From: an uncultured Alsobacter sp.
Lineage (GTDB): Bacteria; Pseudomonadota; Alphaproteobacteria; Rhizobiales; Beijerinckiaceae
NCBI GenBank assembly: GCA_964544365.1
Contig: CAZJCW010000001.1
Span: forward strand, 14,127 to 78,126
DNA: 64,000 nucleotides
Direction of reading: 5' to 3'
In this document: piece by piece, positions 1 through 64,000 of the stretch
How the letters are laid out: the number at the start of each line of letters is the position of its first letter
How positions within the stretch are numbered: the first letter of the stretch is position 1
Translations under genes and position numbers: made by a program
The notes under the pieces: model-generated
Told to the model about the DNA's origin: nothing
Seen by the model: only the letters and a program-made list of their open reading frames with translations
Databases searched by the model: none

Positions 1-235
1 CGAGCCCCAGCGCCGAAGCCAGCGGCCGCGCGGTGTCCATGGTCCGGGCGAAAGGGCTCGAGTAGATGCCGCTGATCGGCTCCAGCCCGAGCCGCGTCGC
101 GACCGCAGCGGCTTCGCGATGTCCGGCTTCGTCCAGCGGCTCATCACTCCAGCCGAGATAGCGCTGGGCATTGCCAGCGGTTCGACCGTGCCGCACAAGA
201 AAAAATCGGGCTGCACGGGTGGGGCCGGCGGTCAC
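1..235 (-). CDS. histidine phosphatase (phosphoglycerate-mutase-like) family protein, 5' part only; gene runs off the left edge
   Basis: The minus-strand frame from GTG 235..233 reads VTAGPTRAARFFLVRHGRTAGNAQRYLGWSDEPLDEAGHREAAAVATRLGLEPISGIYSSPFARTMDTARPLASALGL with no stop to the window edge. It has the RHG catalytic motif of the His-phosphatase fold. The start forms a GTGA overlap with the stop (232..234) of the upstream kinase-like gene. The ORF is absent from the supplied track because it is truncated. Confidence 0.75.
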   Translation of the reverse strand, partial: MTAGPTRAARFFLVRHGRTAGNAQRYLGWSDEPLDEAGHREAAAVATRLGLEPISGIYSSPFARTMDTARPLASALGL

Positions 236-1530
236 TGGCGTGTCCCCGACACGGCTTCCGTCAGCGGCCTGGCAAGCCGGAGAGCTTCGTCCTCCAGACG
301 GATGAAGGCCGGTTCGTCGACCCTGTCCTTCTTCAGCATCAGCGCAAGGTAGTAGATGGACGCGCATGTCCGGTGCCAGGCGAGCCGAAGCGGGTCGAGT
401 GGCGCGAGATGCCTTGCGTAGCTGTCGATATAGACCCCGATCGACGCGCGCCCCTGGGGATCGTCCAGCGCGGCAGAGCCGTCCCCGGAGAATGCCGGAA
501 CATCGTAGCTGAGCGAGGCGAGAAAGATCGCGATGTCACGGTACGGGTCCCCGGCGTGACACAGATCGAAGTCGGTGATCGACCACAGGTCATCGCTCGC
601 GAGCGTCTGCGAGCACACGAGGTCGCCGTGGCAGAACGACGGTTGCGGATCGGAGGGGCGTGTACGATCGAGCAGATCGCCGAGCCCAGCGAGGCGGGCG
701 AAGCTGGCCGGGCGATAGAGTCCAAGCAGGCCGAGGTCGAAGCGGGCCTGTTCCATCCACGTCCGGTTGCCGATCCCGGAGAGACCCTCGACCGGCAATC
801 GGTGCAGATGCGCATGCAATTCGCCCAGCCTTGCAAACGCATCCGTCGACCCGGCTGTGATCGTGTCCGCGACGTCATCGCCCGGCAGGACACTCTGGAA
901 GTAGAGCGACTCGTCCTGATCGAAGGCGAGCGGACGGGAGACCGACAAGGGCAGGCCGGACTTCGCGACGGCATCCGCAACGCGACCGATGAGCGCGTGG
1001 GCCGTTGCGGCACGCGAGCGGCGCTTCAGCTTCGCGATGCAAGGGCCGTGGCGGGGATGGTCGATGGACAGCGTCAGTCGCCGCAGCGGGACATAGCGCA
1101 GGACGCGACCGCGAACCCCGTCCGACGACCAACGGTTCAGAACCGTCTCAACCGAGGTCAGATAGGGATCCGCCGGGAAGCTCAGCCAGTCGATTTGCCC
1201 CGACTTCGCAGACCAGGACAGCGTTTCCGCGGAAAAGCCAAAAGGTCGATCCGGGCGACGGGTCCGCTGGGCGCTCCAGTACGCACGGTCCAGCGTCCAG
1301 CCGCCGGGACCCGCAACGGCCTTCAACTCCGCATGGACAAGAGCGATGGTCGCGCCCGGCTCGAGTCGCGCGGCAATCGCTTCCCGCAAGTCCTGGACGA
1401 CGTCGAAAAAGGGATGGTTCGGTCCGACGAACTCGAAAGGCCGGGCTGCCATGGCGAAAGCGGTACGATCCTGACCCGGTCTGCGGGATCCAAAACAATG
1501 CAACCATAACAGGCGCATCCCTCTTGCCAA
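232..1530 (-). CDS. phosphotransferase family protein (APH/choline-kinase fold), kinase A
   Basis: 432-codon ORF with a TTG start at 1530; in-frame ATGs at 1518 and 1452 are alternative starts. It carries FCHGDLVCSQ (catalytic loop with Gln where the Brenner motif usually has Asn) and ITDFDLCHAGDPYRDIA (DFD metal-binding motif). Confidence 0.8.
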   Translation of the reverse strand: MARGMRLLWLHCFGSRRPGQDRTAFAMAARPFEFVGPNHPFFDVVQDLREAIAARLEPGATIALVHAELKAVAGPGGWTLDRAYWSAQRTRRPDRPFGFSAETLSWSAKSGQIDWLSFPADPYLTSVETVLNRWSSDGVRGRVLRYVPLRRLTLSIDHPRHGPCIAKLKRRSRAATAHALIGRVADAVAKSGLPLSVSRPLAFDQDESLYFQSVLPGDDVADTITAGSTDAFARLGELHAHLHRLPVEGLSGIGNRTWMEQARFDLGLLGLYRPASFARLAGLGDLLDRTRPSDPQPSFCHGDLVCSQTLASDDLWSITDFDLCHAGDPYRDIAIFLASLSYDVPAFSGDGSAALDDPQGRASIGVYIDSYARHLAPLDPLRLAWHRTCASIYYLALMLKKDRVDEPAFIRLEDEALRLARPLTEAVSGTRQ

Positions 1531-1598
1531 GGTCGTGCCCGGCGAGATTGGATGCGCGACGCTCGCGGCGTCACGTCTGCGGGGTTTTCGAAGAGTGC

Positions 1599-2762
1599 AT
1601 GATGCCCGCCCCCCGCGTCGCCCATGTCATCAACAGCATCGGCCTAGGCGGCGTTCCGGAGAGCGTATTTCATCTGCTCCGCACGATGCCTACGGGCGGC
1701 TGCGAGCCCTTGCTGTATGTTCTCCGCGGCCCCGATCCCGCCGACGAGCATCGCGCAGCCCGGCTTGCAAGGTTCACGCAGATCGGCTTGCCGGTGACGC
1801 TGGGTGCACCGGACGACGGGCGGCTGTCCATGATCGCACAGTTGCACGCGTGGTTGACGCGCGAAGCGCCGGATATCCTGCACAGCCACTCCTACAAGCC
1901 CAACCTTCATGCCGGGCTCGCAGCAGGCACCCTGCGGCCCAAGGGACTCAAGGTCATCGCCCACTATCACAACCAATACGACGCCCAGTGGGATCGCGAT
2001 GGCACCCTCGGCTTGAACGCGGCGCTGGCCGTGCAGTGCGATCGCGTCCTTGCATGTTCGAGGACGGTAGGAGACCACGTTCGTGAGCGCCTCGGTGTTC
2101 CGTCCGAGCGCCTGGCCATCATACCCAACGGTGTCGACGACGTGCGTTTCTCGCAGGGTCCTTCGCGGAGCGTGGCGCGGGCAACGATGGGCCTGCCGCA
2201 AGACCGCCCGATCATCGGTCTGGTGGGCCGCATCAGCGAGCAGAAGGGTCACGAGGATCTCTTGCGGGCCGCCGTCGCGATTCGGGCCGCGATCCCAGAC
2301 GTCCTGATCGTCTTCGCCGGAGCTCCCGACGCTCCGGAACGGCTTGCCTCCGTCCAAGCAATGGTCGCCTCGCTCGGCCTCGACGGCGCCGTTCAATTCG
2401 CGGGGTTCGTGGACGAGATTCCGACGTTCTACGCGGCTCTGGACGTGCTCGCGGCGCCCTCGCGATGGGAAGGGTTCGGCCTCATGCTCGTCGAGGCCAT
2501 GACGGCAGGCGTCCCCATCGTCGCGACGGCGGTGGGCGCCATCCCCGAAGTCGTGGGCGATGACGGCGCTGCGCGCCTCGTGGCGCCGGGCGCGATCGAC
2601 GCGCTTTCCGGAGCGCTCATCGACGTCCTGACAGACACGACTTTGGCGCATCGGCTTGCATCGGCAGGCCGGCGGCGTGCCGCCCTCTTCACCTGGGACC
2701 GGTCTGCCGCGCGCCTCGCGGAGATCTACGCCGCCGTGTGCGACGAAGGGGCGGCGTCTTGA
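1599..2762 (+). CDS. glycosyltransferase family 4 (GT-B fold), GT4-a
   Basis: ATG 1599 (or 1602) lies inside ORF 1005..2762. The upstream 198 codons are Arg/Pro/Ser-rich and overlap the divergent gene, so I excluded them. Motifs: GRISEQKGHEDLL and EGFGLMLVEAMTAGVPIVATAVGAIPEVV (E-x7-E). Confidence 0.88.
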   Translation: MMPAPRVAHVINSIGLGGVPESVFHLLRTMPTGGCEPLLYVLRGPDPADEHRAARLARFTQIGLPVTLGAPDDGRLSMIAQLHAWLTREAPDILHSHSYKPNLHAGLAAGTLRPKGLKVIAHYHNQYDAQWDRDGTLGLNAALAVQCDRVLACSRTVGDHVRERLGVPSERLAIIPNGVDDVRFSQGPSRSVARATMGLPQDRPIIGLVGRISEQKGHEDLLRAAVAIRAAIPDVLIVFAGAPDAPERLASVQAMVASLGLDGAVQFAGFVDEIPTFYAALDVLAAPSRWEGFGLMLVEAMTAGVPIVATAVGAIPEVVGDDGAARLVAPGAIDALSGALIDVLTDTTLAHRLASAGRRRAALFTWDRSAARLAEIYAAVCDEGAAS

Positions 2763-4048
2763 ACGTCGACTGGACCTACGACGCGGTTCCGCCACTGGGG
2801 GCGTCGGCGGAGTTTCCGCAAAGAGTCTTCCTCGGTCGGACGGCCTTCGTCGAGGCGGCCCTTGTGGAGGCAGGCCTCATTCCACAGGCGGGCGCATCGC
2901 TGGCATTGGCGAACGTCTGGTACGTTCCTGGGCGCTCTCTCAGCGCGATCTATGAAGGGCAAAGCGAATCCCGGCCACTGCTCGCGACCTTGCACTTCGC
3001 GAGATTTCCGTCCGAGGGCGCCGGGCCGGACGTGACCGGCGGGACCTGGGTTCCGGCTCTCGGCGCCAGTGTCCTGCGGTTCCCGCATGACCCGGGGCTT
3101 CCCGATCTTCCCGTTCTCATCGGGCTTGACGCTTTGCCTCCGCTCGGTGCGACGCCGGCGGCCTCCTGGAGGATGTTGAGCTACCTGCCCGGCGCACGCT
3201 GCACGATTGCCTACGCCGATTCATCGACCCGCATGATCGCGGTCGGGAAGCTGCAGAACGGAGCACCCGCGACCCACCGCCGGATGCAGCAGCTCTGGCA
3301 GTCTTCGGCCCGGGACTTTGCAATGGCCGAGCCGCTGGCGGTGGATGAAGCGCACGCCATCCGGTGGGAGCGCTTCGTACCGGGAGAAAGAGTGGACCGC
3401 ATCATGGACGACTCGCTGCGCGCTGCCGCGACCGCGTCCGCGATGTCGGCGCTGGCGTGTCTCCACGGTCTCCCGCTCGATGGTCTTCCCCTCCGCAACG
3501 GTCGCGTCGTGTTCGAGCGCGCGGCCCGCAAGGTGGCCAAGCGCGTCCGGGTCGCGCTTCCGGAACTGGACCGGTCCGCCACCCTCCTGTGCGAGGACCT
3601 GGCAAGGCGGCTGCCGTCGATGGAAGGGCGCCCGACCGTCACGCTGCACGGCGACTTCCACACGGCGAACATCCTCTTCGACGGCCGGACGCCCGGCTTC
3701 ATCGACCTCGACGAACTCGCGCTCGGGGATCCGGCCTACGATCTGGCCCTGTTTGCCAGCCGTCTCCTTCTCGTCGGCCTGGTGAATCCGGACAGGGCAG
3801 GGCAGGCTGCCGAACTGGCGCAGGCTCTTCCGGCTCTCTATGCGCAGGCCGGCGGCCAGCCCATTCGAGACGACGTGTTCGCGTGGTACGTGGCCACGCT
3901 TCTGCTCGGTCGGCAGGTGAAGACCTGCATCCGCCATTGTGCGCCGGAGTTGGGCAAACTTGGCGCGACCCTGCTGGCGTGGGCGCATGACACCCTGCGC
4001 GCGGGCCGGGTCGACGCCGCGCTGTATTCGACCGGTTCTCCCGCCTAG
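2738..4048 (+). CDS. phosphotransferase family protein (APH fold), kinase B
   Basis: GTG 2738 overlaps the GT4-a stop (2762) by 25 nt. It carries TLHGDFHTANILF (canonical HxDxxxxN) and FIDLDELALGDPAYDLALF. The N-terminal region shares an FP-x-DP-x-L segment with kinase A. Confidence 0.8.
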   Translation: MRRRGGVLNVDWTYDAVPPLGASAEFPQRVFLGRTAFVEAALVEAGLIPQAGASLALANVWYVPGRSLSAIYEGQSESRPLLATLHFARFPSEGAGPDVTGGTWVPALGASVLRFPHDPGLPDLPVLIGLDALPPLGATPAASWRMLSYLPGARCTIAYADSSTRMIAVGKLQNGAPATHRRMQQLWQSSARDFAMAEPLAVDEAHAIRWERFVPGERVDRIMDDSLRAAATASAMSALACLHGLPLDGLPLRNGRVVFERAARKVAKRVRVALPELDRSATLLCEDLARRLPSMEGRPTVTLHGDFHTANILFDGRTPGFIDLDELALGDPAYDLALFASRLLLVGLVNPDRAGQAAELAQALPALYAQAGGQPIRDDVFAWYVATLLLGRQVKTCIRHCAPELGKLGATLLAWAHDTLRAGRVDAALYSTGSPA

Positions 4049-5835
4049 CCCGCTTCCACGGCGTCGATCTGGAAGAGGTTGCAGTAGTAGCCGTTCCGGG
4101 CGACCAGTTCGGCGTGCGTGCCCTGCTCGACGATCTTTCCGTTTCGCAGGACGACGATGAGGTCCGCGTGGCGAACGGACTGGAGGTGATGCGCGATGAG
4201 CACCGTCGTCTTGCCCTCCATCGTCGTCCGCAACGCCGTACGGATCTGAGCTTCGGATTCGGCGTCGATGGCCGACGTCGGTTCGTCCATCAGCAGGATG
4301 TCGGGGTTCTTGATGAGCGCTCGCGCCAGCGACAGGCGCTGCCGCTGGCCGCCCGAGAGGCTCGCCCCGCTCTCGCCGACGATCTCGTCGTAGCCGTCGG
4401 GCAGGCGGGAGATGAAGTCATGCGCTGCGACGGCGCGTGCGGCGGCCTCGATGTCCGCGTCCGTGGCATCCGGCTTTCCGTAGGCGATGTTCTCTCGAAT
4501 GCTCGCACCGAAGAGCAGGGCATCCTGCAGCACGACGCCGATGCGCTGGCGATACGATTCCCTGTTGAGCGTTCGGATGTCGATCCCGTCGACGGTGACC
4601 TGCCCCTCCGTCGGGTCGTAAAGCCGGACGATCAGGTTCGCGAGCGTGGACTTGCCCGCTCCGGACGCTCCGACAAGGGCGATGAAGCGGCCCTGGGGAA
4701 GGGTCAGCGAGAGATCGTCGATCACCGGCTTTCCGGGCTCATACCAGAACGAGACGTTCCTGAATGCGATCTCGCCGCGCAGGGACGCGACGGGCCTGGC
4801 ATCGGGCAGGTCCACCATGTCGGGCTTCGTCTCGAGCAGTTCACGGATCCGGTCGGCGCTGGCGCTGGCCTTCGAGAACCGGGCCGAGAGGCGCGCCATG
4901 ATGCGGACCGGCTTGTACATGTCGACGATGTAGGACGAGAAGACCAGGAGGTCTCCCGGCGACATCCGCCCCCGCATGACCTGGATGCCGCCGAACAGCA
5001 TGACGGTGGCGAGGCCGATGGCGCGCGCAACCTCGACGATCCGCGCCACGGACGCCTCCATCCGCGCCATCCGGATGCTTTCCTCCTTCGACAACGAGCT
5101 CTGAGTCTCGAACCGCGAACTCTCGTACCGCTCGCGCCCGAAGGCCTGCACCAGCGAGACCGCCTTCAGGACCTCCATGAGGCGGGACGTCAGCGCGCTC
5201 TCCCGGTAGCGCTGCTGCCGCGCGGAGACCCGCATGCGCGCCAGCACCAGATAGAGCCCGCCGAACAGGACGGGGAAGGACACGATGACGATGAGCGCCA
5301 GCGTGGAATCGATGATCCACATCACGACGCACATGCCGAGGACCGTCAGCGCATGGGTGGCGAATGCCAGCACGTACTCCGAGTAGACGTCCTTCAGCGT
5401 GTTGGTATCGGCGACGATCTTGTTCATCAGTTCGCCGCTGCGGGAGCGGACATGGAACGAGAGCGAGAGCTGCTGGAGGTGGTTGAAGAGGGCGTTCCTC
5501 AGGCGGAACGTGATCTCGAACCCGATGCGCGATGTCACGTAGATCTGCGCATAGGCGAACGTCGCCGAGAGAAGCGCGAGGACGACGATCGCGCACGCGA
5601 GAAGCGACAGGGCCAGGATGCTTGAGGGCTGCACCCAGGCGAGGTACGTGGCCCAGGCGGCCGGGACTGCCTTGCCGTAGAGCACGTGGTCGAAGATGAG
5701 CTTCAGGGGCCACGGAAGCGCCAGCGCCACCAGCGTCGAGCCGGCCACGCAGAACAGCGCAAGGGCGATCGCGCTGCGCGCTTGCCAGAGGCATCCGAGG
5801 ACGATCTGGCGGAATGTCTGTGCCTGCGTCCGCAT
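4045..5835 (-). CDS. ABC exporter, fused permease/ATPase half-transporter (MsbA/type-I exporter-like)
   Basis: ATG 5835 is preceded by GGAGG. The N-terminal half is hydrophobic. Walker A is GASGAGKST, the signature is LSGGQRQRLSLARAL and Walker B is ILLMDEPTSAID. The track ORF extends to 5958, but the extra 41 codons are Arg-rich and lack an RBS. Confidence 0.9.
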   Translation of the reverse strand: MRTQAQTFRQIVLGCLWQARSAIALALFCVAGSTLVALALPWPLKLIFDHVLYGKAVPAAWATYLAWVQPSSILALSLLACAIVVLALLSATFAYAQIYVTSRIGFEITFRLRNALFNHLQQLSLSFHVRSRSGELMNKIVADTNTLKDVYSEYVLAFATHALTVLGMCVVMWIIDSTLALIVIVSFPVLFGGLYLVLARMRVSARQQRYRESALTSRLMEVLKAVSLVQAFGRERYESSRFETQSSLSKEESIRMARMEASVARIVEVARAIGLATVMLFGGIQVMRGRMSPGDLLVFSSYIVDMYKPVRIMARLSARFSKASASADRIRELLETKPDMVDLPDARPVASLRGEIAFRNVSFWYEPGKPVIDDLSLTLPQGRFIALVGASGAGKSTLANLIVRLYDPTEGQVTVDGIDIRTLNRESYRQRIGVVLQDALLFGASIRENIAYGKPDATDADIEAAARAVAAHDFISRLPDGYDEIVGESGASLSGGQRQRLSLARALIKNPDILLMDEPTSAIDAESEAQIRTALRTTMEGKTTVLIAHHLQSVRHADLIVVLRNGKIVEQGTHAELVARNGYYCNLFQIDAVEAG

Positions 5836-5996
5836 TACCGGTGCCTCCACCCGTCCTTGCCCGTGCTCGTGGCAGCCCGGACCTGACCGCGTGGCGCCCC
5901 GCGCCCGGAAGCGGCGCCGGGCGTGCATTCTTGCGTAGCCGCAAAGAGTGAATTGCAAAAACTCAAAGTTGGCTCCAGCAGGCCTTTTGGCCCAGT

Positions 5997-6062
5997 TCGT
6001 CAGCGTCCTGTCAGCTTTGCGTCAGCGTCGCGTCAGCTTGGCGTCAGCGTGGCGTCACTTTC
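5997..6062. repeat. six contiguous 11-bp tandem repeats, consensus GCGTCAGCnnn
   Basis: Read directly: tcgtcagcgtc / ctgtcagcttt / gcgtcagcgtc / gcgtcagcttg / gcgtcagcgtg / gcgtcactttc. The GTCAGC cores start at 5999, 6010, 6021, 6032 and 6043, plus GTCAC at 6054. The spacing is exactly 11 bp, about one helical turn. The array lies in the divergent intergenic region between the exporter and the GT-kinase fusion operon. Confidence 0.9.
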
Positions 6063-6064
6063 GT

Positions 6065-6084
6065 TGTGACAGTTTCGTGTCACA
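6065..6084. promoter_or_regulatory. perfect 7-bp inverted repeat TGTGACA-N6-TGTCACA (candidate operator)
   Basis: tgtgaca (6065..6071), gtttcg, tgtcaca (6078..6084). It lies 2 bp downstream of the 11-bp repeat array, and its right end is 45 bp upstream of the ATG at 6130. Confidence 0.6.
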
Positions 6085-6129
6085 GCCGGCCCGGACGATG
6101 TTTGAACGGGCGACTGAGGGGCGAATACC

Positions 6130-8052
6130 ATGAATACGGGCTCTGTAACAGAATCGATATTGATTAAATTCTGTGTAACCGGTCGATCTGGACTGGGCCA
6201 TATTCGTCGTACCTGTAACATTGCATCGGCACTGATGCGTGAGAACTGCCACATCCGGTGCGTTCTCCTGACGAATGCACCGATTGCCGGCCTCTCTGCG
6301 CAGGAACGCGATCTGTTCGAGAGCATCGACGTCGTGGCCAAGTCCCAGATGGCGCAGCGACTTGCCGCGATGGAACCCGGGCCGGTCGTCGTGGATACTG
6401 CGGTCGTTCCCCGGCTTGCACTGCTTGCCGATCCGCTGTGCCTCGTCCTGCGCGAGACCATCGAGGATCGGCTGTCCTCGTTTCGCCTGGAGGCCGGGCG
6501 GCCCTGGGATCTGGTCGTTGTGCCGTCGTCGCGCTCGCACTGGCACCCCGATCCCGGGACGATCGGCGCGCGCGAGGTTTCACACGTCAACTGGATCTAC
6601 CGCACGGCCGAGACGGATCGCGGCGGTTCGGTCCTGCCGCCCCGCTCTCGCCCCCGCGTGCTCGTCGCTACCGGCGGCGGCGGGTCGCCGCAGACGGCCG
6701 CGGCCCTTCGCGTCGCGATCGACGATGTCCTTTCGCGCCTTCCCGGTGACGGCAGCCACGAGGTGGTCCAGGTCGCCGGCCCGCGACTGGCGCCCGAAGG
6801 CTTCCTGCAGCGCGCCGATGCGCGGATCGATGTCGGCGCCCGGCTCAACGAGGCTTTCGCCGAGGCCGACGTCGTCATCTCCACCGTCGGGTACAACTCC
6901 ATTCTCGAGCTTGCCGACCACGACACGCCGGCTCTCCTGGTGCCGATCGAGCGCACCTTCGACGACCAGACGGGGCGGGCCGAGGCGTGGGGGCCCCTTC
7001 TCGGCCTGGCGCATCGGGCCGACGATGCGGCACGCAGCAGCGAGTGGATCGCCGGCGTGCTGTCCGGGAGAAGCCGGCGCGCACGGGTGGAACTGGGACC
7101 CAGCGGCGCAAGCGAGGCGGCGGCGTTGATCCTCGGGCTCGTGCGCGAGCGGGCGGGCTGGTCCTTCGACAAGGTGATGAAGGACAGCGATCGGCCGACA
7201 CCTTCATCCGCGGCACGTCGTGCGACGTTTCTCTTCATGCAAGGCGTTGCGACGCCCTGCGCCCGCGATGGTCTCGTCCCCGACGCGATCACGATGCCAC
7301 GCCTTGGGACGTCGTCGCTTCGGGATCGTCTTCGGGCCCTCGGGGGACCGTTCCTGAGCGGCCCGGCGCTTGGAAGGGCGGTCTGCGACGTCCTTCTCGT
7401 CTCGGAGGACAGGCCGAACCTGCTGGCCACGTTTCATGCCGTGGCGTCGGTCCCGGAAGACGTGGCCGATTTCGATGCCCTCGCGAAGGTGCGGTCCCGC
7501 CTGGCTCCTGGCCATGCCGCACACCGGCTCGGATCGGCCAGTGTGCGCCGGGCAGCGATCCTGGCGGACGCGATCGAACAGGCCCTTGGCGGAGTCGCCG
7601 CGGACCGGAGCCGCCGCGTCCTGCTGCATGGCGACCTGCATGCCGGCCAGATCCTGGCGGACGGAGCGGGCGCACCCGTCGTCATCGATCTCGACGATCT
7701 TGCGATGGGCGCCGCTGAAGCCGACATCGCCAATCTCGGCGCCCATCTCGTGACAAGCGTCGATCTGTACGACGGCCCTGTCGCACCCGGGTTTCTCGCC
7801 GTCGTGGACGCGCTCTCGGGTGTCGCGGTCGGCGAGCCACTCTCGCCGGCGCGCCTCGCCGCCTATGGCGCAGCCGCCCTGCTTCGCCGGGCGCTGAAGA
7901 TCGTGGAGCGGGACGGCGACGTCGACCGCTGCATCGCGATCATCGATGCCTCCGAGACCCTTCTGCGCCGGGCCCTCGCGATGCCGAGGACCGCACCTTC
8001 GCCGTACGACGCTTCCGAGCGTGCGGCATCCCCCGTCTCCATCAACCCGTGA
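6130..8052 (+). CDS. fusion protein: N-terminal GT28-like (COG4671-type) glycosyltransferase domain + C-terminal APH-fold kinase domain (kinase C)
   Basis: 640 codons; ATG 6130 has GAGGGG about 9 nt upstream. The N-terminal part (about 6130..7150) is paralogous to the next gene: GRSGLGHIRRTCNIA vs TVGLGHVRRNSTIA, VLVATGGGG vs VVVTAGGG, ADVVISTVGYNSILE vs ADLVVTMGGYNSMLE. The C-terminal part (about 7160..8049) carries LLHGDLHAGQILA and VVIDLDDLAMGAAEADIANL. Confidence 0.82.
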   Translation: MNTGSVTESILIKFCVTGRSGLGHIRRTCNIASALMRENCHIRCVLLTNAPIAGLSAQERDLFESIDVVAKSQMAQRLAAMEPGPVVVDTAVVPRLALLADPLCLVLRETIEDRLSSFRLEAGRPWDLVVVPSSRSHWHPDPGTIGAREVSHVNWIYRTAETDRGGSVLPPRSRPRVLVATGGGGSPQTAAALRVAIDDVLSRLPGDGSHEVVQVAGPRLAPEGFLQRADARIDVGARLNEAFAEADVVISTVGYNSILELADHDTPALLVPIERTFDDQTGRAEAWGPLLGLAHRADDAARSSEWIAGVLSGRSRRARVELGPSGASEAAALILGLVRERAGWSFDKVMKDSDRPTPSSAARRATFLFMQGVATPCARDGLVPDAITMPRLGTSSLRDRLRALGGPFLSGPALGRAVCDVLLVSEDRPNLLATFHAVASVPEDVADFDALAKVRSRLAPGHAAHRLGSASVRRAAILADAIEQALGGVAADRSRRVLLHGDLHAGQILADGAGAPVVIDLDDLAMGAAEADIANLGAHLVTSVDLYDGPVAPGFLAVVDALSGVAVGEPLSPARLAAYGAAALLRRALKIVERDGDVDRCIAIIDASETLLRRALAMPRTAPSPYDASERAASPVSINP

Positions 8053-9317
8053 CGAGACCCATGTCCAACCGATCCATCGTGATGTACTCGCCGGACACCG
8101 TCGGTCTCGGCCACGTCCGCCGGAATTCAACGATCGCGACCCATGTCGTCGAGATGAACCCGGACTGCAGCGTCGTGCTGCTGGTGGGTAGCGCCGCCGG
8201 TCCCGTCTTCGCGTTGCCGCCCGGCGTGGACACCATCAAGCTGCCTTCCGTCCAGAAGCTCAGCAGCGGCGACTGGTGCGCGCGCAGCCTGTCGATCTCC
8301 AACCAGGTTGCCCAGCGTGTCCGGTCCGGCCTGATCCGCGAAACCATCGCGACCCTTCGCCCCGACATTCTTCTGGTCGATCATCTGCCCTGCGGCATAT
8401 GGAGCGAACTGCTGCCCGTCTTCGAGTTCATCCGGAGCCGGCGCCTGCCGACGCGGATCGTGCTCGGCCTGCGGGACATCCTGGACGATCCGCAGCGCGT
8501 GTCTTCCCGCTGGAGCCGGGAAGGGACGTACGACGTCGTCCGGCGGTACTACGACAGCGTGTTCGTCTATGGCGATCGCGCCGTGTTCGACTCCGCGGCG
8601 GCCTATGGTCTGAGCGAGGAAATCTGCAGCGACGTTCGCTTCATGGGCTACGTCACCGGTGAGACGAATTCTTCGCCGGCAGCCAGCGGCCGGCAATCCG
8701 GCGGCCGTGACGAGAAGTTCGTCGTGGTCACCGCCGGCGGGGGTTACGACGCCTACCCGATGATGGCTGCGTCACTCGAGGCGCTGTCCGTCGTGCCAAG
8801 GTCGCAGCGCATCAGGGCTGTCGCCGTCGCGGGCCCGCTGATGCCGGACGAATACTTCGCTCGCCTCAGGGCAATGGCCGACGCTTCCGGCATCGAGCTC
8901 GTCCGGTTCACGTCGGAGCTCAAGACGATGCTGCGGCGCGCCGACCTCGTCGTGACGATGGGCGGATACAACTCGATGCTCGAGATCACCGCACTCGGCA
9001 AGGCGACGATCGTCATACCGCGCTCCGGACCGAGCATGGAGCAGACCGTTCGCTCGCAGATGTTCGAGCAGATGGGCTTCTCCCGGCACGTCCCGCTCGA
9101 GGCGGCCACGCCCGAGTTCCTGTCGCAGGCAATCGTCGCCGGACTCGCATCGCCGCCGCGCCCCTATGCGACCTTGGGCCTCGACGGTGCCCGCAACGCA
9201 GCCGCGGCACTGGTCGGAAAGCTCGCGCAGGCCTCTGGCCGGCGCTCGCAACTCCGCGCCTCGCGTTCGCGGCTGGTGCGGTCCGGCAGGGTGGAGAGCG
9301 TCCATGCTCATCCCTGA
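8049..9317 (+). CDS. GT28-like (COG4671-type) predicted glycosyltransferase
   Basis: GTG 8049 forms a GTGA overlap with the upstream stop; ATG 8061 is an alternative start. Motifs: IVMYSPDTVGLGHVRRNSTIA, VVTAGGGYDAYP, ADLVVTMGGYNSMLEITALGKATIVIPR. Confidence 0.8.
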   Translation: MTRPMSNRSIVMYSPDTVGLGHVRRNSTIATHVVEMNPDCSVVLLVGSAAGPVFALPPGVDTIKLPSVQKLSSGDWCARSLSISNQVAQRVRSGLIRETIATLRPDILLVDHLPCGIWSELLPVFEFIRSRRLPTRIVLGLRDILDDPQRVSSRWSREGTYDVVRRYYDSVFVYGDRAVFDSAAAYGLSEEICSDVRFMGYVTGETNSSPAASGRQSGGRDEKFVVVTAGGGYDAYPMMAASLEALSVVPRSQRIRAVAVAGPLMPDEYFARLRAMADASGIELVRFTSELKTMLRRADLVVTMGGYNSMLEITALGKATIVIPRSGPSMEQTVRSQMFEQMGFSRHVPLEAATPEFLSQAIVAGLASPPRPYATLGLDGARNAAAALVGKLAQASGRRSQLRASRSRLVRSGRVESVHAHP

Positions 9318-10560
9318 CAGGGCCGGAAAAGTCGGCGCAGGACTTCGGGTCGGCTATGTCCTGAAGCGGTTTCCGCGCCTGAGCCAGACCTTCGTGCTTG
9401 CGGAGATTCTCGAACTCGAGCGCCGCGGTGTCGAGGTGCGCGTGGCGTCGCTCCTGCCGCCCCTCGATGACGCGGACAAGGTCGACACCCGTGCCCTGCG
9501 CGCGAAAGTGGACGTCCTGCCAGACGGCTACGCCGTGTGGCCGAACGAAGACGGGCTTGAAGGCCTCGTTGCCGGAAAGACGGAGCGCGCGCGGGAACGG
9601 ATCGCCCATTGGTCGGCCGCACTGGCAGAGCTCTGGGGCTCCGAGGGAATCGACTGCCTGCACGCCCATTTCGGATCCGACGCGACCACCGTCGCGCTTC
9701 TGGCCGGACGCAGGATCGCGCGGCCCGTGTCGTTCACGGCGCATGCCCGCGACATCTTCAAGCACTACGCAACCGAGGACGAGGACCGGCTCGCACGCCG
9801 CTCGAAGATGGCGCTGGCCGATGCCGTCGTCACCGTGTCCGACTTCAACAAGTCCTATCTCGCCGCGATGGCCGGGCCGTCCTCGGCCGGGAAGATCGAA
9901 CGCATCTACAACGGGATCGATCTTGCCGCGATCAGACCGGGCCCCGCCGCAAAGCGGGAACAGGGCCTGATCTTGGCCGTCGGCCGCCTCATCGAGAAGA
10001 AGGGCTTCGGCGATCTCATCGCTGCTTGCGCCGTCCTCCGCTCGGGCGGTGTCGATTTCCGCTGCGAGATCGTCGGCGAGGGCCCGCTGCGCGAAAGCCT
10101 GGAGGCGCAGGTGCGTGCCTGCGGGCTCGAGGACGACGTTTCGTTCGTCGGCGCTGTTCCGCCCGCCGAAGTCTTGCGCCACATGCGGCGAGCGAGCGTC
10201 TTTGCCCTGCCCTGCGTCGTGGCCGCCGACGGCGATCGGGACGGCTTGCCGACCGTGCTTCTCGAGGCGCTGGCGAGTGGGCTTCCCGCGGTCACGACCC
10301 GGGTGGCTGGAACGCCCGAAATCATCACCGACGGGATCACCGGCCGGATCGTCGATCCAGCCGATCCCGCTCGGCTAGCCGAGGCTCTCGCGAGCCTTCT
10401 GATGCAACCGGATCTTGCCGGACGCTGCGGTCACCAGGGCCGCGCCAAGGCCGAGCGTGATTTCGACATCACCACCAATGTGGGTGCTCTTCATGACCTC
10501 TTCACCCGATACACCAGCCAGTTCGATCGCCGAGCTTCGGCAGCGCTTGCGGCAGAGTGA
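9304..10560 (+). CDS. glycosyltransferase family 4, GT4-b
   Basis: ATG 9304 lies inside ORF 9166..10560 and overlaps the upstream stop (9317) by 14 nt. Motifs: RVGYVLKRFPRLSQTFVLAEILELERRG, GRLIEKKGFGDLI, DGLPTVLLEALASGLPAVTTRVAGTPEIITDGITG (E-x7-E). Confidence 0.88.
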   Translation: MLIPDRAGKVGAGLRVGYVLKRFPRLSQTFVLAEILELERRGVEVRVASLLPPLDDADKVDTRALRAKVDVLPDGYAVWPNEDGLEGLVAGKTERARERIAHWSAALAELWGSEGIDCLHAHFGSDATTVALLAGRRIARPVSFTAHARDIFKHYATEDEDRLARRSKMALADAVVTVSDFNKSYLAAMAGPSSAGKIERIYNGIDLAAIRPGPAAKREQGLILAVGRLIEKKGFGDLIAACAVLRSGGVDFRCEIVGEGPLRESLEAQVRACGLEDDVSFVGAVPPAEVLRHMRRASVFALPCVVAADGDRDGLPTVLLEALASGLPAVTTRVAGTPEIITDGITGRIVDPADPARLAEALASLLMQPDLAGRCGHQGRAKAERDFDITTNVGALHDLFTRYTSQFDRRASAALAAE

Positions 10561-10570
10561 GGCGCAACCC

Positions 10571-12067
10571 GTGAGCACGCGACGCAAGGGTCCACTGACT
10601 GTCGTCATGGTCGTTTCGCTCGGCCTTGCCGGCGGGTGGGGTGTCTTCGCGATGTCAGGCCATCGCCTCTCGGCCAGCCCCGCCTTGGCGTCGGGCCCGG
10701 AGGGAGGCGGCATGTCCGCCTTCGAGACGGCCTCGGTGACACGTGGCATCGTTCGTCGTCGCATCCAGACGGCAGGGCCCATCAAGCCGGTCGTGACCGC
10801 GCAGGTCGGATCCCAGCTCTCAGGGCAGGTCCGCGAGATCCGGGCAGACTTCAACACGGTCGTACAGGCCGGCGACGTTCTCGCGGTGCTCGACGCGAAG
10901 ACCTTCGCCGCCCGCATCGACCAGGCCATGGCCGAACTCGACATGGCGAAGGCCGCGCTGACGAACCAGACCGCCAACCACGACAAGTCGGTCGCAAACC
11001 TCCGCGTCGCCGAGCGCAACAGCCAGCGCCTCAAGGATCTCAACTCGCGAGGCGTCGGCTCGGAGGCGCAACTCGACTCCGCGCAGCGGGATGTCGAGGT
11101 CGCGCGCGCCGAGATGATCGTGTCGAAGGCGCAGGTCGACAGCGCCCGCGCCAATGTCGTGCAGCGCCAGGCCGCCTTGTCGCAGATGACGATCGATCTG
11201 GAACGGACAGAGATCCGCGCGCCGATCGCAGGCATCGTGATTTCACGTTCCGTCGAGATCGGGCAGACCGTGGCGGCCAGCCTGTCGGCTCCCGAACTCT
11301 TCCGCATCGCCCAGGATCTGCGTCAGGTTCGCATCGATGCGCAGGTGAACGAAGCCGACATCGGCGGCGTCTCCGTCGGCAACCCGGCGACGTTTCGCGT
11401 CGATGCCCACCCCGGGCGCACCTTCTCCGGAACAGTGTCCCAGGTGAGGCTTGCCGCGACGGAAGAAAACAACGTCGTCACCTATACCGTCGTGATCGAA
11501 GCCGAGAACCCGGACCTCAAGTTGTATCCCGGCATGACGGCGACGGTGGAGATCGAGACCGCCCGGCGTCAGGACGTGCTCCGGCTCCCGGCCGAGGCAC
11601 TGCGCTTCCGCCCGAGGCAGGTGACACCGGCCATGACGGCCGGCGACAAGTCGGAGCGTCGCGAAGTGCAGCTCGAGCGTCTCGCGAAGAAGCTCTCCCT
11701 GACGCCGCAGCAGCTGGCTGCCGCGAAGGAGCGTCTCACTGCGATGGAACAGGCCAAGACCAAGTCGGCGGGCGCCGAAGGGGAAGCCAAGGCCAAGCGC
11801 GTCGGTTCGACCGATAGGCTGGCGATGGTGGTCGAGCCGCTGCTGAACGAACAGCAGCGCACCCTCTTGTCCGCGTGGCGCGAAGAACGCGAGGACACGA
11901 ACGCGACCGCGGTTTGGGTCGTCGGAAACGACGGTGTTCCGATCCGGCGCCCGATCAGGATCGGCCTGGTCGACGGCACCCACGCCGAACTGATCGGCAC
12001 GCCGATCACCGAGGACGAGAAGGTGATCGTCAGGGCGAGGACGCGGACCCCGAAGGATCGGCCATGA
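10571..12067 (+). CDS. HlyD-family membrane-fusion (periplasmic adaptor) protein, MacA/DevB-like, with an internal insertion
   Basis: GTG 10571 lies 10 nt after the GT4-b stop; the start is uncertain because the ORF opens at 10415. There is an N-terminal TM anchor (LTVVMVVSLGLAGGWGVFAM), a lipoyl-like segment (GQVREIRADFNTVVQAGDVLAVLD), a long coiled coil and TEIRAPIAGIV. A Lys/Glu/Gln-rich insertion of about 93 codons lies at 11621..11899. Confidence 0.85.
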   Translation: MSTRRKGPLTVVMVVSLGLAGGWGVFAMSGHRLSASPALASGPEGGGMSAFETASVTRGIVRRRIQTAGPIKPVVTAQVGSQLSGQVREIRADFNTVVQAGDVLAVLDAKTFAARIDQAMAELDMAKAALTNQTANHDKSVANLRVAERNSQRLKDLNSRGVGSEAQLDSAQRDVEVARAEMIVSKAQVDSARANVVQRQAALSQMTIDLERTEIRAPIAGIVISRSVEIGQTVAASLSAPELFRIAQDLRQVRIDAQVNEADIGGVSVGNPATFRVDAHPGRTFSGTVSQVRLAATEENNVVTYTVVIEAENPDLKLYPGMTATVEIETARRQDVLRLPAEALRFRPRQVTPAMTAGDKSERREVQLERLAKKLSLTPQQLAAAKERLTAMEQAKTKSAGAEGEAKAKRVGSTDRLAMVVEPLLNEQQRTLLSAWREEREDTNATAVWVVGNDGVPIRRPIRIGLVDGTHAELIGTPITEDEKVIVRARTRTPKDRP

Positions 12068-12804
12068 ACGCCCATGTCCGAACGCAGACGGCACTCGTCG
12101 AAGCGCGCGACCTGGTGAAGTCCTACACCGTAGGCACTCACACGATCGAGGCCCTGAGAGGCGTCACCCTGTCCATCGGCGCCGGTGATTTCGTCGCGAT
12201 CATGGGGACATCGGGGTCGGGCAAGTCGACCCTGATGAATCTCGTCGGGACGCTGGACCGCCCCTCCGGTGGCGTCCTGATGATCGGGGGGCACGAGGTG
12301 TCCCGTCTTGACGACGACGGCCTCGCGGGCGTTCGAAACCGCCTCATCGGGTTCGTGTTCCAGCACTTCAATCTGTTGCCCCGCACGTCGGCCCTCGAGC
12401 AGGTCATGCTGCCGCTGCGCTATCGCCGCGTCCCGGCCAGGCAGGCGGAGGCAGAAGCGCGCGCGAGACTGGCTCAGGTCGGTCTGGGAGACCGCACGGA
12501 CCACCGACCGCAGCAATTGTCGGGTGGCCAGCAGCAGCGCGTCGCCATCGCCCGCGCACTGGTCGGCGACCCACTCCTCCTGCTGGCCGACGAGCCCACG
12601 GGCGCGCTCGATTCGCGGACATCCGCCGAGATCATGAAACTTCTCGTCGATCTCAACGACCAGGGCGTCACGATCGTCCTCGTGACCCACGATCCCACGG
12701 TGGCGACCTACGCGAAGCGCTGCATCACCATGCGTGACGGAGCCATCGTCGAGGATCGCGCCGTATCGCGCCGAGAACTGGAGACGAGTCATGCGGTTGG
12801 CTGA
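12064..12804 (+). CDS. ABC transporter ATP-binding protein (MacB/LolD/DevA-type)
   Basis: ATGA overlap with the adaptor stop. Walker A is GTSGSGKSTL, the signature is LSGGQQQRVAIARAL and Walker B is [12 protein letters not shown]. Confidence 0.93.
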   Translation: MNAHVRTQTALVEARDLVKSYTVGTHTIEALRGVTLSIGAGDFVAIMGTSGSGKSTLMNLVGTLDRPSGGVLMIGGHEVSRLDDDGLAGVRNRLIGFVFQHFNLLPRTSALEQVMLPLRYRRVPARQAEAEARARLAQVGLGDRTDHRPQQLSGGQQQRVAIARALVGDPLLLLADEPTGALDSRTSAEIMKLLVDLNDQGVTIVLVTHDPTVATYAKRCITMRDGAIVEDRAVSRRELETSHAVG

Positions 12805-14023
12805 CCTCTTTCTCGTGGCCTTGGCAGCCCTGCGGGCAAATCTTCTGCGCAGTCTCCTCACCACGCTCGGCATCATCATCGGCGTTGCCTCGGTCATCGT
12901 GATGGTGGCCGTGGGCGAGGGCGCACGCAGCGAGGTCGAGCGGCAGATCGCCAGCCTCGGCACCAACATCCTTCAGGTTCAGCCGGGATCGAGCCGGGTG
13001 CGTGGCCGTTGGGCGGGAAGCGGGACGCGGCTGCCTTTCTCCGAGCAGGATCTCCAGGCGATCCGCTCAGGCGTCCCCGCGGTCGCCGCCATCTCCGGTG
13101 TCCTGACCAACGTGGCGCCGATCGTGAACGGGCCGACGAACTGGCTGAGCAGCATCGAAGGCGTGAGCGACGACTACCTGAATGTCAGGACGTGGGATCT
13201 CGCCGGCGGTCGCTTCTTCGGCGCTGACGAGGAGGCGGCCGGCGCGCGGATCGCCGTCATCGGCCAGACCGTCGCGACCCAGCTCTTCGGCGACACGGAT
13301 CCGATCGGAGCCGAAGTCCGCATCATGAATGTGCCGTTCGAGATCGTCGGCGTGCTCGAGCGGAAGGGCCAGTCGACGTCCGGAAAGGACCTCGACGATG
13401 TGGTTCTCGTCCCCGCTTCGACGGCCCGCTCGAAGATGTCGAAGCCCAACAAGAACGTCCCGCGTCAGGTGGGCAACCTGGTCATCAAGGTCACCGAAGG
13501 CGAGGCGCTCGACGAAGCGAAGGCCGAGATCGAGGATGTCCTGCGCAAGCGCCGGAGAAGTCAGGCCAACGGCGAGGACGACTTCTTCGTTCGGGACCTC
13601 GCGGACTACAACCGGACGCGTACGGCAACGCAGCAGACTTTGGGTCTTCTGCTCGGTGCAACGGCCCTGATCTCGCTTCTCGTCGGCGGCATCGGCATCA
13701 TGAACATCATGCTTGTGTCCGTGTCGGAGAGGACGAAGGAGATCGGACTGCGGATGGCCGTCGGCGCGCGGCGGGGAGACATCCTGCGGCAATTCCTCAC
13801 GGAATCCGTGGTGTTATGCCTCATGGGGGGATTTGCCGGCGTGATTGCCGGGGTGGGTGCCACCATCCTGTCGGCCACGGTCGCCGGCTGGCCCGTGCTG
13901 ATCAGCCCGGCCATCGTCGCAACGGCCCTCGCAGCCGCCGCTGCAACAGGATTGCTGTTCGGCTTCCTGCCCGCCCGGCGTGCAGCAGGCATGAGTCCCA
14001 TCGACGCCCTGCGGGCCGACTGA
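12791..14023 (+). CDS. ABC transporter permease, FtsX/MacB type with periplasmic domain
   Basis: ATG 12791 overlaps the ATPase stop by 14 nt. N-terminal TM (RSLLTTLGIIIGVASVIVMVAVG), then a periplasmic domain of about 220 aa, then the FtsX module GGIGIMNIMLVSVSERTKEIGLRMAVGARRGDILRQFL. Confidence 0.9.
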   Translation: MRLADLFLVALAALRANLLRSLLTTLGIIIGVASVIVMVAVGEGARSEVERQIASLGTNILQVQPGSSRVRGRWAGSGTRLPFSEQDLQAIRSGVPAVAAISGVLTNVAPIVNGPTNWLSSIEGVSDDYLNVRTWDLAGGRFFGADEEAAGARIAVIGQTVATQLFGDTDPIGAEVRIMNVPFEIVGVLERKGQSTSGKDLDDVVLVPASTARSKMSKPNKNVPRQVGNLVIKVTEGEALDEAKAEIEDVLRKRRRSQANGEDDFFVRDLADYNRTRTATQQTLGLLLGATALISLLVGGIGIMNIMLVSVSERTKEIGLRMAVGARRGDILRQFLTESVVLCLMGGFAGVIAGVGATILSATVAGWPVLISPAIVATALAAAAATGLLFGFLPARRAAGMSPIDALRAD

Positions 14024-14033
14024 GCAAAGTTGC

Positions 14034-14052
14034 CGCGCCTCGAAGAGGCGCG
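14034..14052. terminator. GC-rich hairpin between convergent genes (candidate bidirectional terminator)
   Basis: cgcgcctc-gaa-gaggcgcg forms an 8-bp perfect stem with a 3-nt loop. It lies 10 nt after the permease stop and 26 nt before the stop of the convergent gene. There is no clear U-tract. Confidence 0.5.
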
Positions 14053-14077
14053 CCAATATCAAGATCCGAGCCTGGCC

Positions 14078-15778
14078 TCAGTTGAGACCTGGCTCGTTTG
14101 CAGCAGCGGTGAGGATCCGCACGATCGAGGCGAGGGCATGGGTATGAACGTAGTTCGGCCCATTGTCCGGAGCTGCCTTGGCGATCGCGAGCCAGGCTTC
14201 AGTGGTGGTGAGATCGACGTCGCTACCCATGATCGCGTTGCCCGCGCTCTGCGCGACGGGAAACAGGGCTGCAACCAGCCGCAGAGGTGCTCTGCCGAGA
14301 ATCTGGGGCCAGGCAGGATCGGAAACGACCGCGCGGAACGCCGCCAGTTCCTCCGGCGTGCAAGAACCGGTCAGATGGCCGTAGCGGAGCCATAGGGCCG
14401 CTGTGTCGCCCCGTGCCTCCACCTCGTAGCGCGTCGAAAGATCGAAGAGCAACCTTGCCGTCGCGCTCTTGTCCGGTTGGGCCGTCATGGTGCGCGAGTG
14501 AAACAGCATGTGATGGATGGCCTGGGTGGCCGACCGCAGCTCTGGCGTCAGTTTTGAACTCCGATGCGACGTCTCGCTTGCGAAGCGGCTGAACAGAGCC
14601 GCAGGAACAATGAGCGCAGGATCCGCATCGGAGAGGACGGCAGACGGAGAGGCTGCAGCCATCATCAAGGGTGCTGGCGCTTCGGCGGGCGGCATCACCG
14701 CAATCGCCACGAGGCAGGTGGCGATCATGCCGGACGATGCAATCTGCCAGCGTACCGGGCGGATTCCCTGAAGAGCCGGAACGTCGCCCCTGAGGGCCAG
14801 GATCAAGGCGATGCAGATGATCGGGATGTGCCCCATGAGTTCGGCAACGCCGAACAGCAATCCTGTCAGAATGAACAGGACTGTCAGGGCAGAGCCGACG
14901 ATCCGCGTGCCCATGCCGAGGATCAGAAGGGTTCCGAAGGCAATCTCGGCGAGCCCTGCGCCGAACACGAAGTGAAGATGCGAGAACTCCGACAGTCCGA
15001 GAAGTCTCGGAAAGTTGACGATGGGGTAGGTCTGAACGAACGCAAGAGAGACCTCGGGCTCGAGGATCTTGTCGTGAAGAGCCAGAACCACGAGTTGAAT
15101 GCCGAGGCCGCTTCTCAGGATGAACACGGCCAGCGCATCATCCGCTTGCCATGATGGCTCGCTGGAGCGGGACCATCCCGTCCACCAGCGGCCCTTCGCG
15201 TTGGTGGCGGAAGCCGTGAGATGCGGGCCGATCACGATGAGAGCACCGGCAATCGCCAGGATCTCGAATGCGTAGTCGATCATCTCGACGATGGAGAACA
15301 GGGCGAAACTCGCGACCGACATCACGATCAGCAGGATACTGGCTGATCGTATCCTTGACTGGACGACGAGCATCGCTCCGAGGATCGCTTGGGCAAGCAG
15401 CGCTCCCTGTGCGGCGATCGATGTTCCGGCGGTCAGATTGGGTGCAATCATGACATGCTCGAGACTGCTGATCACGAGCGTCAATCCGAACAGGATTGCA
15501 AGGATGCGCCATTCGAAGAGGCTTGGATTCAATGCGGGACGCGTCAGGAATTGCTGCAGCTTCGGGACCCGGCTGCTCAGCAGCGACATGAGCGCGACGC
15601 CGGCGACGAACATCACGGCAGCCACGAGCATCAGCGTATGCATGACATCCCACTGCAAGACAGGCTTTTGCAGCGGGATCTTGGGATCGAGGAACCAGCG
15701 GGCATGAGCCGACGCGGAGGCGGGCGCCATGGCGAAGGCCACGGTCGCAAAGAACCGGGTAAAGCGAGACGACGCCAT
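14078..15778 (-). CDS. large polytopic membrane protein of unknown function (DoxX-like hydrophobic core plus a C-terminal soluble domain of about 200 aa)
   Basis: The ORF runs 14078..15838. The preferred start is ATG 15778, which gives a signal-peptide-like N-terminus (MASSRFTRFFATVAFAMAPASASAHA). Ten or more hydrophobic segments follow (e.g. GAGLAEIAFGTLLILGMGTRIVGSALTVLFILTGLLFG), then a non-hydrophobic tail with no motif I recognise. Confidence 0.6.
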   Translation of the reverse strand: MASSRFTRFFATVAFAMAPASASAHARWFLDPKIPLQKPVLQWDVMHTLMLVAAVMFVAGVALMSLLSSRVPKLQQFLTRPALNPSLFEWRILAILFGLTLVISSLEHVMIAPNLTAGTSIAAQGALLAQAILGAMLVVQSRIRSASILLIVMSVASFALFSIVEMIDYAFEILAIAGALIVIGPHLTASATNAKGRWWTGWSRSSEPSWQADDALAVFILRSGLGIQLVVLALHDKILEPEVSLAFVQTYPIVNFPRLLGLSEFSHLHFVFGAGLAEIAFGTLLILGMGTRIVGSALTVLFILTGLLFGVAELMGHIPIICIALILALRGDVPALQGIRPVRWQIASSGMIATCLVAIAVMPPAEAPAPLMMAAASPSAVLSDADPALIVPAALFSRFASETSHRSSKLTPELRSATQAIHHMLFHSRTMTAQPDKSATARLLFDLSTRYEVEARGDTAALWLRYGHLTGSCTPEELAAFRAVVSDPAWPQILGRAPLRLVAALFPVAQSAGNAIMGSDVDLTTTEAWLAIAKAAPDNGPNYVHTHALASIVRILTAAANEPGLN

Positions 15779-16452
15779 TCTGGCCAAGACGTTCGATGCG
15801 ACGGGTACTGCGATGCGGTCTCGCATGGCCGACTCCAAAGGTGATCACCGACCAGGGCCGGCGTCGTGTTGCCCACTGTGAGGGCCAACCCAGAGCGTTT
15901 CTTCAGAGGTGGAGGTCCGCTCAGGCAGATCTCCTAAGTTTCTTTACGCAGATTGCGTCTGTTAAATAGACGTTACCAACTTCGCTCGAATTGAGAACGG
16001 GAGTTCGTCCTGCACCCGCTGGTGACTTGGTCGTACATCGCGCCGGGGGACCAAACGTAACGCCATCGCGACATCCGGCGGTGGACTGTGTCCGACCAAT
16101 GTATGGGACCAAGGGCTCGCGTTTCTCTGTCTCGGAGCACGCCGGAAACGGTCAAGGACGCTGTAGAGCCAAGCGGTCTCGGCCGCCGTGCACGCATCGC
16201 TTCCGCTCGCGGAAGAGGATCGTCACACGCGGGAGTCGTGGATCGTCGACGGCGCCGGGGCGCGCAACACGGCTCGGACTGCCCGACCCTCGCAAGGTTC
16301 ACGCCGTCATCGCGTGACGCATCACGACAATCTCTGGATGAGAAAAAGCTCAACAGATGCGAGGGCGTGGGCCACGGCAGCGCGCACGCGGAAAGTCATG
16401 CCGAGAGGCCGAAACCTCGATAGTCGTGACGGTATCGGGTAAGCCGGTTCGA

Positions 16453-16474
16453 GGCAGGTGGAAATGGACCTGCC
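16453..16474 (-). terminator. hairpin downstream of yghU (candidate terminator)
   Basis: ggcaggt-N8-acctgcc forms a 7-bp stem, 59 nt past the yghU stop on the minus strand. There is no U-tract, so this is weak. Confidence 0.35.
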
Positions 16475-16532
16475 CCTGCAACGCTCCGCTACCGAGGAGG
16501 ATGAAGGATCAGGTTTGGTTCGGCGTCGGCTG

Positions 16533-17408
16533 TCATTCCGACGGTTTCAATTTGTCCTGCGTCTTGGTGTCGAAGTCCGAAGCATCGTGGCGTTCGTGGA
16601 GCTGCATCGCGAGGTCGCCGTTCACCCGGTTGACCATGCGCCCCCTCTTCGCCGCCGGTCGCTCCCCGATCGCATCAGCCCATCGCTGGACGTGCTTGTA
16701 GTCCTGCACCTGGAGAAACTCCGCGGCATCATACAGCCAGCCTTTCACCAGCCCGCCATACCAGGGCCAGATCGCGATATCGGCGATCGTATAGTCCGGC
16801 CCCGCAATGAACTCCGTTTCCGCAAGACGTCGGTCGAGCACATCCAGTTGCCGCTTCGCCTCCATCGAGAAGCGGTCGATTGCATATGCGATCTTGGTCG
16901 GCGCGTAGGCGTAGAAGTGGCCGAAGCCACCGCCCAGATACGGCGCGCTGCCCATCTGCCAGAAGAGCCAGGACAGGCATTCGGCTCGCGGACCCGCCTC
17001 GGTCGGCAGGAAGGCTCCGAATTTCTCGGCCAGGTAAACCAGAATGGAGCCGGACTCGAACACCCGTATCGGCGTCGGCCCGCTCCGATCGAGCAAGGCA
17101 GGAATCTTGGAGTTCGGGTTCACGGCCACGAACCCGCTTCCGAACTGCTGCCCTTCGCCGATCCGGATGAGCCAGGCGTCGTACTCGGCGCCGGCATGGC
17201 CAAGCGCGAGCAATTCCTCCAGCATCACCGTAACCTTGACGCCGTTGGGCGTGCCGAGCGAGTAGAGTTGAAGAGGGTGGCGTCCGACCGGCAGGTCCTT
17301 CTCGTGCGTCGGGCCGGCCACCGGCCTGTTGATGTTCGCGAAGCGACCGCCGTTGTCCTTGTTCCAGGTCCAAATCTTGGGAGGCTTGTATCCAGGGGCA
17401 TCGGTCAT
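16533..17408 (-). CDS. yghU: Nu-class glutathione S-transferase YghU
   Basis: ATG 17408. MTDAPGYKPPKIWTWNKDNGGRFANINRPVAGPTHEKDLPVGRHPLQLYSLGTPNGVKVTVMLEELL...QLHERHDASDFDTKT matches E. coli YghU, as I recall its sequence, along the whole length. Confidence 0.92.
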   Translation of the reverse strand: MTDAPGYKPPKIWTWNKDNGGRFANINRPVAGPTHEKDLPVGRHPLQLYSLGTPNGVKVTVMLEELLALGHAGAEYDAWLIRIGEGQQFGSGFVAVNPNSKIPALLDRSGPTPIRVFESGSILVYLAEKFGAFLPTEAGPRAECLSWLFWQMGSAPYLGGGFGHFYAYAPTKIAYAIDRFSMEAKRQLDVLDRRLAETEFIAGPDYTIADIAIWPWYGGLVKGWLYDAAEFLQVQDYKHVQRWADAIGERPAAKRGRMVNRVNGDLAMQLHERHDASDFDTKTQDKLKPSE

Positions 17409-17496
17409 TGCGGTCGTTCCAGCACTTGGTGAGATGAAAGTCCCAGTCACAATCTCAGATTGCAGGCGAATATTTTCCAACCAGGCCGCAGCCGTG

Positions 17497-17802
17497 TCAC
17501 GGACAGATGAAGTTCGGCCCGCTGGCGCGACAGACGTTCCCGTTCGGCAGCAGAAGATCGCCAGAAGGCGTGCGCTGCACATAGGCGCCGTTGGGGAGCG
17601 TGAAGCCGCCAGCACCATCGCGCAAAACGCGGGTACCGTCCGGCAGTACATAGGTTCCGCCGGCGTCCGCCCTGATCATCTTGGTCGCATCGGCCGCAAC
17701 GGGTGCCGGTTGCATCCGTCGCGGCGAATCCGACGGAGACATGCACCCGGCAAGCACGGGCACGAGAGTCAGGGGCAGCGCTCGGATCAATTTTCTGCTC
17801 AT
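17497..17802 (-). CDS. small lipoprotein with three LP[DN]G repeats
   Basis: ATG 17802 is preceded by AGGAG. Lipobox LTLVPVLAGC. The mature part contains YVLPDGTRVL / FTLPNGAYVQ / LLLPNGNVC. The track ORF 17497..18429 is an over-extension into yaiI. Confidence 0.65.
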   Translation of the reverse strand: MSRKLIRALPLTLVPVLAGCMSPSDSPRRMQPAPVAADATKMIRADAGGTYVLPDGTRVLRDGAGGFTLPNGAYVQRTPSGDLLLPNGNVCRASGPNFICP

Positions 17803-17993
17803 GGGTGCTCCTATGGACCTGTGGGTCGGTTCATCCCGGACCCACCCTATGCTCTCCTTCCATGGCGGACGAGGCCATGGCGATAAGCACGGCGAACTCC
17901 TCACAATGAAGTGCTTGTGCGTCGAAAACGCGACCGCTGGAACCACAGGCGCTACCAGTCCCCCGAAACCTCCGTCAGCCTTTCGACCATGCG

Positions 17994-18491
17994 TCAGTCT
18001 GGACGAAAACCTGCGCGCTTCAACCGCGTAATCGCAAGATCGAGGGCAGAGAGAAAGGCCGACCGGTCCTGGCCCGAGAAGGCACGGGGGCCGCCGGTGA
18101 TCTCGCCCGAAGACCGCAGTTGCTCCATCAGATTGCGTGTTGCGAGTGCCATTCCAATCGACTGTTCCGTAAAGGCCTTGCCTGTCGGCGCGATCACATC
18201 TGCGCCCGCCTTCACGCAGCGGGCCGCCAGGGGCACGTCGGTCGTGACAACGATGATGCCCCGGCGAGCACGCTCGGCGATCCAGTCGTCCGCGACGTCG
18301 AGACCCGCCGGAACGACGACGCGTTCGACGAGCACATCGCTGGGAACCTGCATCCAGCTGTTGGCTACGATCCAGCACCGCACCTTGTGCCGTCCGGCGA
18401 CCTTGTAGACCTCGTTCTTCACGGGGCATGCGTCAGCGTCCACCAGGATGCGGATGGAGCCTGCCTCTGCGTCGTCGCTCATGCTGGACAC
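17994..18491 (-). CDS. yaiI: YaiI/YqxD family protein (UPF0178/DUF188)
   Basis: [17 protein letters not shown] ... [17 protein letters not shown] ... [21 protein letters not shown] is collinear with E. coli YaiI as I recall it. Confidence 0.88.
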
Positions 18492-18590
18492 TATCCGTTC
18501 CGGATCAGGAGATCACCCTGCACGGGCTCTGGATCCGTTGTGCAGTCTGGGCCATGCTCTGGTCGCAGACCCATGCAAAGGAACCCCGCT

Positions 18591-19040
18591 ATGGCCGAAC
18601 TCGAGAAGGGTATCACGCGTGTCGGAGAAGGCTTCAAGGGTCAATCCTGGAACATTCTAGGGCAGACCTACTATCCCAAGGCGAGTTGCGACGCGACCTT
18701 TGCGTTCGAGACGAACAGCGACCCGGGCCAGTTCGTCCCGGTCCACATTCACCCGACGCAGGACGAGTTCATCCTCGTGCTCGATGGCGTGCTTTCGCTC
18801 AAGCTCGACGGGGTCTGGACAGAGGCCAAGGCCGGCGACCTCGTGAGGATGCCCCGCGGTATTCCGCATGGATATTTCAACAAGTCGGACAAGCCGGCGC
18901 GAGCCCTGTTCTGGGTATCCCCGGCGCGAAAGCTCGAAGCGCTCTTCAACAGCCTCGACAACCTGACGGACGTCCCCAAGGTGATCGCGCTGTCGGCGGA
19001 GCATGAGGTCGAGTTCCTGCCACCCGAAGCGAACGCCTGA
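18591..19040 (+). CDS. cupin domain protein
   Basis: ATG 18591 has AAGGA upstream; ATG 18573 is an alternative. Cupin motifs: VPVHIHPTQDEFILVLDG and RMPRGIPHGY. Confidence 0.8.
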   Translation: MAELEKGITRVGEGFKGQSWNILGQTYYPKASCDATFAFETNSDPGQFVPVHIHPTQDEFILVLDGVLSLKLDGVWTEAKAGDLVRMPRGIPHGYFNKSDKPARALFWVSPARKLEALFNSLDNLTDVPKVIALSAEHEVEFLPPEANA

Positions 19041-19048
19041 CAGGCCAA

Positions 19049-19807
19049 TCACCCGCGCTTGGGAGCGGGAGTATCGTCGGGAGCGATCTGCTCGCGCATC
19101 TGCAGGCGGAAGCGGTAGCGTGCGCCGCCGAGATGCTTCTCCATGGCACGGCGCGCCGCCCTGGCGTCCCCCCGGACAATGGCCGCCTCGATGGCCCGGT
19201 GCTCGACCTGAACCCGCTCCAGGTACGTTCGGCGAAGCAGCGGTGTCTCGAACGCGATCCGACGGCGTGGAATGAGAACCGCGCCGAGCGACTGCAGCAC
19301 CCGTCCGAAGTAGGGATTCTGGCTCGCGTCCGCCACCGCGAGATGAAAGCCGAAGTCCGCGTCGATCGAGTCGCCGCCTTCCTCGATCCGCGCCTCAAGG
19401 TCGGCGAGGGCCCCGGAAATCCTGTCGAGATCGCTGTCCAAGCGTCGGGTTGCGGCGATGGCGGCGGCATCCACCTCCAGCGTGGCCCGAAGCTCGAGGA
19501 TCAAGAGGATGTCCTCGAGCGACGACGCCTCTTCCGGGGTGACCTGAAACGGACGCCGATGCCCGGTCGCGGCGACAAACGCACCACGGCCCTGCCGCGT
19601 CGTCACGAGACCTTCAGCCCTGAGAGCGGCAACAGCTTCACGAACGACCGTGCGGCTGACACCGAAGACTTTCATCAGGCGGGCCTCGGTGGGCAATTGT
19701 GCTCCCACCGACAGATGACCGCGCAGGATCTCGTCGCGAATCTCTCCCACGAGTCGCGACGCGAGGCTGGGCGAGGGGGCCAGCGGACCTTTGTTCGTCG
19801 TCAGCAT
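19049..19807 (-). CDS. GntR-family transcriptional regulator (FadR/FCD type)
   Basis: wHTH LPTEARLMKVFGVSRTVVREAVAALRAEGLVTTRQGRGAFV plus an all-helical C-terminal FCD-like domain. It is the last gene of the minus-strand ABC/enolase operon. Confidence 0.9.
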   Translation of the reverse strand: MLTTNKGPLAPSPSLASRLVGEIRDEILRGHLSVGAQLPTEARLMKVFGVSRTVVREAVAALRAEGLVTTRQGRGAFVAATGHRRPFQVTPEEASSLEDILLILELRATLEVDAAAIAATRRLDSDLDRISGALADLEARIEEGGDSIDADFGFHLAVADASQNPYFGRVLQSLGAVLIPRRRIAFETPLLRRTYLERVQVEHRAIEAAIVRGDARAARRAMEKHLGGARYRFRLQMREQIAPDDTPAPKRG

Positions 19808-19842
19808 GCGATCCTCCGCCTGCCGGAGCTATCGATCCTCCC

Positions 19843-21010
19843 TCAACCCTTCACCAGGTTGTTCTCGATGTAGGCAAAGTCGATGTCCTGTCCGAGACCG
19901 GGCTCGTTGCGAAGATGGACGTAGCCGTCGCGGTCCATCTCGTCGTCGATCCGCTTCAAGTAGGCCGGCGGGACATCGTAATCGATGAAGGGGTGCAGTA
20001 GGCCGCGCTCGTAGTAGGTCGTGTTCTGGATGGCCGCACAGACCGCCAGGTTTCCCGCACCGGTCCCATGGACCTCGCAACTCATTCCGAAGCTTTCGGC
20101 GAGGCGAGCGACCTTCATCGAAGGCCCGATGCCCCCGACGTCCCACACGCCTGTCCTCACCATGTCGCAGGCGTTCTTGGCGACCCATTCCGCGCGGATC
20201 CAGTGTTTTCCCAGCAAGGTCTCCGGCCCGAGAATGTTGAGCTTCTGCAGGTTGCCGGAGAGCCACTGGTAGGAGGAAATGGACGCCTCCTCCATGGGCT
20301 CCTCCATCCAGAGAAAGCCGAGTTCCTCCAGCTTCTGCCCGAGCCAGAGCGTGTCGGCCCGGCTGTACCAGTGGTTCGGGTCGAGCATGAGGGGAATATC
20401 CGGACCGACCGCCTCGCGGACGGCCGCGCAGGCGAGATAGTCGGCCTTGACGCTCGGTGCGCCGGGAATGGGCGGCATCCACGTGTGCAGCTTGACGGCC
20501 TTGTACCCACGCTCCCTGACCAGCCATTCCGCATATCGCCCGTAGTCCTCCGGCGTGGCCAGTCCATTCTCGAGGTCGTCGCCACACATGGTCGAGCCGT
20601 AGGCAAGGATCTTGTCGCGATACCCGCCGAGGATCTTCCACACCGGCTGGCCCGTGATCTTCCCCACCAGATCCCACAGGGCGAGATCGACCGACGTCAA
20701 CGTCCGGTCGTCCAGGCGAAATCCGCTGCCTCTCTGCCACTTGTAGAGCGCGTACCAGATCTTCTCGGTGCGCATCGGGTCTGCTCCGAGCAGGACAGGC
20801 CTGACGTAAGCGTCGAGCAGATCCTCTCGGGCATCGGAGGGGCTGACGATTGTATGGCCCTGTTGTCCCTCGTCGGTGGTGATGGTGAACAGGGACATCT
20901 TGGCCTGTCGCGGCGGACCCGGATGAGAGTGGCCGTCGGAGTCCTTCACCTGGTTGGTTTGGTAGGTGAAGGTCTTGGAACTCACGTCGATGATCTTCAC
21001 GGAAGGAACC
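19843..21010 (-). CDS. enolase-superfamily enzyme (mandelate racemase/acid-sugar dehydratase subgroup)
   Basis: GTG 21010 (VKIIDVSS...); the ORF opens at 21045. Motifs: KAVKLH (KxK), LMLDPNH, LWMEEP, ILGPE, DVGGIG, EVHG. Confidence 0.85.
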
Positions 21011-21090
21011 TTCTCAGGATGAGCGGGTGGTCGTGCCAACCGCAAAAGGATAGTTTGATCGCGACTGGCCGAGTACGCAGAACGGCCTCG

Positions 21091-21837
<747 letters not shown>

Positions 21838-21850
21838 CGCCCGACCCCCG

Positions 21851-22687
21851 TCACCATTGGGGATCTCGCTGCAGGGTCGGCAGGCGCGAGCGCCTGGCGT
21901 GAATGCGCGGCAGGGCCTCCAGCAAGCCCCGCGTGTAGGGATGCGTGGCCTCGCCGAGTTTGCCGGCTGCCAGCGTCTCCACGATGCGACCGCGATACAT
22001 GATCAGGACACGGTCGCAGAACCGGCGCACGAGGTTGAGATCGTGGCTGATGAAGATCAGCCCGAGTCCGCGGGAAGCCACGAGGTCGTCGAGCAATGCG
22101 AGGATTTCCATGCGGACGGTTACGTCCAGGGCTGAGGTCGGCTCGTCGGCGATCAGCGCCTTCGGCTCCGCGACCAGCATCATGGCGATCATGATGCGCT
22201 GCCCCATTCCCCCGGACATTTCGTGCGGATACATCTTCGCGACGCGGTCCGGCTCCCTGATCCGCACCGTGTGAAGGATGTCGAGCGTTCGTTGGCGGGC
22301 ATCTGCCGCGCTTCCCCTGACATGCAGCCGGTAGGCTTCGGCGATCTGCTCTCCCACGGTGATCACCGGGTTCAGCGAATACTTCGGATCCTGCATGATG
22401 AAGCCGACGCCGCGACCGCGCAGATCCCCCATCCGGCGTTCGCTTGCCGTCAGGAGATCCACATCCTGGAAGGCGAGCCGATCCGCGGAGACACGAGCAC
22501 CGGGCGGTGTCAGACGCATGATGGCCCGTCCGGTCAGGCTCTTGCCGGATCCGGATTCTCCGACGATACCCAGCTTCTCGCGCCCGAGGTCGAAGGAAAG
22601 ACCCCGGACAACCTCGATCGGGTTCGTCGATCCGCCGAAGGAGATCCGCAAGTTCCGCACGCTGATCAGAGGCTGGTCCATTCTCAT
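21851..22687 (-). CDS. ABC transporter ATP-binding protein (DppD-like)
   Basis: ATG 22687 forms an ATGA overlap with the permease stop. Motifs: GESGSGKSLTG, MSGGMGQRIMIAMML, LIADEPTSALD. Confidence 0.92.
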   Translation of the reverse strand: MRMDQPLISVRNLRISFGGSTNPIEVVRGLSFDLGREKLGIVGESGSGKSLTGRAIMRLTPPGARVSADRLAFQDVDLLTASERRMGDLRGRGVGFIMQDPKYSLNPVITVGEQIAEAYRLHVRGSAADARQRTLDILHTVRIREPDRVAKMYPHEMSGGMGQRIMIAMMLVAEPKALIADEPTSALDVTVRMEILALLDDLVASRGLGLIFISHDLNLVRRFCDRVLIMYRGRIVETLAAGKLGEATHPYTRGLLEALPRIHARRSRLPTLQRDPQW

Positions 22688-23589
22688 CCCTGCCGCGGAT
22701 CGAGAACGTCGCGCAGCGCATCGCCCACGAGGTTGAAGGCAAGGCTGACGATCAGGATGGCGAGGCCGGGAAACGTCACGACCCACCAGCTGTCCAGCAT
22801 GAAGCGCCGCCCGGTCGAGACCATGGCGCCCCACTCGGGCGTCGGTGGCTGCGCGCCGAGTCCCAGAAAGCCCAGCCCGGCCGCTGTCAGGATGATGCTC
22901 GCCATGTTCAGGGTCACGCGGACGACGACCGATGGAAGGCACAGCGGCGCGATGTGGCGCAGCACGATCCGGCCGGGTGAGGCGCCGAGAAGCCGGACTG
23001 CGGAGATGTAGTCGCTGTTGCGGAGCGTCAGCGTCTCGGCTCGCGCGAGGCGGGCGATGGGAGGCCACGAGGTCAATGCGATGGCGAGGATCGCGTTTTC
23101 CAGGCTCGGGCCAAGGGCCGCCACGAATGCCAGGGCCAGGATGAGGCTCGGAAACGCGAGGAATAGATCGGTGATCCGCATCAGGATGCTGTCGATCCAG
23201 CCGCCCGCATAGCCTGCGATGCAGCCGACCGCGAGGCCGATGGGTGCCACCACGATGCTGACGATGGTGATGATCGCGAGCGTGATCCGGCTTCCCCAGA
23301 CGATCCGGCTCCAGATGTCGCGGCCGAGTTCGTCGGTTCCGAACCAATGGGCGGCCGATGGGGTCATCAATCGCGAAGCGAGGTTCTGTTCGTTGGGCGA
23401 CTGCGTCGCAAGCCACGGCGCGAAAGCTGCCACCATGAGGAGAAGCAGGACGACAGCCAGTCCAGCAAGGCCAAGCGGGTTCGCGGCGAAGCGCAGCCAG
23501 CCCCGCCAGAGCCCTTGCGCCACCGCCTGGGTGCGTGTCGAGGCGATCTCAGCACCGAGCCAGCCGGAGGTGCGCGTCGTCGGACTCAT
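22684..23589 (-). CDS. ABC transporter permease (DppC-like)
   Basis: ATG 23589 forms an ATGA overlap with the upstream permease stop. BPD-transporter EAA-like loop: ALTSWPPIARLARAETLTLRNSDYISAVRLLGAS. Confidence 0.9.
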   Translation of the reverse strand: MSPTTRTSGWLGAEIASTRTQAVAQGLWRGWLRFAANPLGLAGLAVVLLLLMVAAFAPWLATQSPNEQNLASRLMTPSAAHWFGTDELGRDIWSRIVWGSRITLAIITIVSIVVAPIGLAVGCIAGYAGGWIDSILMRITDLFLAFPSLILALAFVAALGPSLENAILAIALTSWPPIARLARAETLTLRNSDYISAVRLLGASPGRIVLRHIAPLCLPSVVVRVTLNMASIILTAAGLGFLGLGAQPPTPEWGAMVSTGRRFMLDSWWVVTFPGLAILIVSLAFNLVGDALRDVLDPRQG

Positions 23590-24632
23590 CGCGTCCTCGG
23601 GTCGAGCAGGCGGTAAAGCATGTCGGAGACGACATTGATGCCGATGAACAGCACCCCCACGATCAGCGTGCACGCGACGACAACGTTCATGTCGCCGATG
23701 ATCAGCGCACTTGTGAGGTACTGTCCGAAACCCGGCCAGCCGAAAACCGTCTCGGTGAGGACTGCACCTTCCAGCAGCCCACCATACGACAGTGCCACGA
23801 TGGTGAGCACCTGGACGCGGATGTTGGCGAAGGCATGCTTCCAGACGACACGGCGTTGCGGCGCCCCTTTCGCACGCGCCGCGATCACATATTCCTGGCC
23901 GAGCTGTTCCAGCATGAAGCTGCGGGTCATCCGGCTGATATAGGCGACGGACGAATAGGCCAGCACCGACGCCGGCAGGATGATGTGGCGGAAGGCGCTC
24001 CAGAACACGTCCATGTCGCCGGCCAGCAGGGCATCGACCAGAAGCAGCCCGGTCACGTTCGGCACCATGTCGACGTAGAAGAGCTCGACTCGACCGGACC
24101 CGCCGACCCAGTCGAGCTTGGCGTAGAAGATGATGAGGCCGACCATGCCGAGCCAGAAGATCGGCGTTGAGTGCCCCATCAGTGACAGGATCCGGACGAT
24201 GTGGTCTGCCGGCCTTCCGCGGTAGACGGCCGCATAGACGCCGAGCGGTATTCCCAGCCCCGCTCCGAGGACGATCGTCACGGTGGCCAACTCGACCGTT
24301 GCGGGTAGTACGCGTGCGATGTCCTCGCTGACCGGCCGGCCCGTCAGGAGGGTCTTCCCGAAATTTCCCGACGCGAGCTGCTTCAGGAAGATCCAGAACT
24401 GCTCCAGGATCGGCCGGTCGAGGCCGAGCTCGGTCTTGACCTTCATGTAGGTCGCGTTGTCGGCGTCCGCGCCGACGACGGCGAGAACCGGATCGATCGG
24501 CAGCAGCCGGCCGATCACGAATGTCAGCAGCACCAGCATGAACAACGTCACGACGGCGCTGCCGACGGTGATCGACGCGCTGCGCAAGCGGCGATAGCTT
24601 GCCGTGCTACGCCTGTCGTCGATCATCGTCAT
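23586..24632 (-). CDS. ABC transporter permease (DppB-like)
   Basis: FVIGRLLPIDPVLAVVG N-terminal motif, EQLGQEYVIAARAKGAPQRRVVWKHAF loop, and a C-terminal DMLYRLLDPR. Confidence 0.9.
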   Translation of the reverse strand: MTMIDDRRSTASYRRLRSASITVGSAVVTLFMLVLLTFVIGRLLPIDPVLAVVGADADNATYMKVKTELGLDRPILEQFWIFLKQLASGNFGKTLLTGRPVSEDIARVLPATVELATVTIVLGAGLGIPLGVYAAVYRGRPADHIVRILSLMGHSTPIFWLGMVGLIIFYAKLDWVGGSGRVELFYVDMVPNVTGLLLVDALLAGDMDVFWSAFRHIILPASVLAYSSVAYISRMTRSFMLEQLGQEYVIAARAKGAPQRRVVWKHAFANIRVQVLTIVALSYGGLLEGAVLTETVFGWPGFGQYLTSALIIGDMNVVVACTLIVGVLFIGINVVSDMLYRLLDPRTR

Positions 24633-24659
24633 CGCGCCGTCCGCGATGCTGACGTTCGC

Positions 24660-26264
24660 TCAGTCCGTCTTTTCGACGATGTCCCAGCGCACCATCCATG
24701 TCGCGTCGCCGACATAATTCTGCACCCGCTTCAGCTTGGCGAACGGGTCCACACGCTGCGACACGGGGATGACCGAAGGCACCGCCGCCTCGCTCAGCTT
24801 CACGACTTCGGCGTAGAGCTGCGCACGACGGCCCTCGTCGGAAATCGATGCCGCCTCGTCCATCAGGCGGTTGACCTCGGGCACATACCAGGAACTGCGC
24901 CAACCGAGCAGGTTCGAAAGCTTGGCCGCATCCGTGTTGTCGGGATTGTACACGTGCGTCCGGAGCCACCCGTCCGGATCCGCCTGGACGGCGGAAGACG
25001 AGCGGCCGAGCCCCGACTCGAACTGACGGTTGCGCATGGGACCGTATGTCTGATCGCCATTCCCCGCGCGGATGTCCAGAGTGATGCCGGCCTTGGCCAG
25101 GTTCGCCTGGATAGCCGTCGAAATCTCGGCGTAGGGCGGCGAGGACAGGGTCAGGAAGGTCTTCTTGAAGCCGTTCGGATAGCCCGCGGCGGCAAGTCCA
25201 GCCTTGCACTTCTCGAGGTCATACTCGTTCCCGATGCCCTCGACGTAACCCGGAATACCCTTCGCAATATAGCTCTTGGCGGGCAGGCCGTAGTTTTGCA
25301 TCAGGTTCTTGTTGATGCCGTCATAGTCGATGCAATAGCGAATGGCCTTTCTCACCTCCGGCTTTGCGAAGTCGGGGTCCTTCAGGCTCATGATCATGAA
25401 GTAATAGCCGGCGCCCGGGACGCGATCGATCGCGATGGCCGGATTGGCCGCCAGACCGTCGATGTCCGCCGATGACAACTGGATGCCGACGTCGAGATCC
25501 CCCTTCTCCAGCTGCAACCGCTGTGTCTGGGACTCAGGCAGATGGCGGACGACGACACGCCGGGTCTTTGCCGCTCCTGCGTAGTATCCGTCGAACCGGT
25601 CGAGCAGAACGATGTCGTTGGGGTTCCAACGCACCAGAGAGTAGGGTCCCGAACCGGCCGAGTTCGAGGCCAGCCAGCCTCGCCCCATGTCGCCGTCCTT
25701 CTCGTTCTTGAGAACGGCCTCGCGGTCGAGCACCGCGCCCACGGCCCGCGCGATCGTGTAGAGCTTCAGCTTCGGCGCAATGGCCATCACCGGTTCCATC
25801 ACGAAGACGTCGGAACCCTCGGCCCGGAACTTCTCGTCGATGTTCTTGGCGGTGTAGCCCCACTCGGTGAAATAAGCGGAGCCCAGCAGGCCGAGCTTGA
25901 CGGCACGGCGCATCGACCAGACGACATCGTCGATCGTCACGGTGCGGCCGGAGTGGAACTTCACGTCCTTGCGGAGCTTGAACTTGATCGTGCCGTCAGG
26001 AAGCTCCTGCCATGACTCGGCAAGCCGCGGCATCAGCTTCCCGGGGTCCTTCGGGTCGGTCCGGACGAGGGTGTCGTAAACGTTCGCCAGGATGTGATGG
26101 GATTCGTACGAGTTCATGTTGTGAGGGTCGAGGCTCGTCAGGTTGGCCATGTTCATGCCAACGATGAGCTGATCCTTCGGTGTCTTCGCGGCCGCTGGCA
26201 GCGCCCAGGCCAGGGTCGCGGCAGCTGCCGAGATGACAATCAATCTTCCAGCGCGAGTGCTCAT
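24660..26264 (-). CDS. ABC transporter substrate-binding protein, family 5 (peptide/nickel/opine type)
   Basis: ATG 26264 is preceded by GGAGGAG. Signal peptide MSTRAGRLIVISAAAATLAWALPAAA. The track ORF extends to 26834 through Arg/Pro-rich sequence, which I rejected. Confidence 0.88.
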   Translation of the reverse strand: MSTRAGRLIVISAAAATLAWALPAAAKTPKDQLIVGMNMANLTSLDPHNMNSYESHHILANVYDTLVRTDPKDPGKLMPRLAESWQELPDGTIKFKLRKDVKFHSGRTVTIDDVVWSMRRAVKLGLLGSAYFTEWGYTAKNIDEKFRAEGSDVFVMEPVMAIAPKLKLYTIARAVGAVLDREAVLKNEKDGDMGRGWLASNSAGSGPYSLVRWNPNDIVLLDRFDGYYAGAAKTRRVVVRHLPESQTQRLQLEKGDLDVGIQLSSADIDGLAANPAIAIDRVPGAGYYFMIMSLKDPDFAKPEVRKAIRYCIDYDGINKNLMQNYGLPAKSYIAKGIPGYVEGIGNEYDLEKCKAGLAAAGYPNGFKKTFLTLSSPPYAEISTAIQANLAKAGITLDIRAGNGDQTYGPMRNRQFESGLGRSSSAVQADPDGWLRTHVYNPDNTDAAKLSNLLGWRSSWYVPEVNRLMDEAASISDEGRRAQLYAEVVKLSEAAVPSVIPVSQRVDPFAKLKRVQNYVGDATWMVRWDIVEKTD

Positions 26265-26299
26265 CCCAGGCTCTCCTCCAGCAGGTGTTCTTGTCGGTT

Positions 26300-26314
26300 G
26301 GTTGTACGATAACC
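26300..26314. promoter_or_regulatory. candidate GntR-type operator GGTTGTACGATAACC
   Basis: Imperfect palindrome of the GT-Nx-AC type, 36 bp upstream of the SBP start codon on the minus strand. The cognate GntR gene lies at the end of the same operon. Confidence 0.3.
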
Positions 26315-26559
26315 GGACGATATGGAGGCGGCAACAGGTCGACCGGGGCGGGGAGCGAGCCCGGCCACGACAGTGGCGCACTTGCCGGAAGGGCCATCTC
26401 TGCTCTCGGGGGCCCCAGCCGAAACCGCCCGGCTCTTCACATGAGCGTGTTGGAAGGTCTACTGCGCCTTGTTCGCGTGGCCAGCGCCCGGGCCCTCGTC
26501 TACCCTTCGGGAAAGGGCCTCCCCGCCGAGGGGCTTGATGGCCCGGCAGGGGGAACGCC

Positions 26560-27153
26560 ATGACACGACACCTAATCCTGGCTGCGGCTCTGCTGCTGGT
26601 CGTCCCGGCCAGCGGAGCCCTGGCGCAGCAGAACACCAACATCCGCGGCACGATCACGGCCTTCGACGGCAAGATGCTGTCGGTCGATGGACGAGGCGTG
26701 GGTCCCGTGACGGTGGAGGTACCCGAGGCTGTCAACGTGGCGATCACCAAGCCCTTCACGCTGGCTGACGTGAAGCCCGGCATGGTGCTGGGCGTGACCA
26801 CGATCAACCGCGCGGACGGGAAGGTCGTCGCCATCGACGTCCGCCCGATACCGGCGACGGCGAACCAGGGCCTCTCGCCTCACGATCTTGCCCCCCAGTC
26901 GACGATGACCAACGCCGCCGTGGAAGCGACCGCCGCGAGTACGGAAGGCAATGAGCTGACGCTGAATTACAAGAGCGGCACGGTCACGGTGCTCGTTCTT
27001 CCCGGAACGGCGATGTCGCAGGCGGCGCCCGGGAGCCGGGCCGACCTCAAGGTCGGCGAAACGGTGTTCGTGGCGGCCCGCAAGGCCGAGGGCGGCGGGC
27101 TGACGGCGGCACGGGTTCAGGTCAGCAAGGACGGGGTGAAGCCGACGCAGTGA
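26560..27153 (+). CDS. secreted protein with an internally duplicated beta-rich module (DUF5666-like)
   Basis: Signal peptide MTRHLILAAALLLVVPASGALAQ. The two halves share a pattern: VTVEVPEAVNVAITKPFTLADVKPGMVLGV...GKVVAIDVR vs VTVLVLPGTAMSQAAPGSRADLKVGETVFV...GGLTAARVQV. Confidence 0.65.
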   Translation: MTRHLILAAALLLVVPASGALAQQNTNIRGTITAFDGKMLSVDGRGVGPVTVEVPEAVNVAITKPFTLADVKPGMVLGVTTINRADGKVVAIDVRPIPATANQGLSPHDLAPQSTMTNAAVEATAASTEGNELTLNYKSGTVTVLVLPGTAMSQAAPGSRADLKVGETVFVAARKAEGGGLTAARVQVSKDGVKPTQ

Positions 27154-27314
27154 CGGCGTCGAAACGCGCTGCCCGTCGCGGCGCGGTCACCTTGACGCAT
27201 CTTGGACGCTGCTCGCGTGGGCGGCTAAGTCGTCGATTACTGACACGCAACATGGAAGGACCTCTCCCGGGCAGCGGTTGAAAAGCCCCGCACGGACGTC
27301 GATCGCCAATTGAC

Positions 27315-27330
27315 GCTATAACGTTAAAGT
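27315..27330. promoter_or_regulatory. candidate LacI-family operator GCTATAACGTTAAAGT (core TAACGTTA, central CG)
   Basis: The 8-bp perfect palindrome 27319..27326 extends to a 16-mer with 6 of 8 matching arm positions. It is flanked by a direct repeat ATTGACGC at 27309..27316 and 27337..27344. Its right end is 173 bp upstream of the first gene of the array that contains a LacI regulator. Confidence 0.4.
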
Positions 27331-27503
27331 GCAGTGATTGACGCCTGATCTGGGGATGACGTCGTGACGGTAGGGTCGCAGACAGTCCGCGAGGCCGATG
27401 ACGCCGGAGAACGGTCAGCCCGGTTGTGCGGCCTCGGCACCGGCATCGTCACTCTTCCACTTCGGCCTGCGGGGGCCCCAGGGTTCGATTTGCGGGTCCT
27501 GCC

Positions 27504-28709
27504 ATGCGGGTGACAGCGATCGAGACCATCCGCACGGACGCGCACGACAATCTGATCTGGGTCCGGATCGAGACGGACGAAGGTCACGTGGGCCTCGGCG
27601 AGACGTTCTTCGCTCCAGGCACCGTGGAGGCCCATATCCATGAGACCGTGGCGCCCCGTCTCCTCGGCGGCGACGCCACGCGCATCGAGCATTGGCATCG
27701 CCTCCTGATGCGCCATCCGGTCGGCTACGGATCGTCCGGTGCAGAAGTCCGTGCCGCTTCGGCCATCGACATCGCGCTGTGGGACCTGATGGGCCGCGCC
27801 ACGGGCCTTCCTCTGTGGCGGCTGCTTGGCGGCCTCGTTCGCGACGATGTCCGCGTCTACAACACGTGCGGCGGCCCGCTCTACGCGACAAGGTCCTCGG
27901 GCGAGGTCGAGCGCCGCTTCGGCATCGACCACGAAGCCGTCGAGCAACTCGACGATCTCAAGGCCTTCATGACCGCCCCCGTCCGGTTGGCCCGCGAACT
28001 GCTCGACGAGGGCATCACCGGCATGAAGATCTGGCCGTTCGATTTCGCCGCGTTCGCGAATGGCGGTACTGGCATTACGGCTGCACAGGTGGAGGAGGGG
28101 GTACGCCCGTTCCGCCTGATCCGCGAGGCATGTGGCGACGCCATGGATCTCATGGTCGAGTTGCACGGCTTGTGGGATATCGAGAGCGCGAAGCGGATCA
28201 TCGCCGCCGTCGAGCCATACCGTCCCATGTGGATCGAGGATCCGATCCACATGCACGACGCGGAAGGACTCGCGGAGTTGTCGCGCTTCACCCGGATCCC
28301 GATCTACGGCTCCGAAACCACCGCGACAAAGGAATCCTTCCGACGCCTTCTCGAGCAGCGGGCGATCTCGATCGTCTCCTTCGATGTGGGCTGGTCGGGC
28401 GGCATCACCGAGGCACGCAAGATCGCCGCGCTGGCCGACGCGTGGCAGGTACCGGTCGCGCCGCACGACTGCACGGGTCCTGTCGGCTACGTGGCTGGGG
28501 CTTGCATCGCGTTGACGAGCCCAAACACGCTCATTCAGGAGACCGTCCGCGCCTACACCCGCGGTTGGTATGCCGCGATCGCGACGTCTCTTCCGACCAT
28601 CGAGAAGGGAAGGCTCAAGCCGCTGCCGGGGCCTGGCCTCGGCTTCGAGCTTTCACCACATTTCCTGGCCGACGCCGGCACGCGTCGCCGCCGCTCAACC
28701 CTCGCCTGA
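27504..28709 (+). CDS. enolase-superfamily enzyme (mandelate racemase/dehydratase-like)
   Basis: ATG 27504. MRVTAIETIRTDAHDNLIWVRIETDEGHVGLGETF. It is a paralog of the gene at 58039..59238, with 33 of the first 55 residues identical by eye. Confidence 0.88.
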   Translation: MRVTAIETIRTDAHDNLIWVRIETDEGHVGLGETFFAPGTVEAHIHETVAPRLLGGDATRIEHWHRLLMRHPVGYGSSGAEVRAASAIDIALWDLMGRATGLPLWRLLGGLVRDDVRVYNTCGGPLYATRSSGEVERRFGIDHEAVEQLDDLKAFMTAPVRLARELLDEGITGMKIWPFDFAAFANGGTGITAAQVEEGVRPFRLIREACGDAMDLMVELHGLWDIESAKRIIAAVEPYRPMWIEDPIHMHDAEGLAELSRFTRIPIYGSETTATKESFRRLLEQRAISIVSFDVGWSGGITEARKIAALADAWQVPVAPHDCTGPVGYVAGACIALTSPNTLIQETVRAYTRGWYAAIATSLPTIEKGRLKPLPGPGLGFELSPHFLADAGTRRRRSTLA

Positions 28710-28722
28710 CCTGGAGATCGAC

Positions 28723-29382
28723 ATGGCACAGCGAAGTCTCGCCGACATCCGCTCCACCCTGTTCACGGCAGTCCTGTCGGACTGCCTCGACCAGGTTGGC
28801 GTCATGGACCAGGCGTTGCCCTCGGCCATCCGGCCGCTCGACGACAGGCTGGTCATGGTCGGGCGCGCGCGGACGGCAGCCTTCATGGAAGTCTATCACG
28901 TGCCGGAGGGCTCCAACCCATACGAGTTGGAGATCGCTCTCATCGACAGCCTTGCACCGGACGAGATCCCCGTCTTTGCATGCTCCAACCCGGCCCGCAT
29001 TGCGCCGTGGGGCGAACTGCTCAGCACCGCATCCAAGGTGAGGGGTTCGGCCGGCGCGCTGATGGACGGCTGCGTGCGTGACGTCAAGGCGATCCGCGCG
29101 ATGGATTTCCCGGTGTTTCACCAAGGCATCGCGCCGCTCGACTCGAAGGGCCGCGGCAAGATCATGGCTATCGACGTGCCGATCCGCTGCGGGGGCGTGC
29201 AAGTGTTTCCGGGCGATCTCGTGTTCGGCGACGCCGACGGCGTCGTCGTGATCCCGAAGGCGGTCGAGGCAAAGGTGCTCGACCTCGCATTCGAGAAGGT
29301 CACCGGCGAGCGAAACACGCTGCGCGATCTCCAGCGCGGCGACAAGCTCGCCGACGTCTTTGCCCGCTACGGCATCCTCTGA
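28723..29382 (+). CDS. RraA-family protein (RraA-like class II aldolase / oxaloacetate decarboxylase fold)
   Basis: ATG 28723 with GGAG upstream. Motif: WGELLSTASKVRGSAGALMDGCVRD...FGDADGVVVIP. Confidence 0.85.
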   Translation: MAQRSLADIRSTLFTAVLSDCLDQVGVMDQALPSAIRPLDDRLVMVGRARTAAFMEVYHVPEGSNPYELEIALIDSLAPDEIPVFACSNPARIAPWGELLSTASKVRGSAGALMDGCVRDVKAIRAMDFPVFHQGIAPLDSKGRGKIMAIDVPIRCGGVQVFPGDLVFGDADGVVVIPKAVEAKVLDLAFEKVTGERNTLRDLQRGDKLADVFARYGIL

Positions 29383-29402
29383 CGCGTTCCCGGAGATCCC
29401 CG

Positions 29403-30263
29403 ATGATCGTCGACTGCCACGTCAACGTCTACGACGACGACCAGATGCTCCCGCTCTATGCGGAGCTTGCCCGCCGCGCACGCCCCGGCGGGTTCCCGCT
29501 GAAGAGCAACTGCGAGGACGTCTTCGCGGCCATGCAGGATGTCGACAAGGCGATCATCTTCTCGCTTCGCTACAAGGACGCGATCGGAATTGATGGCGAC
29601 GACGAGGTCACCGCGCGGGCCGTGGCCAAGCATCCCGACAAGTTCATCGGTTTCGCCTGCATCGACCCGCGCATGCCCGACTGTATGGACCTGCTTGTCC
29701 ATGCCATCGAGGATCTCAAGCTCAAGGGCGTGAAGTTCGGGCCGATCTACAACGGCGTCTCTTTGCTCGATCCGCGACTCGAGCCGGTCTACGCCTACCT
29801 GCAGAAGAACAATCTGCCACTGACCATGCACATGGGGACCACGTACGGCACCAACGCGCCGATCCATTGCGGGCGGCCGCTGGACGTCGACACCATCGCG
29901 CATCGCTATCCGGACCTGAAGATGATCATGGCCCACATGGGCCACCCCTGGTACGAGGAATGCATCGTCGTTGCGCGCAAGAATCCGAATGTCTACTGCG
30001 AGGTTTCGGCTCTCTATTATCGGCCCTGGCAGTATTACAATATCCTGATCTGCGCGCAGGAGTACCTGATAACCGAATGGAACAAGATTTTCTTCGGGAC
30101 GGATTTCCCGTTCACCTCGGTTAAGGACTCCATCGAGGGCCTGCGCACGATCAATCAGCAGGTCGAGGGGACCAACCTTCCGCGCGTCGCCGAGACGACG
30201 ATCGAGCGTATCATTCACTCGAACCCCCTCGAACACTGGTGGCACGGCGGGTACCCGGGCTGA
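29403..30263 (+). CDS. amidohydrolase-2 family metal-dependent hydrolase (lactonase/decarboxylase type)
   Basis: MIVDCHVNVY (metal-binding N-terminus), MAHMGHPW, FGTDFPF. Confidence 0.82.
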   Translation: MIVDCHVNVYDDDQMLPLYAELARRARPGGFPLKSNCEDVFAAMQDVDKAIIFSLRYKDAIGIDGDDEVTARAVAKHPDKFIGFACIDPRMPDCMDLLVHAIEDLKLKGVKFGPIYNGVSLLDPRLEPVYAYLQKNNLPLTMHMGTTYGTNAPIHCGRPLDVDTIAHRYPDLKMIMAHMGHPWYEECIVVARKNPNVYCEVSALYYRPWQYYNILICAQEYLITEWNKIFFGTDFPFTSVKDSIEGLRTINQQVEGTNLPRVAETTIERIIHSNPLEHWWHGGYPG

Positions 30264-30318
30264 GGCGACGAACCGGGCGCGCCGGGTCCTTCCCGCGCGC
30301 CGAGCGAACGAGGCGACC

Positions 30319-32052
30319 ATGGCCGACGACGACGAGACGAAGAAGGACCTGCGCTCCAGCGAATGGTTCGCGCGCCAGGATTCCTACGGCTTCATCTACC
30401 GCTCGTGGATGAAGAACCAGGGCCACGCGCAGCGCATGTTTGATGGCCGGCCCGTCATCGGCATCTGCAACACCTGGTCGGACCTGACCCCCTGCAACGG
30501 GCACCTGCGCGGGCTCGCCGAACACGTGAAGCGCGGCGTCTACGAGGCCGGCGGCTTCCCGCTCGAATTCCCGGTGACGTCGCTCGGCGAGCCCGTCATG
30601 CGGCCCACCACCATGCTGTTCCGCAACCTGGCGAGCATGGACGTCGAGGCATCGATCCGGGCCAATCCGATGGACGGAGTGGTGCTTCTGGTTGGGTGCG
30701 ACAAGACCACGCCGGCGTGCCTGATGGGCGCGGCGAGTGTTGGCCTTCCCACCATCGTAGTCTCGGGCGGGCCCATGCTGTCGGGCCGCTGGGAGGGCCG
30801 GCAGATCGGCTCCGGCACCGACGTCATCCGCTTCAAGGAGGCGGTTCGCGCCGGCACGATGAGCGTGGAGCAGTTCATGGCGGCGGAAGCCGCCATGTCG
30901 CGCAGCGCAGGCTCCTGCATGACCATGGGCACCGCCTCGACCATGGCAAGCCTGTGCGAGGGCCTTGGCGTCTCGCTGCCGGATAACGGCGCGATCCCGG
31001 CAGTCGACAGTCGCAGGCAGGTGCTGGCCTTTGAATCCGGTCGGCGCGCCGTCGAGATGGTGCGCGAGAACCTGACACTCCCGAAGGTGCTGACGCGCGA
31101 CGCTTTCCATAACGCCATCGTGCTCAATGCGGCGCTCGGCGGTTCGACCAACGCCGTCGTTCACCTGCTTGCACTGGCCGGCCGCCTCGGCGTCGACCTG
31201 TCGCTCGACGATTGGGACCGCTGGGGCCGGGACGTGCCCTGCCTCGTCAACCTCATGCCGTCGGGCCAGTACCTGATGGAGGACTTCTACTACGCAGGCG
31301 GCGTGCCCGCGGTCCTCAACGAGTTGCGCCCGCGCCTCGTTGCGACGCAGGTCACGGTGACCGGGCGCTCCATGGGCGAGGCCAATGAGAGCGCCGCCAT
31401 CCATGACGCCAAGGTCATCCGCACGCTGGCCGAACCATTCAAGCCGCTTGGAGGGATAGCCGTGCTGCGAGGAAACCTCGCACCGGACGGAGCGGTGTTG
31501 AAACCGTCCGCGGCGTCGCCCGGCCTGCTTCGCCATCGTGGCCGGGCCGTGGTCTTCAAGGGGCCGGATGATCTGAAGAAGAGGATCGACGATCCCGACC
31601 TTCCGGTCGACGCTGACAGCGTGCTCGTGCTTCAGTATTGCGGTCCCAGGGGCTACCCGGGCATGGCCGAGATCGGCAATCTGCCGATCCCTCCCAAGCT
31701 CCTGCGACAGGGCGTCACTGACATGGTGCGCATCTCCGACGCCCGGATGAGCGGAACCGCTTACGGTACGGTGGTGCTGCACGTGGCGCCGGAGGCTGCG
31801 GCCGGCGGCCCGCTGGCGCTCGTCCGCGACGGCGACTGGGTGGAGCTGGACGTGCCAGGGCGTCGCCTGCATCTCGATGTACCGGACGCCGAACTGGAGC
31901 GCCGGCGCGGCGAACTGGCTCCTTTCGTGTCGCCGTACCAGCGCGGCTGGGAAAAGCTCTACGTCGAGCATGTGATGCAGGCGGACAAGGGTGTCGACCT
32001 CGACTTCCTTGTCGGGTCAAGCGGCCCCTACGTCGACAGGACGTCGCACTGA
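30319..32052 (+). CDS. IlvD/Edd-family dehydratase (aldonate/dihydroxy-acid dehydratase)
   Basis: 577 codons. Motifs: PVIGICNTWSDLTPCNGHL, LLVGCDKTTPACLMGAA, SDARMSGTAYG. Confidence 0.92.
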   Translation: MADDDETKKDLRSSEWFARQDSYGFIYRSWMKNQGHAQRMFDGRPVIGICNTWSDLTPCNGHLRGLAEHVKRGVYEAGGFPLEFPVTSLGEPVMRPTTMLFRNLASMDVEASIRANPMDGVVLLVGCDKTTPACLMGAASVGLPTIVVSGGPMLSGRWEGRQIGSGTDVIRFKEAVRAGTMSVEQFMAAEAAMSRSAGSCMTMGTASTMASLCEGLGVSLPDNGAIPAVDSRRQVLAFESGRRAVEMVRENLTLPKVLTRDAFHNAIVLNAALGGSTNAVVHLLALAGRLGVDLSLDDWDRWGRDVPCLVNLMPSGQYLMEDFYYAGGVPAVLNELRPRLVATQVTVTGRSMGEANESAAIHDAKVIRTLAEPFKPLGGIAVLRGNLAPDGAVLKPSAASPGLLRHRGRAVVFKGPDDLKKRIDDPDLPVDADSVLVLQYCGPRGYPGMAEIGNLPIPPKLLRQGVTDMVRISDARMSGTAYGTVVLHVAPEAAAGGPLALVRDGDWVELDVPGRRLHLDVPDAELERRRGELAPFVSPYQRGWEKLYVEHVMQADKGVDLDFLVGSSGPYVDRTSH

Positions 32053-33200
32053 TGACCGCGCTGCGCGACCGCGACAACGAGGAGAAGCGCGGACGCGCCA
32101 CCCTTCGCGATGTCGCGGCGCTGGCCGGAACGACGCCGATGACGGTATCCAACGTCGTCAACGGTCGGGCCGGACAAGTGGGCCCGGAAGTGGCTAAGCG
32201 CGTGCGTGCAGCGTGCGAACGGCTGGGTTACCGGCCGCACGCCAATGCGCGGCGTCTGCGGACGAACCGCCGCCAGGCGATCGGAGTGGTGATTGTCGAC
32301 CCGTCACCCTCCTACGTGTCGGACCCGCTGACGGCGGCCATGCTCGCCGGCCTCACCGCCAGCCTCGGCCGGGAGGGTTACAGCACGGTCCTGCATGGCG
32401 TCGCCCCTGCCGAACTCGACGATGCGCCGCTGCTGCGCCACATCGAGAGCGATGGCATCTGCCTCATGCTGTCGGGCACTCCAGCCAAGCGCCGCGCCAT
32501 CGTGGAGCGTGTGCGCGCGCTGGGCCAGCCACTGCTGCTGCTGCAGGACGATGTCGGCGATGCGATCAGCGACGCGGCCAGCATCGTGCAGGACGACCGC
32601 GGCGGCGCGGCGGCGCTGGCGACCCATCTGTTCGATCGCCCCGTGGCCCACGCGGTGATGCTTGTTCCCGAACAGCCCTGGCCCGCCATGGAGCGCCGCG
32701 AGGCGGGTATCCGGGGCGTCCTGCGCCGCCTCGACCATCCGACGGCGTTTTTCGTCCTGCGCTGCGGCGACGAGGGCTTCGAGCCGACGCAGGCTGCGCT
32801 CGCGGCCCACATCGTGCGCCATGGGGTTCCCGACGTGGTGATCGGCGGAAACGACCAGATGGCCATCGCCGGCATGAAGCTGCTGGCGGATCGCGGCCTG
32901 CGCGTCCCGCAGGATGTCCGCGTGTCGGGTTTCAATGGGCTCGACTTCTGGCGCTATGCCACGCCCGAACTCACCACCGTCTTCTCACCGGCCTACGCGC
33001 TGGGCGAGGCGGCGGCGGCGGCGATGCTTCAGCGCCTCAGCTTCGGCTCCTTCAGTTTTCGCCAGCAGGTCCTGCCTGTGCGCTTCGCCGCTCACGGCTC
33101 GACCCTGGTGTCCACCGACGCCGTTCCCGCAGGGCGGGACGGCAACGACCGAGTCGAAAGACCGGCAGCGACCTCGCGCAAAAGGGGACAATCACGATGA
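32052..33200 (+). CDS. LacI-family transcriptional regulator
   Basis: HTH ATLRDVAALAGTTPMTVSNVVNG...VRAACERLGYRPHANARRL plus a periplasmic-binding-protein-like core. The start shares 1 nt with the upstream stop (TGATG), and the stop overlaps the downstream start (ATGA). Confidence 0.92.
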   Translation: MTALRDRDNEEKRGRATLRDVAALAGTTPMTVSNVVNGRAGQVGPEVAKRVRAACERLGYRPHANARRLRTNRRQAIGVVIVDPSPSYVSDPLTAAMLAGLTASLGREGYSTVLHGVAPAELDDAPLLRHIESDGICLMLSGTPAKRRAIVERVRALGQPLLLLQDDVGDAISDAASIVQDDRGGAAALATHLFDRPVAHAVMLVPEQPWPAMERREAGIRGVLRRLDHPTAFFVLRCGDEGFEPTQAALAAHIVRHGVPDVVIGGNDQMAIAGMKLLADRGLRVPQDVRVSGFNGLDFWRYATPELTTVFSPAYALGEAAAAAMLQRLSFGSFSFRQQVLPVRFAAHGSTLVSTDAVPAGRDGNDRVERPAATSRKRGQSR

Positions 33201-34771
33201 TCACGATCAGGACCTTCGCCTCGCGGGCCGTCCTCGGCGGCCTCGCTGCGACACTCATGGCAGGAACAGCACTTGCTCAGGCGTCCCAGTGCGGACGCAA
33301 GGGCGGCGACCTCACCTTCGCCCTCGAGGCGCGGGTACCGGGGTTGGACCAGCACGCCTCGAACTCGTCGGCGACACGCAATGTCGCGATGAACATGTTC
33401 GAGACGCTCGTCACGCGCGACGAGAAGATGAACCCCGTGCTCGAGCTCGCCGAGAGCATGGACCAGAGCGCCGACGGACTCACTTACACGTTCAAGCTCC
33501 GCCAGGGCATCACCTTCCACAACGGGAAGACGATGACCTCCGCGGATGTCGCCGCATCGTTCCAGCGCTACTCCAAGATCGGCGTCGATCGCTCGATCCT
33601 GGAGCCGGTCGAAAAGTGGGAGACGCCGGATCCGAGCACCTTCGTGCTCAAGTTGAAGGAGGCGCGTCCCACCTTCATCGAGCAGCTCTCCGCGTTCACT
33701 GTCCCGGTGGTGATCATCCCCGCCGAGAATGCAGAGGCCGCGGCCCAGCAACTTCCGATCGTCGGCACTGGGCCATTCCAGCTCGAGGAGTTCAAGCCTG
33801 ACAGCCACGTCAAGCTGAAGCGCTTCGCAGGCTACAAGCCCGACACCCGCCATGCGGCTCCGTCCGGCTTCGGCGGGAACAAGGAAGCCTGCGTCGACAC
33901 GGTCACCTTCCGCATGATGACCGAACCGGCCGCCCGAACGGCGGCGCTGGAAGTGGGAGAGATCCACGGCGTGGAGGACGTGCCCGTCGCGTCACAGAAG
34001 CGGCTCGCCGGCAACAAGGACATCAAGCTGTCGCGGCTCGAACTGTTCACGATGAACGTGGCCTATCCCAACGCGTCGTTCCCGCCGACCGACAATCCCA
34101 AGGTGCGCCAGGCCATCCTTGCCGCCATGGACTTCGAGGAGATCATGGAGGCGGCCAGCGACGGCCAGTACAAGCTGAACAAGGGCTTCCAGTTCCCTGG
34201 CATGAACTACTACAGCGAGGCCGGTGCGGAAAACCTCAACCAGAAGAACAAGGAAAAGGCGAAGAAGCTCCTCGCCGAGGCCGGCTACAAGGGCGAGAAG
34301 GTGACGCTGCTCACCAACCGCGAATTTCCCTACATGTACAACACGTCGCTGGTGATGGCCGAGCAGCTCAAGGCGGCAGGCATCAACGCTGAACTTCTTG
34401 TGCTGGACTGGCCGGCGGCGCTGCAGAAGAGCATCAAGGAGACCGAGGGCTGGAACTTCTTCTACACCGGCTGGATCACCGTGATCGCACTCGGCGGTCC
34501 GCAGACGATGCGCCAGATGGCGGCGCCGTCCTTCGTGTGGAAGCCGAAGGAGCCGGATGCCGAGTTCCAGGCGGCCTTCCAGGTGCTGTCCTCGGGCAAG
34601 ACGCTCGACGAGCGCAAGGCGGCCTTCGCCAAGGCGCAGGCCCGAGCCCTGGACCAGGTTATGGCCATCCCCTTCGGCGCGATGCCGAAGACCCAGGCCG
34701 TGCGCGCAAACGTGGAAGGCTTCAAGGCCTACTACATCCCACGCATGTCGGGCGTGTGGATCAAGGGCTGA
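33197..34771 (+). CDS. ABC transporter substrate-binding protein, family 5
   Basis: ATG 33197. Signal peptide MITIRTFASRAVLGGLAATLMAGTALAQ. The track ORF starts at 32213 but overlaps the LacI gene out of frame. Confidence 0.88.
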   Translation: MITIRTFASRAVLGGLAATLMAGTALAQASQCGRKGGDLTFALEARVPGLDQHASNSSATRNVAMNMFETLVTRDEKMNPVLELAESMDQSADGLTYTFKLRQGITFHNGKTMTSADVAASFQRYSKIGVDRSILEPVEKWETPDPSTFVLKLKEARPTFIEQLSAFTVPVVIIPAENAEAAAQQLPIVGTGPFQLEEFKPDSHVKLKRFAGYKPDTRHAAPSGFGGNKEACVDTVTFRMMTEPAARTAALEVGEIHGVEDVPVASQKRLAGNKDIKLSRLELFTMNVAYPNASFPPTDNPKVRQAILAAMDFEEIMEAASDGQYKLNKGFQFPGMNYYSEAGAENLNQKNKEKAKKLLAEAGYKGEKVTLLTNREFPYMYNTSLVMAEQLKAAGINAELLVLDWPAALQKSIKETEGWNFFYTGWITVIALGGPQTMRQMAAPSFVWKPKEPDAEFQAAFQVLSSGKTLDERKAAFAKAQARALDQVMAIPFGAMPKTQAVRANVEGFKAYYIPRMSGVWIKG

Positions 34772-34826
34772 CGCGAACGAGGCGCGCCGGTTCCCCGGCG
34801 CGCCAATTGCTCCCGGACGAGGGCCG

Positions 34827-35780
34827 ATGGCTCGCTACGCGCTGAAGCGCCTTCTGCAGATGATCCCGCTGCTGCTCCTCGTGAGCCTCATCAGCTTCGG
34901 GCTCATCAAGCTCGTGCCCGGCGATCCGGCCGTGGTCATGGGCGGATCGAACGCGACGCCTGCCGAGATCGACGCCATCCGTCGCAACCTCGGCCTCGAC
35001 CAGCCGATGTGGCAGCAGCTGCTGTCCTTCTACGCCAATCTCGCTCGCGGCGATCTCGGCCGCTCTCTTCTTCTGGGACAGCCGGTGGCGGAAGCGCTGA
35101 TCGAGCGGGCGCCGGTCACCCTGTGGATCTCGCTGTATTCGCTCATCCTGACGGTCGTTGTGGGAATGGCGACCGGGATCGTCGCCGCGCTGCGCCACAA
35201 CACCTGGGTCGACCAGGTCGTCTCGGTCGTTGCCCTCGTCGGCGTTTCGTTGCCGAACTTCTGGCTCGGGCTGATGATGATCGTGCTTTTCTCCGTCTGG
35301 CTCGGTTGGCTGCCCACGGGCGGCTACGTCGCGCCGTCCGCGGACGTCGTCGGCTTCCTCAGGACGGCGACGATGCCGGCGCTCGCGCTGGCCTTCCTGC
35401 AGATCGGCCTCCTGACGCGCATCACGCGCTCGACGATGCTCGACGTGCTCGGCCAGGATTATATCCGCACGGCCCGCGCCAAGGGATTGCCCGAGACCAC
35501 GGTGGTGCTGAAGCACGCGCTGGCCAACGTCATGATCCCCGTGATCACGGTCATCGGCCTCATCCTGTCCGTGCTGCTGTCCGGCTCGATCATCGTCGAG
35601 ACGATCTTCAGCGTGCCGGGCATTGGCTCGCTGCTCGGAAATGCGATTCTTCGGCGCGACTACCCGATGATCCAGGGAGGGCTGCTGTTCGTTGCTGCGG
35701 GGCTCATGCTCCTCAATCTCGTCGTCGACGTTCTCTATGGCGTGTTCGATCCCCGGGTCCGTGTCGATGGCCGCGGCTGA
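34827..35780 (+). CDS. ABC transporter permease (DppB-like)
   Basis: ATG 34827. MARYALKRLLQMIPLLLLVSLISFGLIKLVPGDPA ... YIRTARAKGLPE ... DVLYGVFDPR. Confidence 0.9.
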   Translation: MARYALKRLLQMIPLLLLVSLISFGLIKLVPGDPAVVMGGSNATPAEIDAIRRNLGLDQPMWQQLLSFYANLARGDLGRSLLLGQPVAEALIERAPVTLWISLYSLILTVVVGMATGIVAALRHNTWVDQVVSVVALVGVSLPNFWLGLMMIVLFSVWLGWLPTGGYVAPSADVVGFLRTATMPALALAFLQIGLLTRITRSTMLDVLGQDYIRTARAKGLPETTVVLKHALANVMIPVITVIGLILSVLLSGSIIVETIFSVPGIGSLLGNAILRRDYPMIQGGLLFVAAGLMLLNLVVDVLYGVFDPRVRVDGRG

Positions 35781-36656
35781 TCTCGCTCCGCCGCACAGAC
35801 CTGGTCTCCTGTCGAGGCTTCCGCCGGGGCGCACAATGCGCCGACTGCTGCGCAACCGCGCTTTCGTCACAGGGGCGGTCCTGTTCGGGTTCGTCGTCGT
35901 CGTGACGCTTCTGGCGCCATGGATCTCGCCGTCGGATCCCAACCGCATGGCAATCCGGTTCCGTTTCCGCGAACCGTCGTGGGACTTCCCGTTCGGAACC
36001 GACAACCTGGGCCGCAACATGGTGAGCCGGGTGCTGTGGGGCGGTCGCCTGAGCCTTGAGATCGGTGCGTGGGTCGTTGCCCTGAATGCGGTGTTCGGCG
36101 TGATGCTGGGCGCGGCCTCGGGCTACTTCCGACGGCTCGATGGGCCGCTGATGCGCTTCTCCGATGCCCTGATGGCCTTTCCCTCCGTCCTGCTGGCGAT
36201 CGGAATCGCTGCGGCGCTCGGTCCCTCGGTCACCACCGTCGTGGTCGCGCTTGCGGTCGTCTACATCCCGCGCACCGCGCGCGTGCTGCGTGCCTCTGTC
36301 CTGGTGGTGCGCGAGCAGGACTATGTGCAGGCCTCACGCGCCTGCGGGGCGGGGGACTTGCGGATCCTACTGCGTCACGTGCTGCCGAATTGCATGGCGC
36401 CATTGATCGTCCAGCTCAGCTTCGTCTTCGCCTACGCCGTTCTCTCCGAAGCGGTGCTCAGTTTCCTCGGGCTCGGCGCGCCGCCGACGACGCCGAGCTG
36501 GGGCATCCTGATTGCCGAAGGGAGGGGTTACATCCGCGAGGCGGCGTGGCTCACGGCGATCCCGGGCGGTGCGATCGCAGTCACGGTCCTCGGCCTGAAC
36601 CTCTTGGGTGACGGGCTGCGCGACGTGCTGGACCCCCGACTGAAGGTGGACGCACG

Positions 36657-36660
<4 letters not shown>
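35767..36660 (+). CDS. ABC transporter permease (DppC-like)
   Basis: ATG 35767 overlaps the upstream stop by 14 nt; ATG 35836 is an alternative. Motifs: YIPRTARVLRASVLVVREQDYVQASRACGAG and LGDGLRDVLDPR. Confidence 0.88.
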
Positions 36661-37663
<1,003 letters not shown>

Positions 37664-37667
<4 letters not shown>

Positions 37668-38665
37668 GCGCGCTTGAACCCCTGCTGCAGGTGAGCGGCC
37701 TCACCAAGCACTTCCCTGTGCGGGAAGGACTGCTTGTCGAGCGCGAGGTGGGCCGTGTGCGCGCCGTCGATGACGTCTCCTTCACGATCGGGCACGGCGA
37801 GACGCTCGGCCTCGTCGGCGAATCCGGCTGCGGCAAGTCCACGACCGGTCGTCTCGTATTGCGGTTGATCGAGGCCACCGCCGGCCGCGTTGTGTTCGAT
37901 GGCCGCGACGTCCTCGACATGCCCCCAGCCGAACTGAGAGCGCTGCGGCAATCCATGCAGATTGTCTTCCAGGATCCGTATGGTGCCCTGGATCCTCGCA
38001 TGACGGTGGAGGACATCATCCTCGAACCGCTCGTCGTGCAGGGTGGGCGAAGCCGACCAGAACTGGCGCGCGAAGCGCGCCGATTGCTCGACGTCGTCGG
38101 CCTTGCGGCGGCCCATGCCGGCCGGTATCCGCACGAATTCTCCGGTGGCCAGCGCCAGCGGATCGGTATCGCCCGCGCCATCGCGCCGAAGCCGCGGTTC
38201 GTCGTTTGCGACGAGGCAGTCTCCGCGCTCGACGTGTCCATCCAGGCACAGATCGTCAACCTGCTGCAGGATCTCCAGCAGGAAATGGGTCTTTCCTACC
38301 TTTTCATCGCGCACGACCTCGCGGTGGTGAAGCACATCAGCGACCGTGTCGCCGTGATGTATCTCGGCCATCTCGTGGAGGTCGCGCCGAAGCGCGATCT
38401 CTACGGCGACCCACGGCATCCCTACACGCAGGCCCTGCTGGAGGCGGTGCCGGTACGTCATCCGCGCCTTCGCCGAAAGCGGACCCGCCTGACAGGAGAG
38501 ATCCCGAGTCCCTTTGCACCGCCGCCCGGATGTCGCTTCCATCGCCGCTGTCCGCACGCGCAGCCCGTATGCTCGAACGAACGACCCCTGTTGCGCGAGA
38601 TCATGCCGGGCCACAGCGTCGCCTGCCACTTCGCCGAAACCACCGGACAACACCCTGTCGCCTGA
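37664..38665 (+). CDS. ABC transporter ATP-binding protein (DppF-like)
   Basis: ATGA overlap at 37664. Motifs: [49 protein letters not shown]. Confidence 0.92.
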
Positions 38666-38677
38666 GGAGGGCGCGTC

Positions 38678-39853
38678 ATGCGGATCACGGCCGTCGAACC
38701 GATCCTTCTCAAAGGCGAAGAACGCTACGGCTCGACGGCCGGCGGCCAGGAAGCGACGGACAACGGGGACTGGCAACTTCTCGTCCGCGTGACCACCGAT
38801 GAGGGCCTCGAGGGATGGGCGGATGTCGAGACGCTGGCTCCGCCGGCTGTCGCCATCATCGCGGGGCCGGGCATGGCCGTGATGGGCTTCAAGTCGCTCT
38901 CCGAACTGCTCGTCGGCGAGAACCCGCTCGAAGTCGAGCGGCTGTGGGACCGCCTTTATGTTGGCAGTGCCTACTACGGACGTCGCGGCATCGCGATGCA
39001 GTGCATCTCCGCTATCGACAACTGCCTCTGGTCGATCCGCGCGCAGGCGGCTGGCGTCGCTCTGTCGACCCTGCTCGGCGGGCGGCGGCGTGACCGGATC
39101 ATGGCCTACGCCTCAACCCTTTTTCGAGACACGCCCGAGGGCATGGCCGCCGCCGCGAAGGGCTATGTCGACCTCGGCTTCCGGGCGGTGAAATTCGGCT
39201 GGGGCGTGTTCGGGGAGGACCCTGGCCGGGACCGGGAACTCGTGGCCGCGGCCCGATCGGTGCTGGGGCCGGACCGGGCCCTCCTTGTCGACCCAGGCTG
39301 GTATCCGGTCGGCTGGTCGAAGCCCGGCCAGATGCGCTCGCGCCGGGACGCCATCGCGCTGTGCGAATGGCTGGCCGAATACGATGTCGGCTGGGTCGAG
39401 GATTTCATTCATCCAGAGCGTTTCGACGAGTATGCCGCCATTCGCACCGCAAGCCCCGTGCCCGTGGCCGCGGGCGAGCAGGTAGCCACGGTCTGGGATT
39501 TCGAGCGATTCATCCGCGAGGGCTGTGTCGACGTCGTCCAGCCAGACCTTTCGCGCTGTGGCGGCCTCACCGTGGCGAAGCGGGTCGCCGAACTCGCGGA
39601 GGAAGCAGGCATCGACCTCGTGCCGCACTCCTGGCTCACCCATCTTCTGACCGGCTACAGCCTGCAACTGATCGCCACTCTCCCTCGCGCGCGCTTCGTG
39701 GAGTTCAATGTCAGCCAGAGCGGCCTCACCCGCGGCGTCACCCGCGGCACGCCGTTTCGGCTCGAGGCAGACGGCACGGTGCTGATTCCGGACGGACCGG
39801 GCATCGGCGTCGAGGTCGACGTCGATTTCGTCAACGCACATCGCGCCAACTGA
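38678..39853 (+). CDS. enolase-superfamily enzyme (MR subgroup; substrate unknown)
   Basis: Metal ligands and catalytic residues in the expected order: LLVDPG, WVEDF, AAGEQ, VQPDLSRCGG, VPHSW. Confidence 0.85.
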   Translation: MRITAVEPILLKGEERYGSTAGGQEATDNGDWQLLVRVTTDEGLEGWADVETLAPPAVAIIAGPGMAVMGFKSLSELLVGENPLEVERLWDRLYVGSAYYGRRGIAMQCISAIDNCLWSIRAQAAGVALSTLLGGRRRDRIMAYASTLFRDTPEGMAAAAKGYVDLGFRAVKFGWGVFGEDPGRDRELVAAARSVLGPDRALLVDPGWYPVGWSKPGQMRSRRDAIALCEWLAEYDVGWVEDFIHPERFDEYAAIRTASPVPVAAGEQVATVWDFERFIREGCVDVVQPDLSRCGGLTVAKRVAELAEEAGIDLVPHSWLTHLLTGYSLQLIATLPRARFVEFNVSQSGLTRGVTRGTPFRLEADGTVLIPDGPGIGVEVDVDFVNAHRAN

Positions 39854-39861
39854 GGGCTGCC

Positions 39862-40893
39862 ATGACCGAGCGTTTGATCGTCCGCCCATCCGGGCTCGAC
39901 CTCGAGAGTCCGGGCCGCCGCGACTATTTCGTCGCCCTGGAGCACGATTCCATCTGGGGAGATCATCTGATCCCCCTCACCGTCTTCGTCGGAGCGGAAG
40001 CAAGGGCGGGGCAGGGGCTCGTCGCGTTCGGCTCCAACCACGGCAACGAATACGAAGGCCCGATGGCCCTGCGCCATCTCATGGACGAGATCGCGCTGCC
40101 GGACGTGCGCGGCCGCATCATTCTGGTCCCGGTGTTGAACGTGGCAGCTTTCCGCGCGGGAACGCGGGACTCCACGCTCGATGACCGCGTCAACCTCAAC
40201 CGCGCCTTCGTCGATGGCGCCGGCCGGATCCCCGGCATCGCGGGCATTACACACCGCATCGCCGACTTCGTCCGGACGTCGATCTGGCAGCATGTCCACG
40301 TGGTGCTGGATCTTCATGCCGGCGGGCAAGTTGCGCGCTTCGCTCCGGGCGCGAGCTTCCATCCGATCGCCGATGCGGCCCAGAGCCGCCTCATCGAGGA
40401 AACCGCGCGGTGGTTCGGCACACCACTGGTCATCACCTATCAGAATGAGACGCCCGGTCTGCTCACCAGCGAGGCCGAACGGCTCGGCAAGATTACGGTC
40501 GGCACCGAGCTTGGCTGGGGCGGTGCCGTCAGCCATGACGGCGTGCGCTATGGCCGGCAAGGCGTGCGGGCGGCGGCGATCCACCACGGTCAGCTCGCCG
40601 GCACGATCGGGAAGATCGCGCACCACGCCGACGGAACGCAGCGCATGGTGGCGATGGTCGACCGTGCATGCTTCACGGTCGCGCCCTTCGCCGGCCACTA
40701 CGAGTCGCTGATGGCGTGCGGCACGGTAGTGCGGGCCGGCGATCCGGTGGGCCTGCTGCACGATTTCGAGCGCATCGACCTCCCGCCCTGGCCCGCCCGC
40801 GCGGGCGTGGACGGCATCGTCATCGCACAGGCCTGGGCCGCTCCCGTCCTGCAGGGTCAGCACATCGTGGTGACCGGCGTCGTTTCCGATTGA
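39862..40893 (+). CDS. succinylglutamate desuccinylase/aspartoacylase (AstE/AspA, M14-like) family deacylase
   Basis: ATG 39862. FGSNHGNEYEG (HxxE zinc motif), ILVPVLNVAAF, NLNRAF, DLHAGG. Confidence 0.8.
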   Translation: MTERLIVRPSGLDLESPGRRDYFVALEHDSIWGDHLIPLTVFVGAEARAGQGLVAFGSNHGNEYEGPMALRHLMDEIALPDVRGRIILVPVLNVAAFRAGTRDSTLDDRVNLNRAFVDGAGRIPGIAGITHRIADFVRTSIWQHVHVVLDLHAGGQVARFAPGASFHPIADAAQSRLIEETARWFGTPLVITYQNETPGLLTSEAERLGKITVGTELGWGGAVSHDGVRYGRQGVRAAAIHHGQLAGTIGKIAHHADGTQRMVAMVDRACFTVAPFAGHYESLMACGTVVRAGDPVGLLHDFERIDLPPWPARAGVDGIVIAQAWAAPVLQGQHIVVTGVVSD

Positions 40894-40912
40894 TCCCGCC
40901 GTAGCGACTCGG

Positions 40913-42463
40913 TCAATCGGCCGCCACAGCAGCGGCCGTGGGCAGGGTGACGTTCGTCAAGCCTTCGTTTGTCTCGCCCGTGCGCATGACCGCCACTGGA
41001 TTGGCGAAGTTTGATGGAAACACCGTCGGCTCGACTTGGGTCGTCGCCATCGTGCGAGCGACCGCCGCTTGCACGTCTGCTCCGAGACGGTGGTCGAGTG
41101 TCGCCGCGCCGACCGACGAGACGTCGATCCGGGGGTGATGGAACGCGTCCTGCAGCGACAGTTCGCCATCCAGGACGAGCGACGCGATCTGAACCACGGC
41201 GGGCAGGATCTTTCGTCCTCCGGATGCGCCGACTGCGAGCCATGGTTTCCCGTCACGGCTTACGACGACGGGACACATGTTCGTCAGCGGACGCCGGCCC
41301 GCGGCAATGCTGTTGGGATGCCCAGGTCGGGGATCGAACCACATCATTCCGTTGTTCATGAGTATCCCCGTTTCCGGCAGCACCACACGCGATCCGAAAC
41401 GGGACAGAAGGGTGTTGGTGAGCGAAACCATCCCCCCCTGCTCATCAACCACCGAGACATGTGTCGTGCAGCCTTGACCGGGAAGATCCTCCTCGCCGAC
41501 ACCGGCCAGGCGCTCGGCATAGGCATCCGACAAGGCTTTGGCCAGGGCCGCCACTGCCGTTGCATCCGGCGGACCGGGAGAACGCCGGGGAAGCGACTGG
41601 AAAATCCGCGAGAGCGTGATGCCTGCAAACAGACCGGGCATCGCATGAATTGTTGCTTCGCCCCGAGGTACCGCAAGAGGTGTTGCGATGCGGGCGCGGT
41701 ATTGTGCGAAATCGTCGAGCGAGAGAGCGCTTCCGCCCTTTCTGAGGTCACCCACGATCGCGGCGGCCAGGTCGCCCCGATAGTAGTCCTCCCAGCCCCG
41801 CTCCGCGAGGTGTTGGAACGTGGCCGCCAGCGGTGCGAGGTCGAGCCGTATCGGTGTCTGCATCGACATCGAGATCGGAGGCAGGCCGTTCGGGAGGTAG
41901 CGGCGCGCTGCGGCTTCGTCCTCGCGGAGGTCGTGGGCCTCGGCAGCAATGTTGAGGGTGCTCCACCAGTCGATCCGGTGCCCGGCACGGGCCAGCCTCA
42001 CGGCCGGCGCCACCACGTCGCTCCAGGGCAACCGGCCGAACGTGTCATGAGCCAGGCCGAGACCGGCGATCGTGCCGGGAACGACGATCGACTCGTATCC
42101 CCTGATATTGCGGTCCTCGACCACGCCGGGCCAGCCGAACAGATCCTGCCGCCCCGTCAGACCAGTCAGGGCATAGCGGGCCGGGTCGAGCTCCCGTGCC
42201 GCGATCGGGCCGAAGTCGATCGCCACGGGCGCGCCGCCGGCAGGATGAACGATCATCGCGCCGATCCCGCCAATGCCGCTCATCCAGGGCTCGGCAATCG
42301 TCAGTGCCAGCGCCGTGGCGACTGCGGCATCAACAGCGTTCCCGCCGGCGCGCAGGATTTCTGCCCCGGCGTCGGCGGCCGTGCGGTTCTGAGCCGCTAC
42401 AATGCCGGACTTGCTGCGAGTCACGGGCTTGGCGATCGCCCAGTGTTCGACGGTCTGAATCAT
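40913..42463 (-). CDS. gamma-glutamyltransferase family protein (no signal peptide, probably cytoplasmic)
   Basis: GIVAAQNRTAADAGAEILRAGGNAVDAAVA, autoprocessing/nucleophile region GQGCTTHVSVVDEQGGMVSLTNTL, and GASGGRKI. Confidence 0.9.
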   Translation of the reverse strand: MIQTVEHWAIAKPVTRSKSGIVAAQNRTAADAGAEILRAGGNAVDAAVATALALTIAEPWMSGIGGIGAMIVHPAGGAPVAIDFGPIAARELDPARYALTGLTGRQDLFGWPGVVEDRNIRGYESIVVPGTIAGLGLAHDTFGRLPWSDVVAPAVRLARAGHRIDWWSTLNIAAEAHDLREDEAAARRYLPNGLPPISMSMQTPIRLDLAPLAATFQHLAERGWEDYYRGDLAAAIVGDLRKGGSALSLDDFAQYRARIATPLAVPRGEATIHAMPGLFAGITLSRIFQSLPRRSPGPPDATAVAALAKALSDAYAERLAGVGEEDLPGQGCTTHVSVVDEQGGMVSLTNTLLSRFGSRVVLPETGILMNNGMMWFDPRPGHPNSIAAGRRPLTNMCPVVVSRDGKPWLAVGASGGRKILPAVVQIASLVLDGELSLQDAFHHPRIDVSSVGAATLDHRLGADVQAAVARTMATTQVEPTVFPSNFANPVAVMRTGETNEGLTNVTLPTAAAVAAD

Positions 42464-42610
42464 GATCGAGGTTCCTGCTTCGCAAACAGCGTAGCCGGTA
42501 AGCCTGCGTCGATCACCTGTCGTCAGCGAGAGGGTGGGGGGACCCGGCCTTCAATGGGGGCTCCGAAGCTCCGACGCCACGGCACCCCGTGACGTCGTCT
42601 TCGATGGACG

Positions 42611-43084
42611 CTACGCGCGCCGCGGGTCTCGGACGGAGCCGGCTCCGAGCAGGCCCGAAAGCTTTTCGGTCAATCCCGCTTTCCGTCCCGTCGCGGCAGA
42701 CTGGATATTGAGCGAGCACACGTCGTTGACGGCGGTCCGCAGCGCCTCGACGGAGAAGGGCTTCGGCAGGAAGGATTTCGCGCCCAGCAGCCTGGCTTTT
42801 TCCATGATCGGCTGAGAACCGTGCGCCGAGATGATGACGACCGGCGTGGAGGGGTGGCTGGAGCGAGCTGCGCGCAAGAATTCCTCGCCGCTCATGGTTT
42901 CCATGCACCAGTCGCAGAGGATCACGTCATAGGATGTGCGGCTCATCCTCTCCAGGGCTTCTGCGCCGTTCTGGGCATGATCGACGTTCACGACGCCGAA
43001 CTGCCGCAGCATTGTCGTGATGATCCTGCGCATCGTCGCGTAGTCGTCGACGACCAGGACCTGGGTCTCTTCAACGATCTTCAT
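42611..43084 (-). CDS. single-domain response regulator (CheY-like receiver with a tail of about 35 aa)
   Basis: VLVVDD (acidic pair), DVILCDWCM (phospho-acceptor Asp), VVIISAH, LPKPF (conserved Lys). No output domain and no histidine kinase within the window. Confidence 0.9.
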   Translation of the reverse strand: MKIVEETQVLVVDDYATMRRIITTMLRQFGVVNVDHAQNGAEALERMSRTSYDVILCDWCMETMSGEEFLRAARSSHPSTPVVIISAHGSQPIMEKARLLGAKSFLPKPFSVEALRTAVNDVCSLNIQSAATGRKAGLTEKLSGLLGAGSVRDPRRA

Positions 43085-43305
43085 GGCAACTCCAGAAATG
43101 GAAACCCGGCTGCAATCAGCCGTTTCATCAAGAGGAGTGTACAGGAGACGGATCAGGAAGTGTCGGAAGTCGATAATCGGAGATAACTGACTGTAAATGC
43201 GACAAATTAGGGCGTGAGTTGATTTTTGTCGCTGACAAAACGACCAGATGCCGGGTGGTTTCGCAGACTAAAGTCATGATCTTGAAGTCGGCAGGAAAGG
43301 TTTTC

Positions 43306-44352
43306 CTATTCAGCTGCTTGGGGCTTGAGATCGTCTTGCACGAAGCGTCCGTTCTCGATGATGGGGACGCCATCCACGGACAGGCTTGCCTGCCGCAGGC
43401 ATAGCCCGAGATGTGCGTTCGACCTGTTTCGTCCCCGGAAGACAACATCGTCGTTGCTGCCTATTTCCACCTGGATCGAACCCAGGAACCCTTCGTTGTC
43501 CGCGCCTCCCCCACCGGCGTCGGGCGTCTGGTGGATGGCCTGAAGCCACTTTGCGCGATGGTCGGTACCCCAGGCCATATGGCCCGCCATGAAGGCGTTG
43601 TCGCACTGCGCGGCCTCGAGTTCGGTTCGGATCAGGACGGCGTCCAGGCCGCCTTCGAAGGCGACAGCCCGACCGGCGCGGAAAGTAATCGCCGTGGGAC
43701 GCTCGATCATCCGTCCCAGCTGGAAGCAGCAGTCGCCGGTATCGAGCACCAGCGTTCCCTCCGTCGTTCCCTCCAGTTGCGCGGACTGGACCATCCCGCC
43801 GCCCCAGAAGTCGAGATGTCCCGGCTCGTCTGCCGCGCCGTAGTGTGCCAGTCCGGCGCGGCCGGTCTTGTCCATCACGATGTCCGTCCCGGCCTGCGAT
43901 GTGATGCGGATGATGCGTGCGGTGTCGAGGAGAGAGGCACCGGCGCGGGTCCGGCGGCGGACTTCGGGGTCGGCCTTCAGGCGTTCCATCACGTGGATCG
44001 GTTGCATGACGCACAGAACACGCGCTCCCGCATCGAGCGCGGCCCGGATCTCCGGCTGGTAGTGCAGCTTGAAGGTGGTCATGTAGACGATCAGGTTCGC
44101 GTGGCGGCACACGTCGGCCAGCGATCTGGCGGGCAGCGGACGATGGGTTGGAAACACCACCTGGTAGGCCTCCGCCCCCAGCGCATGGGCCGCGCCCATG
44201 CACGCGGCGGCGTAGGCGGGGTTCCAGGCGGTGTCGGTGATGCACAGGCAGAGCTCGCCCGGCTGGAGCCGGCACATGGCGAGCTGGTGCCTGAACAGAT
44301 CGACGAGTTCGACCGCGAAGGAGTGGCTGGTGAAGCTTCGCCCGTAGGCCAT
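43306..44352 (-). CDS. NicX-like protein (2,5-dihydroxypyridine dioxygenase / aminopeptidase-T M29 fold)
   Basis: 348 aa. YGAADEPGHLDFWGGG, EGTLVLDTGDCCFQLG and NAHLGLCLRQASLSVDG align by eye with P. putida NicX (YGYADEPGRWDHWPSG, EGTLVLDVGDIILPF, PCHLDIPLRNCDIYLDD) as I recall that sequence. Confidence 0.65.
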   Translation of the reverse strand: MAYGRSFTSHSFAVELVDLFRHQLAMCRLQPGELCLCITDTAWNPAYAAACMGAAHALGAEAYQVVFPTHRPLPARSLADVCRHANLIVYMTTFKLHYQPEIRAALDAGARVLCVMQPIHVMERLKADPEVRRRTRAGASLLDTARIIRITSQAGTDIVMDKTGRAGLAHYGAADEPGHLDFWGGGMVQSAQLEGTTEGTLVLDTGDCCFQLGRMIERPTAITFRAGRAVAFEGGLDAVLIRTELEAAQCDNAFMAGHMAWGTDHRAKWLQAIHQTPDAGGGGADNEGFLGSIQVEIGSNDDVVFRGRNRSNAHLGLCLRQASLSVDGVPIIENGRFVQDDLKPQAAE

Positions 44353-44457
44353 GTCCGTCCCCTCGGCGTCGGTCGTGCCGTGGCGGCACCGGGGAAAGGT
44401 GCGCGTCGCCCGCGTCGCGGGTCAAGCACCCGATCGGAGAACCACGCCTGTCTCCGG

Positions 44458-45387
44458 CTAGCCCCGGCGTCCGGCGCGCGTCGATCCGAGGACAAGACAC
44501 GCGCCGCCGGCCTTGCGCAGGCGCTGGCACAGCCCCTCGGCCTCGCCTCGGGTGTCCGCGCCCGCACGCACCTGGTAGAAGGCACGCGGACCACGGCTGC
44601 GCAGGACGCTGCGCAGGATCATCGGGTCACGCCCGGCGAGGAGCGCCGAAAAGCGTCGCTCCGCGGTCGCGTAGGCCGCGAGTGCGCGGGAGCGGCTGAA
44701 GCCGGCGCTGAGCTGAACGCCCCACGGCTTCGCGACCCCGTCCTCGACGCGTTTCTCGAGCGCAGCCAGGAACATGGAGCGGACGGGAGCGGCCAGGCCG
44801 GCGCGGACGTCGCTGCAGGACCCCCCTTGCGCGAGGGCGAGGTCCTTCCCGTCCCGACGGGCCGCGATCCAATCCTCGACCGGGTGGCCGGTGATGACGG
44901 CGACGTAGTTGCGGGTCTCGGCCGGTACCGTGGCGGCGCCGCGCAGGACATTGTCCATCCGGCCCGGCCCTGCATTGTAGGCCGCCGCGGCGAGACCGAG
45001 ATTGCCGAAGCGATCCTTGAGCGACTTGAGGAACGCGGCGGAGCGTGGAAGCGCCTGGACGGGATCGAACGGATCCAGCAGGCCCTGTTCCGCCGCCGTC
45101 GCGGGCATGAACTGGGCAATGCCTTGCGCCCGAACGCCGAACCGCGTCACCGGACCTTCGACATGCGGGCGGAAACTGCTTTCCTGGTTGATCAGACGGG
45201 CAAAGAAGCCGATGGGAAGGTCGTTCGCCACGGCTGCCGACTCGACCAGAAGACAGATCGCGTCGGCGACCGGCGTCTCGATCGTCTTCCCGCCGCCCCG
45301 GCCGGGCAGGGGGTCGCCCTCCATCGCCGCCATGGCCTGCGGCCCGACGAGGGTCGCGGCGAGCATGACGACCAGACTCAACCTCAC
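44458..45387 (-). CDS. lytic transglycosylase (SLT domain) with a C-terminal SPOR-like peptidoglycan-binding domain
   Basis: GTG 45387 forms a GTGA overlap with the methyltransferase stop; ATG 45366 is an alternative. SLT motifs: LINQESSFRP (catalytic Glu-Ser), GIAQFMPATA, AAAAYNAGPGRM. The C-terminal segment WGVQLSAGFSRSRALAAY...FYQVRAGADTRGEAEGLCQRLRKAGGAC is SPOR-like. Confidence 0.82.
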   Translation of the reverse strand: MRLSLVVMLAATLVGPQAMAAMEGDPLPGRGGGKTIETPVADAICLLVESAAVANDLPIGFFARLINQESSFRPHVEGPVTRFGVRAQGIAQFMPATAAEQGLLDPFDPVQALPRSAAFLKSLKDRFGNLGLAAAAYNAGPGRMDNVLRGAATVPAETRNYVAVITGHPVEDWIAARRDGKDLALAQGGSCSDVRAGLAAPVRSMFLAALEKRVEDGVAKPWGVQLSAGFSRSRALAAYATAERRFSALLAGRDPMILRSVLRSRGPRAFYQVRAGADTRGEAEGLCQRLRKAGGACLVLGSTRAGRRG

Positions 45388-46079
45388 GGCGTATCGTCGC
45401 CGGGAGCTTCGGGCTGGAGGCTCAACTCCAGCGCGAAGGGTTGGTCCTGCCTGCGCTTGCGCATCTTCGGGTGCGGCGTACGAAAGTCGGCCGGCCGCCA
45501 CGTCCGGGACCGCCGAAAGACGAGCCCGGCGTCAGCCGCGGCGAGCCGGAAGTCGTCCAGTCGGTGGGGGTAGGTCGGCATGTGGACGAAGTCGTCCCCG
45601 TCCCGGAAATGCGCCGCGACGCCTTGCGCCGCGAGTTCGGGGTGGATCTCCACCACCGCGATCCGTCCGCCCGGCTTCAGGAGGCGCCGGGCCTCCCGGA
45701 GAGGAGGGCCGAGGGCGGCGACATGCTCCAGCACGAGGCAGAACAGCACCAGGTCCGCCGCGCCGTCGCGGAAGGGCAGGGGCTTTGTCAGGTCGGTGCA
45801 GGACAGCGCGAGGACGGGAGCCTTGGCCCGGGCCGCCGCGAGCATCCCGGCCGAGAAGTCGCAACCGATCACGGACGCCGCGCCGGCGTCGGAGAAGGCG
45901 AGGAGGTTGCGCCCGGTGCCGCAGCCGAGTTCGATCACGTCCCGGCCGCGCACGTCCCCGGCGAGGCCGGCGACGATCTCCGTCGCGGCTCCCACCATCG
46001 GGTTGTCATAGGCGTCGTACAGCCGCGACCAGCGGTCGTAGGCCTGCCGGACGGGCACGAGGGGACCATCGATGACCAT
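45384..46079 (-). CDS. class I SAM-dependent methyltransferase
   Basis: Motif I is VIELGCGTGRN; post-I is VIGCDFS; RLLKPGGRIAVVE. Confidence 0.85.
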   Translation of the reverse strand: MVIDGPLVPVRQAYDRWSRLYDAYDNPMVGAATEIVAGLAGDVRGRDVIELGCGTGRNLLAFSDAGAASVIGCDFSAGMLAAARAKAPVLALSCTDLTKPLPFRDGAADLVLFCLVLEHVAALGPPLREARRLLKPGGRIAVVEIHPELAAQGVAAHFRDGDDFVHMPTYPHRLDDFRLAAADAGLVFRRSRTWRPADFRTPHPKMRKRRQDQPFALELSLQPEAPGDDTP

Positions 46080-46138
46080 GCCGCCGATGATGGGGCAGCA
46101 GGCCGGGTCCGGGCAACCCTTCCGCCCGTGCCGACGGC

Positions 46139-47575
46139 TCAGGCGTAGGCGGGCCCGGTGCCCCGCGGAGTCGCGTAGGGCGACAGCGCACGCTTGAGGA
46201 AGCGACCCTGTCCCGGCACGGCGAGCACGGTGCCGTCGTCATAGGCGAGGGCGCCACGCAGGATCGTCTTCACGGGCCAGCCGGTCACCTCGTAGCCCTC
46301 CCACGGGGTGTAGTCGGCGCCGTGGTGCATGAGGGACTGGCTGATCGTGACCTTCCGCTTCGCATCCCACAGCACGATGTCGGCGTCGGCCCCCACGGCG
46401 AGCGATCCCTTGCGCGGGTAGAGGCCGTACATCTTGGCGTGGTTCGTGGAGGTGAGGGCGACGAATTGCTCCAGCGTGATCCGCCCCTTCACGACACCCT
46501 CGGAGAACAGCACGGGCATGCGGACCTCCACGCCGGGAATGCCGTTGGGCACCCACTTGAAGGACGTGCGCGCCTTGGCATTGAGCTTTCCGGCATCGCC
46601 CTCGTAGAAATAGGGGCAGTGATCGGACGAGAATGTCTGGAACACGCCGGTCGCGATGCCCTCCCAGATCGCGTCCCAGTCCTGCCGCGTGCGCGGGGGA
46701 GGGGAGCAGACATACTTGCCCCCGCTCTCGTCCATGTTCAGACCCTTCAGGTCGTCCGCCGTGAGCGAGATGTATTGCGTGCAGGTCTCTCCGTAGACCT
46801 TGAGGCCGCGCTGCTGCGCCCAGCGGATCTGCTCCATCGCCTCGCGACCCGAGACGTGGACGATCATGATCGGCACGTCGATCAGCTCGGAATGGGAGAT
46901 GGCGCGGTGGGCCGCCTCGCGCTCGACGACCTGCGGCCGGGACACGGCGTGGAAATAGGGCGCCGTCCGGCCCGCCGCCTCGAGGCGCTCGGTCATGAAC
47001 TTGATCGCGTCGTAGCCCTCGCAGTGCACCATCACGAGCGCCTTCTCGCGCCGGGCGCAGTCGAACACCTCGAGGAGCTGGCGGTCGTTCAGGACCATGT
47101 CGTCGTAGGTCATGAACACCTTGAAGGAGGTGTAGCCGTCGGCGACCAGCGCCGGCAGCTCCTGGCCCAGCACCGTGGCGGACGGATCGGTGACGATGAG
47201 GTGGAAGCCGTAGTCGACGAGGCACTGGCCGTCGGCCAGCTTGTGGTACGCCTTGACGCTCTCGCGCAGCGAGGCGCCGCGGGGCTGCAGGGCGAAGGGA
47301 ATGATGGTGGTGTTGCCGCCGGCGATGGCCGAGCGGGAGCCCGTCTCGAACCCGTCCGCCATCTGTGCCCCGTAGGCAAGCTGGGCGAGGTGGACATGGC
47401 TGTCGATGCCGCCGGGCATGACCAGCAGGTCGGTCGCGTCGATGGTCTGCGCCGCGTCGGACACCTCGGCGGCGAGCACCGCAATCCGGCCGTCCTTCAC
47501 GCCGATGTCGCATCGCGTGACGTCGGCCGCCGTCACCACCGTGCCGCCGCGGATGGCAAGGTCGAACTGCGCCAT
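46139..47575 (-). CDS. dihydropyrimidinase / D-hydantoinase (cyclic amidohydrolase)
   Basis: FDLAIRGGTVVTA...VMPGGIDSHVHL (HxH), FKVFMTYD (carboxylated-Lys region), VMVHCEG, SSDHCP. Confidence 0.9.
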   Translation of the reverse strand: MAQFDLAIRGGTVVTAADVTRCDIGVKDGRIAVLAAEVSDAAQTIDATDLLVMPGGIDSHVHLAQLAYGAQMADGFETGSRSAIAGGNTTIIPFALQPRGASLRESVKAYHKLADGQCLVDYGFHLIVTDPSATVLGQELPALVADGYTSFKVFMTYDDMVLNDRQLLEVFDCARREKALVMVHCEGYDAIKFMTERLEAAGRTAPYFHAVSRPQVVEREAAHRAISHSELIDVPIMIVHVSGREAMEQIRWAQQRGLKVYGETCTQYISLTADDLKGLNMDESGGKYVCSPPPRTRQDWDAIWEGIATGVFQTFSSDHCPYFYEGDAGKLNAKARTSFKWVPNGIPGVEVRMPVLFSEGVVKGRITLEQFVALTSTNHAKMYGLYPRKGSLAVGADADIVLWDAKRKVTISQSLMHHGADYTPWEGYEVTGWPVKTILRGALAYDDGTVLAVPGQGRFLKRALSPYATPRGTGPAYA

Positions 47576-47644
47576 GGTCTCGAACTCCTGATAGCGGGGC
47601 CGTCGCGCGCGGACGTGCGCCGGCGGCGGTGGATGCGGACTGGT

Positions 47645-48535
47645 CTAGACGAGGCCCTGCCCCGCGTCGGATCCCTTCCGCGCCTGACGGGAGCGCAGAA
47701 TGAGGATCGCCGCAAGCGCGACGCCGATGACCATGAAGGACACGGCCGTGGTGACCGTCCCCAGGGCGTAGATCTCGGGGGTCGTGACGGTGGTCGTCAG
47801 GGCCTGCAACTCCAGCGGCAGGGTGTTCTTCTCGCCGATGGATTGCGACGACCGGGCGATCTCGTCCCAGGACAGCGTGAAGCCGAACAGTCCCACGCCG
47901 ACCAGCGAGGGCATGATGATGGGAAGCAGGACGTAGCGGAAGGTCTGCCACGGCGTCGCCCCGAGGTCGCGGGCGGCCTCCTCCAGCCGGTGGTCGAAGC
48001 GGTTGAAGATCGCGAACATGATGAGCAGGCCGAAGGGCAGCGTCCATGTGAGGTGCGCGCCCATGCCGGACGTGTAGAGGCCCATCGCCGTCGTGTACCC
48101 GTCGGCGAGCCACTCGGGACCATGGTTGCGGATCGTGTCGTCCATGAGCCGGAACTGCAGGGCGATGCCCAGCGAGGTGACGATGGAGGGAACGATCAGG
48201 CTGGCGATGGTGACGTAGAAGACGATGTTCTGGCCGAAGAACCGCTTGCGATAGGCGAGGCCGGCCAAGACCGACACGACGACCGTGACCGCCATCACGG
48301 TCAGGCTCATGAACACCGAGCGCACGAACGCGCCCTTGATGTCGACGATGCCGCCGCCCGTCCACAGCTTGCGGAACCAGTGAAGCGAGAGGCCGCGCAG
48401 CGGGAAGGTGAGTCCGCCTTCCGGCCCCTGGAACGACAGCACGAAGATCGCGATCATCGGGCCGTAGAGGAACAGCACGAAGGCGCCGAAGAACAGGGCC
48501 AGCCAGTAGAACGAGGCGGGTCTGCCCTCTCTCAT
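47645..48535 (-). CDS. ABC transporter permease (PotC-like)
   Basis: Six hydrophobic segments; EAA loop LEEAARDLGATPWQTFRYVLLPIIMPS. Confidence 0.88.
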   Translation of the reverse strand: MREGRPASFYWLALFFGAFVLFLYGPMIAIFVLSFQGPEGGLTFPLRGLSLHWFRKLWTGGGIVDIKGAFVRSVFMSLTVMAVTVVVSVLAGLAYRKRFFGQNIVFYVTIASLIVPSIVTSLGIALQFRLMDDTIRNHGPEWLADGYTTAMGLYTSGMGAHLTWTLPFGLLIMFAIFNRFDHRLEEAARDLGATPWQTFRYVLLPIIMPSLVGVGLFGFTLSWDEIARSSQSIGEKNTLPLELQALTTTVTTPEIYALGTVTTAVSFMVIGVALAAILILRSRQARKGSDAGQGLV

Positions 48536-48585
48536 GGCCGTTCGGGCCCCGTCACGTGAAGTCCGGCGTCACGGCTCCCCATCGC

Positions 48586-49515
48586 TCACAGCTCCTTGCG
48601 GATGTCGACGAAGCGGTTCATCGCCGTGATGATGAGCATGACGGCCGCCAGCAGGATGACGGCATTGGCCGCGGCCGGCGGGAACTGCAGCGCGTTGAGC
48701 CGTGTCTCGATGATCTTGCCCGCCGAGGCGATCTGCTGGCCGCCCATCACGCCGACGGTGACGAAGTCGCCCATGACGATGGTGATGACGAAGATCGAGC
48801 CGATGACGATGCCGGGCTTGGACAGCGGGATCACCACGTTCCACAACGTCTGCCACCCGGACGCTCCCGCATCGTAGGCGGCCTCGATCAGGCGCTTGTC
48901 GATGCGCGCCATGGAATTGAAGATCGGGATGACCATGAAGAACGTGAACAGGTGGACGAAGGCGAGGACCACCGCGAAGTCGGAATAGAGCAGCCACTCC
49001 ACCGGCTCCTTCACGATCCCCATCTTGATCAGACCCTGGTTGACCAGCCCGTTTCGGCCGAGCAGCGGGATCCACGAGATCATGCGGATCACGTTCGAGG
49101 TCCAGAACGGGATCGTGCAGATCACCGCGAGCGTCATCTGCACCGTGAGCGAGCGGACGTGGAACGCGAGGAAGTAGGCGATGGTGAAGCCGATGACGAG
49201 CGTCAGGATCCAGACGAGGAAGCAGAACTTCACCGTCGACCAGTAGGTCTTCAGGATCGTGCACAGCTCCGGCAGCGCCTCGTAGCACCCCTCGAAGGTC
49301 TCGACGTAGCTGCGCGTCGTGAAGCCGGGAAGGATGGCGTACTCGTTGTAGTCCCAGAAGCTCACCATCACGACGAAGCCGAGCGGGATGATGAAGAACA
49401 GCGCGAAGACGAGCGCGAGAGGGCTTGCCTGGACCCAGGCGGGAAGCGTGAACGGCTGGCCGGTCTTCACGGGCGCTGGGCTCTCGGCTGGGTGGAAAGC
49501 GGGAGGCGCCGTCAT
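48586..49515 (-). CDS. ABC transporter permease (PotB-like)
   Basis: ATG 49515; TTG 49542 is the longest ORF start. EAA loop: LIEAAYDAGASGWQTLWNVVIPLSKPG. Confidence 0.86.
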   Translation of the reverse strand: MTAPPAFHPAESPAPVKTGQPFTLPAWVQASPLALVFALFFIIPLGFVVMVSFWDYNEYAILPGFTTRSYVETFEGCYEALPELCTILKTYWSTVKFCFLVWILTLVIGFTIAYFLAFHVRSLTVQMTLAVICTIPFWTSNVIRMISWIPLLGRNGLVNQGLIKMGIVKEPVEWLLYSDFAVVLAFVHLFTFFMVIPIFNSMARIDKRLIEAAYDAGASGWQTLWNVVIPLSKPGIVIGSIFVITIVMGDFVTVGVMGGQQIASAGKIIETRLNALQFPPAAANAVILLAAVMLIITAMNRFVDIRKEL

Positions 49516-49584
49516 GCCCCCGCGCGAGGGACATGACGGCAATCCGGTCCTCTCCCCGCAGGCGGGGAGAGGAGGCTCAGGGCA

Positions 49585-50883
49585 TCAGGCCGCGATGAAC
49601 TCGTTCCACTTGCGGACCATGTAGTCGTTCTCGTCCATGACGGCGTTCCAGCAGGCCACGGAACCCATGCGGTCGTCGTAGGAGCCGCCGTCGCGCTTGG
49701 AGCCGGCCTTCTCGAGGAGCGAGCCGTCGGGCGCCTTGACGTCGTTCTTGGCGGCCTTGCCTTCCATCCAGAAGCCCCACTCGTCCTCGGTCATGTTCTT
49801 CTTGGCCGTGGACAGGACCGCCGAGTAGTAGCCCTGGCGGTTGAGGTAGGCGCCGGCCCAGCCGGACAGGAACCAGTTGACGAACTCGTAGGCCCATTCC
49901 TGCTTCTTGCCGGACACGCCCTTCGACACGCAGAAGCCCGACGCCCAGGAGCGATAGCCCTCCTTGAGCGGCTGGAACACGCAGGGGATGCCCTTCGAGC
50001 GCACGGCCGTCACGGCCGGCGACCACATCGACTGGATGACCGTCTCGCCGGACGCCATCAGGTTCACGGACTCGTTGAAGTCCTTCCAGAAGGCGCGGAA
50101 CTGGCCGGACTTCTTGGCCTCGGTGAGGACCTTCATGGTGAGGTCGATCTCGGCCTTCGTCATGTTGCCCTTGTCGGGATACTTGTAGAGGCCGGCCGCC
50201 TCGACGACCATCGCGGCGTCCATGATGCCGATCGACGGGATGTTGAGGATGGAGGCCTTGCCCTTGAACTCGGGGTTCAGCAGCTCCTTCCAGCTCTCGA
50301 TCGGACGCTTGATCAGGTCCGGACGGATGCCGAGCGTGTCGGCGTTGTAGACGGTCGGGATCAGCGTCACCCACTCCGTCACGCCCTTGGCGAAGGTCGT
50401 GGAGTCACGGCCTTCGAGGAACATCACCTTCTTGGGCGCCGTGCCCTGGTCGCCGATCTTCTTGCCGCTGGGCAGCTCGCCCTTCGTGAAGACCGGAGTG
50501 ATGTTGTTGAATTCCTTGATCTTCTTCGCGTCGAGCGCGAGGATGTTCTTGGACGGGATCAGCTTCTTCAGGCTGAAGTACTCGGTGTCGAGCACGTCGA
50601 AGGAGTTCGGCTGGGTGATGACGCGCTTGGTGACGTCGTCCGTCGTCGCCGAGATGTATTCCAGCGTGATGCCGGTGTCCTTGAAGAGCTGCTTGTTGAT
50701 GTCGTCGGACTGGTTCACCGCCGTGCCGAGATAGCGCAGCACCTTCTTCTCCTGCGAGAAGACGGCGGGGAAGCCGGTGATCGCGCCCGAGCCGGCAGCG
50801 ACGCCCGCAGCCGCGCCGGCCGTCTTCAGGATCGTGCGGCGGGAAACGCCCGCCTTCGTCTTGCCCTCAGTATGGTCGGTCAT
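49585..50883 (-). CDS. ABC transporter substrate-binding protein (PotD/PotF-like) with a Tat-type signal
   Basis: SRRTILKTAGAAAGVAAGSGAITGFPAVFS twin-Arg-like leader, followed by a bilobed SBP-like sequence. Confidence 0.85.
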   Translation of the reverse strand: MTDHTEGKTKAGVSRRTILKTAGAAAGVAAGSGAITGFPAVFSQEKKVLRYLGTAVNQSDDINKQLFKDTGITLEYISATTDDVTKRVITQPNSFDVLDTEYFSLKKLIPSKNILALDAKKIKEFNNITPVFTKGELPSGKKIGDQGTAPKKVMFLEGRDSTTFAKGVTEWVTLIPTVYNADTLGIRPDLIKRPIESWKELLNPEFKGKASILNIPSIGIMDAAMVVEAAGLYKYPDKGNMTKAEIDLTMKVLTEAKKSGQFRAFWKDFNESVNLMASGETVIQSMWSPAVTAVRSKGIPCVFQPLKEGYRSWASGFCVSKGVSGKKQEWAYEFVNWFLSGWAGAYLNRQGYYSAVLSTAKKNMTEDEWGFWMEGKAAKNDVKAPDGSLLEKAGSKRDGGSYDDRMGSVACWNAVMDENDYMVRKWNEFIAA

Positions 50884-50910
50884 GCGCCTGCTCCTGTGTG
50901 GTCCGTCGCG

Positions 50911-51897
<987 letters not shown>

Positions 51898-52129
51898 GCC
51901 GTCACTCCTTGCGGTGACGACTGGTTTACAAGGGCTGTGCCAACGCCCCCGGCTCCGTCATTTCCACAGAATCCAACTGATGAATCGACGGAAATTGCAG
52001 ATCCCACCTGCTGAACCGCGAGGTCGGGTGCCCAATAATCCGGCAGTTGGATACGAGACGATCATCGATCGTATACAAATCGCCCATCGGTTTCGGCGAT
52101 CGCCATGGCACACTGGCCCGGCAACAGGA

Positions 52130-52825
52130 ATGGCCGGATCCGTGACAGACGAGACGAGGACGGACAGGGCTTCCGACATCGCCGACGCCATCATCCGCGC
52201 CGTCGTCGAGCATCGGCTGCCGCCGGGCACGCGGCTCGGGGAAGACGATCTGGGCGCCACCTTCGGTGTCAGCCGCACCATCGTGCGGGCCGCCCTTCGC
52301 ATGCTGGCGCGCGACGCCATCGTGACGATCAGGCCGAACCGGGGCGCCGCCATTGCCTCGCCGTCCGTGGCGGAGGCCCGGCAGGTGTTCCATGCCCGCC
52401 GCGTGATCGAGACGGCGTTGATCCGCGAGGCGGCGGCCATGGTGCAGGCCGGGGACATCGCGACATTGCGCCTGCACCTGGCGGAGGAAGACCGCGCGCT
52501 GCGGGACGGCGACCGCCCGGCGGCCATCCGCCTCTCGGGCGACTTTCACCTTCGCATCGCCGCGATCCCGAAGCAGGAGGTGCTGGCCGCGTTCCTGCGC
52601 GAGCTGATCTCGCGCTCGGCCCTCGTCATCGCCCTCTACGGCCGCACCGGCGCCTCGCAATGCGGAACGCACGACCACGCCGATCTCGTCGACGCGTTGC
52701 GCGCCCGCGACGGCGAGCGCGCGGCGCGGCTCATGGCCGAGCACCTGTCGCACGTCGAAGGCGACCTCGACCTCCAGATCGCGGTACAGCCCGGCGTGGA
52801 CCTGCGCACCGTGCTCCGCGGCTGA
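52130..52825 (+). CDS. GntR-family transcriptional regulator (FCD type)
   Basis: ATG 52130 (start uncertain; the ORF opens at 51803). wHTH LGEDDLGATFGVSRTIVRAALRMLARDAIVTIRPNRGAAI. It is divergent from the PotA-like operon. Confidence 0.85.
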   Translation: MAGSVTDETRTDRASDIADAIIRAVVEHRLPPGTRLGEDDLGATFGVSRTIVRAALRMLARDAIVTIRPNRGAAIASPSVAEARQVFHARRVIETALIREAAAMVQAGDIATLRLHLAEEDRALRDGDRPAAIRLSGDFHLRIAAIPKQEVLAAFLRELISRSALVIALYGRTGASQCGTHDHADLVDALRARDGERAARLMAEHLSHVEGDLDLQIAVQPGVDLRTVLRG

Positions 52826-52891
52826 GGGGCGGCATGAAAAAGGGCGGCCACGCGGGCCGCCCCTGGCTTGTTTCGACCGGCAGGAGCCGCG

Positions 52892-53596
52892 TCAGGAAAC
52901 CTTGGTGACGAAGCTGCCGAGGCCGTCGACATGGCCTTCCATCACGTCGCCGCGCACGATCGCGCCGACGCCGGACGGCGTGCCGGACATGATGAGGTCG
53001 CCGGGGTGCAGCTCGAACAGGCCGGACAGGTAGGAGATCATCTCCGGCACCTTCCAGATCATCTGGTTGAGGTCGCCCTGCTGGCGGACCTCGCCATTGA
53101 CCTTCAGCCAGATCGCGCCCTGCGCGAGGTGGCCGACGACGGCCGCCGGGACGATCTCGCCCATCGGGGCCGAGTGCTCGAACGCCTTGGCGATCTCCCA
53201 CGGGCGACCGGCCTTCTTGCACTCGTCCTGCAGGTCGCGGCGCGTCATGTCCAGGCCGACGGCATAGCCGTAGACGTGATCCAGCGCCTTCTCCAGCGGG
53301 ATGTCCTTGCCGCCCTTGCCGAGCGCCACGACCATCTCGATCTCGTGGTGGACGTTGTTGCTGCGCGGCGGATAGGGGAAGTCCGCGCCGCCCGTCACCA
53401 CCGTGTTCGGGTTCTTCTGGAAGAAGAAGGGCGCCTCGCGGTTCGGATCGCCGCCCATCTCGATGGCGTGCGCGGCATAGTTGCGGCCGACGCAGTAGAT
53501 CCGGTGCACGGGGAACCGCGCGCTGGTGCCGCGGACGGGGACCGTGACGGTCTCCGGCGCCGGCACGACGTAGGACTGGGGCGTGGCGATGTTCAT
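52892..53596 (-). CDS. fumarylacetoacetate hydrolase (FAH) family protein
   Basis: ATG 53596 with AAGGA upstream. Motifs: IYCVGRNYAAHAIEMG, HHEIEMVVALG, DLIMSGTPSGVG. Confidence 0.88.
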   Translation of the reverse strand: MNIATPQSYVVPAPETVTVPVRGTSARFPVHRIYCVGRNYAAHAIEMGGDPNREAPFFFQKNPNTVVTGGADFPYPPRSNNVHHEIEMVVALGKGGKDIPLEKALDHVYGYAVGLDMTRRDLQDECKKAGRPWEIAKAFEHSAPMGEIVPAAVVGHLAQGAIWLKVNGEVRQQGDLNQMIWKVPEMISYLSGLFELHPGDLIMSGTPSGVGAIVRGDVMEGHVDGLGSFVTKVS

Positions 53597-53631
53597 CTTG
53601 CGGGATCCTTGTTCAGCAAGAGGGGAAGGGG

Positions 53632-54384
53632 TCAGCGCGAGGCCGCGAAGTAACTGAAGTGCTTCTCCAGCCGGGCCAGCAGCTCGTTGAGGATGAACGC
53701 GAAGGCGAACAGCACCAGCAGCAGCGCCCAGAAGTGCTCCATCAGGAAGTGGGACTGGTAGACCTCGAACAGCGTGCCGAAGCCGACCACGGAGACGAGC
53801 AGCTGGCCGATGATCACGCCCTTCACCGCGCGTATCACGCCGAGCCGGATTCCGGCCAGGATTTCCGGCAGCGCCGCCCAGACATAGATCCGCGTGAACG
53901 CCTGCCACTCGTTGGCGCCGAAGCTGCGCGCCATCTCCACCAGCGAGGGGGAGATCGCCTTCACGCCGGCCCGCGTGTTCAGCACGATGATCCACATGGC
54001 GAAGAGCACCACGGTGAGGATGATCGTCGTCTCGCCGAGGCCGAAGATGACCATGATCACCGGTACGAGCGCGCTCAGCGGGGCGGAGAGGAACAGGTTC
54101 ACCCAGGGCAGCAGGAGCCGGTCGGCGATCACCGAGCGGCCCATGAGGATCCCGAGCGGGATGCCGACGAGGATCGCGATGGCGTTGCCGCTGAAGAAGG
54201 CGCGCCCGGTGATCAGCAGCGCCTCGCCGAAGGACGGCGTCGGCACGATCTCGAAAACCCGGAAGATGATGGCCGACAGCGGCGGCAGGATGAAGCCGGC
54301 CTCCGTGTGGCCGACGATTTCCCACAGGACGGCCCAGACGATCAGGGCCGACATCATCGGAAGCTGGAACCCGGCGATCACCAT
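53632..54384 (-). CDS. ABC transporter permease (NitT/TauT family)
   Basis: Hydrophobic protein of 250 aa; EAA loop LVEMARSFGANEWQAFTRIYVWAALPE. Confidence 0.88.
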   Translation of the reverse strand: MVIAGFQLPMMSALIVWAVLWEIVGHTEAGFILPPLSAIIFRVFEIVPTPSFGEALLITGRAFFSGNAIAILVGIPLGILMGRSVIADRLLLPWVNLFLSAPLSALVPVIMVIFGLGETTIILTVVLFAMWIIVLNTRAGVKAISPSLVEMARSFGANEWQAFTRIYVWAALPEILAGIRLGVIRAVKGVIIGQLLVSVVGFGTLFEVYQSHFLMEHFWALLLVLFAFAFILNELLARLEKHFSYFAASR

Positions 54385-54395
54385 TCGCGTATGCC

Positions 54396-55220
54396 TCAGT
54401 CGAGATAGCGCTTGAGCTGTTGCCAGATGTCTTCGACGGCGTCGAGATAGGCGCTGTCCCGGCGGATCTTCTCGGGATCGTCGCCGCGCACGATCTTCGG
54501 CTCGATGATCGCCGACACCCGGCTCGGCCGGCGCGAGAGCAGGACGATCCGGTCCGAGACGTAGACCGCCTCCTCGATGCTGTGCGTGACGAAGAGGAAG
54601 GTCTTGCCCTCCTTCGCCACGAGCTCGAGCAGCTCCTCCTGGAACTTGCGCCGGGTCTGCTCGTCGACGGCCGAGAAGGGCTCGTCCATCATGACGACCT
54701 TCGAGTCGACCGCGAGCGCCCGCGCCAGGCCGACACGCTGGCGCATGCCTCCGGACAGCTCGTGCGGATACTTGTACTCGAAGCCCTTGAGCCCGACCCG
54801 CGCGATGTGGCGCTCGGCGATGGCCTCGCGCTCGGACCGCGCCATGCCCCGCAGTTCAAGTCCGAAGGCCACGTTGCGCAGCACGCTGGCCCAGGGCATC
54901 AGCGCGAAGTCCTGGAACACGAAGGACCGCTCCGGTCCCGGTCCGGTCACTTCCCGCCCGTCCACGAGCACCTGGCCGCCGCTGGCCGGGATGAGGCCGG
55001 CGATGATCTTGAGCAGCGTGGTCTTGCCGCAGCCGGACGGGCCGAGCAGGGTCGTCAGCCGGCCTTCGGGAAACTCCAGCGAGATCCCGCTCAGCGCCTC
55101 GACGCCACCGGCATAGGTCTTCGTCACGTTCCGCACCTCGACGATGGCGCGCGGCGCGGCGGAGACTGTCGGCGGCGGCGGGGCGGCCGTGCCGGAAGAG
55201 GCGATGTGACTGACGCTCAT
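54396..55220 (-). CDS. ABC transporter ATP-binding protein (NitT/TauT family)
   Basis: ATG 55220 forms an ATGA overlap with the upstream permease stop. Motifs: [38 protein letters not shown]. Confidence 0.92.
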   Translation of the reverse strand: MSVSHIASSGTAAPPPPTVSAAPRAIVEVRNVTKTYAGGVEALSGISLEFPEGRLTTLLGPSGCGKTTLLKIIAGLIPASGGQVLVDGREVTGPGPERSFVFQDFALMPWASVLRNVAFGLELRGMARSEREAIAERHIARVGLKGFEYKYPHELSGGMRQRVGLARALAVDSKVVMMDEPFSAVDEQTRRKFQEELLELVAKEGKTFLFVTHSIEEAVYVSDRIVLLSRRPSRVSAIIEPKIVRGDDPEKIRRDSAYLDAVEDIWQQLKRYLD

Positions 55221-56038
55221 GGGCGCTTCTCCGGCCGGAACAGGCTCACTTCGACCCGCTCCAGCAATTCGATGAACAGGACCGCGAAGACGATGATCGA
55301 CAGGATCGCCGCATACATCTTCGGGTAGTCGGCGACCGACTGGTTGTAGGAGATGATGTCCCCGATCCCCGTCGGCGTGATGAGCAGTTCGGCGAGGATG
55401 ACGCCGATGAAGGCCGCCGCGCTGCCGAGCCGCAGACCCGAAAAGATCATCGGGCTCGCCGACGGCAGGATCACGTGCCGGATCGATTGGCCGCGCGATG
55501 CCAGGAACGACCGCGACATCTCCAGCAAGGACTGCGGCGTGTTGCGCACGGCGCCCAGCGTGTTGAGCACGATCACCGGCATGGCCATGATGCACACCGT
55601 CAGCACCTTCGCCGTGAGGCCGATGCCGTAGGCGAAGGTCAGCACCGGGATCAGCGCCGCCAGCGGCGCGGCCTGCGCGATGATGAAGATCGGCGCGATC
55701 AGCCACTCCGATGGCCGGTGCAGTCCCATCAGGACGCCGAGACCCACGCCGAGGACGACCGAGACCGAGAGGCCGATCAGGAGGGGCTTCAGCGTGATCA
55801 GGAAGGCCTTGCCCAGCGATCCGTCGGCCGCGATGTCGCGAAGCCCGACCAGGGTCTCGAGGAACGTCGGAAACGCGGCGCTGAGCGGAATGCGGCCGGC
55901 GTATTCCCACAATCCGAGAACGGCCGCGAACGACACGATGCGAAGCACCAGCGGATGGATGAGCACGTCCGTCAGCCTGGTTGCCTCCCGGGCAGGGGGA
56001 AGTGCGGCGACGGTCGGTGCGACGTCGGTGGTTTGCAC
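55217..56038 (-). CDS. ABC transporter permease (NitT/TauT family)
   Basis: GTG 56038 is provisional; the ORF opens at 56407 but overlaps the SBP gene. EAA loop: LLEMSRSFLASRGQSIRHVILPSASP. Confidence 0.82.
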   Translation of the reverse strand: MQTTDVAPTVAALPPAREATRLTDVLIHPLVLRIVSFAAVLGLWEYAGRIPLSAAFPTFLETLVGLRDIAADGSLGKAFLITLKPLLIGLSVSVVLGVGLGVLMGLHRPSEWLIAPIFIIAQAAPLAALIPVLTFAYGIGLTAKVLTVCIMAMPVIVLNTLGAVRNTPQSLLEMSRSFLASRGQSIRHVILPSASPMIFSGLRLGSAAAFIGVILAELLITPTGIGDIISYNQSVADYPKMYAAILSIIVFAVLFIELLERVEVSLFRPEKRP

Positions 56039-56118
56039 GGGCGCGGGCCTGTTTGCGGTATCGAGGGTGGTTGGACGCGTGGCCGGCCGATGCCGGCCAC
56101 GCGGTTGAGTTCGTCCGG

Positions 56119-57108
56119 TCAGCTTCCGACGGCCTTGCGCGCCTTCTCGAGCGGAGCGAGGTACCAGAAGTCCTCGACCTTCAGATCCGCGGCCGGGCCC
56201 TGCATCTGGCCGGCCTCGGTGTAGAACTCGAAGTCGGCCTTGGCGACGTCCGCGTTGCCGCCGAGCGGCGAGTACACGCCTTCCTTGGTCGCGACCGTGT
56301 AGAAGGCGGTGATCTTCTCCAGAACCTCCTTCGGCTGGTCGGCCATCAGCTTCCGCTTGGCGCGCTCCTGCTCGACGATCTCGGGGGTCTTGGCCATCTC
56401 GACCCACAGCCGCAGGAACTCGGTCACGATGATGTCGACCTGCTTCTCGTTCTTCTGGATCCAGTCGATGTTGCCGAACAGCGTCTCGTCGGAGGCCGGC
56501 TGGCTGACGCCGGGGAGGATGTGGAAGCGGTCGCCCGCCTTCTCCATCAGCAGGTTCTTGTTCGCGAGGTCGACGATCGTGGCGTTGATCTGGCCCTTCA
56601 TCATGCCGATCACGCGGTTCTCCGAGCCGGGAACGTAGCTGCGCTCGCCGAACTGGATGCCTTCGCGCTTGGCGATGATGTTGCCGATGGCCTCGGTGCC
56701 GGTCGCCCGCGCGTGGAAGGTGATCGGCTGCCCGTTCATGTCCTTCCAGGTCTTGTACTTCTTGTCGGCGACCGGGAAGAACACGAGGCGCGTGCCCTGG
56801 AAGAGGATGCGCAGCGGCGCCTTGCTCTTCTGGACCACCGCGTACGGCGTGCCGACGCCGAGGTCAGCCTGCCCGTTGATCACCGCCTGGATCGCGAGGT
56901 CTTCCTTCGCGAAGTGGGTGACCTGATAGTCGACGCCCTTCTCCTTGGCGCGCTCGAGCGCGATGATCATCGACAGGGTTTCGGTCGACAGGACGTCACC
57001 GAGAGCCACGCGGACCTTGGTCTGCGCCTGAGCCGGAGCCGCCACCATCAGCGCGGCAAGGCCAGCCGCACCGAGCGTCGCACCCAGGATTCTTTCTTTC
57101 CATGCCAT
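56119..57108 (-). CDS. ABC transporter substrate-binding protein (NMT1/THI5-like, NitT/TauT family)
   Basis: Signal peptide MAWKERILGATLGAAGLAALMVAAPAQA, followed by KVRVALGDVLSTETL. Confidence 0.85.
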   Translation of the reverse strand: MAWKERILGATLGAAGLAALMVAAPAQAQTKVRVALGDVLSTETLSMIIALERAKEKGVDYQVTHFAKEDLAIQAVINGQADLGVGTPYAVVQKSKAPLRILFQGTRLVFFPVADKKYKTWKDMNGQPITFHARATGTEAIGNIIAKREGIQFGERSYVPGSENRVIGMMKGQINATIVDLANKNLLMEKAGDRFHILPGVSQPASDETLFGNIDWIQKNEKQVDIIVTEFLRLWVEMAKTPEIVEQERAKRKLMADQPKEVLEKITAFYTVATKEGVYSPLGGNADVAKADFEFYTEAGQMQGPAADLKVEDFWYLAPLEKARKAVGS

Positions 57109-57141
57109 GCCGTCATCCTCCCCAAATGGCGCCGATCGATT

Positions 57142-57153
57142 GACCGATCGGTC
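57142..57153. promoter_or_regulatory. perfect 12-bp palindrome GACCGATCGGTC
   Basis: Read directly. CCGATCG also occurs 12 bp upstream (57132..57138). The site lies in the 5' leader of the NitT/TauT operon (minus strand). Confidence 0.4.
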
Positions 57154-57155
57154 GC

Positions 57156-57174
57156 AACCAATACTGTTTTGGTT
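57156..57174. promoter_or_regulatory. inverted repeat AACCAA-N7-TTGGTT (candidate GntR operator)
   Basis: Perfect 6-bp arms. It abuts the -10 element of the predicted minus-strand promoter and would cover the transcription start. Confidence 0.45.
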
Positions 57175-57202
57175 ATTCTGGGGGAACGAAAGCGCCTGTC
57201 AA
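57175..57202 (-). promoter_or_regulatory. sigma70-like promoter TTGACA-N16-CAGAAT for the NitT/TauT operon
   Basis: On the minus strand, the -35 TTGACA is 57202..57197, the spacer is 16 nt and the -10 CAGAAT is 57180..57175. The -10 hexamer ends 66 nt upstream of the SBP ATG (57108). Confidence 0.5.
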
Positions 57203-57239
57203 GGGCTTGCAGCGCAAGAATCCTGCGCGAGAGATGCGC

Positions 57240-57260
57240 CAACCAATCCGGCAATGGTTG
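57240..57260. promoter_or_regulatory. inverted repeat CAACCA-N9-TGGTTG (second AACCA/TGGTT site)
   Basis: Perfect 6-bp arms with the same half-site as 57156..57174. Its right end is 55 bp upstream of the GntR gene start at 57316. Confidence 0.4.
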
Positions 57261-57315
57261 AGTTTTTCGCGACGCTGTGGAATCAGTTACGAAACGAGCT
57301 GTTTCGGGATTTTCG

Positions 57316-58011
57316 ATGGACGATCGCGTCAATCCACCGCCCTATCTGGCGATCTCCGGCGTCCTGGCGCAGCTTCGCGGCTACCTCGCTTCCGCCGCGC
57401 TGCCGGATGACGGACGGCTGCCGCCTGAGCGTGAACTGGCGGATGTCCTCGGCGTGACGCGCGCCGAGGTCCGCAAGGGGCTCGCCGTCCTCGAAAGCGA
57501 GGGGCAGATCTGGCGGCATGTCGGCAAGGGCACGTTCCTCGGCAGCAGACCGCCGCAGCTCGTGCACGTCTCCGACCTCGCGCAGCGGTCGAACCCGCTG
57601 CAGGTCATGAAGGCGCGCATCGCGCTCGAGCCTGAACTGACCCGCCTCGCGGCCGTCAACGGCACCGCGGCGGATCTCGCCACGCTGGCCGAGATCGCGG
57701 TAGCCTGCCGCGATGCGGAGACGTGGCGCGAGTACGAAGCCTTCGACTCCCGGTTCCACCACCAGATCGCCGAGGCGGCGCACAACCCCATTCTCCTGGC
57801 TCTGCTCGAAACCCTGAACGCCGTGCGCCGCGCGGTGACCTGGGGGCGCGCGCGGCCGAGCCACAGCCGGCCGCCCGCGGACCATCACAGCTTCGCCGAC
57901 CATGACCGGATCGTCGACGCCCTGTCGCACCGGGAACCCGGCGCCGCGGCGGACGCGATGCGGCACCATCTCCAGAATGTCGAGGACCGGCTGGTCGGCC
58001 GCCTGGGGTGA
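57316..58011 (+). CDS. GntR-family transcriptional regulator (FadR/FCD type)
   Basis: ATG 57316. wHTH LPPERELADVLGVTRAEVRKGLAVLESEGQIWRHVGKGTFL plus an FCD-like C-terminus (FHHQIAEAAHNPIL). Confidence 0.9.
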   Translation: MDDRVNPPPYLAISGVLAQLRGYLASAALPDDGRLPPERELADVLGVTRAEVRKGLAVLESEGQIWRHVGKGTFLGSRPPQLVHVSDLAQRSNPLQVMKARIALEPELTRLAAVNGTAADLATLAEIAVACRDAETWREYEAFDSRFHHQIAEAAHNPILLALLETLNAVRRAVTWGRARPSHSRPPADHHSFADHDRIVDALSHREPGAAADAMRHHLQNVEDRLVGRLG

Positions 58012-58038
58012 GACGACGGCCCGCCACCGGCGGAAGGC

Positions 58039-59238
58039 TCAGGCCTGCGAGCGTCGGACCGTGAGGTCGGTGCGCTCGAAGACCGACGGCAGAAGCTCGA
58101 CTCCCAGGCCGGGTCCTTCCATCGGATAGACGAAGCCGTCCCGGATCGTCGGAAGCGTCGTGACGAGCTCCTTGTACCAGCCCGCGTAGAATGCCCGGAC
58201 CGACTCCTGGATGAGCGTGTTGGGCTGGCTGAACGACATGTGGATGCCGGCGATGAATCCCACCGGTCCGATGCAGTCGTGCGGCGCGAAGGGACGGTGG
58301 TAGGTCTCGGCCATCGCCGCGATCTTGCGGCCCTCGGTGAGCCCGCCGGTCCAGCACAGGTCGGCCATCACGACGTGCATGGCGTCGCGGTCGAGCATGT
58401 CCTTGTAGGGGTAGCGCGACCCCAGCGTCTCCGACGCGCAGATCCAGACATCCGTCGAGCGCGCCAGCTCGGCGAGGGCCTGCGGCGAGTTCATGCGGAT
58501 CGGGTCCTCGTACCAGGTCGGCTTGTAAGGCTCGAGAGCCTTGCAGATGACCTTCGCCATCGGCAGGTTCCACAGCGAGTGGAGCTCGACCATGATCTCC
58601 ATGCGGTCGCCGACCGCCTTGCGGATCTTCTCGAAGGGCTCGATGGCCTTGCGCATCTGGTCGGGCGTGATGAAGGCGCCCTGGTTCTCGATGGCCGGCG
58701 GATCGAAGGGCCAGATCTTCATGGCCGTGATGCCCTGTGCCAGGAGGCTTTCCGCCAGGGCGTCGGCCCGGTTCATGAAGGCATCGAGGTCTTCGTAGGG
58801 CCCTTCCGCCTCGTGGGTGGCCCAGTTGGCGACGGGCTTGATGTTGCGGGAGCGGACGTAGCCGTAACCGGCACAGGTGTTGTAGATGCGCTGCTTGTCC
58901 CGGCACAGGCCACCGAGCATCTGGTGGACCGGTTGGCCGCACACCTTGCCGAAGATGTCCCACAGCGCGATGTCGACGGCGGAAGCGGCGCGATACTCCA
59001 CGCCGGTGCAGGACTGCGCCATCGGCAGGCTCACCATCTCCCGATGCAGCGCCTCGATGTGCAGCGGATTCTTGCCGAGGAGCCGGATCGCCAGCGTGTC
59101 GTGGATGTGAGCCGCGACGGAGTCCGCGCCGTAGAAAGTCTCGCCGAGCCCGATGATGCCCGCATCGGTGTGGACCCGGACCCACAGCACGTTCGAGAAC
59201 TCGTCCGTCCGCATCGTCTCGATGGCCGTGATCTTCAT
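58039..59238 (-). CDS. enolase-superfamily enzyme, paralog of 27504..28709
   Basis: MKITAIETMRTDEFSNVLWVRVHTDAGIIGLGETFYG...; ITAMKIWPFD, WYEDP, CASETL, MADLCWTGG, APHDC. Confidence 0.88.
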   Translation of the reverse strand: MKITAIETMRTDEFSNVLWVRVHTDAGIIGLGETFYGADSVAAHIHDTLAIRLLGKNPLHIEALHREMVSLPMAQSCTGVEYRAASAVDIALWDIFGKVCGQPVHQMLGGLCRDKQRIYNTCAGYGYVRSRNIKPVANWATHEAEGPYEDLDAFMNRADALAESLLAQGITAMKIWPFDPPAIENQGAFITPDQMRKAIEPFEKIRKAVGDRMEIMVELHSLWNLPMAKVICKALEPYKPTWYEDPIRMNSPQALAELARSTDVWICASETLGSRYPYKDMLDRDAMHVVMADLCWTGGLTEGRKIAAMAETYHRPFAPHDCIGPVGFIAGIHMSFSQPNTLIQESVRAFYAGWYKELVTTLPTIRDGFVYPMEGPGLGVELLPSVFERTDLTVRRSQA

Positions 59239-59549
59239 GGCGTAGCCTTCCCCGGTGTCCGTCCCGCGAGCGGCCGTTCGCCGACCGCCGTCTCAGATCG
59301 TTGCCGTCGATCGTAGTGCCTCAAACGGCGCAAGCTCAACCGCTGCCTTGCAAAAGTCTCATCCCCGCGTTCCGGGCTCGTCCCGCGGGATGCCGGTCGC
59401 GCCATGCGTGCCGGGAGGCTCGGGGCCCTGCGGACTTTTTCTCCGGCCCCGCGATGGCAGCACCGGTCAGCAGACGCGGTCCGGCCTGTCCGTTTGTCGC
59501 AAAGCGGACGCGTCGACCGACGAACGTGCTAAGAAATTCAATCTGTCGT

Positions 59550-59565
59550 TGTGACACACATCAAA
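59550..59565. promoter_or_regulatory. CRP/FNR-like box TGTGA-N6-TCAAA
   Basis: tgtgacacacatcaaa. The left half matches the CRP consensus TGTGA perfectly, and the right half matches TCACA at 4 of 5 positions. Read with the preceding t, it gives TTGTG...ATCAA. Its right end is 58 bp upstream of the Crp/Fnr-family gene start at 59624. Confidence 0.45.
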
Positions 59566-59623
59566 GAGCGTTCGTCCGTTCCATGACCAAGCTCCAGCTA
59601 TCGTCACTCTGGAGCCCCCCCCG

Positions 59624-60367
59624 ATGAGGCCATCGATTGAACTTCTGCAGGGCCTGCCCATGCTCAAGGTCCTGCCCGTTACGTGTCTGGAGAGACTGGC
59701 CGGACAATCGGCCATTGAAAGCCGCCCGAAGGGCACGGTGATCCAGGAACAGGACGACCGTCCGTCCTACTTTTACTATCTCATCGACGGCACGATCGAG
59801 TGCAGCGCAAAGGTTTTCGATGTCGAGCGCTGCCTGACGTTCATCTACGCCGGCGAGTTTTTCCCGCTCAACGCGGTCGCGCTGGACGACGTGACGATAT
59901 CGTCCTACGCGGCGCTCACGGATTGCATCGTGCTGCGGATCCCCGCAGGGGTGATCCGCGAATGCCTGGTCAGTGCGCCGCAGTTCGCCTTCGCGGCCTT
60001 GCAGGAGTGCGCCAGCTATTGCCGCGATCTGATCCGCGAGAAGCAGGGCGCCCACATCCGCAACGGCGCGGACCGCCTCGCGGCCTGGCTCATCGCGGAA
60101 TCAAAAAGGCGCAAAGCGACGGCCCCGGTCGATATCTGCCTGCCGAAGGGCAAGATTGCCGACCTGCTCGGCTTCGCGCCGGAAATGCTGTCGCGCTACC
60201 TCACGATGCTGAAGGATTTCGGGGTCTCGTCGACGCACAACAAGATCAGGATCGACAGCCTGGAGGATCTCGGGCGCTTTCTCGAGCCCCCGTCCCTTGC
60301 GAAAGCGCCGGCGCCCGCCGACCCCGAGCGCGTCTTGCCGTTCGGCCGCGTCCGGACGAACCGCTAG
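59624..60367 (+). CDS. Crp/Fnr-family transcriptional regulator
   Basis: N-terminal cNMP-binding-like beta-roll (GTVIQEQDDRPSYFYYLIDGTIE) and C-terminal HTH (KGKIADLLGFAPEMLSRYLTMLKDFGV). Confidence 0.88.
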   Translation: MRPSIELLQGLPMLKVLPVTCLERLAGQSAIESRPKGTVIQEQDDRPSYFYYLIDGTIECSAKVFDVERCLTFIYAGEFFPLNAVALDDVTISSYAALTDCIVLRIPAGVIRECLVSAPQFAFAALQECASYCRDLIREKQGAHIRNGADRLAAWLIAESKRRKATAPVDICLPKGKIADLLGFAPEMLSRYLTMLKDFGVSSTHNKIRIDSLEDLGRFLEPPSLAKAPAPADPERVLPFGRVRTNR

Positions 60368-60371
60368 CCGT

Positions 60372-61301
60372 TCAGCCGATCTCCGCCAGCCGTCTCGACT
60401 GGCGGGCCAGAAGGCGCTCGATGTCCGCGATGTCCAGCGCGGACAGGGCGCCGGCGGGCTTCCGCAGCGCGGCAGAGCGGATCGCGCCGCGCTTGGCGAG
60501 GATGTACTTGCGGGCCAGCAGCCCGAAATTCGGCTGCTGCTCGTAGCGGGCGAGCGGGAGGTACGCGTCGAAGATGTCGTGCATGCGCTCGACGTCCCCG
60601 GCCCGGTGGGCGGCGCAGACCCCGGTCATCATCTCGGGGAACGCGAAGCCCGTCATCGCGCCGTCCGCCCCCCGCGACATTTCCTCGGGCAGGAAGATCC
60701 CTCCGTTGCCGCACAGGATCGAGATGCGGCGCGTCTCGCCCTTGTCGCTCGAGGCGCGGACGGCGGTGATCTTCGCCAGTCCCGGCCAGTCTTCGTGCTT
60801 CAGCATCACGCAGGTCGGCATGTTCTTGACGATCTTCAGGATCGTCCCGACGGCGATCTGCACGCCGCTGGCCAGCGGATAATCCTGCAGGACGAAGGGG
60901 ATAGGCCCCAGCATGGCGGCAGCGGTTTCGAAATAGCCGTAAATCTGGTCGTCCGTACGCAGCGTCCCCGGCGGCGCGATCATGACGCCCGCCGCTCCCA
61001 TGTCCATCACCTGCTCGGACAATTCCTTCATCGGCGCGAAGCCCGGCGACGACACGCCGGCGACGACCGGCACCCGTCCGCCGACCCGTGAGAGAACGCG
61101 CCGGACGACGGTCGCGGATTCCGCCGCGGTGAGCTTGGGCGCCTCGCCCATCATGCCGAGGACCGTCAGGCCCGTGGCGCCGCGTTCGAGGTAATAGTCG
61201 ACCATCGAGTCGATGCTGGCGAGGTCGAGCGCTCCGTCGTCGGAGAAGGGCGTGACGGTGATGATGTAGACGCCGGCGGCGGATTCATCGAGCAGTGCCA
61301 T
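60372..61301 (-). CDS. dihydrodipicolinate synthase/N-acetylneuraminate lyase (DapA) family class I aldolase/lyase
   Basis: ATG 61301. ITVTPFSDDGALD, GATGLTVLGMMGEAPKLT, PVVAGVSS, and VMLKHED (Schiff-base Lys region). Confidence 0.85.
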   Translation of the reverse strand: MALLDESAAGVYIITVTPFSDDGALDLASIDSMVDYYLERGATGLTVLGMMGEAPKLTAAESATVVRRVLSRVGGRVPVVAGVSSPGFAPMKELSEQVMDMGAAGVMIAPPGTLRTDDQIYGYFETAAAMLGPIPFVLQDYPLASGVQIAVGTILKIVKNMPTCVMLKHEDWPGLAKITAVRASSDKGETRRISILCGNGGIFLPEEMSRGADGAMTGFAFPEMMTGVCAAHRAGDVERMHDIFDAYLPLARYEQQPNFGLLARKYILAKRGAIRSAALRKPAGALSALDIADIERLLARQSRRLAEIG

Positions 61302-61320
61302 GGCCTCGAGGCTCCTGATG

Positions 61321-61989
61321 TCAGTGCGTTTCGCGTTGAAGAAGGACACGGCCGAGCGCCATCGCCGCGGCCGCCTGGGTGGGCTCGACCACCGGTATGC
61401 CGACGGCGTCCTCGAGTGGCTGTCGAAAGCGGGCCATGCCGGCGCACCCCATCACGAGGACGTCGGCGCCGTGGTCCCGCCGCAGCGTGCGGCCGACATC
61501 GACCATGCGTCGCAGGGTGGTTTCGCCGTCGGCGAGGTCCGCCACGCCCATGCCGATCGGCAGGTCGCCGGCGAAGCGTTGCATCACGCCCATCGCCCCG
61601 AAGTAGCGCAGGTGCCGCGGGATCGACGTCGCCAGGATGGCGATGACGCCGAAGCGCTGGCCGAGCGTCAGCGCGGTCAGCACGCCGCACTCGGCAATTC
61701 CCAGGACCGGTCGCCGGCTCTGCTCGCGCAAGGCATGCAGGCCCGGATCGCTGAAACAGGCGACGACGAAGGCCGAGGCCTCGTTCTCGATCGCCGAGGC
61801 CCGCCGCAGCAGCGGGCCGATGACTCCGTCCACGTCGCGCTGGGACTGGATGCCCGGCGGCCCTTCTTCCAGTGTCAAGCACGCGATCGGCGGACCGCCG
61901 GCCACCCGCAACGGCTCCATCGCGGCATCGATGCCCGCCGTCACGGCGGTCGAGGAGTTGGGGTTGATGACGTAGATCGTTCCGCCCAT
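61321..61989 (-). CDS. Asp/Glu/hydantoin racemase family protein
   Basis: ATG 61989 is preceded by GGAGG. The two-Cys motifs VVACFSDPGL and VLVMGCAGM are typical of this family. Confidence 0.85.
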   Translation of the reverse strand: MGGTIYVINPNSSTAVTAGIDAAMEPLRVAGGPPIACLTLEEGPPGIQSQRDVDGVIGPLLRRASAIENEASAFVVACFSDPGLHALREQSRRPVLGIAECGVLTALTLGQRFGVIAILATSIPRHLRYFGAMGVMQRFAGDLPIGMGVADLADGETTLRRMVDVGRTLRRDHGADVLVMGCAGMARFRQPLEDAVGIPVVEPTQAAAAMALGRVLLQRETH

Positions 61990-62011
61990 CGCAGCCTCCG
62001 CATCGCCCACG

Positions 62012-63469
62012 CTAGTGGTGCTCGATCTGGTCCGTGGCGCGAACATGCCGCCAGAACGTCGGCGGCGTCGCAAGTGCGTCGCGCATTCCGGCACGGTCGA
62101 GGAACCTCTCGGCCTCCCTCTGCGCGTCGTCGAGGATCTCGTCCTCGTCGACCAGCATCGCCTTGCGACCCTGCAGCGCGATGCGGCCATCGACGATCAC
62201 CGTGTCGACGTCGTTGCCGTTGGCGAAGTAGACGAGCCTGAACACGGGCATGTTCAGCGGATAGATGTGCGGCCGCCGCATGTCGAGGAGGACGACGTCG
62301 GCCTTCTTGCCGACCTCCAGGGATCCGATCTGGTCCGCCATCCCGAGGGCGCGGGCGCCGTCGATCGTGCACATCTCGAGGACGCGCCCCGGCGGCAGCC
62401 AGGTCGGATCGTGGTGGAACGTGCGATGGTAGTGCATGCACTGCTGCATGTGGCGGAACATGTCGCCCGACCGGTCCGGCGCCGTTGCGTCCGAGCCGAG
62501 GCACACGTTGGCGCCTGCCTCGAGGAGCTCCGTGACGGGACAGCGTGCGAGGATCGAGGCAACCGCACTCGGATTGTGCGCGATGTGCGTCCCCGTGTCG
62601 GCCACGATGCGGATCTCGTCGTCCGTCAGGCCGGTCGAGTGGGAGAGTAGCGCGTTCGGGCCGAGGACGCCGAGCTCGTGAGCATAGGCGACGCTGCCCC
62701 GCGTATGTCCGTCCTGCGTGAAGACGAGGCCCGCCTCCTTCGCAAGCCCCGCCACCTTCAGGGTCTGCTCGCGCGCGAGCGCGAGATCTGACGGGCTCAG
62801 GCTCTTCTCATGCTCCGCCCTCAAGGTCGGCGTGATCATCGCAATGTTGAGGCGTCCGCCATGGCTGCCGTGCCAGCGCTTGACGAGGGTCTCGCAACTC
62901 GCGAACTGCTCGTCGAAGCTCACCGGACGCTCCACCGCGACCCCGTCGACGAAGCGGGCGTAGGTGCGCGGGAAAGGCGGGCGGGTCGTTCCGATGGCGA
63001 TGACCGAACGCGTGCCCACTTCTCGGACGCCTTCGGCATGGGCGTCCCCGTAGACAGGCTCGTCGGTGCGCAGGATCGTGTCCCCGCCACCCAGCAGCGA
63101 GACGCCCGTGGTGACGCCGAAGCGCAGGCGCTCCAACGCAGCCAGCCTGGCCTCGGCACGCCAGAATTCCGGCGGGGAGGCGACCGTGTAGGCGACCTCG
63201 CAGGCCTTGTACCAGACGTCGCTGCGACCGCCGCCCATCGTCTTGATGAGGCCGTGTCCCGCATGGGCATGGCCGTCGACAAGGCCCGGCATCACCACCT
63301 TGTTCCTTGCATCGATGACCGTTGGCGCCGTGTGGGCTGCCGTCACGTCCGCCGTCGTTCCAACGGCGACGATGCGATCGGCCGTGATGGCGACGGCGCC
63401 GTCCTCGATCACGCGCCGCTCGCCGTCGAGCGTCACGACGATGCCGTTGACGATGAGAATGTCGGCCAT
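62012..63469 (-). CDS. amidohydrolase (Amidohydro_1; aminohydrolase/chlorohydrolase/deaminase-like)
   Basis: ATG 63469 is preceded by GGAGAGG. Motifs: ILIVNGIVVTLDG, VMPGLVDGHAHAGHG (HxH), HIAHNPSA, CLGSDA. Confidence 0.85.
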   Translation of the reverse strand: MADILIVNGIVVTLDGERRVIEDGAVAITADRIVAVGTTADVTAAHTAPTVIDARNKVVMPGLVDGHAHAGHGLIKTMGGGRSDVWYKACEVAYTVASPPEFWRAEARLAALERLRFGVTTGVSLLGGGDTILRTDEPVYGDAHAEGVREVGTRSVIAIGTTRPPFPRTYARFVDGVAVERPVSFDEQFASCETLVKRWHGSHGGRLNIAMITPTLRAEHEKSLSPSDLALAREQTLKVAGLAKEAGLVFTQDGHTRGSVAYAHELGVLGPNALLSHSTGLTDDEIRIVADTGTHIAHNPSAVASILARCPVTELLEAGANVCLGSDATAPDRSGDMFRHMQQCMHYHRTFHHDPTWLPPGRVLEMCTIDGARALGMADQIGSLEVGKKADVVLLDMRRPHIYPLNMPVFRLVYFANGNDVDTVIVDGRIALQGRKAMLVDEDEILDDAQREAERFLDRAGMRDALATPPTFWRHVRATDQIEHH

Positions 63470-63500
63470 GTCGCCTCTCCAGTTTTCGGTCTCGTCCGCC

Positions 63501-64000
63501 TCAGTCCGGCTCGCCGCGCACGCGGTCGAGCGTCGGCACGAGCGAGAGCAGGTGCCGTGTGTAGGAATGCTCGGGCGTCGTGAAGAGAGCCTCCGCCGCG
63601 GCCACTTCGACGAGCTTGCCGCTCTGCATGACCGCCACGCGGTCACACATCTGCCGGACGACGGCGAGGTCGTGGTTGATCAGCAGGAGCGTCAGCCCGG
63701 TGGCGTCGCGCAGATCCTTCAGAAGGTTCAGGATCTGTGCCTGGACGGAGACGTCCAGGGACGATGTCGGCTCGTCGCATACGATCAGGGTCGGCCGGGC
63801 GCCGAGGGCGCGGGCGATCGAGAGGCGCTGGCGCTGGCCTCCCGAGAAGGCGTGCGGGTAACGCTGCGCCGCGTCGCTCTCCATGCCCACGGCCTCGATC
63901 AGCGTCTCGACGTCTCGCGCGGCCTCGTCGCGTGTCGCGGCGAGTCGATAGAAAAGGATCGGTTCGGAGAGGATCGACCCGACGCGCATGCGCGCATTCA
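63501..64000 (-). CDS. ABC transporter ATP-binding protein (peptide type, DppF-like), C-terminal part; gene continues beyond the right edge
   Basis: [37 protein letters not shown] and the C-terminal HSYTRHLL. Walker A lies outside the window. Confidence 0.85.
   Translation of the reverse strand, partial: NARMRVGSILSEPILFYRLAATRDEAARDVETLIEAVGMESDAAQRYPHAFSGGQRQRLSIARALGARPTLIVCDEPTSSLDVSVQAQILNLLKDLRDATGLTLLLINHDLAVVRQMCDRVAVMQSGKLVEVAAAEALFTTPEHSYTRHLLSLVPTLDRVRGEPD

What the first reader, a model, noticed from the sequence alone, without database searches (positions are those of the whole stretch)
1..14023. Multi-kinase / multi-glycosyltransferase locus with two dedicated ABC exporters: candidate phospho-glycoconjugate assembly-and-export system
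Twelve adjacent genes make up the locus. Reading left to right: histidine phosphatase and APH-fold kinase A (minus strand); GT4-a and kinase B (plus strand); an MsbA-type exporter (minus strand, convergent); then GT28-like::kinase C fusion, GT28-like, GT4-b, HlyD adaptor, ABC ATPase and FtsX permease (plus strand). That totals four GTs, three kinase domains, one phosphatase and two exporters.

The window shows no nucleotide-sugar synthesis genes, no Wzx/Wzy/Wzz, no polyprenyl-phosphate priming transferase, no Kps-type genes and no regulator in this locus. A GT-then-kinase dyad occurs twice, once as overlapping genes (2738/2762) and once as a single fused polypeptide. That is Rosetta-stone-type evidence that glycosyl transfer and phosphorylation act on the same substrate. 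From 6130 to 14023 all junctions overlap or are 10 nt or less, which ties the exporter to the enzymes in one probable operon.

I do not recognise this combination as a named pathway (LPS core, Wzy or ABC-dependent EPS, cyclic glucan, or sugar-phosphate synthase/phosphatase for compatible solutes). My working hypothesis is iterative glycosylation and phosphorylation of a small lipid or metabolite acceptor. The phosphatase would trim the product and the two pumps would export it.
Basis: partly seen in the sequence, partly recalled or inferred. Interest (0 to 1): 0.8.

Follow-up and report, generated by a model that had tools for sequence, protein, structure and literature searches.

The report
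Uncharacterised kinase–glycosyltransferase assembly and export locus
This is a real, tightly packed gene cluster, conserved across more than 60 bacterial species, that pairs sugar-adding enzymes with kinases and two export pumps; it most likely makes and secretes a phosphorylated sugar compound that nobody has yet identified.

Summary
Window 1-14023 carries eleven genes: a truncated histidine phosphatase, three APH-fold kinases (one fused to a GT-B glycosyltransferase), two GT28/GT1-like and two GT4 glycosyltransferases, an MsbA-like ABC exporter, and a MacA/MacB-type pump. All pass Pfam cut-offs and keep their catalytic motifs.

The full arrangement recurs at 47-71% identity. A core of GT28-like, APH, GT28-like, GT4, GT4, MsbA-like and APH recurs in about 60 species. 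The fused GT::kinase is split into two adjacent genes in most relatives.

No protein reaches any NCBIfam equivalog cut-off, and no paper or PADLOC model covers the cluster.

New points:
- Relatives carry a cytoplasmic heparinase II/III-like gene next to the phosphatase, where this window ends.
- Relatives pair the MsbA-like exporter with either a MacB pump or an AlgE-like porin, never both. This suggests the two pumps work in series (inner membrane, then outer membrane).
- A conserved array of six 11-bp-phased YGTCAG repeats, resembling a Pho box, sits in the divergent promoter.

Best reading: soluble cytoplasmic assembly of an anionic phospho-glycoside or oligosaccharide, then two-step export. 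The product is unknown.

The parts
1..235 (-). N-terminal ~78 codons of a histidine phosphatase (His_Phos_1); the gene runs off the window
   Evidence: The RHG motif is read directly. The GTG start overlaps the kinase A stop as GTGA. My His_Phos HMM scores it 1.4e-30. Full-length orthologues of 211-213 aa occur in L001 and L002.
232..1530 (-). APH-fold kinase A (probable start ATG 1452, 406 aa)
   Evidence: Pfam APH 2.7e-16, 60.5 bits against a cut-off of 23.2. HGDLVCSQ and TDFD motifs present. The orthologue in L001 is 406 aa.
1599..2762 (+). GT4 glycosyltransferase a (retaining GT-B)
   Evidence: Pfam Glycos_transf_1 1.5e-37 and Glyco_transf_4 3.8e-26. EX7E motif 'EGFGLMLVE'. Nearest solved relatives are sucrose-phosphate synthase 6e-26, MshA 7e-23 and maltose-1-phosphate synthase GlgM 5e-22.
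2759..4048 (+). APH-fold kinase B (start TTG 2759 overlapping the GT4-a stop; alternative GTG 2738)
   Evidence: Pfam APH 2.3e-19. HGDFHTAN and IDLD motifs. The AF2 model has pLDDT 91.5. Foldseek top hits are APH(3''), APH(2''), PsiK, choline kinase and methylthioribose kinase.
4045..5958 (-). MsbA/ChvA-like type-I ABC exporter (fused TMD-NBD half-transporter); start between 5835 and 5958
   Evidence: Pfam ABC_membrane 1.7e-43 and ABC_tran 2.4e-37. Below every NCBIfam cut-off: MsbA 424/602, MsbA_rel 447/780, glucan exporter 372/733. Walker A and LSGG present.
5998..6085 (+). Candidate operator in the divergent promoter: six direct YGTCAG(C) repeats at an 11-bp period (5998-6057), then TGTGACAGTTTCGTGTCAC
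   Evidence: TRF finds period 11 with 5.5 copies. The pattern YGTCA-N6-YGTCA gives 5 hits, all here, against 0.71 expected. The array is conserved in the orthologous intergenic regions of L001, L005, L002 and L004. No sigma-70 consensus promoter lies in 5850-6200.
6130..8052 (+). Fusion protein: GT-B (GT28/GT1-like) glycosyltransferase domain (~aa 1-340) plus APH-fold kinase C (~aa 345-620)
   Evidence: Pfam Glyco_tran_28_C 8.7e-6 and APH 7.1e-9. The AF2 model has pLDDT 86.8 and pTM 0.86. Foldseek top hits are YjiC, OleI/OleD, SpnG and GtfD. Invariant motifs GGGG, TxGYNSxLE, RTxDDQ, HGDxHxxQ and DLDD.
8049..9317 (+). Stand-alone GT28/GT1-like GT-B glycosyltransferase, a paralogue of the fusion's N-terminal domain
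   Evidence: Pfam Glyco_tran_28_C 2e-10. 26% identical to the fusion GT domain, E 2e-13. MurG equivalog score 25.9 against a cut-off of 250. Many homologues carry an N-terminal receiver domain.
9304..10560 (+). GT4 glycosyltransferase b
   Evidence: Pfam Glycos_transf_1 1.3e-35. Best NCBIfam hit is EpsE, 166 bits against a cut-off of 400. DX7E variant 'DGLPTVLLE'.
10571..12067 (+). MacA/HlyD-type periplasmic adaptor (alternative start ATG 10493)
   Evidence: Pfam HlyD_D23 2.6e-19. TIGR01730 RND_mfp 140.7 bits against a cut-off of 94.9. MacA equivalog 120 against 342. One N-terminal TM helix.
12064..12804 (+). MacB-type ABC ATPase (separate polypeptide)
   Evidence: Pfam ABC_tran 2.5e-30. The best NCBIfam hit is the MacB N-terminal half, 2.3e-75. 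ATGA overlap with the adaptor stop.
12791..14023 (+). MacB-type permease (MacB periplasmic core domain plus FtsX)
   Evidence: Pfam MacB_PCD 3.7e-52 and FtsX 5.5e-20. 14-nt overlap with the ATPase gene.
14034..14052 (.). GC-rich hairpin (CGCGCCTC-GAA-GAGGCGCG) just after the last gene, between convergent genes; possible operon end
   Evidence: Read from the sequence. It has no T-run and so is not called by the terminator scan.

Best explanation
The locus is a dedicated assembly-and-export system for a phosphorylated, and therefore anionic, glyco-product.

**Assembly (inferred).** Soluble enzymes build the product in the cytoplasm.
- Two GT1/GT28-like GT-B enzymes and two GT4 enzymes add sugars from housekeeping nucleotide sugars.
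- Three APH-fold small-molecule kinases phosphorylate sugar hydroxyls of the acceptor or of intermediates, roughly one kinase per glycosyl transfer.
- The histidine phosphatase removes at least one of these phosphates. Relatives also carry a cytoplasmic heparinase II/III-like protein that may process intermediates.
- The conserved sub-module APH, GT4, phosphatase, APH looks like the classical 'phospho-acceptor synthase plus phosphatase' logic of sucrose-phosphate, mycothiol and glucosylglycerate synthesis, preceded and followed by a kinase.

**Export (inferred).** The MsbA/ChvA-like homodimeric exporter moves the product across the inner membrane. The MacA/MacB-type tripartite pump, using an unlinked TolC-like duct, then expels it from the periplasm across the outer membrane.

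**Regulation (inferred).** The fusion operon, and probably the divergent exporter gene, are driven by a response regulator of the OmpR/PhoB type. It would bind the six 11-bp-phased YGTCAG repeats, and may be PhoB itself.

**What is shown and what is not.**
- Shown: gene content, intact motifs, co-conservation, the fused/split relationship, conservation of the operator, and mutual exclusivity of the outer-membrane components.
- Inferred: the substrate class, the order of steps, serial export, and the identity of the regulator.
For: - **Domains and motifs.** All domains and catalytic motifs are present.
- **Synteny.** Complete synteny at 47-71% identity. HMM-based architectures of 67 loci show the recurring string GT28-like, APH, GT28-like, GT4, GT4, MsbA-like, APH.
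- **Minimal module.** APH, GT4, His_Phos, APH occurs in the same order in Sphaerotilus mobilis, Ca. Manganitrophus and L069. In Sphaerotilus it shares a co-directional, near-contiguous gene string with MsbA-like, adaptor, MacB and a TolC-like OEP.
- **Fused versus split.** The GT and kinase halves are fused in some relatives and separate in most.
- **Soluble enzymes.** Neither the phosphatase nor the heparinase-like protein has a signal peptide, and none of the GTs or kinases has a convincing TM helix.
- **GT4-a relatives.** Its nearest solved relatives are SPS, MshA, GlgM and BshA, all with soluble phosphorylated or acidic acceptors.
- **Phosphatase relatives.** PspA, PhoE and glucosyl-3-phosphoglycerate phosphatase.
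- **Kinase B fold.** Nearest to sugar- and small-molecule kinases.
- **Fusion GT fold.** Nearest to GT1 enzymes that glycosylate small molecules.
- **Export components.** An MsbA-like gene is adjacent in 51 of 67 loci. An AlgE-like porin occurs in 11, a MacB permease in 7, and both together in none. An arginine-lined AlgE-type porin suits an anionic cargo (my own knowledge).
- **Operator.**. Pho boxes are defined as 11-nt direct-repeat units with a 7-nt conserved core, CTGTCAT in E. coli (PMC4415409, PMC3131613).
Against: - No product is known, and nothing here shows that sugars are the kinase substrates.
- All structural and sequence matches of the kinases are generic APH-fold hits (E about 1e-8 to 1e-10, TM 0.4-0.67).
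- GT4 acceptor specificity cannot be read reliably from nearest PDB relatives. GT4-b gives a generic ranking.
- In 49 of 67 related loci no outer-membrane component was seen within the fetched flanks, so the exclusivity argument rests on 18 loci.
- The heparinase-like gene cannot be confirmed for this genome, because the window ends inside the phosphatase gene.
- Making a phosphate-rich product under PhoB control would be counter-intuitive. The regulator may be a different OmpR-family protein.
- The window contains no pst or pho gene against which to compare the motif.
Confidence: 0.5

Rival explanations
1. Phospho-glycolipid route. The enzymes act at the cytoplasmic face on a membrane lipid (a diacylglycerol, phosphatidylinositol-like, sphingolipid or polyprenol acceptor made elsewhere). 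The MsbA-like protein flips the phosphorylated glycolipid. The MacB-type pump extracts it from the inner membrane and passes it to the outer membrane or the medium, as DevBCA-HgdD does for heterocyst glycolipids and LolCDE does for lipoproteins.
For: - The exporter's best NCBIfam matches include MsbA (8.7e-127), HepA and PglK.
- The DevB, DevA and DevC models are hit weakly.
- GT4 relatives in the PDB list include PimA and PimB, which act on phosphatidylinositol.
- GT-B enzymes are often peripheral membrane proteins without TM helices (my own knowledge).
Against: - No acyltransferase, lipid synthase or polyprenyl-phosphate transferase occurs in any of the 67 loci surveyed.
- The exporter is equally similar to the soluble-glucan exporter ChvA/NdvA (6.5e-111).
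- Relatives use an AlgE-type porin, which carries soluble anionic polymers, in place of MacB.
- GT4-a ranks soluble-acceptor enzymes above PimA and PimB by 5-9 orders of magnitude.
Confidence: 0.2
2. Peptide or protein modification. The kinases and GTs decorate Ser/Thr/Tyr residues of a ribosomal peptide or a secreted protein encoded elsewhere or in an unannotated small ORF. The two ABC systems export it, as in many RiPP clusters.
For: - Weak hits of kinases A and B to the class V lanthipeptide kinase LxmK (4e-7, 2e-5).
- The RiPP kinase TvaE is among the Foldseek hits for kinase B.
- The exporter also resembles the NHLP bacteriocin and HlyB exporters.
- MacB-type pumps export peptides such as enterotoxin STII (my own knowledge).
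Against: - No precursor, lyase, cyclase or protease gene is seen, and no conserved small ORF. All junctions in the operon overlap, leaving no room.
- The LxmK scores are 24-29 bits against a cut-off of 315.
- Four GTs with three to five kinases and a histidine phosphatase are not a known RiPP layout.
- Heparinase-like and AlgE-like partners point to glycans.
Confidence: 0.08
3. Detoxification or self-resistance island. The kinases and GT1-like enzymes inactivate aminoglycoside, macrolide or similar xenobiotics by phosphorylation and glycosylation, and the MacAB-like and MsbA-like pumps expel them.
For: - The APH family includes resistance kinases. The best profile hit in the PDB is APH(3'')-Id, along with macrolide 2'-phosphotransferase.
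- The GT28-like protein hits macrolide glycosyltransferase models weakly (1.9e-5, 4.4e-5) and OleI/OleD by fold.
- MacAB is a macrolide pump in E. coli (my own knowledge).
Against: - All resistance equivalog scores are far below cut-off: 20-33 bits against 205-400.
- Resistance enzymes are normally single genes, not operons of overlapping genes with a 1:1 kinase-to-GT ratio, a GT::kinase fusion, two GT4 enzymes, a phosphatase and a heparinase-like protein conserved over phyla.
- Dedicated two-component systems and receiver-fused GTs in relatives argue for a regulated biosynthetic process.
Confidence: 0.05
4. Donor-activation variant. Some or all of the APH-fold kinases are anomeric sugar kinases, like maltokinase, NahK or AmgK. 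They would make sugar-1-phosphates that the adjacent GT-B enzymes use as donors or acceptors, which would explain the lack of nucleotide-sugar genes.
For: - Maltokinase and glucosamine kinase are among the profile and fold hits of kinase B.
- GT4-a is close to GlgM, whose acceptor is glucose-1-phosphate.
- No nucleotide-sugar genes occur in the locus.
Against: - These hits are weak: maltokinase 1.4e-3, and glucosamine kinase TM 0.37 with rmsd 14.
- The fusion GT domain keeps the GT1/GT28 C-terminal nucleotide-sugar signature ending in an invariant DQ (interpretation from my own knowledge).
- Housekeeping UDP- and GDP-sugars would suffice.
Confidence: 0.12

Closest known systems
Phospho-acceptor synthase/phosphatase pairs built on GT4 enzymes (sucrose-phosphate synthase/SPP; MshA/MshA2 in mycothiol synthesis; GlgM maltose-1-phosphate synthase; GpgS/GpgP)
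   Same: A retaining GT-B enzyme sits next to a phosphatase. GT4-a is nearest by sequence to SPS, MshA and GlgM. The phosphatase is of the same histidine-phosphatase branch as GpgP. All enzymes are soluble and cytoplasmic.
   Different: Those pathways make intracellular solutes or thiols, have no dedicated kinases and are not exported. Here the GT4 and phosphatase are flanked by two kinases and tied to two export systems and three further GTs. NCBIfam scores are far below the MshA and glycogen-synthase cut-offs (110/462, 121/302).
PvdE plus PvdRT-OpmQ (pyoverdine) and ChvA/NdvA (cyclic beta-glucan): an inner-membrane ABC exporter followed by, or separate from, a MacB-type tripartite pump (from my own knowledge)
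   Same: A fused TMD-NBD type-I exporter carries a soluble cytoplasmic product into the periplasm, and a MacA/MacB/TolC-type pump then expels it from the periplasm. The exporter scores 6.5e-111 on the glucan exporter model. The pump scores on MacA and MacB models.
   Different: The cargo is not a siderophore or a cyclic glucan. No equivalog cut-off is reached. No outer-membrane factor lies in the window, although the Sphaerotilus relative encodes one in the cluster, in the same gene string.
WbdD and LPS-core kinases (WaaP, WaaY, KdkA) working with GT4 enzymes such as WaaG and with ABC exporters (from my own knowledge)
   Same: Protein-kinase-like-fold enzymes phosphorylate sugar residues of a growing glycan made by GT-B enzymes at the cytoplasmic face. 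An ABC transporter then exports the product.
   Different: Those glycans are built on lipid A-Kdo or undecaprenyl diphosphate and use Wzm/Wzt or genuine MsbA. There is no Kdo/WaaP-family (PF06293) hit and no ABC-2 transporter here. The 1:1 kinase-to-GT ratio and the GT::kinase fusion are not features of those systems.
Fam20B xylose kinase in animal glycosaminoglycan-linker synthesis (PMC7948968)
   Same: A glycan kinase phosphorylates an intermediate, and this strongly stimulates the next glycosyltransferase (GalT-II). That is a precedent for phosphorylation gating stepwise glycosyl transfer. The heparinase II/III-like partner in relatives hints at uronic-acid or GAG-like chemistry.
   Different: A different kinase family in a eukaryotic Golgi setting. 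The analogy is one of logic only; nothing was tested.
Bacillus subtilis cotSA-cotS (a GT4 gene next to an APH-fold 'CotS family' kinase gene) (from my own knowledge)
   Same: A GT4-plus-APH-fold-kinase gene dyad. Kinase A hits TIGR02906 spore_CotS very weakly (8.8e-4).
   Different: That is a spore-coat context with no exporters. The score is 18 bits against a cut-off of 173, so this is not a member.
PhoB-controlled exopolysaccharide clusters of rhizobia (galactoglucan/EPS II of Sinorhizobium meliloti; PMC3131613)
   Same: An alphaproteobacterial glycan cluster with ABC and membrane-fusion export genes, whose promoters carry Pho boxes made of 11-bp-phased direct repeats.
   Different: EPS II has no kinases and is phosphate-free. 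Here the repeat core is YGTCAG(C), not CTGTCAT, and PhoB binding is untested.

Membership tests
APH / phosphotransferase enzyme family (PF01636) | Profile score above the Pfam gathering cut-off, plus the HxDxxxxN/Q catalytic loop and a downstream Mg-binding Asp | tested here: met
   Scores of 60.5, 70.6 and 36.2 bits against a cut-off of 23.2. Motifs HGDLVCSQ/TDFD, HGDFHTAN/IDLD and HGDLHAGQ/IDLD. Kinase B has an APH fold.
Aminoglycoside or macrolide resistance kinases (NCBIfam APH(3'), APH(3''), APH(6) equivalogs) | Score at or above the curated equivalog cut-off | tested here: not met
   19.5-33.5 bits against cut-offs of 205-400.
GT4 glycosyltransferases (PF00534 and PF13439) | Both GT-B halves above cut-off, plus the EX7E motif | tested here: met
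   GT4-a 129.2 and 92.5 bits; GT4-b 122.9 and 59.7 bits. EX7E in GT4-a and a DX7E variant in GT4-b.
MurG (GT28, TIGR01133) | Equivalog score at or above 250 | tested here: not met
   21.7 bits for the fusion and 25.9 bits for the GT28-like protein. Only the generic Glyco_tran_28_C domain passes (26.3 and 41.4 bits against 22). The fold is nearest to GT1 small-molecule GTs.
MsbA lipid A flippase (TIGR02203 / NF008381) | Equivalog score at or above cut-off | tested here: not met
   424 against 602 and 360 against 867. Also below cut-off for MsbA_rel (447/780), HepA (419/725) and the ChvA-type glucan exporter (372/733).
MacAB-type tripartite ABC efflux pump | A membrane-fusion adaptor, an ABC ATPase, and a permease with a MacB periplasmic core domain plus FtsX; a TolC-like outer-membrane factor | tested here: inconclusive
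   The architecture is met: RND_mfp 140.7 against 94.9, MacB_PCD 178 bits and FtsX 72 bits. The MacA and MacB equivalogs are not met (120/342; 254 and 268 against 966). The ATPase and permease are separate genes. No outer-membrane factor lies in the window, although one occurs in the Sphaerotilus relative.
ABC-transporter-dependent (Wzm/Wzt, KpsMT) or Wzx/Wzy polysaccharide pathways | An ABC-2 type permease or Wzx flippase/Wzy polymerase, a polyprenyl-phosphate priming transferase, and OPX/PCP proteins | tested here: not met
   None of these families was hit in 1-14023 or in the related loci inspected.
Pho box (PhoB operator) | Two or more 11-nt direct-repeat units with a 7-nt conserved core (CTGTCAT in E. 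coli), lying over the -35 region of a promoter without a -35 consensus; binding by phosphorylated PhoB (PMC4415409, PMC3131613) | tested here: inconclusive
   An exact 11-nt period with six units and a core of C(T/G)GTCAG, matching 5-6 of 7 positions. Conserved in orthologous loci. No sigma-70 consensus nearby. PhoB binding and phosphate response cannot be tested here, and the window has no pst or pho promoter for comparison.
Known anti-phage defence systems (PADLOC) | A hit to a system-specific model | tested here: not met
   Only generic ABC-ATPase and FtsX-fold hits. The Pfam GT4-conflict match (42.3 bits against a cut-off of 26, far below the generic GT4 models on the same stretch) and the sub-threshold TCAD9 match (below its cut-off of 40) are fold-level.

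The most novel reading that the evidence does not exclude
The cluster family encodes a previously undescribed way of making secreted glycans. Assembly is lipid-carrier-independent and stepwise in the cytoplasm, with each glycosyl transfer paired with, and licensed by, an ATP-dependent phosphorylation. The GT::kinase fusions and the 1:1 kinase-to-GT ratio point to this. The result would be a poly-phosphorylated oligosaccharide or glycoside. It would leave the cell by a new export combination: an MsbA-like ABC exporter plus either a MacB-type pump or an AlgE-type porin. Synthesis would be switched by two-component signalling, through receiver-fused GTs in relatives and a Pho-box-like operator here.
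Probability: 0.25. Interest if true: 0.8.

Novelty: new variant of a known kind. Interest (0 to 1): 0.6.

Why it matters
If the model is right, bacteria from at least four phyla share an unrecognised route to a secreted, phosphate-bearing glyco-product. These include marine Rhodobacterales, Hyphomicrobiales, Arenicellales, Sphaerotilus, Ca. Manganitrophus and Ca. Entotheonella.

Such molecules could act as metal-binding or matrix polymers, signals, or phosphate-related public goods.

The locus also offers several things to study:
- natural GT::kinase fusions for work on coupled glycosylation and phosphorylation;
- receiver-domain-controlled glycosyltransferases;
- a testable case of serial ABC export (inner-membrane exporter, then a MacB pump or an AlgE-like porin).

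Several carriers are in culture, so the hypothesis can be tested directly.

Tried and rejected
**Searches that found nothing.**
- PADLOC gave no defence-system match.
- Rfam and tRNA scans of the window found nothing.
- Six literature searches found no paper on the cluster. The terms were COG4671; heparinase/APH/GT/histidine phosphatase; GT/kinase/MacB/MsbA; APH/alginate export; glycan kinase; and receiver-GT. One query was rejected for syntax.
- Yuan et al. 2006 (the Sinorhizobium Pho-box matrix) is not held.
- Looking up the window's own fusion protein to recover the left flank found nothing on record. I therefore could not confirm the heparinase-like gene in this genome or name the organism. 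The nearest relatives are a Hyphomicrobiales MAG and a 'Burkholderiales' MAG.
- Single-sequence PDB searches with the three kinases and the fusion gave only marginal APH hits.

**Artefacts caught.**
- Two 'unknown' plus-strand ORFs between the GT genes of Rhodobacterales loci proved to be antisense artefacts. The real genes are a minus-strand NtrC-type regulator and a histidine kinase.
- My first GC3-based gene picker was unreliable and was dropped.

**Ideas considered and set aside.**
- A sigma-54 reading of the conserved block in the kinase A / GT4-a intergenic region. The GG/GC spacing is not conserved between the window and L001.
- Horizontal acquisition. GC content in 1-14000 (0.66-0.685) matches the rest of the window.

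Full report

Yes. Pfam scans of the ORFs at the stated coordinates reproduce every domain call:
- APH in 232-1530(-), 2738-4048(+) and the C-terminal half of 6130-8052(+).
- GT4 (Glycos_transf_1 plus Glyco_transf_4) in the ORFs ending at 2762 and 10560.
- Glyco_tran_28_C in the N-terminal half of 6130-8052 and in 8049-9317.
- ABC_membrane plus ABC_tran in 4045-5958(-).
- HlyD-type adaptor, ABC ATPase, and MacB_PCD plus FtsX permease from about 10571 to 14023.

The first 235 bases encode, on the minus strand, the N-terminus of a histidine phosphatase ('FFLVRHGRTAGN...'). Its GTG start overlaps the kinase A stop.

Counting the fusion as two gives twelve modules.

Likely true starts are ATG 1599 (GT4-a), TTG 2759 (kinase B), ATG 9304 (GT4-b), GTG 10571 or ATG 10493 (adaptor), ATG 12064 (ATPase) and ATG 12791 (permease). 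These give overlaps of 4-14 nt or a gap of at most 10 nt throughout the plus-strand operon.

Catalytic motifs are intact in all three kinases, in both GT4 enzymes (a DX7E variant in GT4-b) and in both ATPases. The GT domains of the fusion family keep invariant GGGG, TxGYNSxLE and RTxDDQ motifs.

The rest of the window holds sugar-acid catabolism and import genes. It has no further kinase, GT, TolC-like or AlgE-like gene.

**2.

*The fusion family.* It is small. A word-indexed search of 5.8 billion proteins found 22 members. An exhaustive profile search of 1.84 billion representatives found 158 with E <= 1e-30. Among the 150 best hits listed:
- about 20 are full-length fusions;
- about 45 are stand-alone GT halves of ~335 aa;
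- more than 70 are stand-alone kinase halves of ~275 aa.

In Silicimonas algicola, Ca. Manganitrophus and L069 the two halves are adjacent separate genes. The fused/split ('Rosetta stone') argument therefore holds.

*Gene order.* Contigs carrying orthologues at 47-71% identity (L001, L002, L004, L005, L009) show the same order. Where the left flank is present, a heparinase II/III-like gene sits beside or near the phosphatase/kinase genes. In this window that position lies beyond base 1.

*Species spread.* A scan of one genome per GTDB species returned 62 loci. They come from:
- Alphaproteobacteria: Hyphomicrobiales, many Rhodobacterales including cultured strains, Rhodospirillales and Kiloniellaceae;
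- Gammaproteobacteria: Arenicellales, Ectothiorhodospiraceae and Methylothermaceae;
- Burkholderiaceae;
- Ca. Entotheonella.

*Architectures.* HMMs built from the locus proteins gave a near-invariant string: GT28-like, APH, GT28-like, GT4, GT4, MsbA-like, APH.

*Kinase B homologues.* They led to three further variants:
- Sphaerotilus mobilis: MsbA-like, adaptor, MacB, OEP, APH, GT4, His_Phos, APH, as one co-directional, near-contiguous gene string.
- Ca. Manganitrophus: GT28, GT4, APH, heparinase-like, APH, GT28, APH, GT4, His_Phos, APH, Alginate_exp.
- L069, which is similar.

Two conserved sub-modules thus emerge. One is APH, GT4, phosphatase, APH. The other is GT28-like(::)APH, GT28-like, GT4. 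An MsbA-like exporter is the common partner of both.

**3. What the parts look like**

- **Fusion.** It models confidently (pLDDT 86.8, pTM 0.86). Its GT domain is closest in fold to GT1-family enzymes that glycosylate small molecules (YjiC, OleI/OleD, SpnG, GtfD; E about 1e-9, TM 0.5-0.6).
- **Stand-alone GT28-like protein.** It is a 26%-identical paralogue of that domain.
- **Kinase B.** The model has pLDDT 91.5. It is a generic APH-fold small-molecule kinase, nearest to aminoglycoside, choline, 4-hydroxytryptamine, homoserine and methylthioribose kinases. Sequence and profile searches of the PDB give nothing closer.
- **GT4-a.** It ranks sucrose-phosphate synthase (6e-26), MshA (7e-23), GlgM (5e-22) and BshA above PimA and PimB (1e-17). 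GT4-b ranks generically.
- **Phosphatase orthologue.** It is nearest to PspA, PhoE and glucosyl-3-phosphoglycerate phosphatase.
- **Heparinase-like orthologue.** It is distantly related to heparinase III (6e-15).
- **Location.** Neither the phosphatase nor the heparinase-like protein has a signal peptide. None of the GTs or kinases has a convincing TM helix.
- **Named families.** No protein reaches an NCBIfam equivalog cut-off. Only the generic RND_mfp adaptor model passes.

**4. Export**

The inner-membrane exporter is equally similar to MsbA, HepA, the ChvA-type glucan exporter and HlyB-type exporters. It reaches no cut-off.

Across 67 non-redundant loci:
- an MsbA-like gene abuts the GT genes in 51;
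- an AlgE-like porin is present in 11;
- a MacB-type permease is present in 7;
- the two are never present together.

MacB-type pumps take substrates from the periplasm (my own knowledge; for example pyoverdine via PvdRT-OpmQ after PvdE, and enterotoxin STII). I therefore read the two 'exporters' as successive steps. The MsbA-like protein crosses the inner membrane. MacAB plus an unlinked TolC-like duct, or a porin in other lineages, crosses the outer membrane. An AlgE-type porin as the alternative fits an anionic, soluble cargo. This is inference: in 49 loci no outer-membrane component was seen within the fetched flanks.

**5. Regulation**

The 172-nt divergent region between the exporter and the fusion gene contains six direct YGTCAG(C) repeats at an exact 11-bp period (5998-6057). 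An inverted copy follows (TRF).
- The pattern YGTCA-N6-YGTCA occurs five times in the window, all here, against 0.71 expected.
- The array is conserved in the same intergenic region of L001, L005, L002 and L004, that is, down to 47% protein identity.
- No sigma-70 consensus promoter is present.

Pho boxes are defined as tandem 11-nt units with a 7-nt core (CTGTCAT in E. coli). They control EPS II synthesis in Sinorhizobium (PMC4415409, PMC3131613). The array is therefore a candidate site for PhoB or another OmpR-family regulator. This is a lead, not a demonstration.

More distant relatives carry their own signalling parts:
- an NtrC-type regulator plus a large histidine kinase on the opposite strand in Rhodobacterales;
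- a HisKA_3 kinase plus a LuxR-type regulator in Hyphomicrobiaceae;
- very commonly, a receiver domain fused to the GT28-like enzyme.

**6. Mechanism proposed**

Soluble cytoplasmic GT-B enzymes and APH-fold kinases alternate to build a phosphorylated glycoside or oligosaccharide. The sub-module kinase, GT4, phosphatase, kinase resembles phospho-acceptor synthase/phosphatase pathways extended by kinases. The GT::kinase fusion couples a further transfer to a phosphorylation. The product is exported in two steps.

Whether the phosphates persist, giving an anionic product, or act as transient licences for the next GT cannot be decided here. The Fam20B xylose kinase is a precedent for the second option (PMC7948968). 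I put about 0.5 on this overall reading. The rivals, with their confidences, are:
- a phospho-glycolipid (0.2);
- anomeric-kinase donor activation (0.12, a variant of the main reading);
- peptide modification (0.08);
- a detoxification island (0.05).

**7. Novelty and verdict**

Every component belongs to a known family, and glycan kinases working with GT-B enzymes and ABC exporters have precedents (WbdD, WaaP). The combination does not match any characterised pathway that I could find. Its distinguishing features are:
- a near 1:1 ratio of kinases to GTs;
- GT::kinase fusions;
- a histidine phosphatase and a heparinase-like partner;
- an MsbA-like exporter paired with a MacB pump or an AlgE-like porin;
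- two-component control.

The combination is conserved across phyla. I class it as a new variant of a known kind (a glycan assembly and export cluster), with interest 0.6.

Noticed in passing
window 14078-15838 (-): A 586-aa ORF predicted to have about ten hydrophobic segments and no Pfam hit. It lies in the lowest-GC stretch of the window (0.615) immediately after the locus. It is not present at this position in related loci, so it is probably not part of the system.
   Followed up: partly
L016 6653-8410; L021; P0098-P0162: In many relatives the GT28-like enzyme carries an N-terminal receiver (REC) domain. These proteins are ~525 aa and are annotated 'response regulator', for example in Denitrobaculum tricleocarpae. 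This would be a glycosyltransferase apparently switched directly by two-component phosphorylation. I found no characterised example.
   Followed up: partly
L042 11637-15333 (-), and about 40 other loci: An NtrC-type (REC, AAA+, HTH_8) regulator and an 828-aa histidine kinase are embedded on the opposite strand inside the Rhodobacterales version of the cluster. The plus-strand ORFs there are antisense artefacts that are nonetheless 'conserved' in tblastn.
   Followed up: yes
L001 9890-10001: The JGI gene call for the fusion orthologue P0002 (603 aa) starts too late. An upstream in-frame ATG at 9890 restores the conserved N-terminus (KFCVTGQSGLGH).
   Followed up: yes
L002 2753-7826: In this relative the kinase A and kinase B regions are broken into several short ORFs (183, 181, 388, 217 and 238 aa). 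This suggests frameshifts, assembly errors or decay of the left-hand sub-module.
   Followed up: no
window 1500-1600; L001 5230-5310; L002 4020-4085: The second divergent intergenic region (kinase A / GT4-a) has conserved blocks (CATAACA...CTTGCCAAGGTC...GGATGC) but no 11-bp repeat array. These are possibly promoter elements for kinase A.
   Followed up: partly
P0215: A 1549-aa protein matches the whole fusion profile in its first ~560 residues, with a second matched stretch. It may be a larger multi-domain fusion of this pathway.
   Followed up: no
window 19049-32052: An ordinary sugar-acid catabolic neighbourhood: a GntR/FCD regulator, two mandelate racemase/enolase-family dehydratases, a dihydroxy-acid/6-phosphogluconate dehydratase-family protein, and peptide/opine-type ABC importer genes. 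A GntR/FCD gene also lies near the locus in L001 and L002. This is probably shared synteny rather than function.
   Followed up: partly
L007 (Bacterium MnTg02), L068 (Ca. Manganitrophus noduliformans), L067 (Sphaerotilus mobilis): Several carriers of the cluster family are, to my knowledge, associated with manganese or iron oxidation or with sheath formation. This may be coincidence. It could also hint at a metal-binding anionic glycan.
   Followed up: no

Follow-up and report, generated by a model that had tools for sequence, protein, structure and literature searches.

Which kind of protein, if any, would recognize six short direct repeats placed between two divergent genes, and what would it control there? 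The question is raised by the intergenic gap at 5836-6129 of the window, as we call the whole stretch of 64,000 nucleotides analyzed here, where an MsbA-related exporter gene faces away from an operon that begins with a GT28-APH kinase fusion gene. From the comparisons given below, we suggest that the element in this gap serves as a complex operator, to which a winged-helix response regulator of the OmpR/PhoB family, encoded elsewhere, would bind; we give this a probability of roughly 0.65 to 0.7. The array is very probably a functional cis-regulatory element of a well-known architectural kind.

Locus setting

An earlier inspection of the same DNA without database searches (the sequence-only reading) had given the gap a length of 294 bp. 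This is right with the exporter ATG at 5835, which has GGAGG 8 nt upstream, and the resulting protein of 596 aa is the same as in the gene call of the orthologous locus L002. Against the NCBIfam model MsbA_rel the exporter scores 447 bits, below the cut-off. Its gene is divergent from the fusion gene in five orthologous loci (L001-L003, L005 and L142), and in L004 and L139-L141 its position upstream is held by minus-strand genes cut by the contig end. The divergent exporter gene is a possible second target of the operator and may be co-regulated with the operon on the other side.

The plus-strand genes from 6130 to 14023 (Table 1) are presumed to be the operon that the operator regulates, and their order is identical in L001-L005 and L139-L142. 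A further GT4 glycosyltransferase and two APH-type kinases are encoded upstream. Apart from the generic RND adaptor, no protein of the cluster reaches an NCBIfam family cut-off. The fusion protein is rare, with 23 related protein clusters found among 5.8 billion sequences. One fusion ortholog is labelled as belonging to a Burkholderiales MAG, and a dehydratase of the window is closest (79%) to proteins of Devosia and Chelatococcus.

It had been claimed that no regulator gene lies in the locus, which holds for the cluster at 1-14023. In the entire 64 kb, a Pfam scan of about 49 ORFs returned no response regulator, and tblastn with an OmpR-family regulator against the retrieved loci found none beside the array-bearing orthologs. 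The transcription factors of the window are three GntR/FCD genes and one Crp-family gene, located 13-53 kb from the array beside sugar-acid catabolic genes, the nearest being a GntR/FCD gene at 19049-19828. The Pfam-scanned ORFs of the window include no pst or pho genes.

Upstream of the array, the gap contains a second conserved box (Table 1), which may be part of the divergent exporter promoter or the site of a second regulator.

Table 1. Positions of the genes and intergenic elements of the locus in the window.
Feature	Position	Strand	Description
MsbA-related ABC exporter, 596 aa	4045..5835	-	Pfam ABC_membrane + ABC_tran
Conserved GAATTGCAAA box upstream of array	5950..5959		ATTGCAAA, identical in window, L001/L002 and L003
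Array of six head-to-tail 11-bp half-sites	5997..6062	+	core (C/T)GTCA(G/C); three 22-bp dimer boxes (predicted): units 1+2, 3+4, 5+6
Unit 1	start 5997		TCGTCAGCGTC
Unit 2	start 6008		CTGTCAGCTTT
Unit 3	start 6019		GCGTCAGCGTC
Unit 4	start 6030		GCGTCAGCTTG
Unit 5	start 6041		GCGTCAGCGTG
Unit 6	start 6052		GCGTCACTTTC
Conserved downstream box	6066..6076	-	GTGACAGTTTC, reverse complement GAAACTGTCAC; most conserved intergenic element
Eighth, weakly conserved half-site	6077..6087		GTGTCACAGCC; 11 bp after box; orientation varies by lineage
GT28-APH kinase fusion	6130-8052	+	Pfam, NCBIfam
GT28 glycosyltransferase	8049-9317	+	Pfam, NCBIfam
GT4 glycosyltransferase	to 10560	+	Pfam, NCBIfam
MacA-like adaptor	to 12067	+	Pfam, NCBIfam
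MacB-like ATPase (split from permease)	to 12804	+	Pfam, NCBIfam
Permease, split MacB-like	to 14023	+	Pfam, NCBIfam

Structure of the array

Six contiguous direct repeats at exactly 11 bp, as had been described, are read directly from the window sequence, with GTCA starting at 5999, 6010, 6021, 6032, 6043 and 6054. The wording of the repeat was too strict: the literal GCGTCAGC is present in only three of the six units, GTCAGC in five, and unit 6 has GTCACT instead. Tandem Repeats Finder gives 5.5 copies with 79% matches for a period of 11 and 2.7 copies with 89% matches for a period of 22, so the better-conserved unit is that of 22 bp. Odd units read GTCAGCGTC and even units GTCAGCTT in the window and in L001 alike; the variants within the window are GTCAGCGTC/G for the odd units and GTCAGCTT or GTCACTTT for the even ones. 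The distal units mostly contain GTCAG (YGTCAG in the window), with GC-rich spacers. The cores had also been placed on one face of the helix. Since B-DNA has 10.5 bp per turn, an 11-bp period drifts by about 17 degrees per unit, and the six cores lie only roughly on one face.

The array is far above the chance expectation. GTCAGC-N5-GTCAGC is expected 0.72 times in the 64-kb window and occurs four times, always within the array. An 11-bp-phased run of a 4-mer reaches 6 in the array and at most 2 in the rest of the window; in 300 first-order Markov simulations of 64 kb, the longest phased 4-mer run was 3 in 280 cases and never exceeded 4. Within the 64-kb window, and likewise in L001, L003, L005, L139 and L140, the broader pattern YGTCAB-N5-YGTCAB is confined to this intergenic region; L142 has it once more, at 11270 within the operon. 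No second array site was found in the window, including the other divergent gap of the cluster at about 1530-1600.

Two terminator-like hairpins are flagged at 6039-6057 and 6054-6070, which would suit an action at the RNA level, as a 5' leader, an attenuator or a protein-binding repeat RNA. However, there is no Rfam match at E<=1, and the RNAalifold consensus of seven orthologs has only -1.76 kcal/mol and 4 pairs, with no compensatory change. The hairpins are by-products of the repeats, and we consider this explanation extremely improbable.

Conservation in orthologous loci

A search of relatives showed that seven orthologous loci share the array in register; their fusion proteins have 45-71% identity to that of the window. 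Six units are present in L001 and L002 (71% and 70% identity), three good units plus a degenerate one in L003 and L004 (50%), and five positions, one of them degenerate, in L005 (47%). In L139 and L140 (47%), a proximal pair TCGTCAG-N4-CTGTCAT is accompanied by a distal pair or triple, and L141 (49%) has six phased degenerate cores (GTAAG, GTAAG, GTTAG, GACAG, GTCAG and GCAAG). The proximal boxes read TCGTCAG-CCGC-CTGTCAT in L139, TCGTCAG-GTGC-CTGTCAT in L140 and TCGTCAG-TTAT-CCGTCAT in L005. Relative to the conserved downstream box and the ATG, the position of the array is the same in L001-L005 and L139-L141. In a register table of seven loci anchored on that box, the cores in register match GTCAG at 3.55 of 5 positions on average, and all other registers stay at 1.7 or below. 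Most of the spacer aligns poorly, and the array and the box are its best-conserved part in the multiple alignment. In L142 the repeats face the exporter gene instead; therefore, the module may serve both divergent transcripts. The array is absent from the more distant orthologs L006 and L008-L015.

Across these loci the cores are kept, the spacer bases and the number of units vary, and the proximal pair and the box are always retained. Units 5-6 (6041-6062) thus appear as the conserved core of the operator, and units 1-4 as a probable lineage-specific extension.

The similarity of the three 22-bp copies of the window (89%) would also be expected from neutral tandem duplication by 22-bp slippage, or from DNA that is merely bent and has no sequence-specific partner, and many perfect GTCAG-containing 11-mer microsatellites are indeed seen among the matches listed in the genome scan described below. 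Yet register and cores are kept, with diverged spacers, at 45-50% protein identity. Kept cores between free spacers are the pattern to be expected of protein-binding half-sites, not of neutral slippage, and the DNA-bending element proposed by the sequence-only reading fits poorly, since a purely structural role does not explain a conserved GTCA with drifting spacers. Neutrality or bending alone is therefore very improbable as an explanation. Duplication probably created the extension units 1-4, but their cores have been kept over a deep divergence.

The repeat periods are also known from systems without response regulators: ParR binds at parC to arrayed direct repeats of about 11 bp, the heptamers bound by SARPs lie 11 bp apart beside the -10, and a period of 22 bp is typical of iterons. 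The element could thus be bound by another reader of direct repeats (a ribbon-helix-helix protein of the ParR/omega type or a SARP-like one) or be itself a set of iterons or a centromere, and an iteron-like site had been among the first proposals. Plasmid iterons and parC-type centromeres do share with the array the tandem direct repeats of 11 or 22-bp period. Unlike them, the array belongs to a chromosomal, syntenic cluster, always at the same promoter, proximal to the same operon, and no rep, par, ribbon-helix-helix or SARP (BTAD) gene is found among the Pfam-scanned ORFs across the 64 kb. The fusion protein had no tblastn match in a plasmid collection, and megablast of 4000-9400 against plasmids gave one trivial match of 48 bp, in an unrelated ABC-transporter gene. 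The iteron proposal is abandoned on these grounds, and a binder of the other kinds is hardly to be expected either.

The palindrome and the conserved downstream box

The perfect palindrome TGTGACA-gtttcg-TGTCACA, reported earlier, is present at 6065-6084, three bases after unit 6, and is the only match to TGTGACA-N6-TGTCACA in the window even with 3 mismatches allowed. Taken alone it is within chance, a mean of 1.25 such matches being expected in the window. As a 20-bp unit it does not hold in the relatives, where only the left arm is kept. This arm and the next bases are conserved as (G/A)TGACAGTTT(N)G across loci, and the right arm diverges (TGTCACA, TGTCGCT, TGACACG, TGACGAT, CGACAAC, CGACAAC and TGTCAAC in the seven loci). 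We take the perfect palindrome of the window for a by-product of two adjacent half-sites in opposite orientation.

The functional unit could nevertheless be this palindrome, or GTCA-N9-TGAC formed by unit 6 and the box, bound head-to-head by a dimer of the GntR, TetR or Crp type, with the direct repeats being secondary. In the window the 7-N6-7 palindrome has no mismatch, L139 has a perfect inverted repeat in CTGTCAT-N7-ATGACAG, and GntR/FCD and Crp-family genes do occur in the window. These genes, however, are 13-53 kb away and not syntenic with the cluster. Against this reading stand also the divergence of the right arm and the chance expectation of one such palindrome, and six in-register phased direct repeats would be left unexplained; we regard it as improbable. 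Two specific candidates were tried and rejected. For a CRP/FNR operator the spacing is TGTGA-N10-TCACA, not TGTGA-N6-TCACA (or TTGAT-N4-ATCAA), and the right arm is not conserved; for a sigma-54 reading of the box, GG-N10-GC is absent in a by-eye check against the consensus spacing.

Returning to the proposed operator for an OmpR/PhoB-family regulator, the conserved box may be read in two ways, which are inseparable computationally. On the minus strand, AAACTGTCA(C/T) (AAACTGTCAY) would be an inverted, canonical Pho-type half-site with an A-rich spacer. On the plus strand, TG at 6067-6068 and CAGTTT at 6070-6075 would form an extended -10-like element: CAGTTT matches TATAAT at 2 of 6 positions, which are the key A and T, and TG precedes it. 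TGACAG is present in six of the seven tabulated loci, at a constant 13-14 bp 3' of the last direct GTCA, and TGnCAGTTT in all seven loci of the register table, 11 bp past the last core. Since the identical nucleotides are read as the inverted half-site, the -10 assignment is not independent evidence. A consensus promoter scan of the region found no promoter and no -35. PhoB-type promoters place the -10 roughly at the distance seen for TGnCAGTTT after the last core, and a strict spacing requirement has been noted for them (PMC10294691).

On the minus strand, L005 has CGTCAC-GAAA-CTGTCAC and L142 has CTGTCAT-TAAA-CTGTAAT (read from the printed sequence). The eighth half-site includes the stretch GTGTCACA, which is the right arm of the window-specific palindrome, and its core G[AT]C[AG] is kept in all seven loci. 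If CAGTTT is the -10, the interval 6077-6087 is the probable transcription-start region.

GTCAG arrays in other genomes

Four phased GTCAG units were searched for in 185,579 genomes, with at least 120 matches. The matches listed do not include the orthologous loci and are thus no guide to how common the operator is. Perfect 11-mer microsatellites or coding repeats make up about three quarters of the matches listed, as exemplified by the GTCAG-containing GGGGTCAGACC of Vicinamibacterales. From the matches listed, 27 loci with imperfect arrays were picked and their flanking ORFs sought, 20 of which were annotated. These encode DegP-like proteases, VWA proteins, an MFS metabolite symporter, TctC and others, and none of the 20 ORFs annotated beside 4-unit GTCAG arrays, among the matches listed, is a classical Pho regulon gene. 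In Thalassospira (L101), a six-unit GTCAG array lies between tctC and a divergent gene for an OmpR-family regulator whose best NCBIfam match is TctD and whose likely target is tctC. In a Comamonadaceae MAG and in Rhizobacter (both Burkholderiales; L119 and L065), the array is upstream of an MFS metabolite/H+ symporter gene, and in Opitutaceae GTCAG arrays lie between pairs of VWA and DegP-like genes. The hexamers found 10 bp after the last core are TATAGC in L101, CAAAAT in L119 and GAAGAT in L065; read by eye, all three have A as the second and T or C as the sixth base.

Proposed mode of regulation

Winged-helix regulators of the OmpR/PhoB family are reported to form head-to-tail dimers on heptamer-plus-four direct repeats with an 11-bp period, arranged in pairs of 22 bp (PMC8041468; PMC4832192). 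More generally, their operators have two or more consecutive tandem repeats, with a core of 6-7 bp, a spacer of 4-5 bp and hence a period of 10-11 bp, and the six units at 11 bp agree with this. In the array, each 11-bp unit, with a 7-bp core around GTCA and a 4-bp spacer, would hold one DNA-binding domain, and monomers would bind head-to-tail as dimers on 22-bp boxes, of which there are three contiguous ones. Units 5-6 would be the core box and units 1-4 would be filled cooperatively, resulting in a steep response of high amplitude. The array abuts TGnCAGTTT, the only conserved element here that resembles a promoter, and a -35 element is absent. The phosphorylated regulator, once bound, would therefore stand in for the -35 contact and so activate the plus-strand GT-kinase/export operon, with transcription starting near 6082. 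The inverted half-site (AAACTGTCAY) may take up one more protomer, or else a second regulator with a tuning or repressing effect on the promoter. Activation of the plus-strand operon is the most likely outcome. Cooperative binding by a response regulator had already been proposed from the letters alone, and it fits the heptamer-plus-4 repeats, the 22-bp super-period, the conserved cores and the Thalassospira array; the binding itself we infer.

Which member of the family would bind is a matter of more tentative choice. PhoB, with phosphate limitation as the signal, is the leading candidate, without our being confident in it. The Pho box has 18 bp, with two CTGTCAT/C repeats and 4 mostly A/T bases between them. 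In favor of PhoB, the proximal and inverted half-sites are canonical CTGTCAT/C, and boxes resembling the Pho box are found, proximal or inverted, in L139, L140, L005 and L142, with the distal units of the window being YGTCAG. The regulator gene is unlinked in every lineage, and this fits a global regulator. Against PhoB, the distal units have GTCAG with GC-rich spacers rather than the canonical GTCAT/GTCAC with an A/T-rich spacer. A kinase-rich operon is also not an obvious target for induction under phosphate starvation.

Nearly as likely as PhoB is another OmpR-family regulator that prefers GTCAG, whether TctD-like or uncharacterized, or a composite array shared by two regulators. This reading overlaps the family-level explanation and differs only in the regulator and the signal. 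It would account for the strong preference for G after GTCA in the distal units and for the neighbors of GTCAG arrays elsewhere, which are the TctD-like regulator and tctC, the MFS symporter and VWA/DegP genes, with none beside pst/pho among the matches listed; adjacent dimer sites of PhoB and TctD, 22 nt apart, are documented as well (PMC4513871). On the other hand, it is the canonical CTGTCAT/C that the best-conserved half-sites show, in part with A-rich spacers, and a pathway-specific regulator would be expected near the cluster, where none is found. In its fullest form, with an unnamed regulator of GTCAG specificity, or with PhoB and a second regulator on a composite operator that integrates phosphate with a second signal, either of them controlling a rare, uncharacterized pathway that builds and exports a phosphorylated glycoconjugate, we find it rather unlikely.

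Significance and comparison with known systems

The array offers a concrete regulatory handle on a rare and wholly uncharacterized glycan/kinase/export cluster, in which the GT28-kinase fusion is combined with glycosyltransferases, APH-type kinases and both MsbA-like and MacAB-like exporters. If PhoB is the regulator, the cluster would be one more of the functions in envelope and glycan remodelling that phosphate limitation induces, and one would then know under which condition to look for its product. The series of loci, from one box to three contiguous ones, with inverted half-sites and one reversed lineage, suggests the growth of an operator by duplication of a 22-bp dimer site.

Among known elements, the Pho box of PhoB (E. 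coli, Pseudomonas and rhizobia) resembles the present one in its 7-bp (T)GTCA core with a 4-bp spacer, its 11-bp period and its dimer unit of 22 bp. Both have a promoter without -35, a fixed short distance to the -10 region (putative here) and an unlinked regulator gene. The Pho box consensus is matched by the proximal CTGTCAT/C and by the ortholog AAACTGTCAY (PMC4513871, PMC7814305, PMC10294691). Published Pho boxes of M. loti read CTGTCACCGGCCTGTCAT and predicted ones of Burkholderia ACGTCATCGAATCGTCAT, also with CGTCA (PMC7814305 supplement), and P. aeruginosa PhoB recognizes two (T)GTCAT boxes with a 5-nt spacer (PMC4513871). Unlike the Pho box, our element has distal GTCAG units with GC-rich spacers, and three contiguous boxes followed by an inverted half-site.

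In the quadripartite boxes of P. aeruginosa, dimers of PhoB and TctD occupy adjacent sites 22 nt apart and act in opposition, and sugar and lipid genes, ugd for example, are among the targets (PMC4513871). The TctD-like gene beside the six-unit GTCAG array of Thalassospira recalls this arrangement. The quadripartite boxes have four half-sites, however, whereas there are six to eight here, and occupancy by two proteins is only conjectural.

The sequence-only reading had regarded six phased repeats as unusual, which is overstated, since the class III operators of Streptomyces coelicolor PhoP have up to six consecutive 11-nt repeats (PMC2275107). The large-array architecture is thus already known, and the present case leaves the current understanding of such operators unchanged. 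Our array differs from those operators in its core, which is GTCAG rather than GTTCAY, and neither the phylum nor the regulator orthologue is the same. On PhoP class III operators, the protein first occupies conserved core repeats and then, cooperatively, the weaker ones; the operator phoD lies on both strands (PMC2275107). The counterparts of core, extension and use of both strands are here units 5-6, units 1-4, which vary, and the inverted box.

Gene cluster and downstream region

The cluster that includes the GT28-APH kinase fusion gene is rare but shows strong synteny across ten orthologous loci (L001-L006 and L139-L142). Among 5.8 billion sequences, relatives of the fusion protein form just 23 protein clusters. 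Besides the genes in the table, the clusters of the relatives encode a histidine phosphatase and a heparinase II/III-like protein. Among the cluster proteins, none reached an NCBIfam family cut-off except a generic RND adaptor. A phosphorylated glycoconjugate is a possible product.

Directly 3' of the operon, a segment of lower GC content (0.59-0.63) is found, with no synteny to the relatives; it may be an insertion. In a Pfam search of its long ORFs, no match was obtained except for one GST-like ORF. Further downstream, the IlvD/Edd protein has 79% identity with proteins of Devosia and Chelatococcus, in contrast to the fusion protein, whose closest labelled relative comes from a Burkholderiales MAG.

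Coordinates of the features in the window and in loci of other genomes
Sequence	Position	Strand	Feature
Window	1-14023		Cluster: GT28-APH kinase fusion, GT28, GT4, MacA/MacB-like exporter genes, divergent MsbA-like exporter, two or three more APH-type kinases, another GT4
Window	5950-5959		GAATTGCAAA box, about 40 bp upstream of the array
Window	5980-5995		Faint AGGCCTTTTGGCCCAG motif, directly 5' of repeat unit 1
Window	14030-18500		Segment of lower GC
Window	14078-15838	-	ORF without Pfam match, 586 aa
Window	16533-17651		GST-like ORF (Pfam)
Window	19000-64000		Repeated modules: enolase-superfamily (MR_MLE) dehydratases, IlvD/Edd-type dehydratase, GntR/FCD regulators, peptide- or sugar-type ABC importers
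L012, distant ortholog without array	740-2760; 5641-8256		Regulator/kinase genes on either side of the fusion gene
L101, Thalassospira lucentensis	4310-4375		Six-unit phased GTCAG array
L119, Comamonadaceae MAG	2395-2450		Phased GTCAG array, 4-5 units
L065, Rhizobacter	555-600		Phased GTCAG array, 4-5 units

Putative regulatory sequences of the orthologs

Five distant orthologs without the GTCA array (L009, L011, L012, L014 and L015) share a (C)TTGGGGCAAAWGRCCCA motif upstream of the fusion gene, which in L011 is a perfect palindrome with 8-bp arms, CTTGGGGC-AAAA-GCCCCAAG. The AGGCCTTTTGGCCCAG motif of the window is its faint counterpart. The GAATTGCAAA box is conserved in L001/L002, L003 and the window; it may be part of the divergent exporter promoter, or else of a site for another regulator. 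In L012, the array-less fusion gene is flanked by two regulator/kinase sets, a PmrA/QseB-like regulator with a QseC/PmrB-like kinase upstream and an NtrC-family sigma-54 activator with a kinase downstream. Control of the cluster has evidently been rewired from one lineage to another.

Phased GTCAG arrays in other genomes

Among the matches listed, many arrays in Vicinamibacterales, other Acidobacteriota and one Gemmatimonadaceae MAG, L080, are near-perfect microsatellites with up to 11 copies of the 11-mer GGGGTCAGACC or CACGGTCAGAC (the other loci are L019, L027, L034, L037, L043, L051, L053, L054, L071, L078, L091, L107, L116 and L125). They look like a dispersed repeat family.

A four-unit array (GTCGTCAGGG-, GTCAGGG-, TTTGTCAGGG-, AATTGTCA) is conserved in several species of Opitutaceae/Verrucomicrobia among the matches listed (L041, L092 and L132, also L076 and L081). 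Its neighbours in L132 are a VWA-domain gene on one side and a DegP/HtrA-like protease gene on the other; the former is also present at L041 and L092, the latter at L076.

In two Burkholderiales genomes among the matches listed, L119 and L065, the array precedes the start codon of an MFS metabolite/H+ symporter gene by 60-90 bp; the two genes are orthologous and encode about 550 aa. This hints that Burkholderiales may possess a conserved GTCAG-binding regulator. The gap filled by the L101 array has a TctD-like OmpR-family regulator gene on one side and a tctC-like gene on the other. With a TATAGC hexamer 10 bp past its last core, this array is likely an autoregulated TctD operator.

Follow-up and report, generated by a model that had tools for sequence, protein, structure and literature searches.

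A GT-B glycosyltransferase fused to an APH-fold kinase links two separately encoded enzymes to a candidate glycan operon

In the GlgE alpha-glucan pathway, TreS-Mak (Pep2) carries a carbohydrate-active enzyme at its N-terminus and an APH-fold sugar kinase at its C-terminus, and fused and split forms both occur. Maltokinase, NahK and AmgK make anomeric sugar-1-phosphates. In the O9a O-antigen system of Escherichia coli (WbdD/WbdA), a kinase-fold domain of a multidomain protein phosphorylates a sugar of a glycan that GT4 enzymes build in the cytoplasm and an ABC transporter exports. The lipopolysaccharide inner core involves the GT4 enzyme WaaG, the kinases WaaP, WaaY and WapP and the flippase MsbA. 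In the spore coat of Bacillus subtilis, the co-transcribed genes of CotSA, a GT4 enzyme, and CotS, an APH-like kinase, are implicated in a surface glycan layer.

Here, we describe a protein of an uncultured Alsobacter sp. that joins a GT-B glycosyltransferase and an APH-fold kinase in one polypeptide, as the initial annotation had proposed. The window, i.e. the whole stretch of 64,000 nucleotides that was analyzed, holds at 6130..8052 (+) an uninterrupted reading frame of 640 amino acids with an ATG start and, upstream of it, a Shine-Dalgarno-like GAGGGG. The glycosyltransferase (GT) half spans aa 1-342 (6130..7155, +) and the kinase half aa 343-640, ~298 aa (7156..8049, +); each contains a Pfam domain above threshold. 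The DNA of the window is 68% GC, with chance long ORFs in every frame; the fusion ORF is nonetheless a genuine gene, because the 640-aa protein has 19 full-length homologs with 38-71% identity. The same fusion is present at 10 independent species-level loci (37-71% identical), taken from assemblies of different projects, and the GT/kinase junction aligns gap-free among the fused orthologs. A merged gene or frameshift at 7100..7200 had been raised as a worry; GC3 is high in one frame from ~6250 to 7990 and does not switch frame over 7100-7200, which, together with the ten fused orthologs, lays the point to rest. In the full-length AF2 model (pLDDT 86.6, pTM 0.85), only ~5 residues separate the last GT helix from the first kinase strand.

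The GT half matches Pfam Glyco_tran_28_C at aa 184-280 (26.3 bits, cut-off 22), and this above-threshold match is the sole basis for its earlier description as GT28-like. No Pfam match to the GT28 N-terminal domain is listed for the fusion protein at E <= 1, and the TIGR01133 murG model stops at 21.7 (cut-off 250), which together rule out a MurG ortholog. The nearest structures are instead of the GT1 type: the top Foldseek matches are the GT-B enzymes YjiC, OleI (2iya) and GtfD (E 1e-8), with TM-scores of ~0.5-0.6 over the GT half. With the GT1/GT28 enzymes (OleD/OleI, YjiC, GtfD, MurG) the half has in common the GT-B fold and a C-terminal domain with phosphate-binding and ribose-binding motifs, and the last residue of its N-terminal Gly-rich loop is a His that takes the place of the catalytic base of GT1 enzymes. 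It differs from them in being only 14-18% identical to the GT1 structures, in having no GT28 N-terminal Pfam domain and in scoring far under the cut-offs of the MurG and macrolide-GT models. Residues G21, G23, H24 and R27 (GLGHxRR), D89, R108, G182-G184, G254-S257 (GYNS), E260, R275, D278 and Q280 are invariant at 58/58 loci, and G185 is kept in 57 of them. The fold, H24, the glycine loop and E260 are those of a GT1-like, inverting, NDP-sugar-dependent GT-B enzyme, with roles assigned to the residues by analogy.

The kinase half matches Pfam APH (PF01636) at aa 431-541 (36.2 bits versus a cut-off of 23.2) and contains the kinase motifs read earlier from the letters, LLHGDLHAGQ (aa 498-507) and IDLDD (aa 519-523). 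Modeled alone (AF2; pLDDT 86.2, pTM 0.86), it adopts a bilobal protein-kinase-like fold over its full length, and Foldseek aligns it with 3dxq, APH(4)-Ia, LicA, 3csv and maltokinase over 280-315 columns (E 5e-8 to 1e-5, TM 0.5-0.6); choline/ethanolamine kinase is also among the matches. The Pfam score and these small-molecule kinases answer the question of whether the C-terminal part is a kinase fold at all. By sequence its nearest relatives are 3csv, glucosamine kinase, MTR kinase and maltokinase, and it also matches APH(9), Mph and amicoumacin kinase. Thirteen residues are invariant at 59/59 loci (R457, H500, G501, D502, H504, Q507, D520, D523, D532, N535, R586, R587 and K590), and K348 is kept at 57 of the 59. 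The APH catalytic motif, the metal-binding Asp (the DFG equivalent) and the ATP-binding Lys are all present, their roles being assigned by alignment. All 59 sequences have Q507 at the Asn position of the APH motif HxDxxxxN, a feature of glucosamine kinase as well, and alignment with glucosamine kinase 6hwj shows the HGDxHxGQ variant to be common to both; the profile is matched by maltokinase too. On the fusion protein, no model of maltokinase or GlcN-kinase attains its cut-off. The kinase N-lobe is unusually short, with the conserved Lys ~6 residues into the domain, and the kinase half may work differently from standard APH enzymes.

The next gene encodes a stand-alone GT28-like paralog (8049..9317, +), whose GTG at 8049 overlaps the fusion stop; the database version has 418 aa and starts at ATG 8061. 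BLASTP aligns aa 21-343 of the fusion with aa 19-397 of the paralog at 26% identity (E 1e-12), which bears out the proposal that the first ~340 residues are paralogous to the next gene, and the segments GLGH[IV]RR, GGGG/AGGG and GYNS[IM]LE that had been picked out as common to the two do align. The paralog, labeled 'predicted glycosyltransferase' or 'response regulator' in databases, carries a REC (receiver) domain at 39 of 56 related loci, frequently among split forms. The duplication behind the two GTs is old and preceded the fusion, because both occur at 56 of 62 loci, unfused loci included.

At 48 of 58 loci the GT (~335 aa) and the kinase (~240-290 aa) are encoded by separate adjacent genes. 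Where split, the kinase gene comes directly after the GT gene, and for 43 of 49 it is in frame +2, the frame that a 4-nt stop/start overlap requires; such overlaps (GTGA/ATGA) were read directly in two loci, L015 and L064. At L041, where the DNA is high in GC, the right frame of one ORF is 14500-16062, not 14343-16085. The best 150 relatives in a search of representatives comprise, by approximate count, ~20 fused, ~40 GT-only and ~65 kinase-only proteins. The fused forms make up a single clade, which points to one fusion event. Fused and split forms are orthologous, with the catalytic residues of both halves invariant in each; the fusion informs on function and does not amount to a novel type of enzyme. 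Duplication followed by domain accretion, as first suggested for this locus, describes only part of this history: the paralogs do go back to a duplication, before the fusion, and what looked like accretion is the joining of adjacent operon genes that already existed. The fusion would have arisen by loss of the stop/start boundary between two translationally coupled genes, one for a short GT-B enzyme and the other for a compact APH-fold kinase.

A scan of representatives of 185,579 species yielded 59 loci. At least 58 species-level loci, from Alpha-, Beta- and Gammaproteobacteria and from Candidatus Entotheonella, have the GT-kinase pair, which occurs in many marine Rhodobacterales. Cultured carriers include Silicimonas algicola DSM 103371, Denitrobaculum tricleocarpae R148, Pelagibius litoralis DSM 21314 and Tabrizicola sp. 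TH137. The system is accessory, with a patchy distribution, and tblastn turned up no plasmid copies. The conserved operon, in which the pair is invariably found, further comprises the GT paralog, two GT4 enzymes, one to three longer APH kinases and an MsbA/HepA-like ABC exporter; over 62 loci, the GT28 paralog is found at 56, GT4 at 52, the ABC exporter at 45 and a long APH at 45. A sigma54 regulator is frequent at split-form loci, and an AlgE-like porin is there at some (10 loci; in one case a single called protein joins it to the GT-kinase). MacAB genes occur at 5 of the 62 and are confined to the nearest relatives of the fused clade. The clusters inspected contain no genes for a priming phosphoglycosyltransferase, Wzx/Wzy, a synthase or nucleotide-sugar formation.

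Full-text literature and database searches returned no characterized enzyme with the GT-APH kinase architecture, and the initial annotation likewise knew of none. The fused architecture is rare yet already in public databases, where fused and split members are named 'phosphotransferase', 'hypothetical protein' or 'streptomycin 6-kinase'. Full-text search found nothing relevant on the product, substrate or phenotype of cluster members; a Rhodobacter CenKR paper mentions a putative APH gene, which is unrelated.

At the edge of the window lies a truncated His_Phos_1 phosphatase gene (2..235, -), the start of which is assigned by analogy with L001. It is followed by long APH-family kinase A (232..1530, -; longest ORF 432 aa), GT4 glycosyltransferase A (1515..2762, +; start approximate) and long APH-family kinase B (2738..4048, +; 436 aa). 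Compared with solved structures, both long kinases give weak generic APH matches only. The ABC exporter, a fused TMD and NBD of the ABC_membrane + ABC_tran type (4045..5958, -), is divergent from the fusion gene. On the MsbA model it reaches 424 bits (cut-off 602), on an MsbA-related model 447 bits (cut-off 780), and its affinities are to MsbA-related, HepA and glucan exporters. The sole gap between the exporter and the last pump gene, 5959-6129, is filled by the repeats of the divergent promoter region: 5998..6085 holds six (C/T)GTCA(G/C) motifs with 11-bp phasing and after them GTGACAG...TGTCACAG elements, read by eye, and this stretch is conserved in L001 and L002. Downstream of the paralog lie GT4 glycosyltransferase B (9166..10560, +, as the longest ORF; the true start is probably near 9300) and the genes for a MacA-like adaptor, a MacB-like ATPase and a MacB-like permease (10415..14023, +).

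Set beside the described systems, the fusion has the domain order of TreS-Mak, and the mycobacterial maltokinase matches the profile of the kinase-half family. However, TreS is an isomerase of GH13 rather than a GT-B enzyme, Mak is extended by an N-terminal cap domain where the kinase half is minimal, and the operon has exporters and more GTs and kinases in place of GlgE/GlgB. The O9a system resembles this one in its kinase domain within a multidomain protein, its GT4 enzymes and its ABC export. The WbdD kinase is joined to a methyltransferase and a coiled coil rather than to a GT, and export there is by Wzm/Wzt (ABC-2), as opposed to a fused TMD-NBD exporter of the MsbA/HepA type here; with no methyltransferase or ABC-2 genes found in the window cluster, the features of a WbdD-type chain terminator are missing. 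Assembly of the lipopolysaccharide inner core likewise uses GT4s, several protein-kinase-like sugar kinases and an MsbA-type exporter. In contrast, the kinases of the window match Pfam APH, with no Kdo- or WaaP-family model among the matches listed, the cluster has no heptosyltransferase or Kdo genes, all curated cut-offs are missed and the GT-kinase system is accessory and patchy. CotSA-CotS also pairs the gene of a GT-B glycosyltransferase with that of an APH-fold kinase, but in a Gram-positive spore, with a GT4 rather than a GT1/GT28-like partner and with neither fusion nor exporter.

The explanation toward which we lean is that a bifunctional cytoplasmic enzyme glycosylates and, coupled to this, phosphorylates a glycan or glycolipid destined for export; the operon that contains the pair probably builds and exports a phosphorylated glycan. 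By analogy with GT1 enzymes, H24 of GLGH would be the general base, an NDP-sugar would be held by the GGGG loop and the GYNSxxE motif, and the GT half would extend a growing oligosaccharide or glycolipid by one sugar. The kinase half, using K348, D502, Q507 and D520 with ATP-Mg, would place a phosphate on a hydroxyl of that intermediate, immediately ahead of sugar transfer or immediately after it; the order, like action on the same molecule, is purely what we infer. A basic patch of R586, R587 and K590 would hold the anionic substrate. The remaining GTs and kinases would then finish a multiply phosphorylated glycan, the ABC exporter would carry it across the inner membrane, and it would leave via the MacAB-type pump in the clade of the window or via the AlgE-like porin in some split-form relatives. 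The fusion would set a 1:1 ratio and keep both active sites near each other.

A broader reading, which we put forward tentatively as a whole, is that the GT-kinase pair marks an envelope-glycan pathway that is as yet undescribed and has spread horizontally. Its product would be a multiply phosphorylated oligosaccharide or glycolipid made with no known priming enzyme in the cluster, exported by an MsbA-like flippase and an AlgE-like porin or MacAB pump, and switched on by the receiver-controlled glycosyltransferase and the sigma54 regulator. The kinase N-lobe would be so reduced that the kinase needs its GT partner, a dependence that would explain the constant gene coupling and possibly the fusion.

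It is unlikely, in our view, that the kinase instead supplies substrate, making a sugar phosphate (e.g. an anomeric sugar-1-phosphate) that the fused GT takes as acceptor or donor, and not decorating a finished glycan; TreS-Mak feeding GlgE, and GlgM using glucose-1-phosphate, are comparable cases. The relatives nearest to the kinase half by sequence, the HGDxHxGQ variant held in common with glucosamine kinase, the precedent of TreS-Mak as a fusion of a carbohydrate-active enzyme with a kinase of the same fold, and clusters without nucleotidyltransferase and nucleotide-sugar genes are all in keeping with such a role. Against a sugar-1-phosphate donor stand the invariant E260 of GYNSxxE and the GGGG loop, which by MurG/GT1 analogy would bind the ribose and diphosphate of an NDP-sugar. 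Up to three further kinases in the cluster fit decoration better, and the GlcN_kinase model scores 14.8 against a cut-off of 550.

Inactivation of a xenobiotic or antibiotic, by glycosylation as in Mgt/OleD and phosphorylation as in Mph/APH together with efflux pumps, is less probable still. In its favor, macrolide and natural-product GT1 enzymes are the nearest structural neighbors of the GT half, APH(4), APH(9), Mph and amicoumacin kinase are among the matches of the kinase half, and a MacAB-like pump is encoded in the window cluster. Yet every NCBIfam resistance equivalog stays far under its cut-off on the fusion (APH(6) 17.6 vs 325, APH(9)-Ia 13.4 vs 680). Mgt (22.6 vs 700) comes up for the paralog alone, and the matches listed for the fusion include no macrolide-GT model. 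The rarity of MacAB counts against it too, and the always linked two GT4s, paralogous GT, MsbA-like exporter and, often, sigma54 regulator and AlgE-like porin look biosynthetic. A resistance gene is out on the strength of the equivalog scores and the tblastn result.

We give very little credence to RiPP tailoring, in which an APH-like kinase (compare LxmK and TvaE) and a GT would modify a ribosomal peptide exported by ABC and MacB-type transporters. TvaE (8jsu) is among the structural matches and the MacB ATPase resembles the darobactin exporter DarD, but the match of long kinase A to LxmK is weak, at 29 bits against a cut-off of 315, six annotated loci show no HopA1-type lyase, cyclase or protease, and four GTs are many for one peptide. 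The window cluster is tightly packed, and promoter repeats fill its only gap, leaving therefore no room for a precursor gene; with no precursor, lyase, cyclase or spare intergenic space, the idea was dropped. An anti-phage defense or conflict system was dropped as well: weak TCAD9 and GT4-conflict Pfam matches in the cluster fall below threshold (TCAD9 16.8 vs 40), and PADLOC defense models gave 0 matches for 7 cluster proteins. Finally, the chance that an assembly or sequencing error merged two genes is negligible: a single lost base in a 4-nt overlap would imitate the fusion, and relatives L009 and L032 do appear frameshifted, but each of the ten independent assemblies has one continuous ORF with no gap at the junction, the fused sequences are one clade and GC3 keeps its frame throughout.

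By itself, the fusion does not overturn what is known of either enzyme family. For resistome surveys it carries a caution, that APH matches of this kind should not be read as antibiotic-resistance genes. It is a Rosetta-stone link, indicating that a short GT and a minimal APH-type kinase act together, and the split GT and kinase most likely work as a complex. The link ties an unannotated, widespread GT and kinase to a 7-10-gene operon for an exported glycan, and the operon offers a testable entry to a surface or secreted glycoconjugate pathway without a match among described systems.

The fusion gene is real. It reads as a single open frame of 640 codons (window 6130..8052, plus strand), with GAGGGG preceding its ATG start. 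The window has a GC content of 62-71% and carries spurious long ORFs in all six frames, so the length of this ORF is in itself no proof; the case is made by two Pfam domains, frame-constant GC3 and database relatives. Glyco_tran_28_C scores 26.3 bits over aa 184-280 and APH scores 36.2 bits over aa 431-541, each above its curated Pfam threshold (22 and 23.2, respectively). GC3 is high in one frame from ~6250 to 7990, with no switch at 7100-7200, which bears out the single polypeptide proposed in the initial annotation, and 19 relatives (567-648 aa, 38-71% identity, 86-97% query coverage) were recovered from a database of 5.8 billion proteins. Over the first ~120 nt (6130-6250) GC3 is 0.42-0.60, against 0.75-0.90 in the remainder; the related locus L001 also shows AT-rich codon choice at the orthologous 5' end, and these codons may have a role in translation initiation. 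Two database relatives, P0002 and P0003 (603 aa), are annotated with too late a start, without ~37 residues that include the putative catalytic His. For P0002, encoded by L001, the ORF reaches back as far as an ATG at position 9891, with the conserved N-terminus containing GLGHIRR encoded at 9891-10003; for P0003, the late start is suggested only by the truncation common to both in the alignment.

In a full-length AlphaFold2 model for which 18 family members were used (mean pLDDT 86.6, pTM 0.85), ~5 residues separate the last transferase helix (aa 327-339) from the first kinase strand (345-349), in which the conserved K348 lies. Foldseek searches against the PDB group the N-terminal half with GT-B enzymes of family GT1, including YjiC, OleI 2iya and GtfD (E about 1e-8, 14-18% identity), and MurG is a weak match to the family in a profile search of PDB sequences. 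The label 'GT28-like' is therefore only as good as the Pfam match to the C-terminal domain; that match stands, but Pfam detected no N-terminal GT28 domain in the fusion protein, and its score against the MurG model, 21.7, fell short of the cut-off of 250. The C-terminal 303 residues, modelled separately (pLDDT 86.2, pTM 0.86), align end to end in Foldseek with small-molecule kinases of the APH/choline-kinase fold, namely 3dxq, APH(4)-Ia, LicA, 3csv, maltokinase and TvaE (E 5e-8 to 1e-5). Among proteins of solved structure, the closest in sequence are 3csv, glucosamine kinase 6hwj, methylthioribose kinase and maltokinase. Because structure and sequence both lead to such enzymes, the original assignment of a kinase fold holds. 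The kinase motifs first quoted for it lie at aa 498-507 and 519-523, and the catalytic loop is an HGDxHxGQ variant that glucosamine kinase also has.

The catalytic motifs are conserved whether the halves are fused in one ORF or split into two adjacent genes. Transferase residues G21, G23, H24, R27, D89, R108, G182-G184, G254-S257, E260, R275, D278 and Q280 are invariant in 58 loci, fused and split (G185 in 57 of the 58), as are kinase residues R457, H500, G501, D502, H504, Q507, D520, D523, D532, N535, R586, R587 and K590 in 59 loci (K348 in 57). The positions of the general base and of diphosphate and ribose binding are known for GT1 and MurG enzymes. By analogy, H24 would occupy the general-base position, and the GGGG loop and E260 the diphosphate- and ribose-binding positions, which argues for an NDP-sugar donor. 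Comparison with APH enzymes likewise makes K348, D502, Q507 and D520 the putative ATP-Mg and catalytic set.

With each GTDB species represented by one genome, a scan found 59 loci, in Hyphomicrobiales, many Rhodobacterales/Paracoccaceae (including the cultured Silicimonas algicola, Albidovulum litorale, Tabrizicola sp. and Tropicibacter alexandrii), other cultured Alphaproteobacteria (Pelagibius litoralis, Denitrobaculum tricleocarpae), one Rhodospirillales MAG, Arenicellales, Ectothiorhodospiraceae, Methylothermaceae, Burkholderiaceae and Candidatus Entotheonella. When a separate HMM for each half was run against six-frame ORFs, the only fused cases were the window and nine non-redundant loci (L001-L005, L007, L011-L013), and all fused sequences fall into one clade of a neighbour-joining tree of the transferase half. 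They are split in 48 loci, into adjacent genes for a transferase of ~335 aa and a kinase of ~240-290 aa. Of 49 split cases, 43 have the kinase gene in frame +2 when counted from the transferase gene, and in 42 the kinase profile is projected to begin no more than ~60 nt from the transferase stop; junctions read directly show 4-nt overlaps (GTGA in L015, ATGA in L064). The same picture came from searching 1.84 billion representative proteins exhaustively: by our own count, the best 150 matches include roughly 20 fused, 40 transferase-only and 65 kinase-only proteins. A single indel at the stop/start overlap, in an alphaproteobacterial lineage, would be the simplest explanation of the fusion.

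The transferase half is indeed paralogous to the stand-alone gene downstream, the GT28-like paralog (8049/8061..9317, plus strand): aa 21-343 align with its aa 19-397 at 26% identity (E 1e-12), and the three shared motifs first quoted all align. Of the initial proposal of duplication followed by domain accretion, the paralogy and the joining of a kinase stand; what was fused, however, were two pre-existing adjacent genes, and the duplication is much older than this fusion, since 56 of 62 loci, split ones among them, have both paralogs.

Several loci deviate in their gene structure. In L009 (9284-11178) and L032 (9911-12029), in or beside the fused clade, the halves lie in ORFs overlapping by 180 and 325 nt, which suggests frameshift errors inside a fused gene, or pseudogenes. 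L004, on a contig shared with L010, has many broken-up genes downstream (13600-21500), typical of uncorrected long-read assembly. In Pelagibius litoralis (L033, 10978-12092), unlike all other split loci, ~1.2 kb separates the two genes.

In the window, the fusion gene lies within a tightly packed cluster (1..14023). This starts with a partial His_Phos_1 phosphatase, long APH kinase A (232-1530, minus strand), the glycosyltransferase GT4 A, long APH kinase B (2738-4048) and an MsbA/HepA-like ABC exporter (4045-5958, minus strand), continues with the fusion gene, the GT28-like paralog and GT4 B, and ends with a MacA-like adaptor, a MacB-like ATPase and a MacB-like permease. PADLOC matched no defence model to seven cluster proteins. 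Genes past 14 kb carry unrelated Pfam domains. Directly after the cluster, where GC drops to 0.615 from about 0.67, lies a 586-aa ORF (14078-15838, minus strand) with one weak DoxX match and none that is significant in Pfam or PADLOC. Related loci have no equivalent of it, and it may be either an insertion or a membrane protein specific to the lineage.

Synteny of the cluster extends to relatives at 71%, 47% and 42% identity. Of 62 loci, 56 have the GT28-like paralog, 52 GT4, 45 the ABC exporter and 45 long APH kinases as recurrent partners. Split-form clusters add an NtrC-type sigma54 activator, which 42 loci have and which a histidine kinase usually accompanies; an AlgE-like outer-membrane porin (ten loci); and, in 39 of 56, a receiver domain fused to the paralog. 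Such paralogs, of about 525 aa with an N-terminal response-regulator receiver, are annotated 'response regulator' (L015 6653-8410; L064 10001-11578) and usually adjoin the activator and histidine kinase. Their glycosyltransferase would be the output of the receiver domain; we know of no characterised receiver-domain protein with such an output. The fused clade, window included, has lost the receiver domain and is without the activator and porin; in their place it carries, in part, MacAB, His_Phos_1 and a heparinase II/III-like protein. The representative search also turned up P0046, a single called protein of 1549 aa in which the GT-kinase region is continuous with an Alginate_exp (AlgE-like) outer-membrane barrel; probably a gene-calling or read-through artefact, it again puts the porin gene directly beside the GT-kinase pair.

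The divergent promoter region that separates the fusion gene from the ABC exporter contains, at 5998-6085, six (C/T)GTCA(G/C) motifs in exact 11-bp phasing, with five overlapping pattern matches against 0.23 expected and none elsewhere in the window. GTGACAG...TGTCACAG elements after the array were read by eye and missed by the repeat finder. The array is kept in the orthologous promoters of L001 (9760-9850) and L002 (9868-9935), at 71% and 47% protein identity; L003 shows no obvious array. Its likeness to a Pho box (CTGTCAT plus 4 nt, 11-bp repeats) makes control by phosphate limitation or another OmpR/PhoB-type regulator possible.

The fusion gene is thus a joined pair of always-coupled operon genes, with catalytic motifs intact, among glycosyltransferases, kinases and exporters. 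We lean towards a protein that glycosylates and phosphorylates the same intermediate: the transferase half would use an NDP-sugar to glycosylate a glycan or glycolipid intermediate in the cytoplasm, the kinase half would phosphorylate that same molecule with ATP, the remaining transferases and kinases would complete a multiply phosphorylated product, and the ABC exporter, then an outer-membrane route, would export it. It is unlikely that the kinase instead feeds a sugar phosphate to the transferase, as in TreS-Mak fusions, which the cluster resembles in logic but to which it does not belong. Drug inactivation with efflux is more doubtful still, and no plasmid copies were found. Peptide tailoring is very improbable, with no precursor peptide or lyase seen in six gene-called loci, and an artefact is all but excluded for a gene with frame-constant GC3 and 19 relatives.

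Similar logic is found in LPS-core assembly (WaaG, WaaP, MsbA) and in the O9a O-antigen pathway with its WbdD kinase, but the cluster belongs to neither. The same six loci show no priming phosphoglycosyltransferase, Wzx/Wzy, synthase or nucleotide-sugar gene. Full-text literature searches found no description of the system, and the fusion protein belongs to nothing narrower than the broad APH and GT-B superfamilies. As a fusion, it is an ordinary Rosetta-stone event, already in databases and uncharacterised; the operon that it indicates is the more interesting object.
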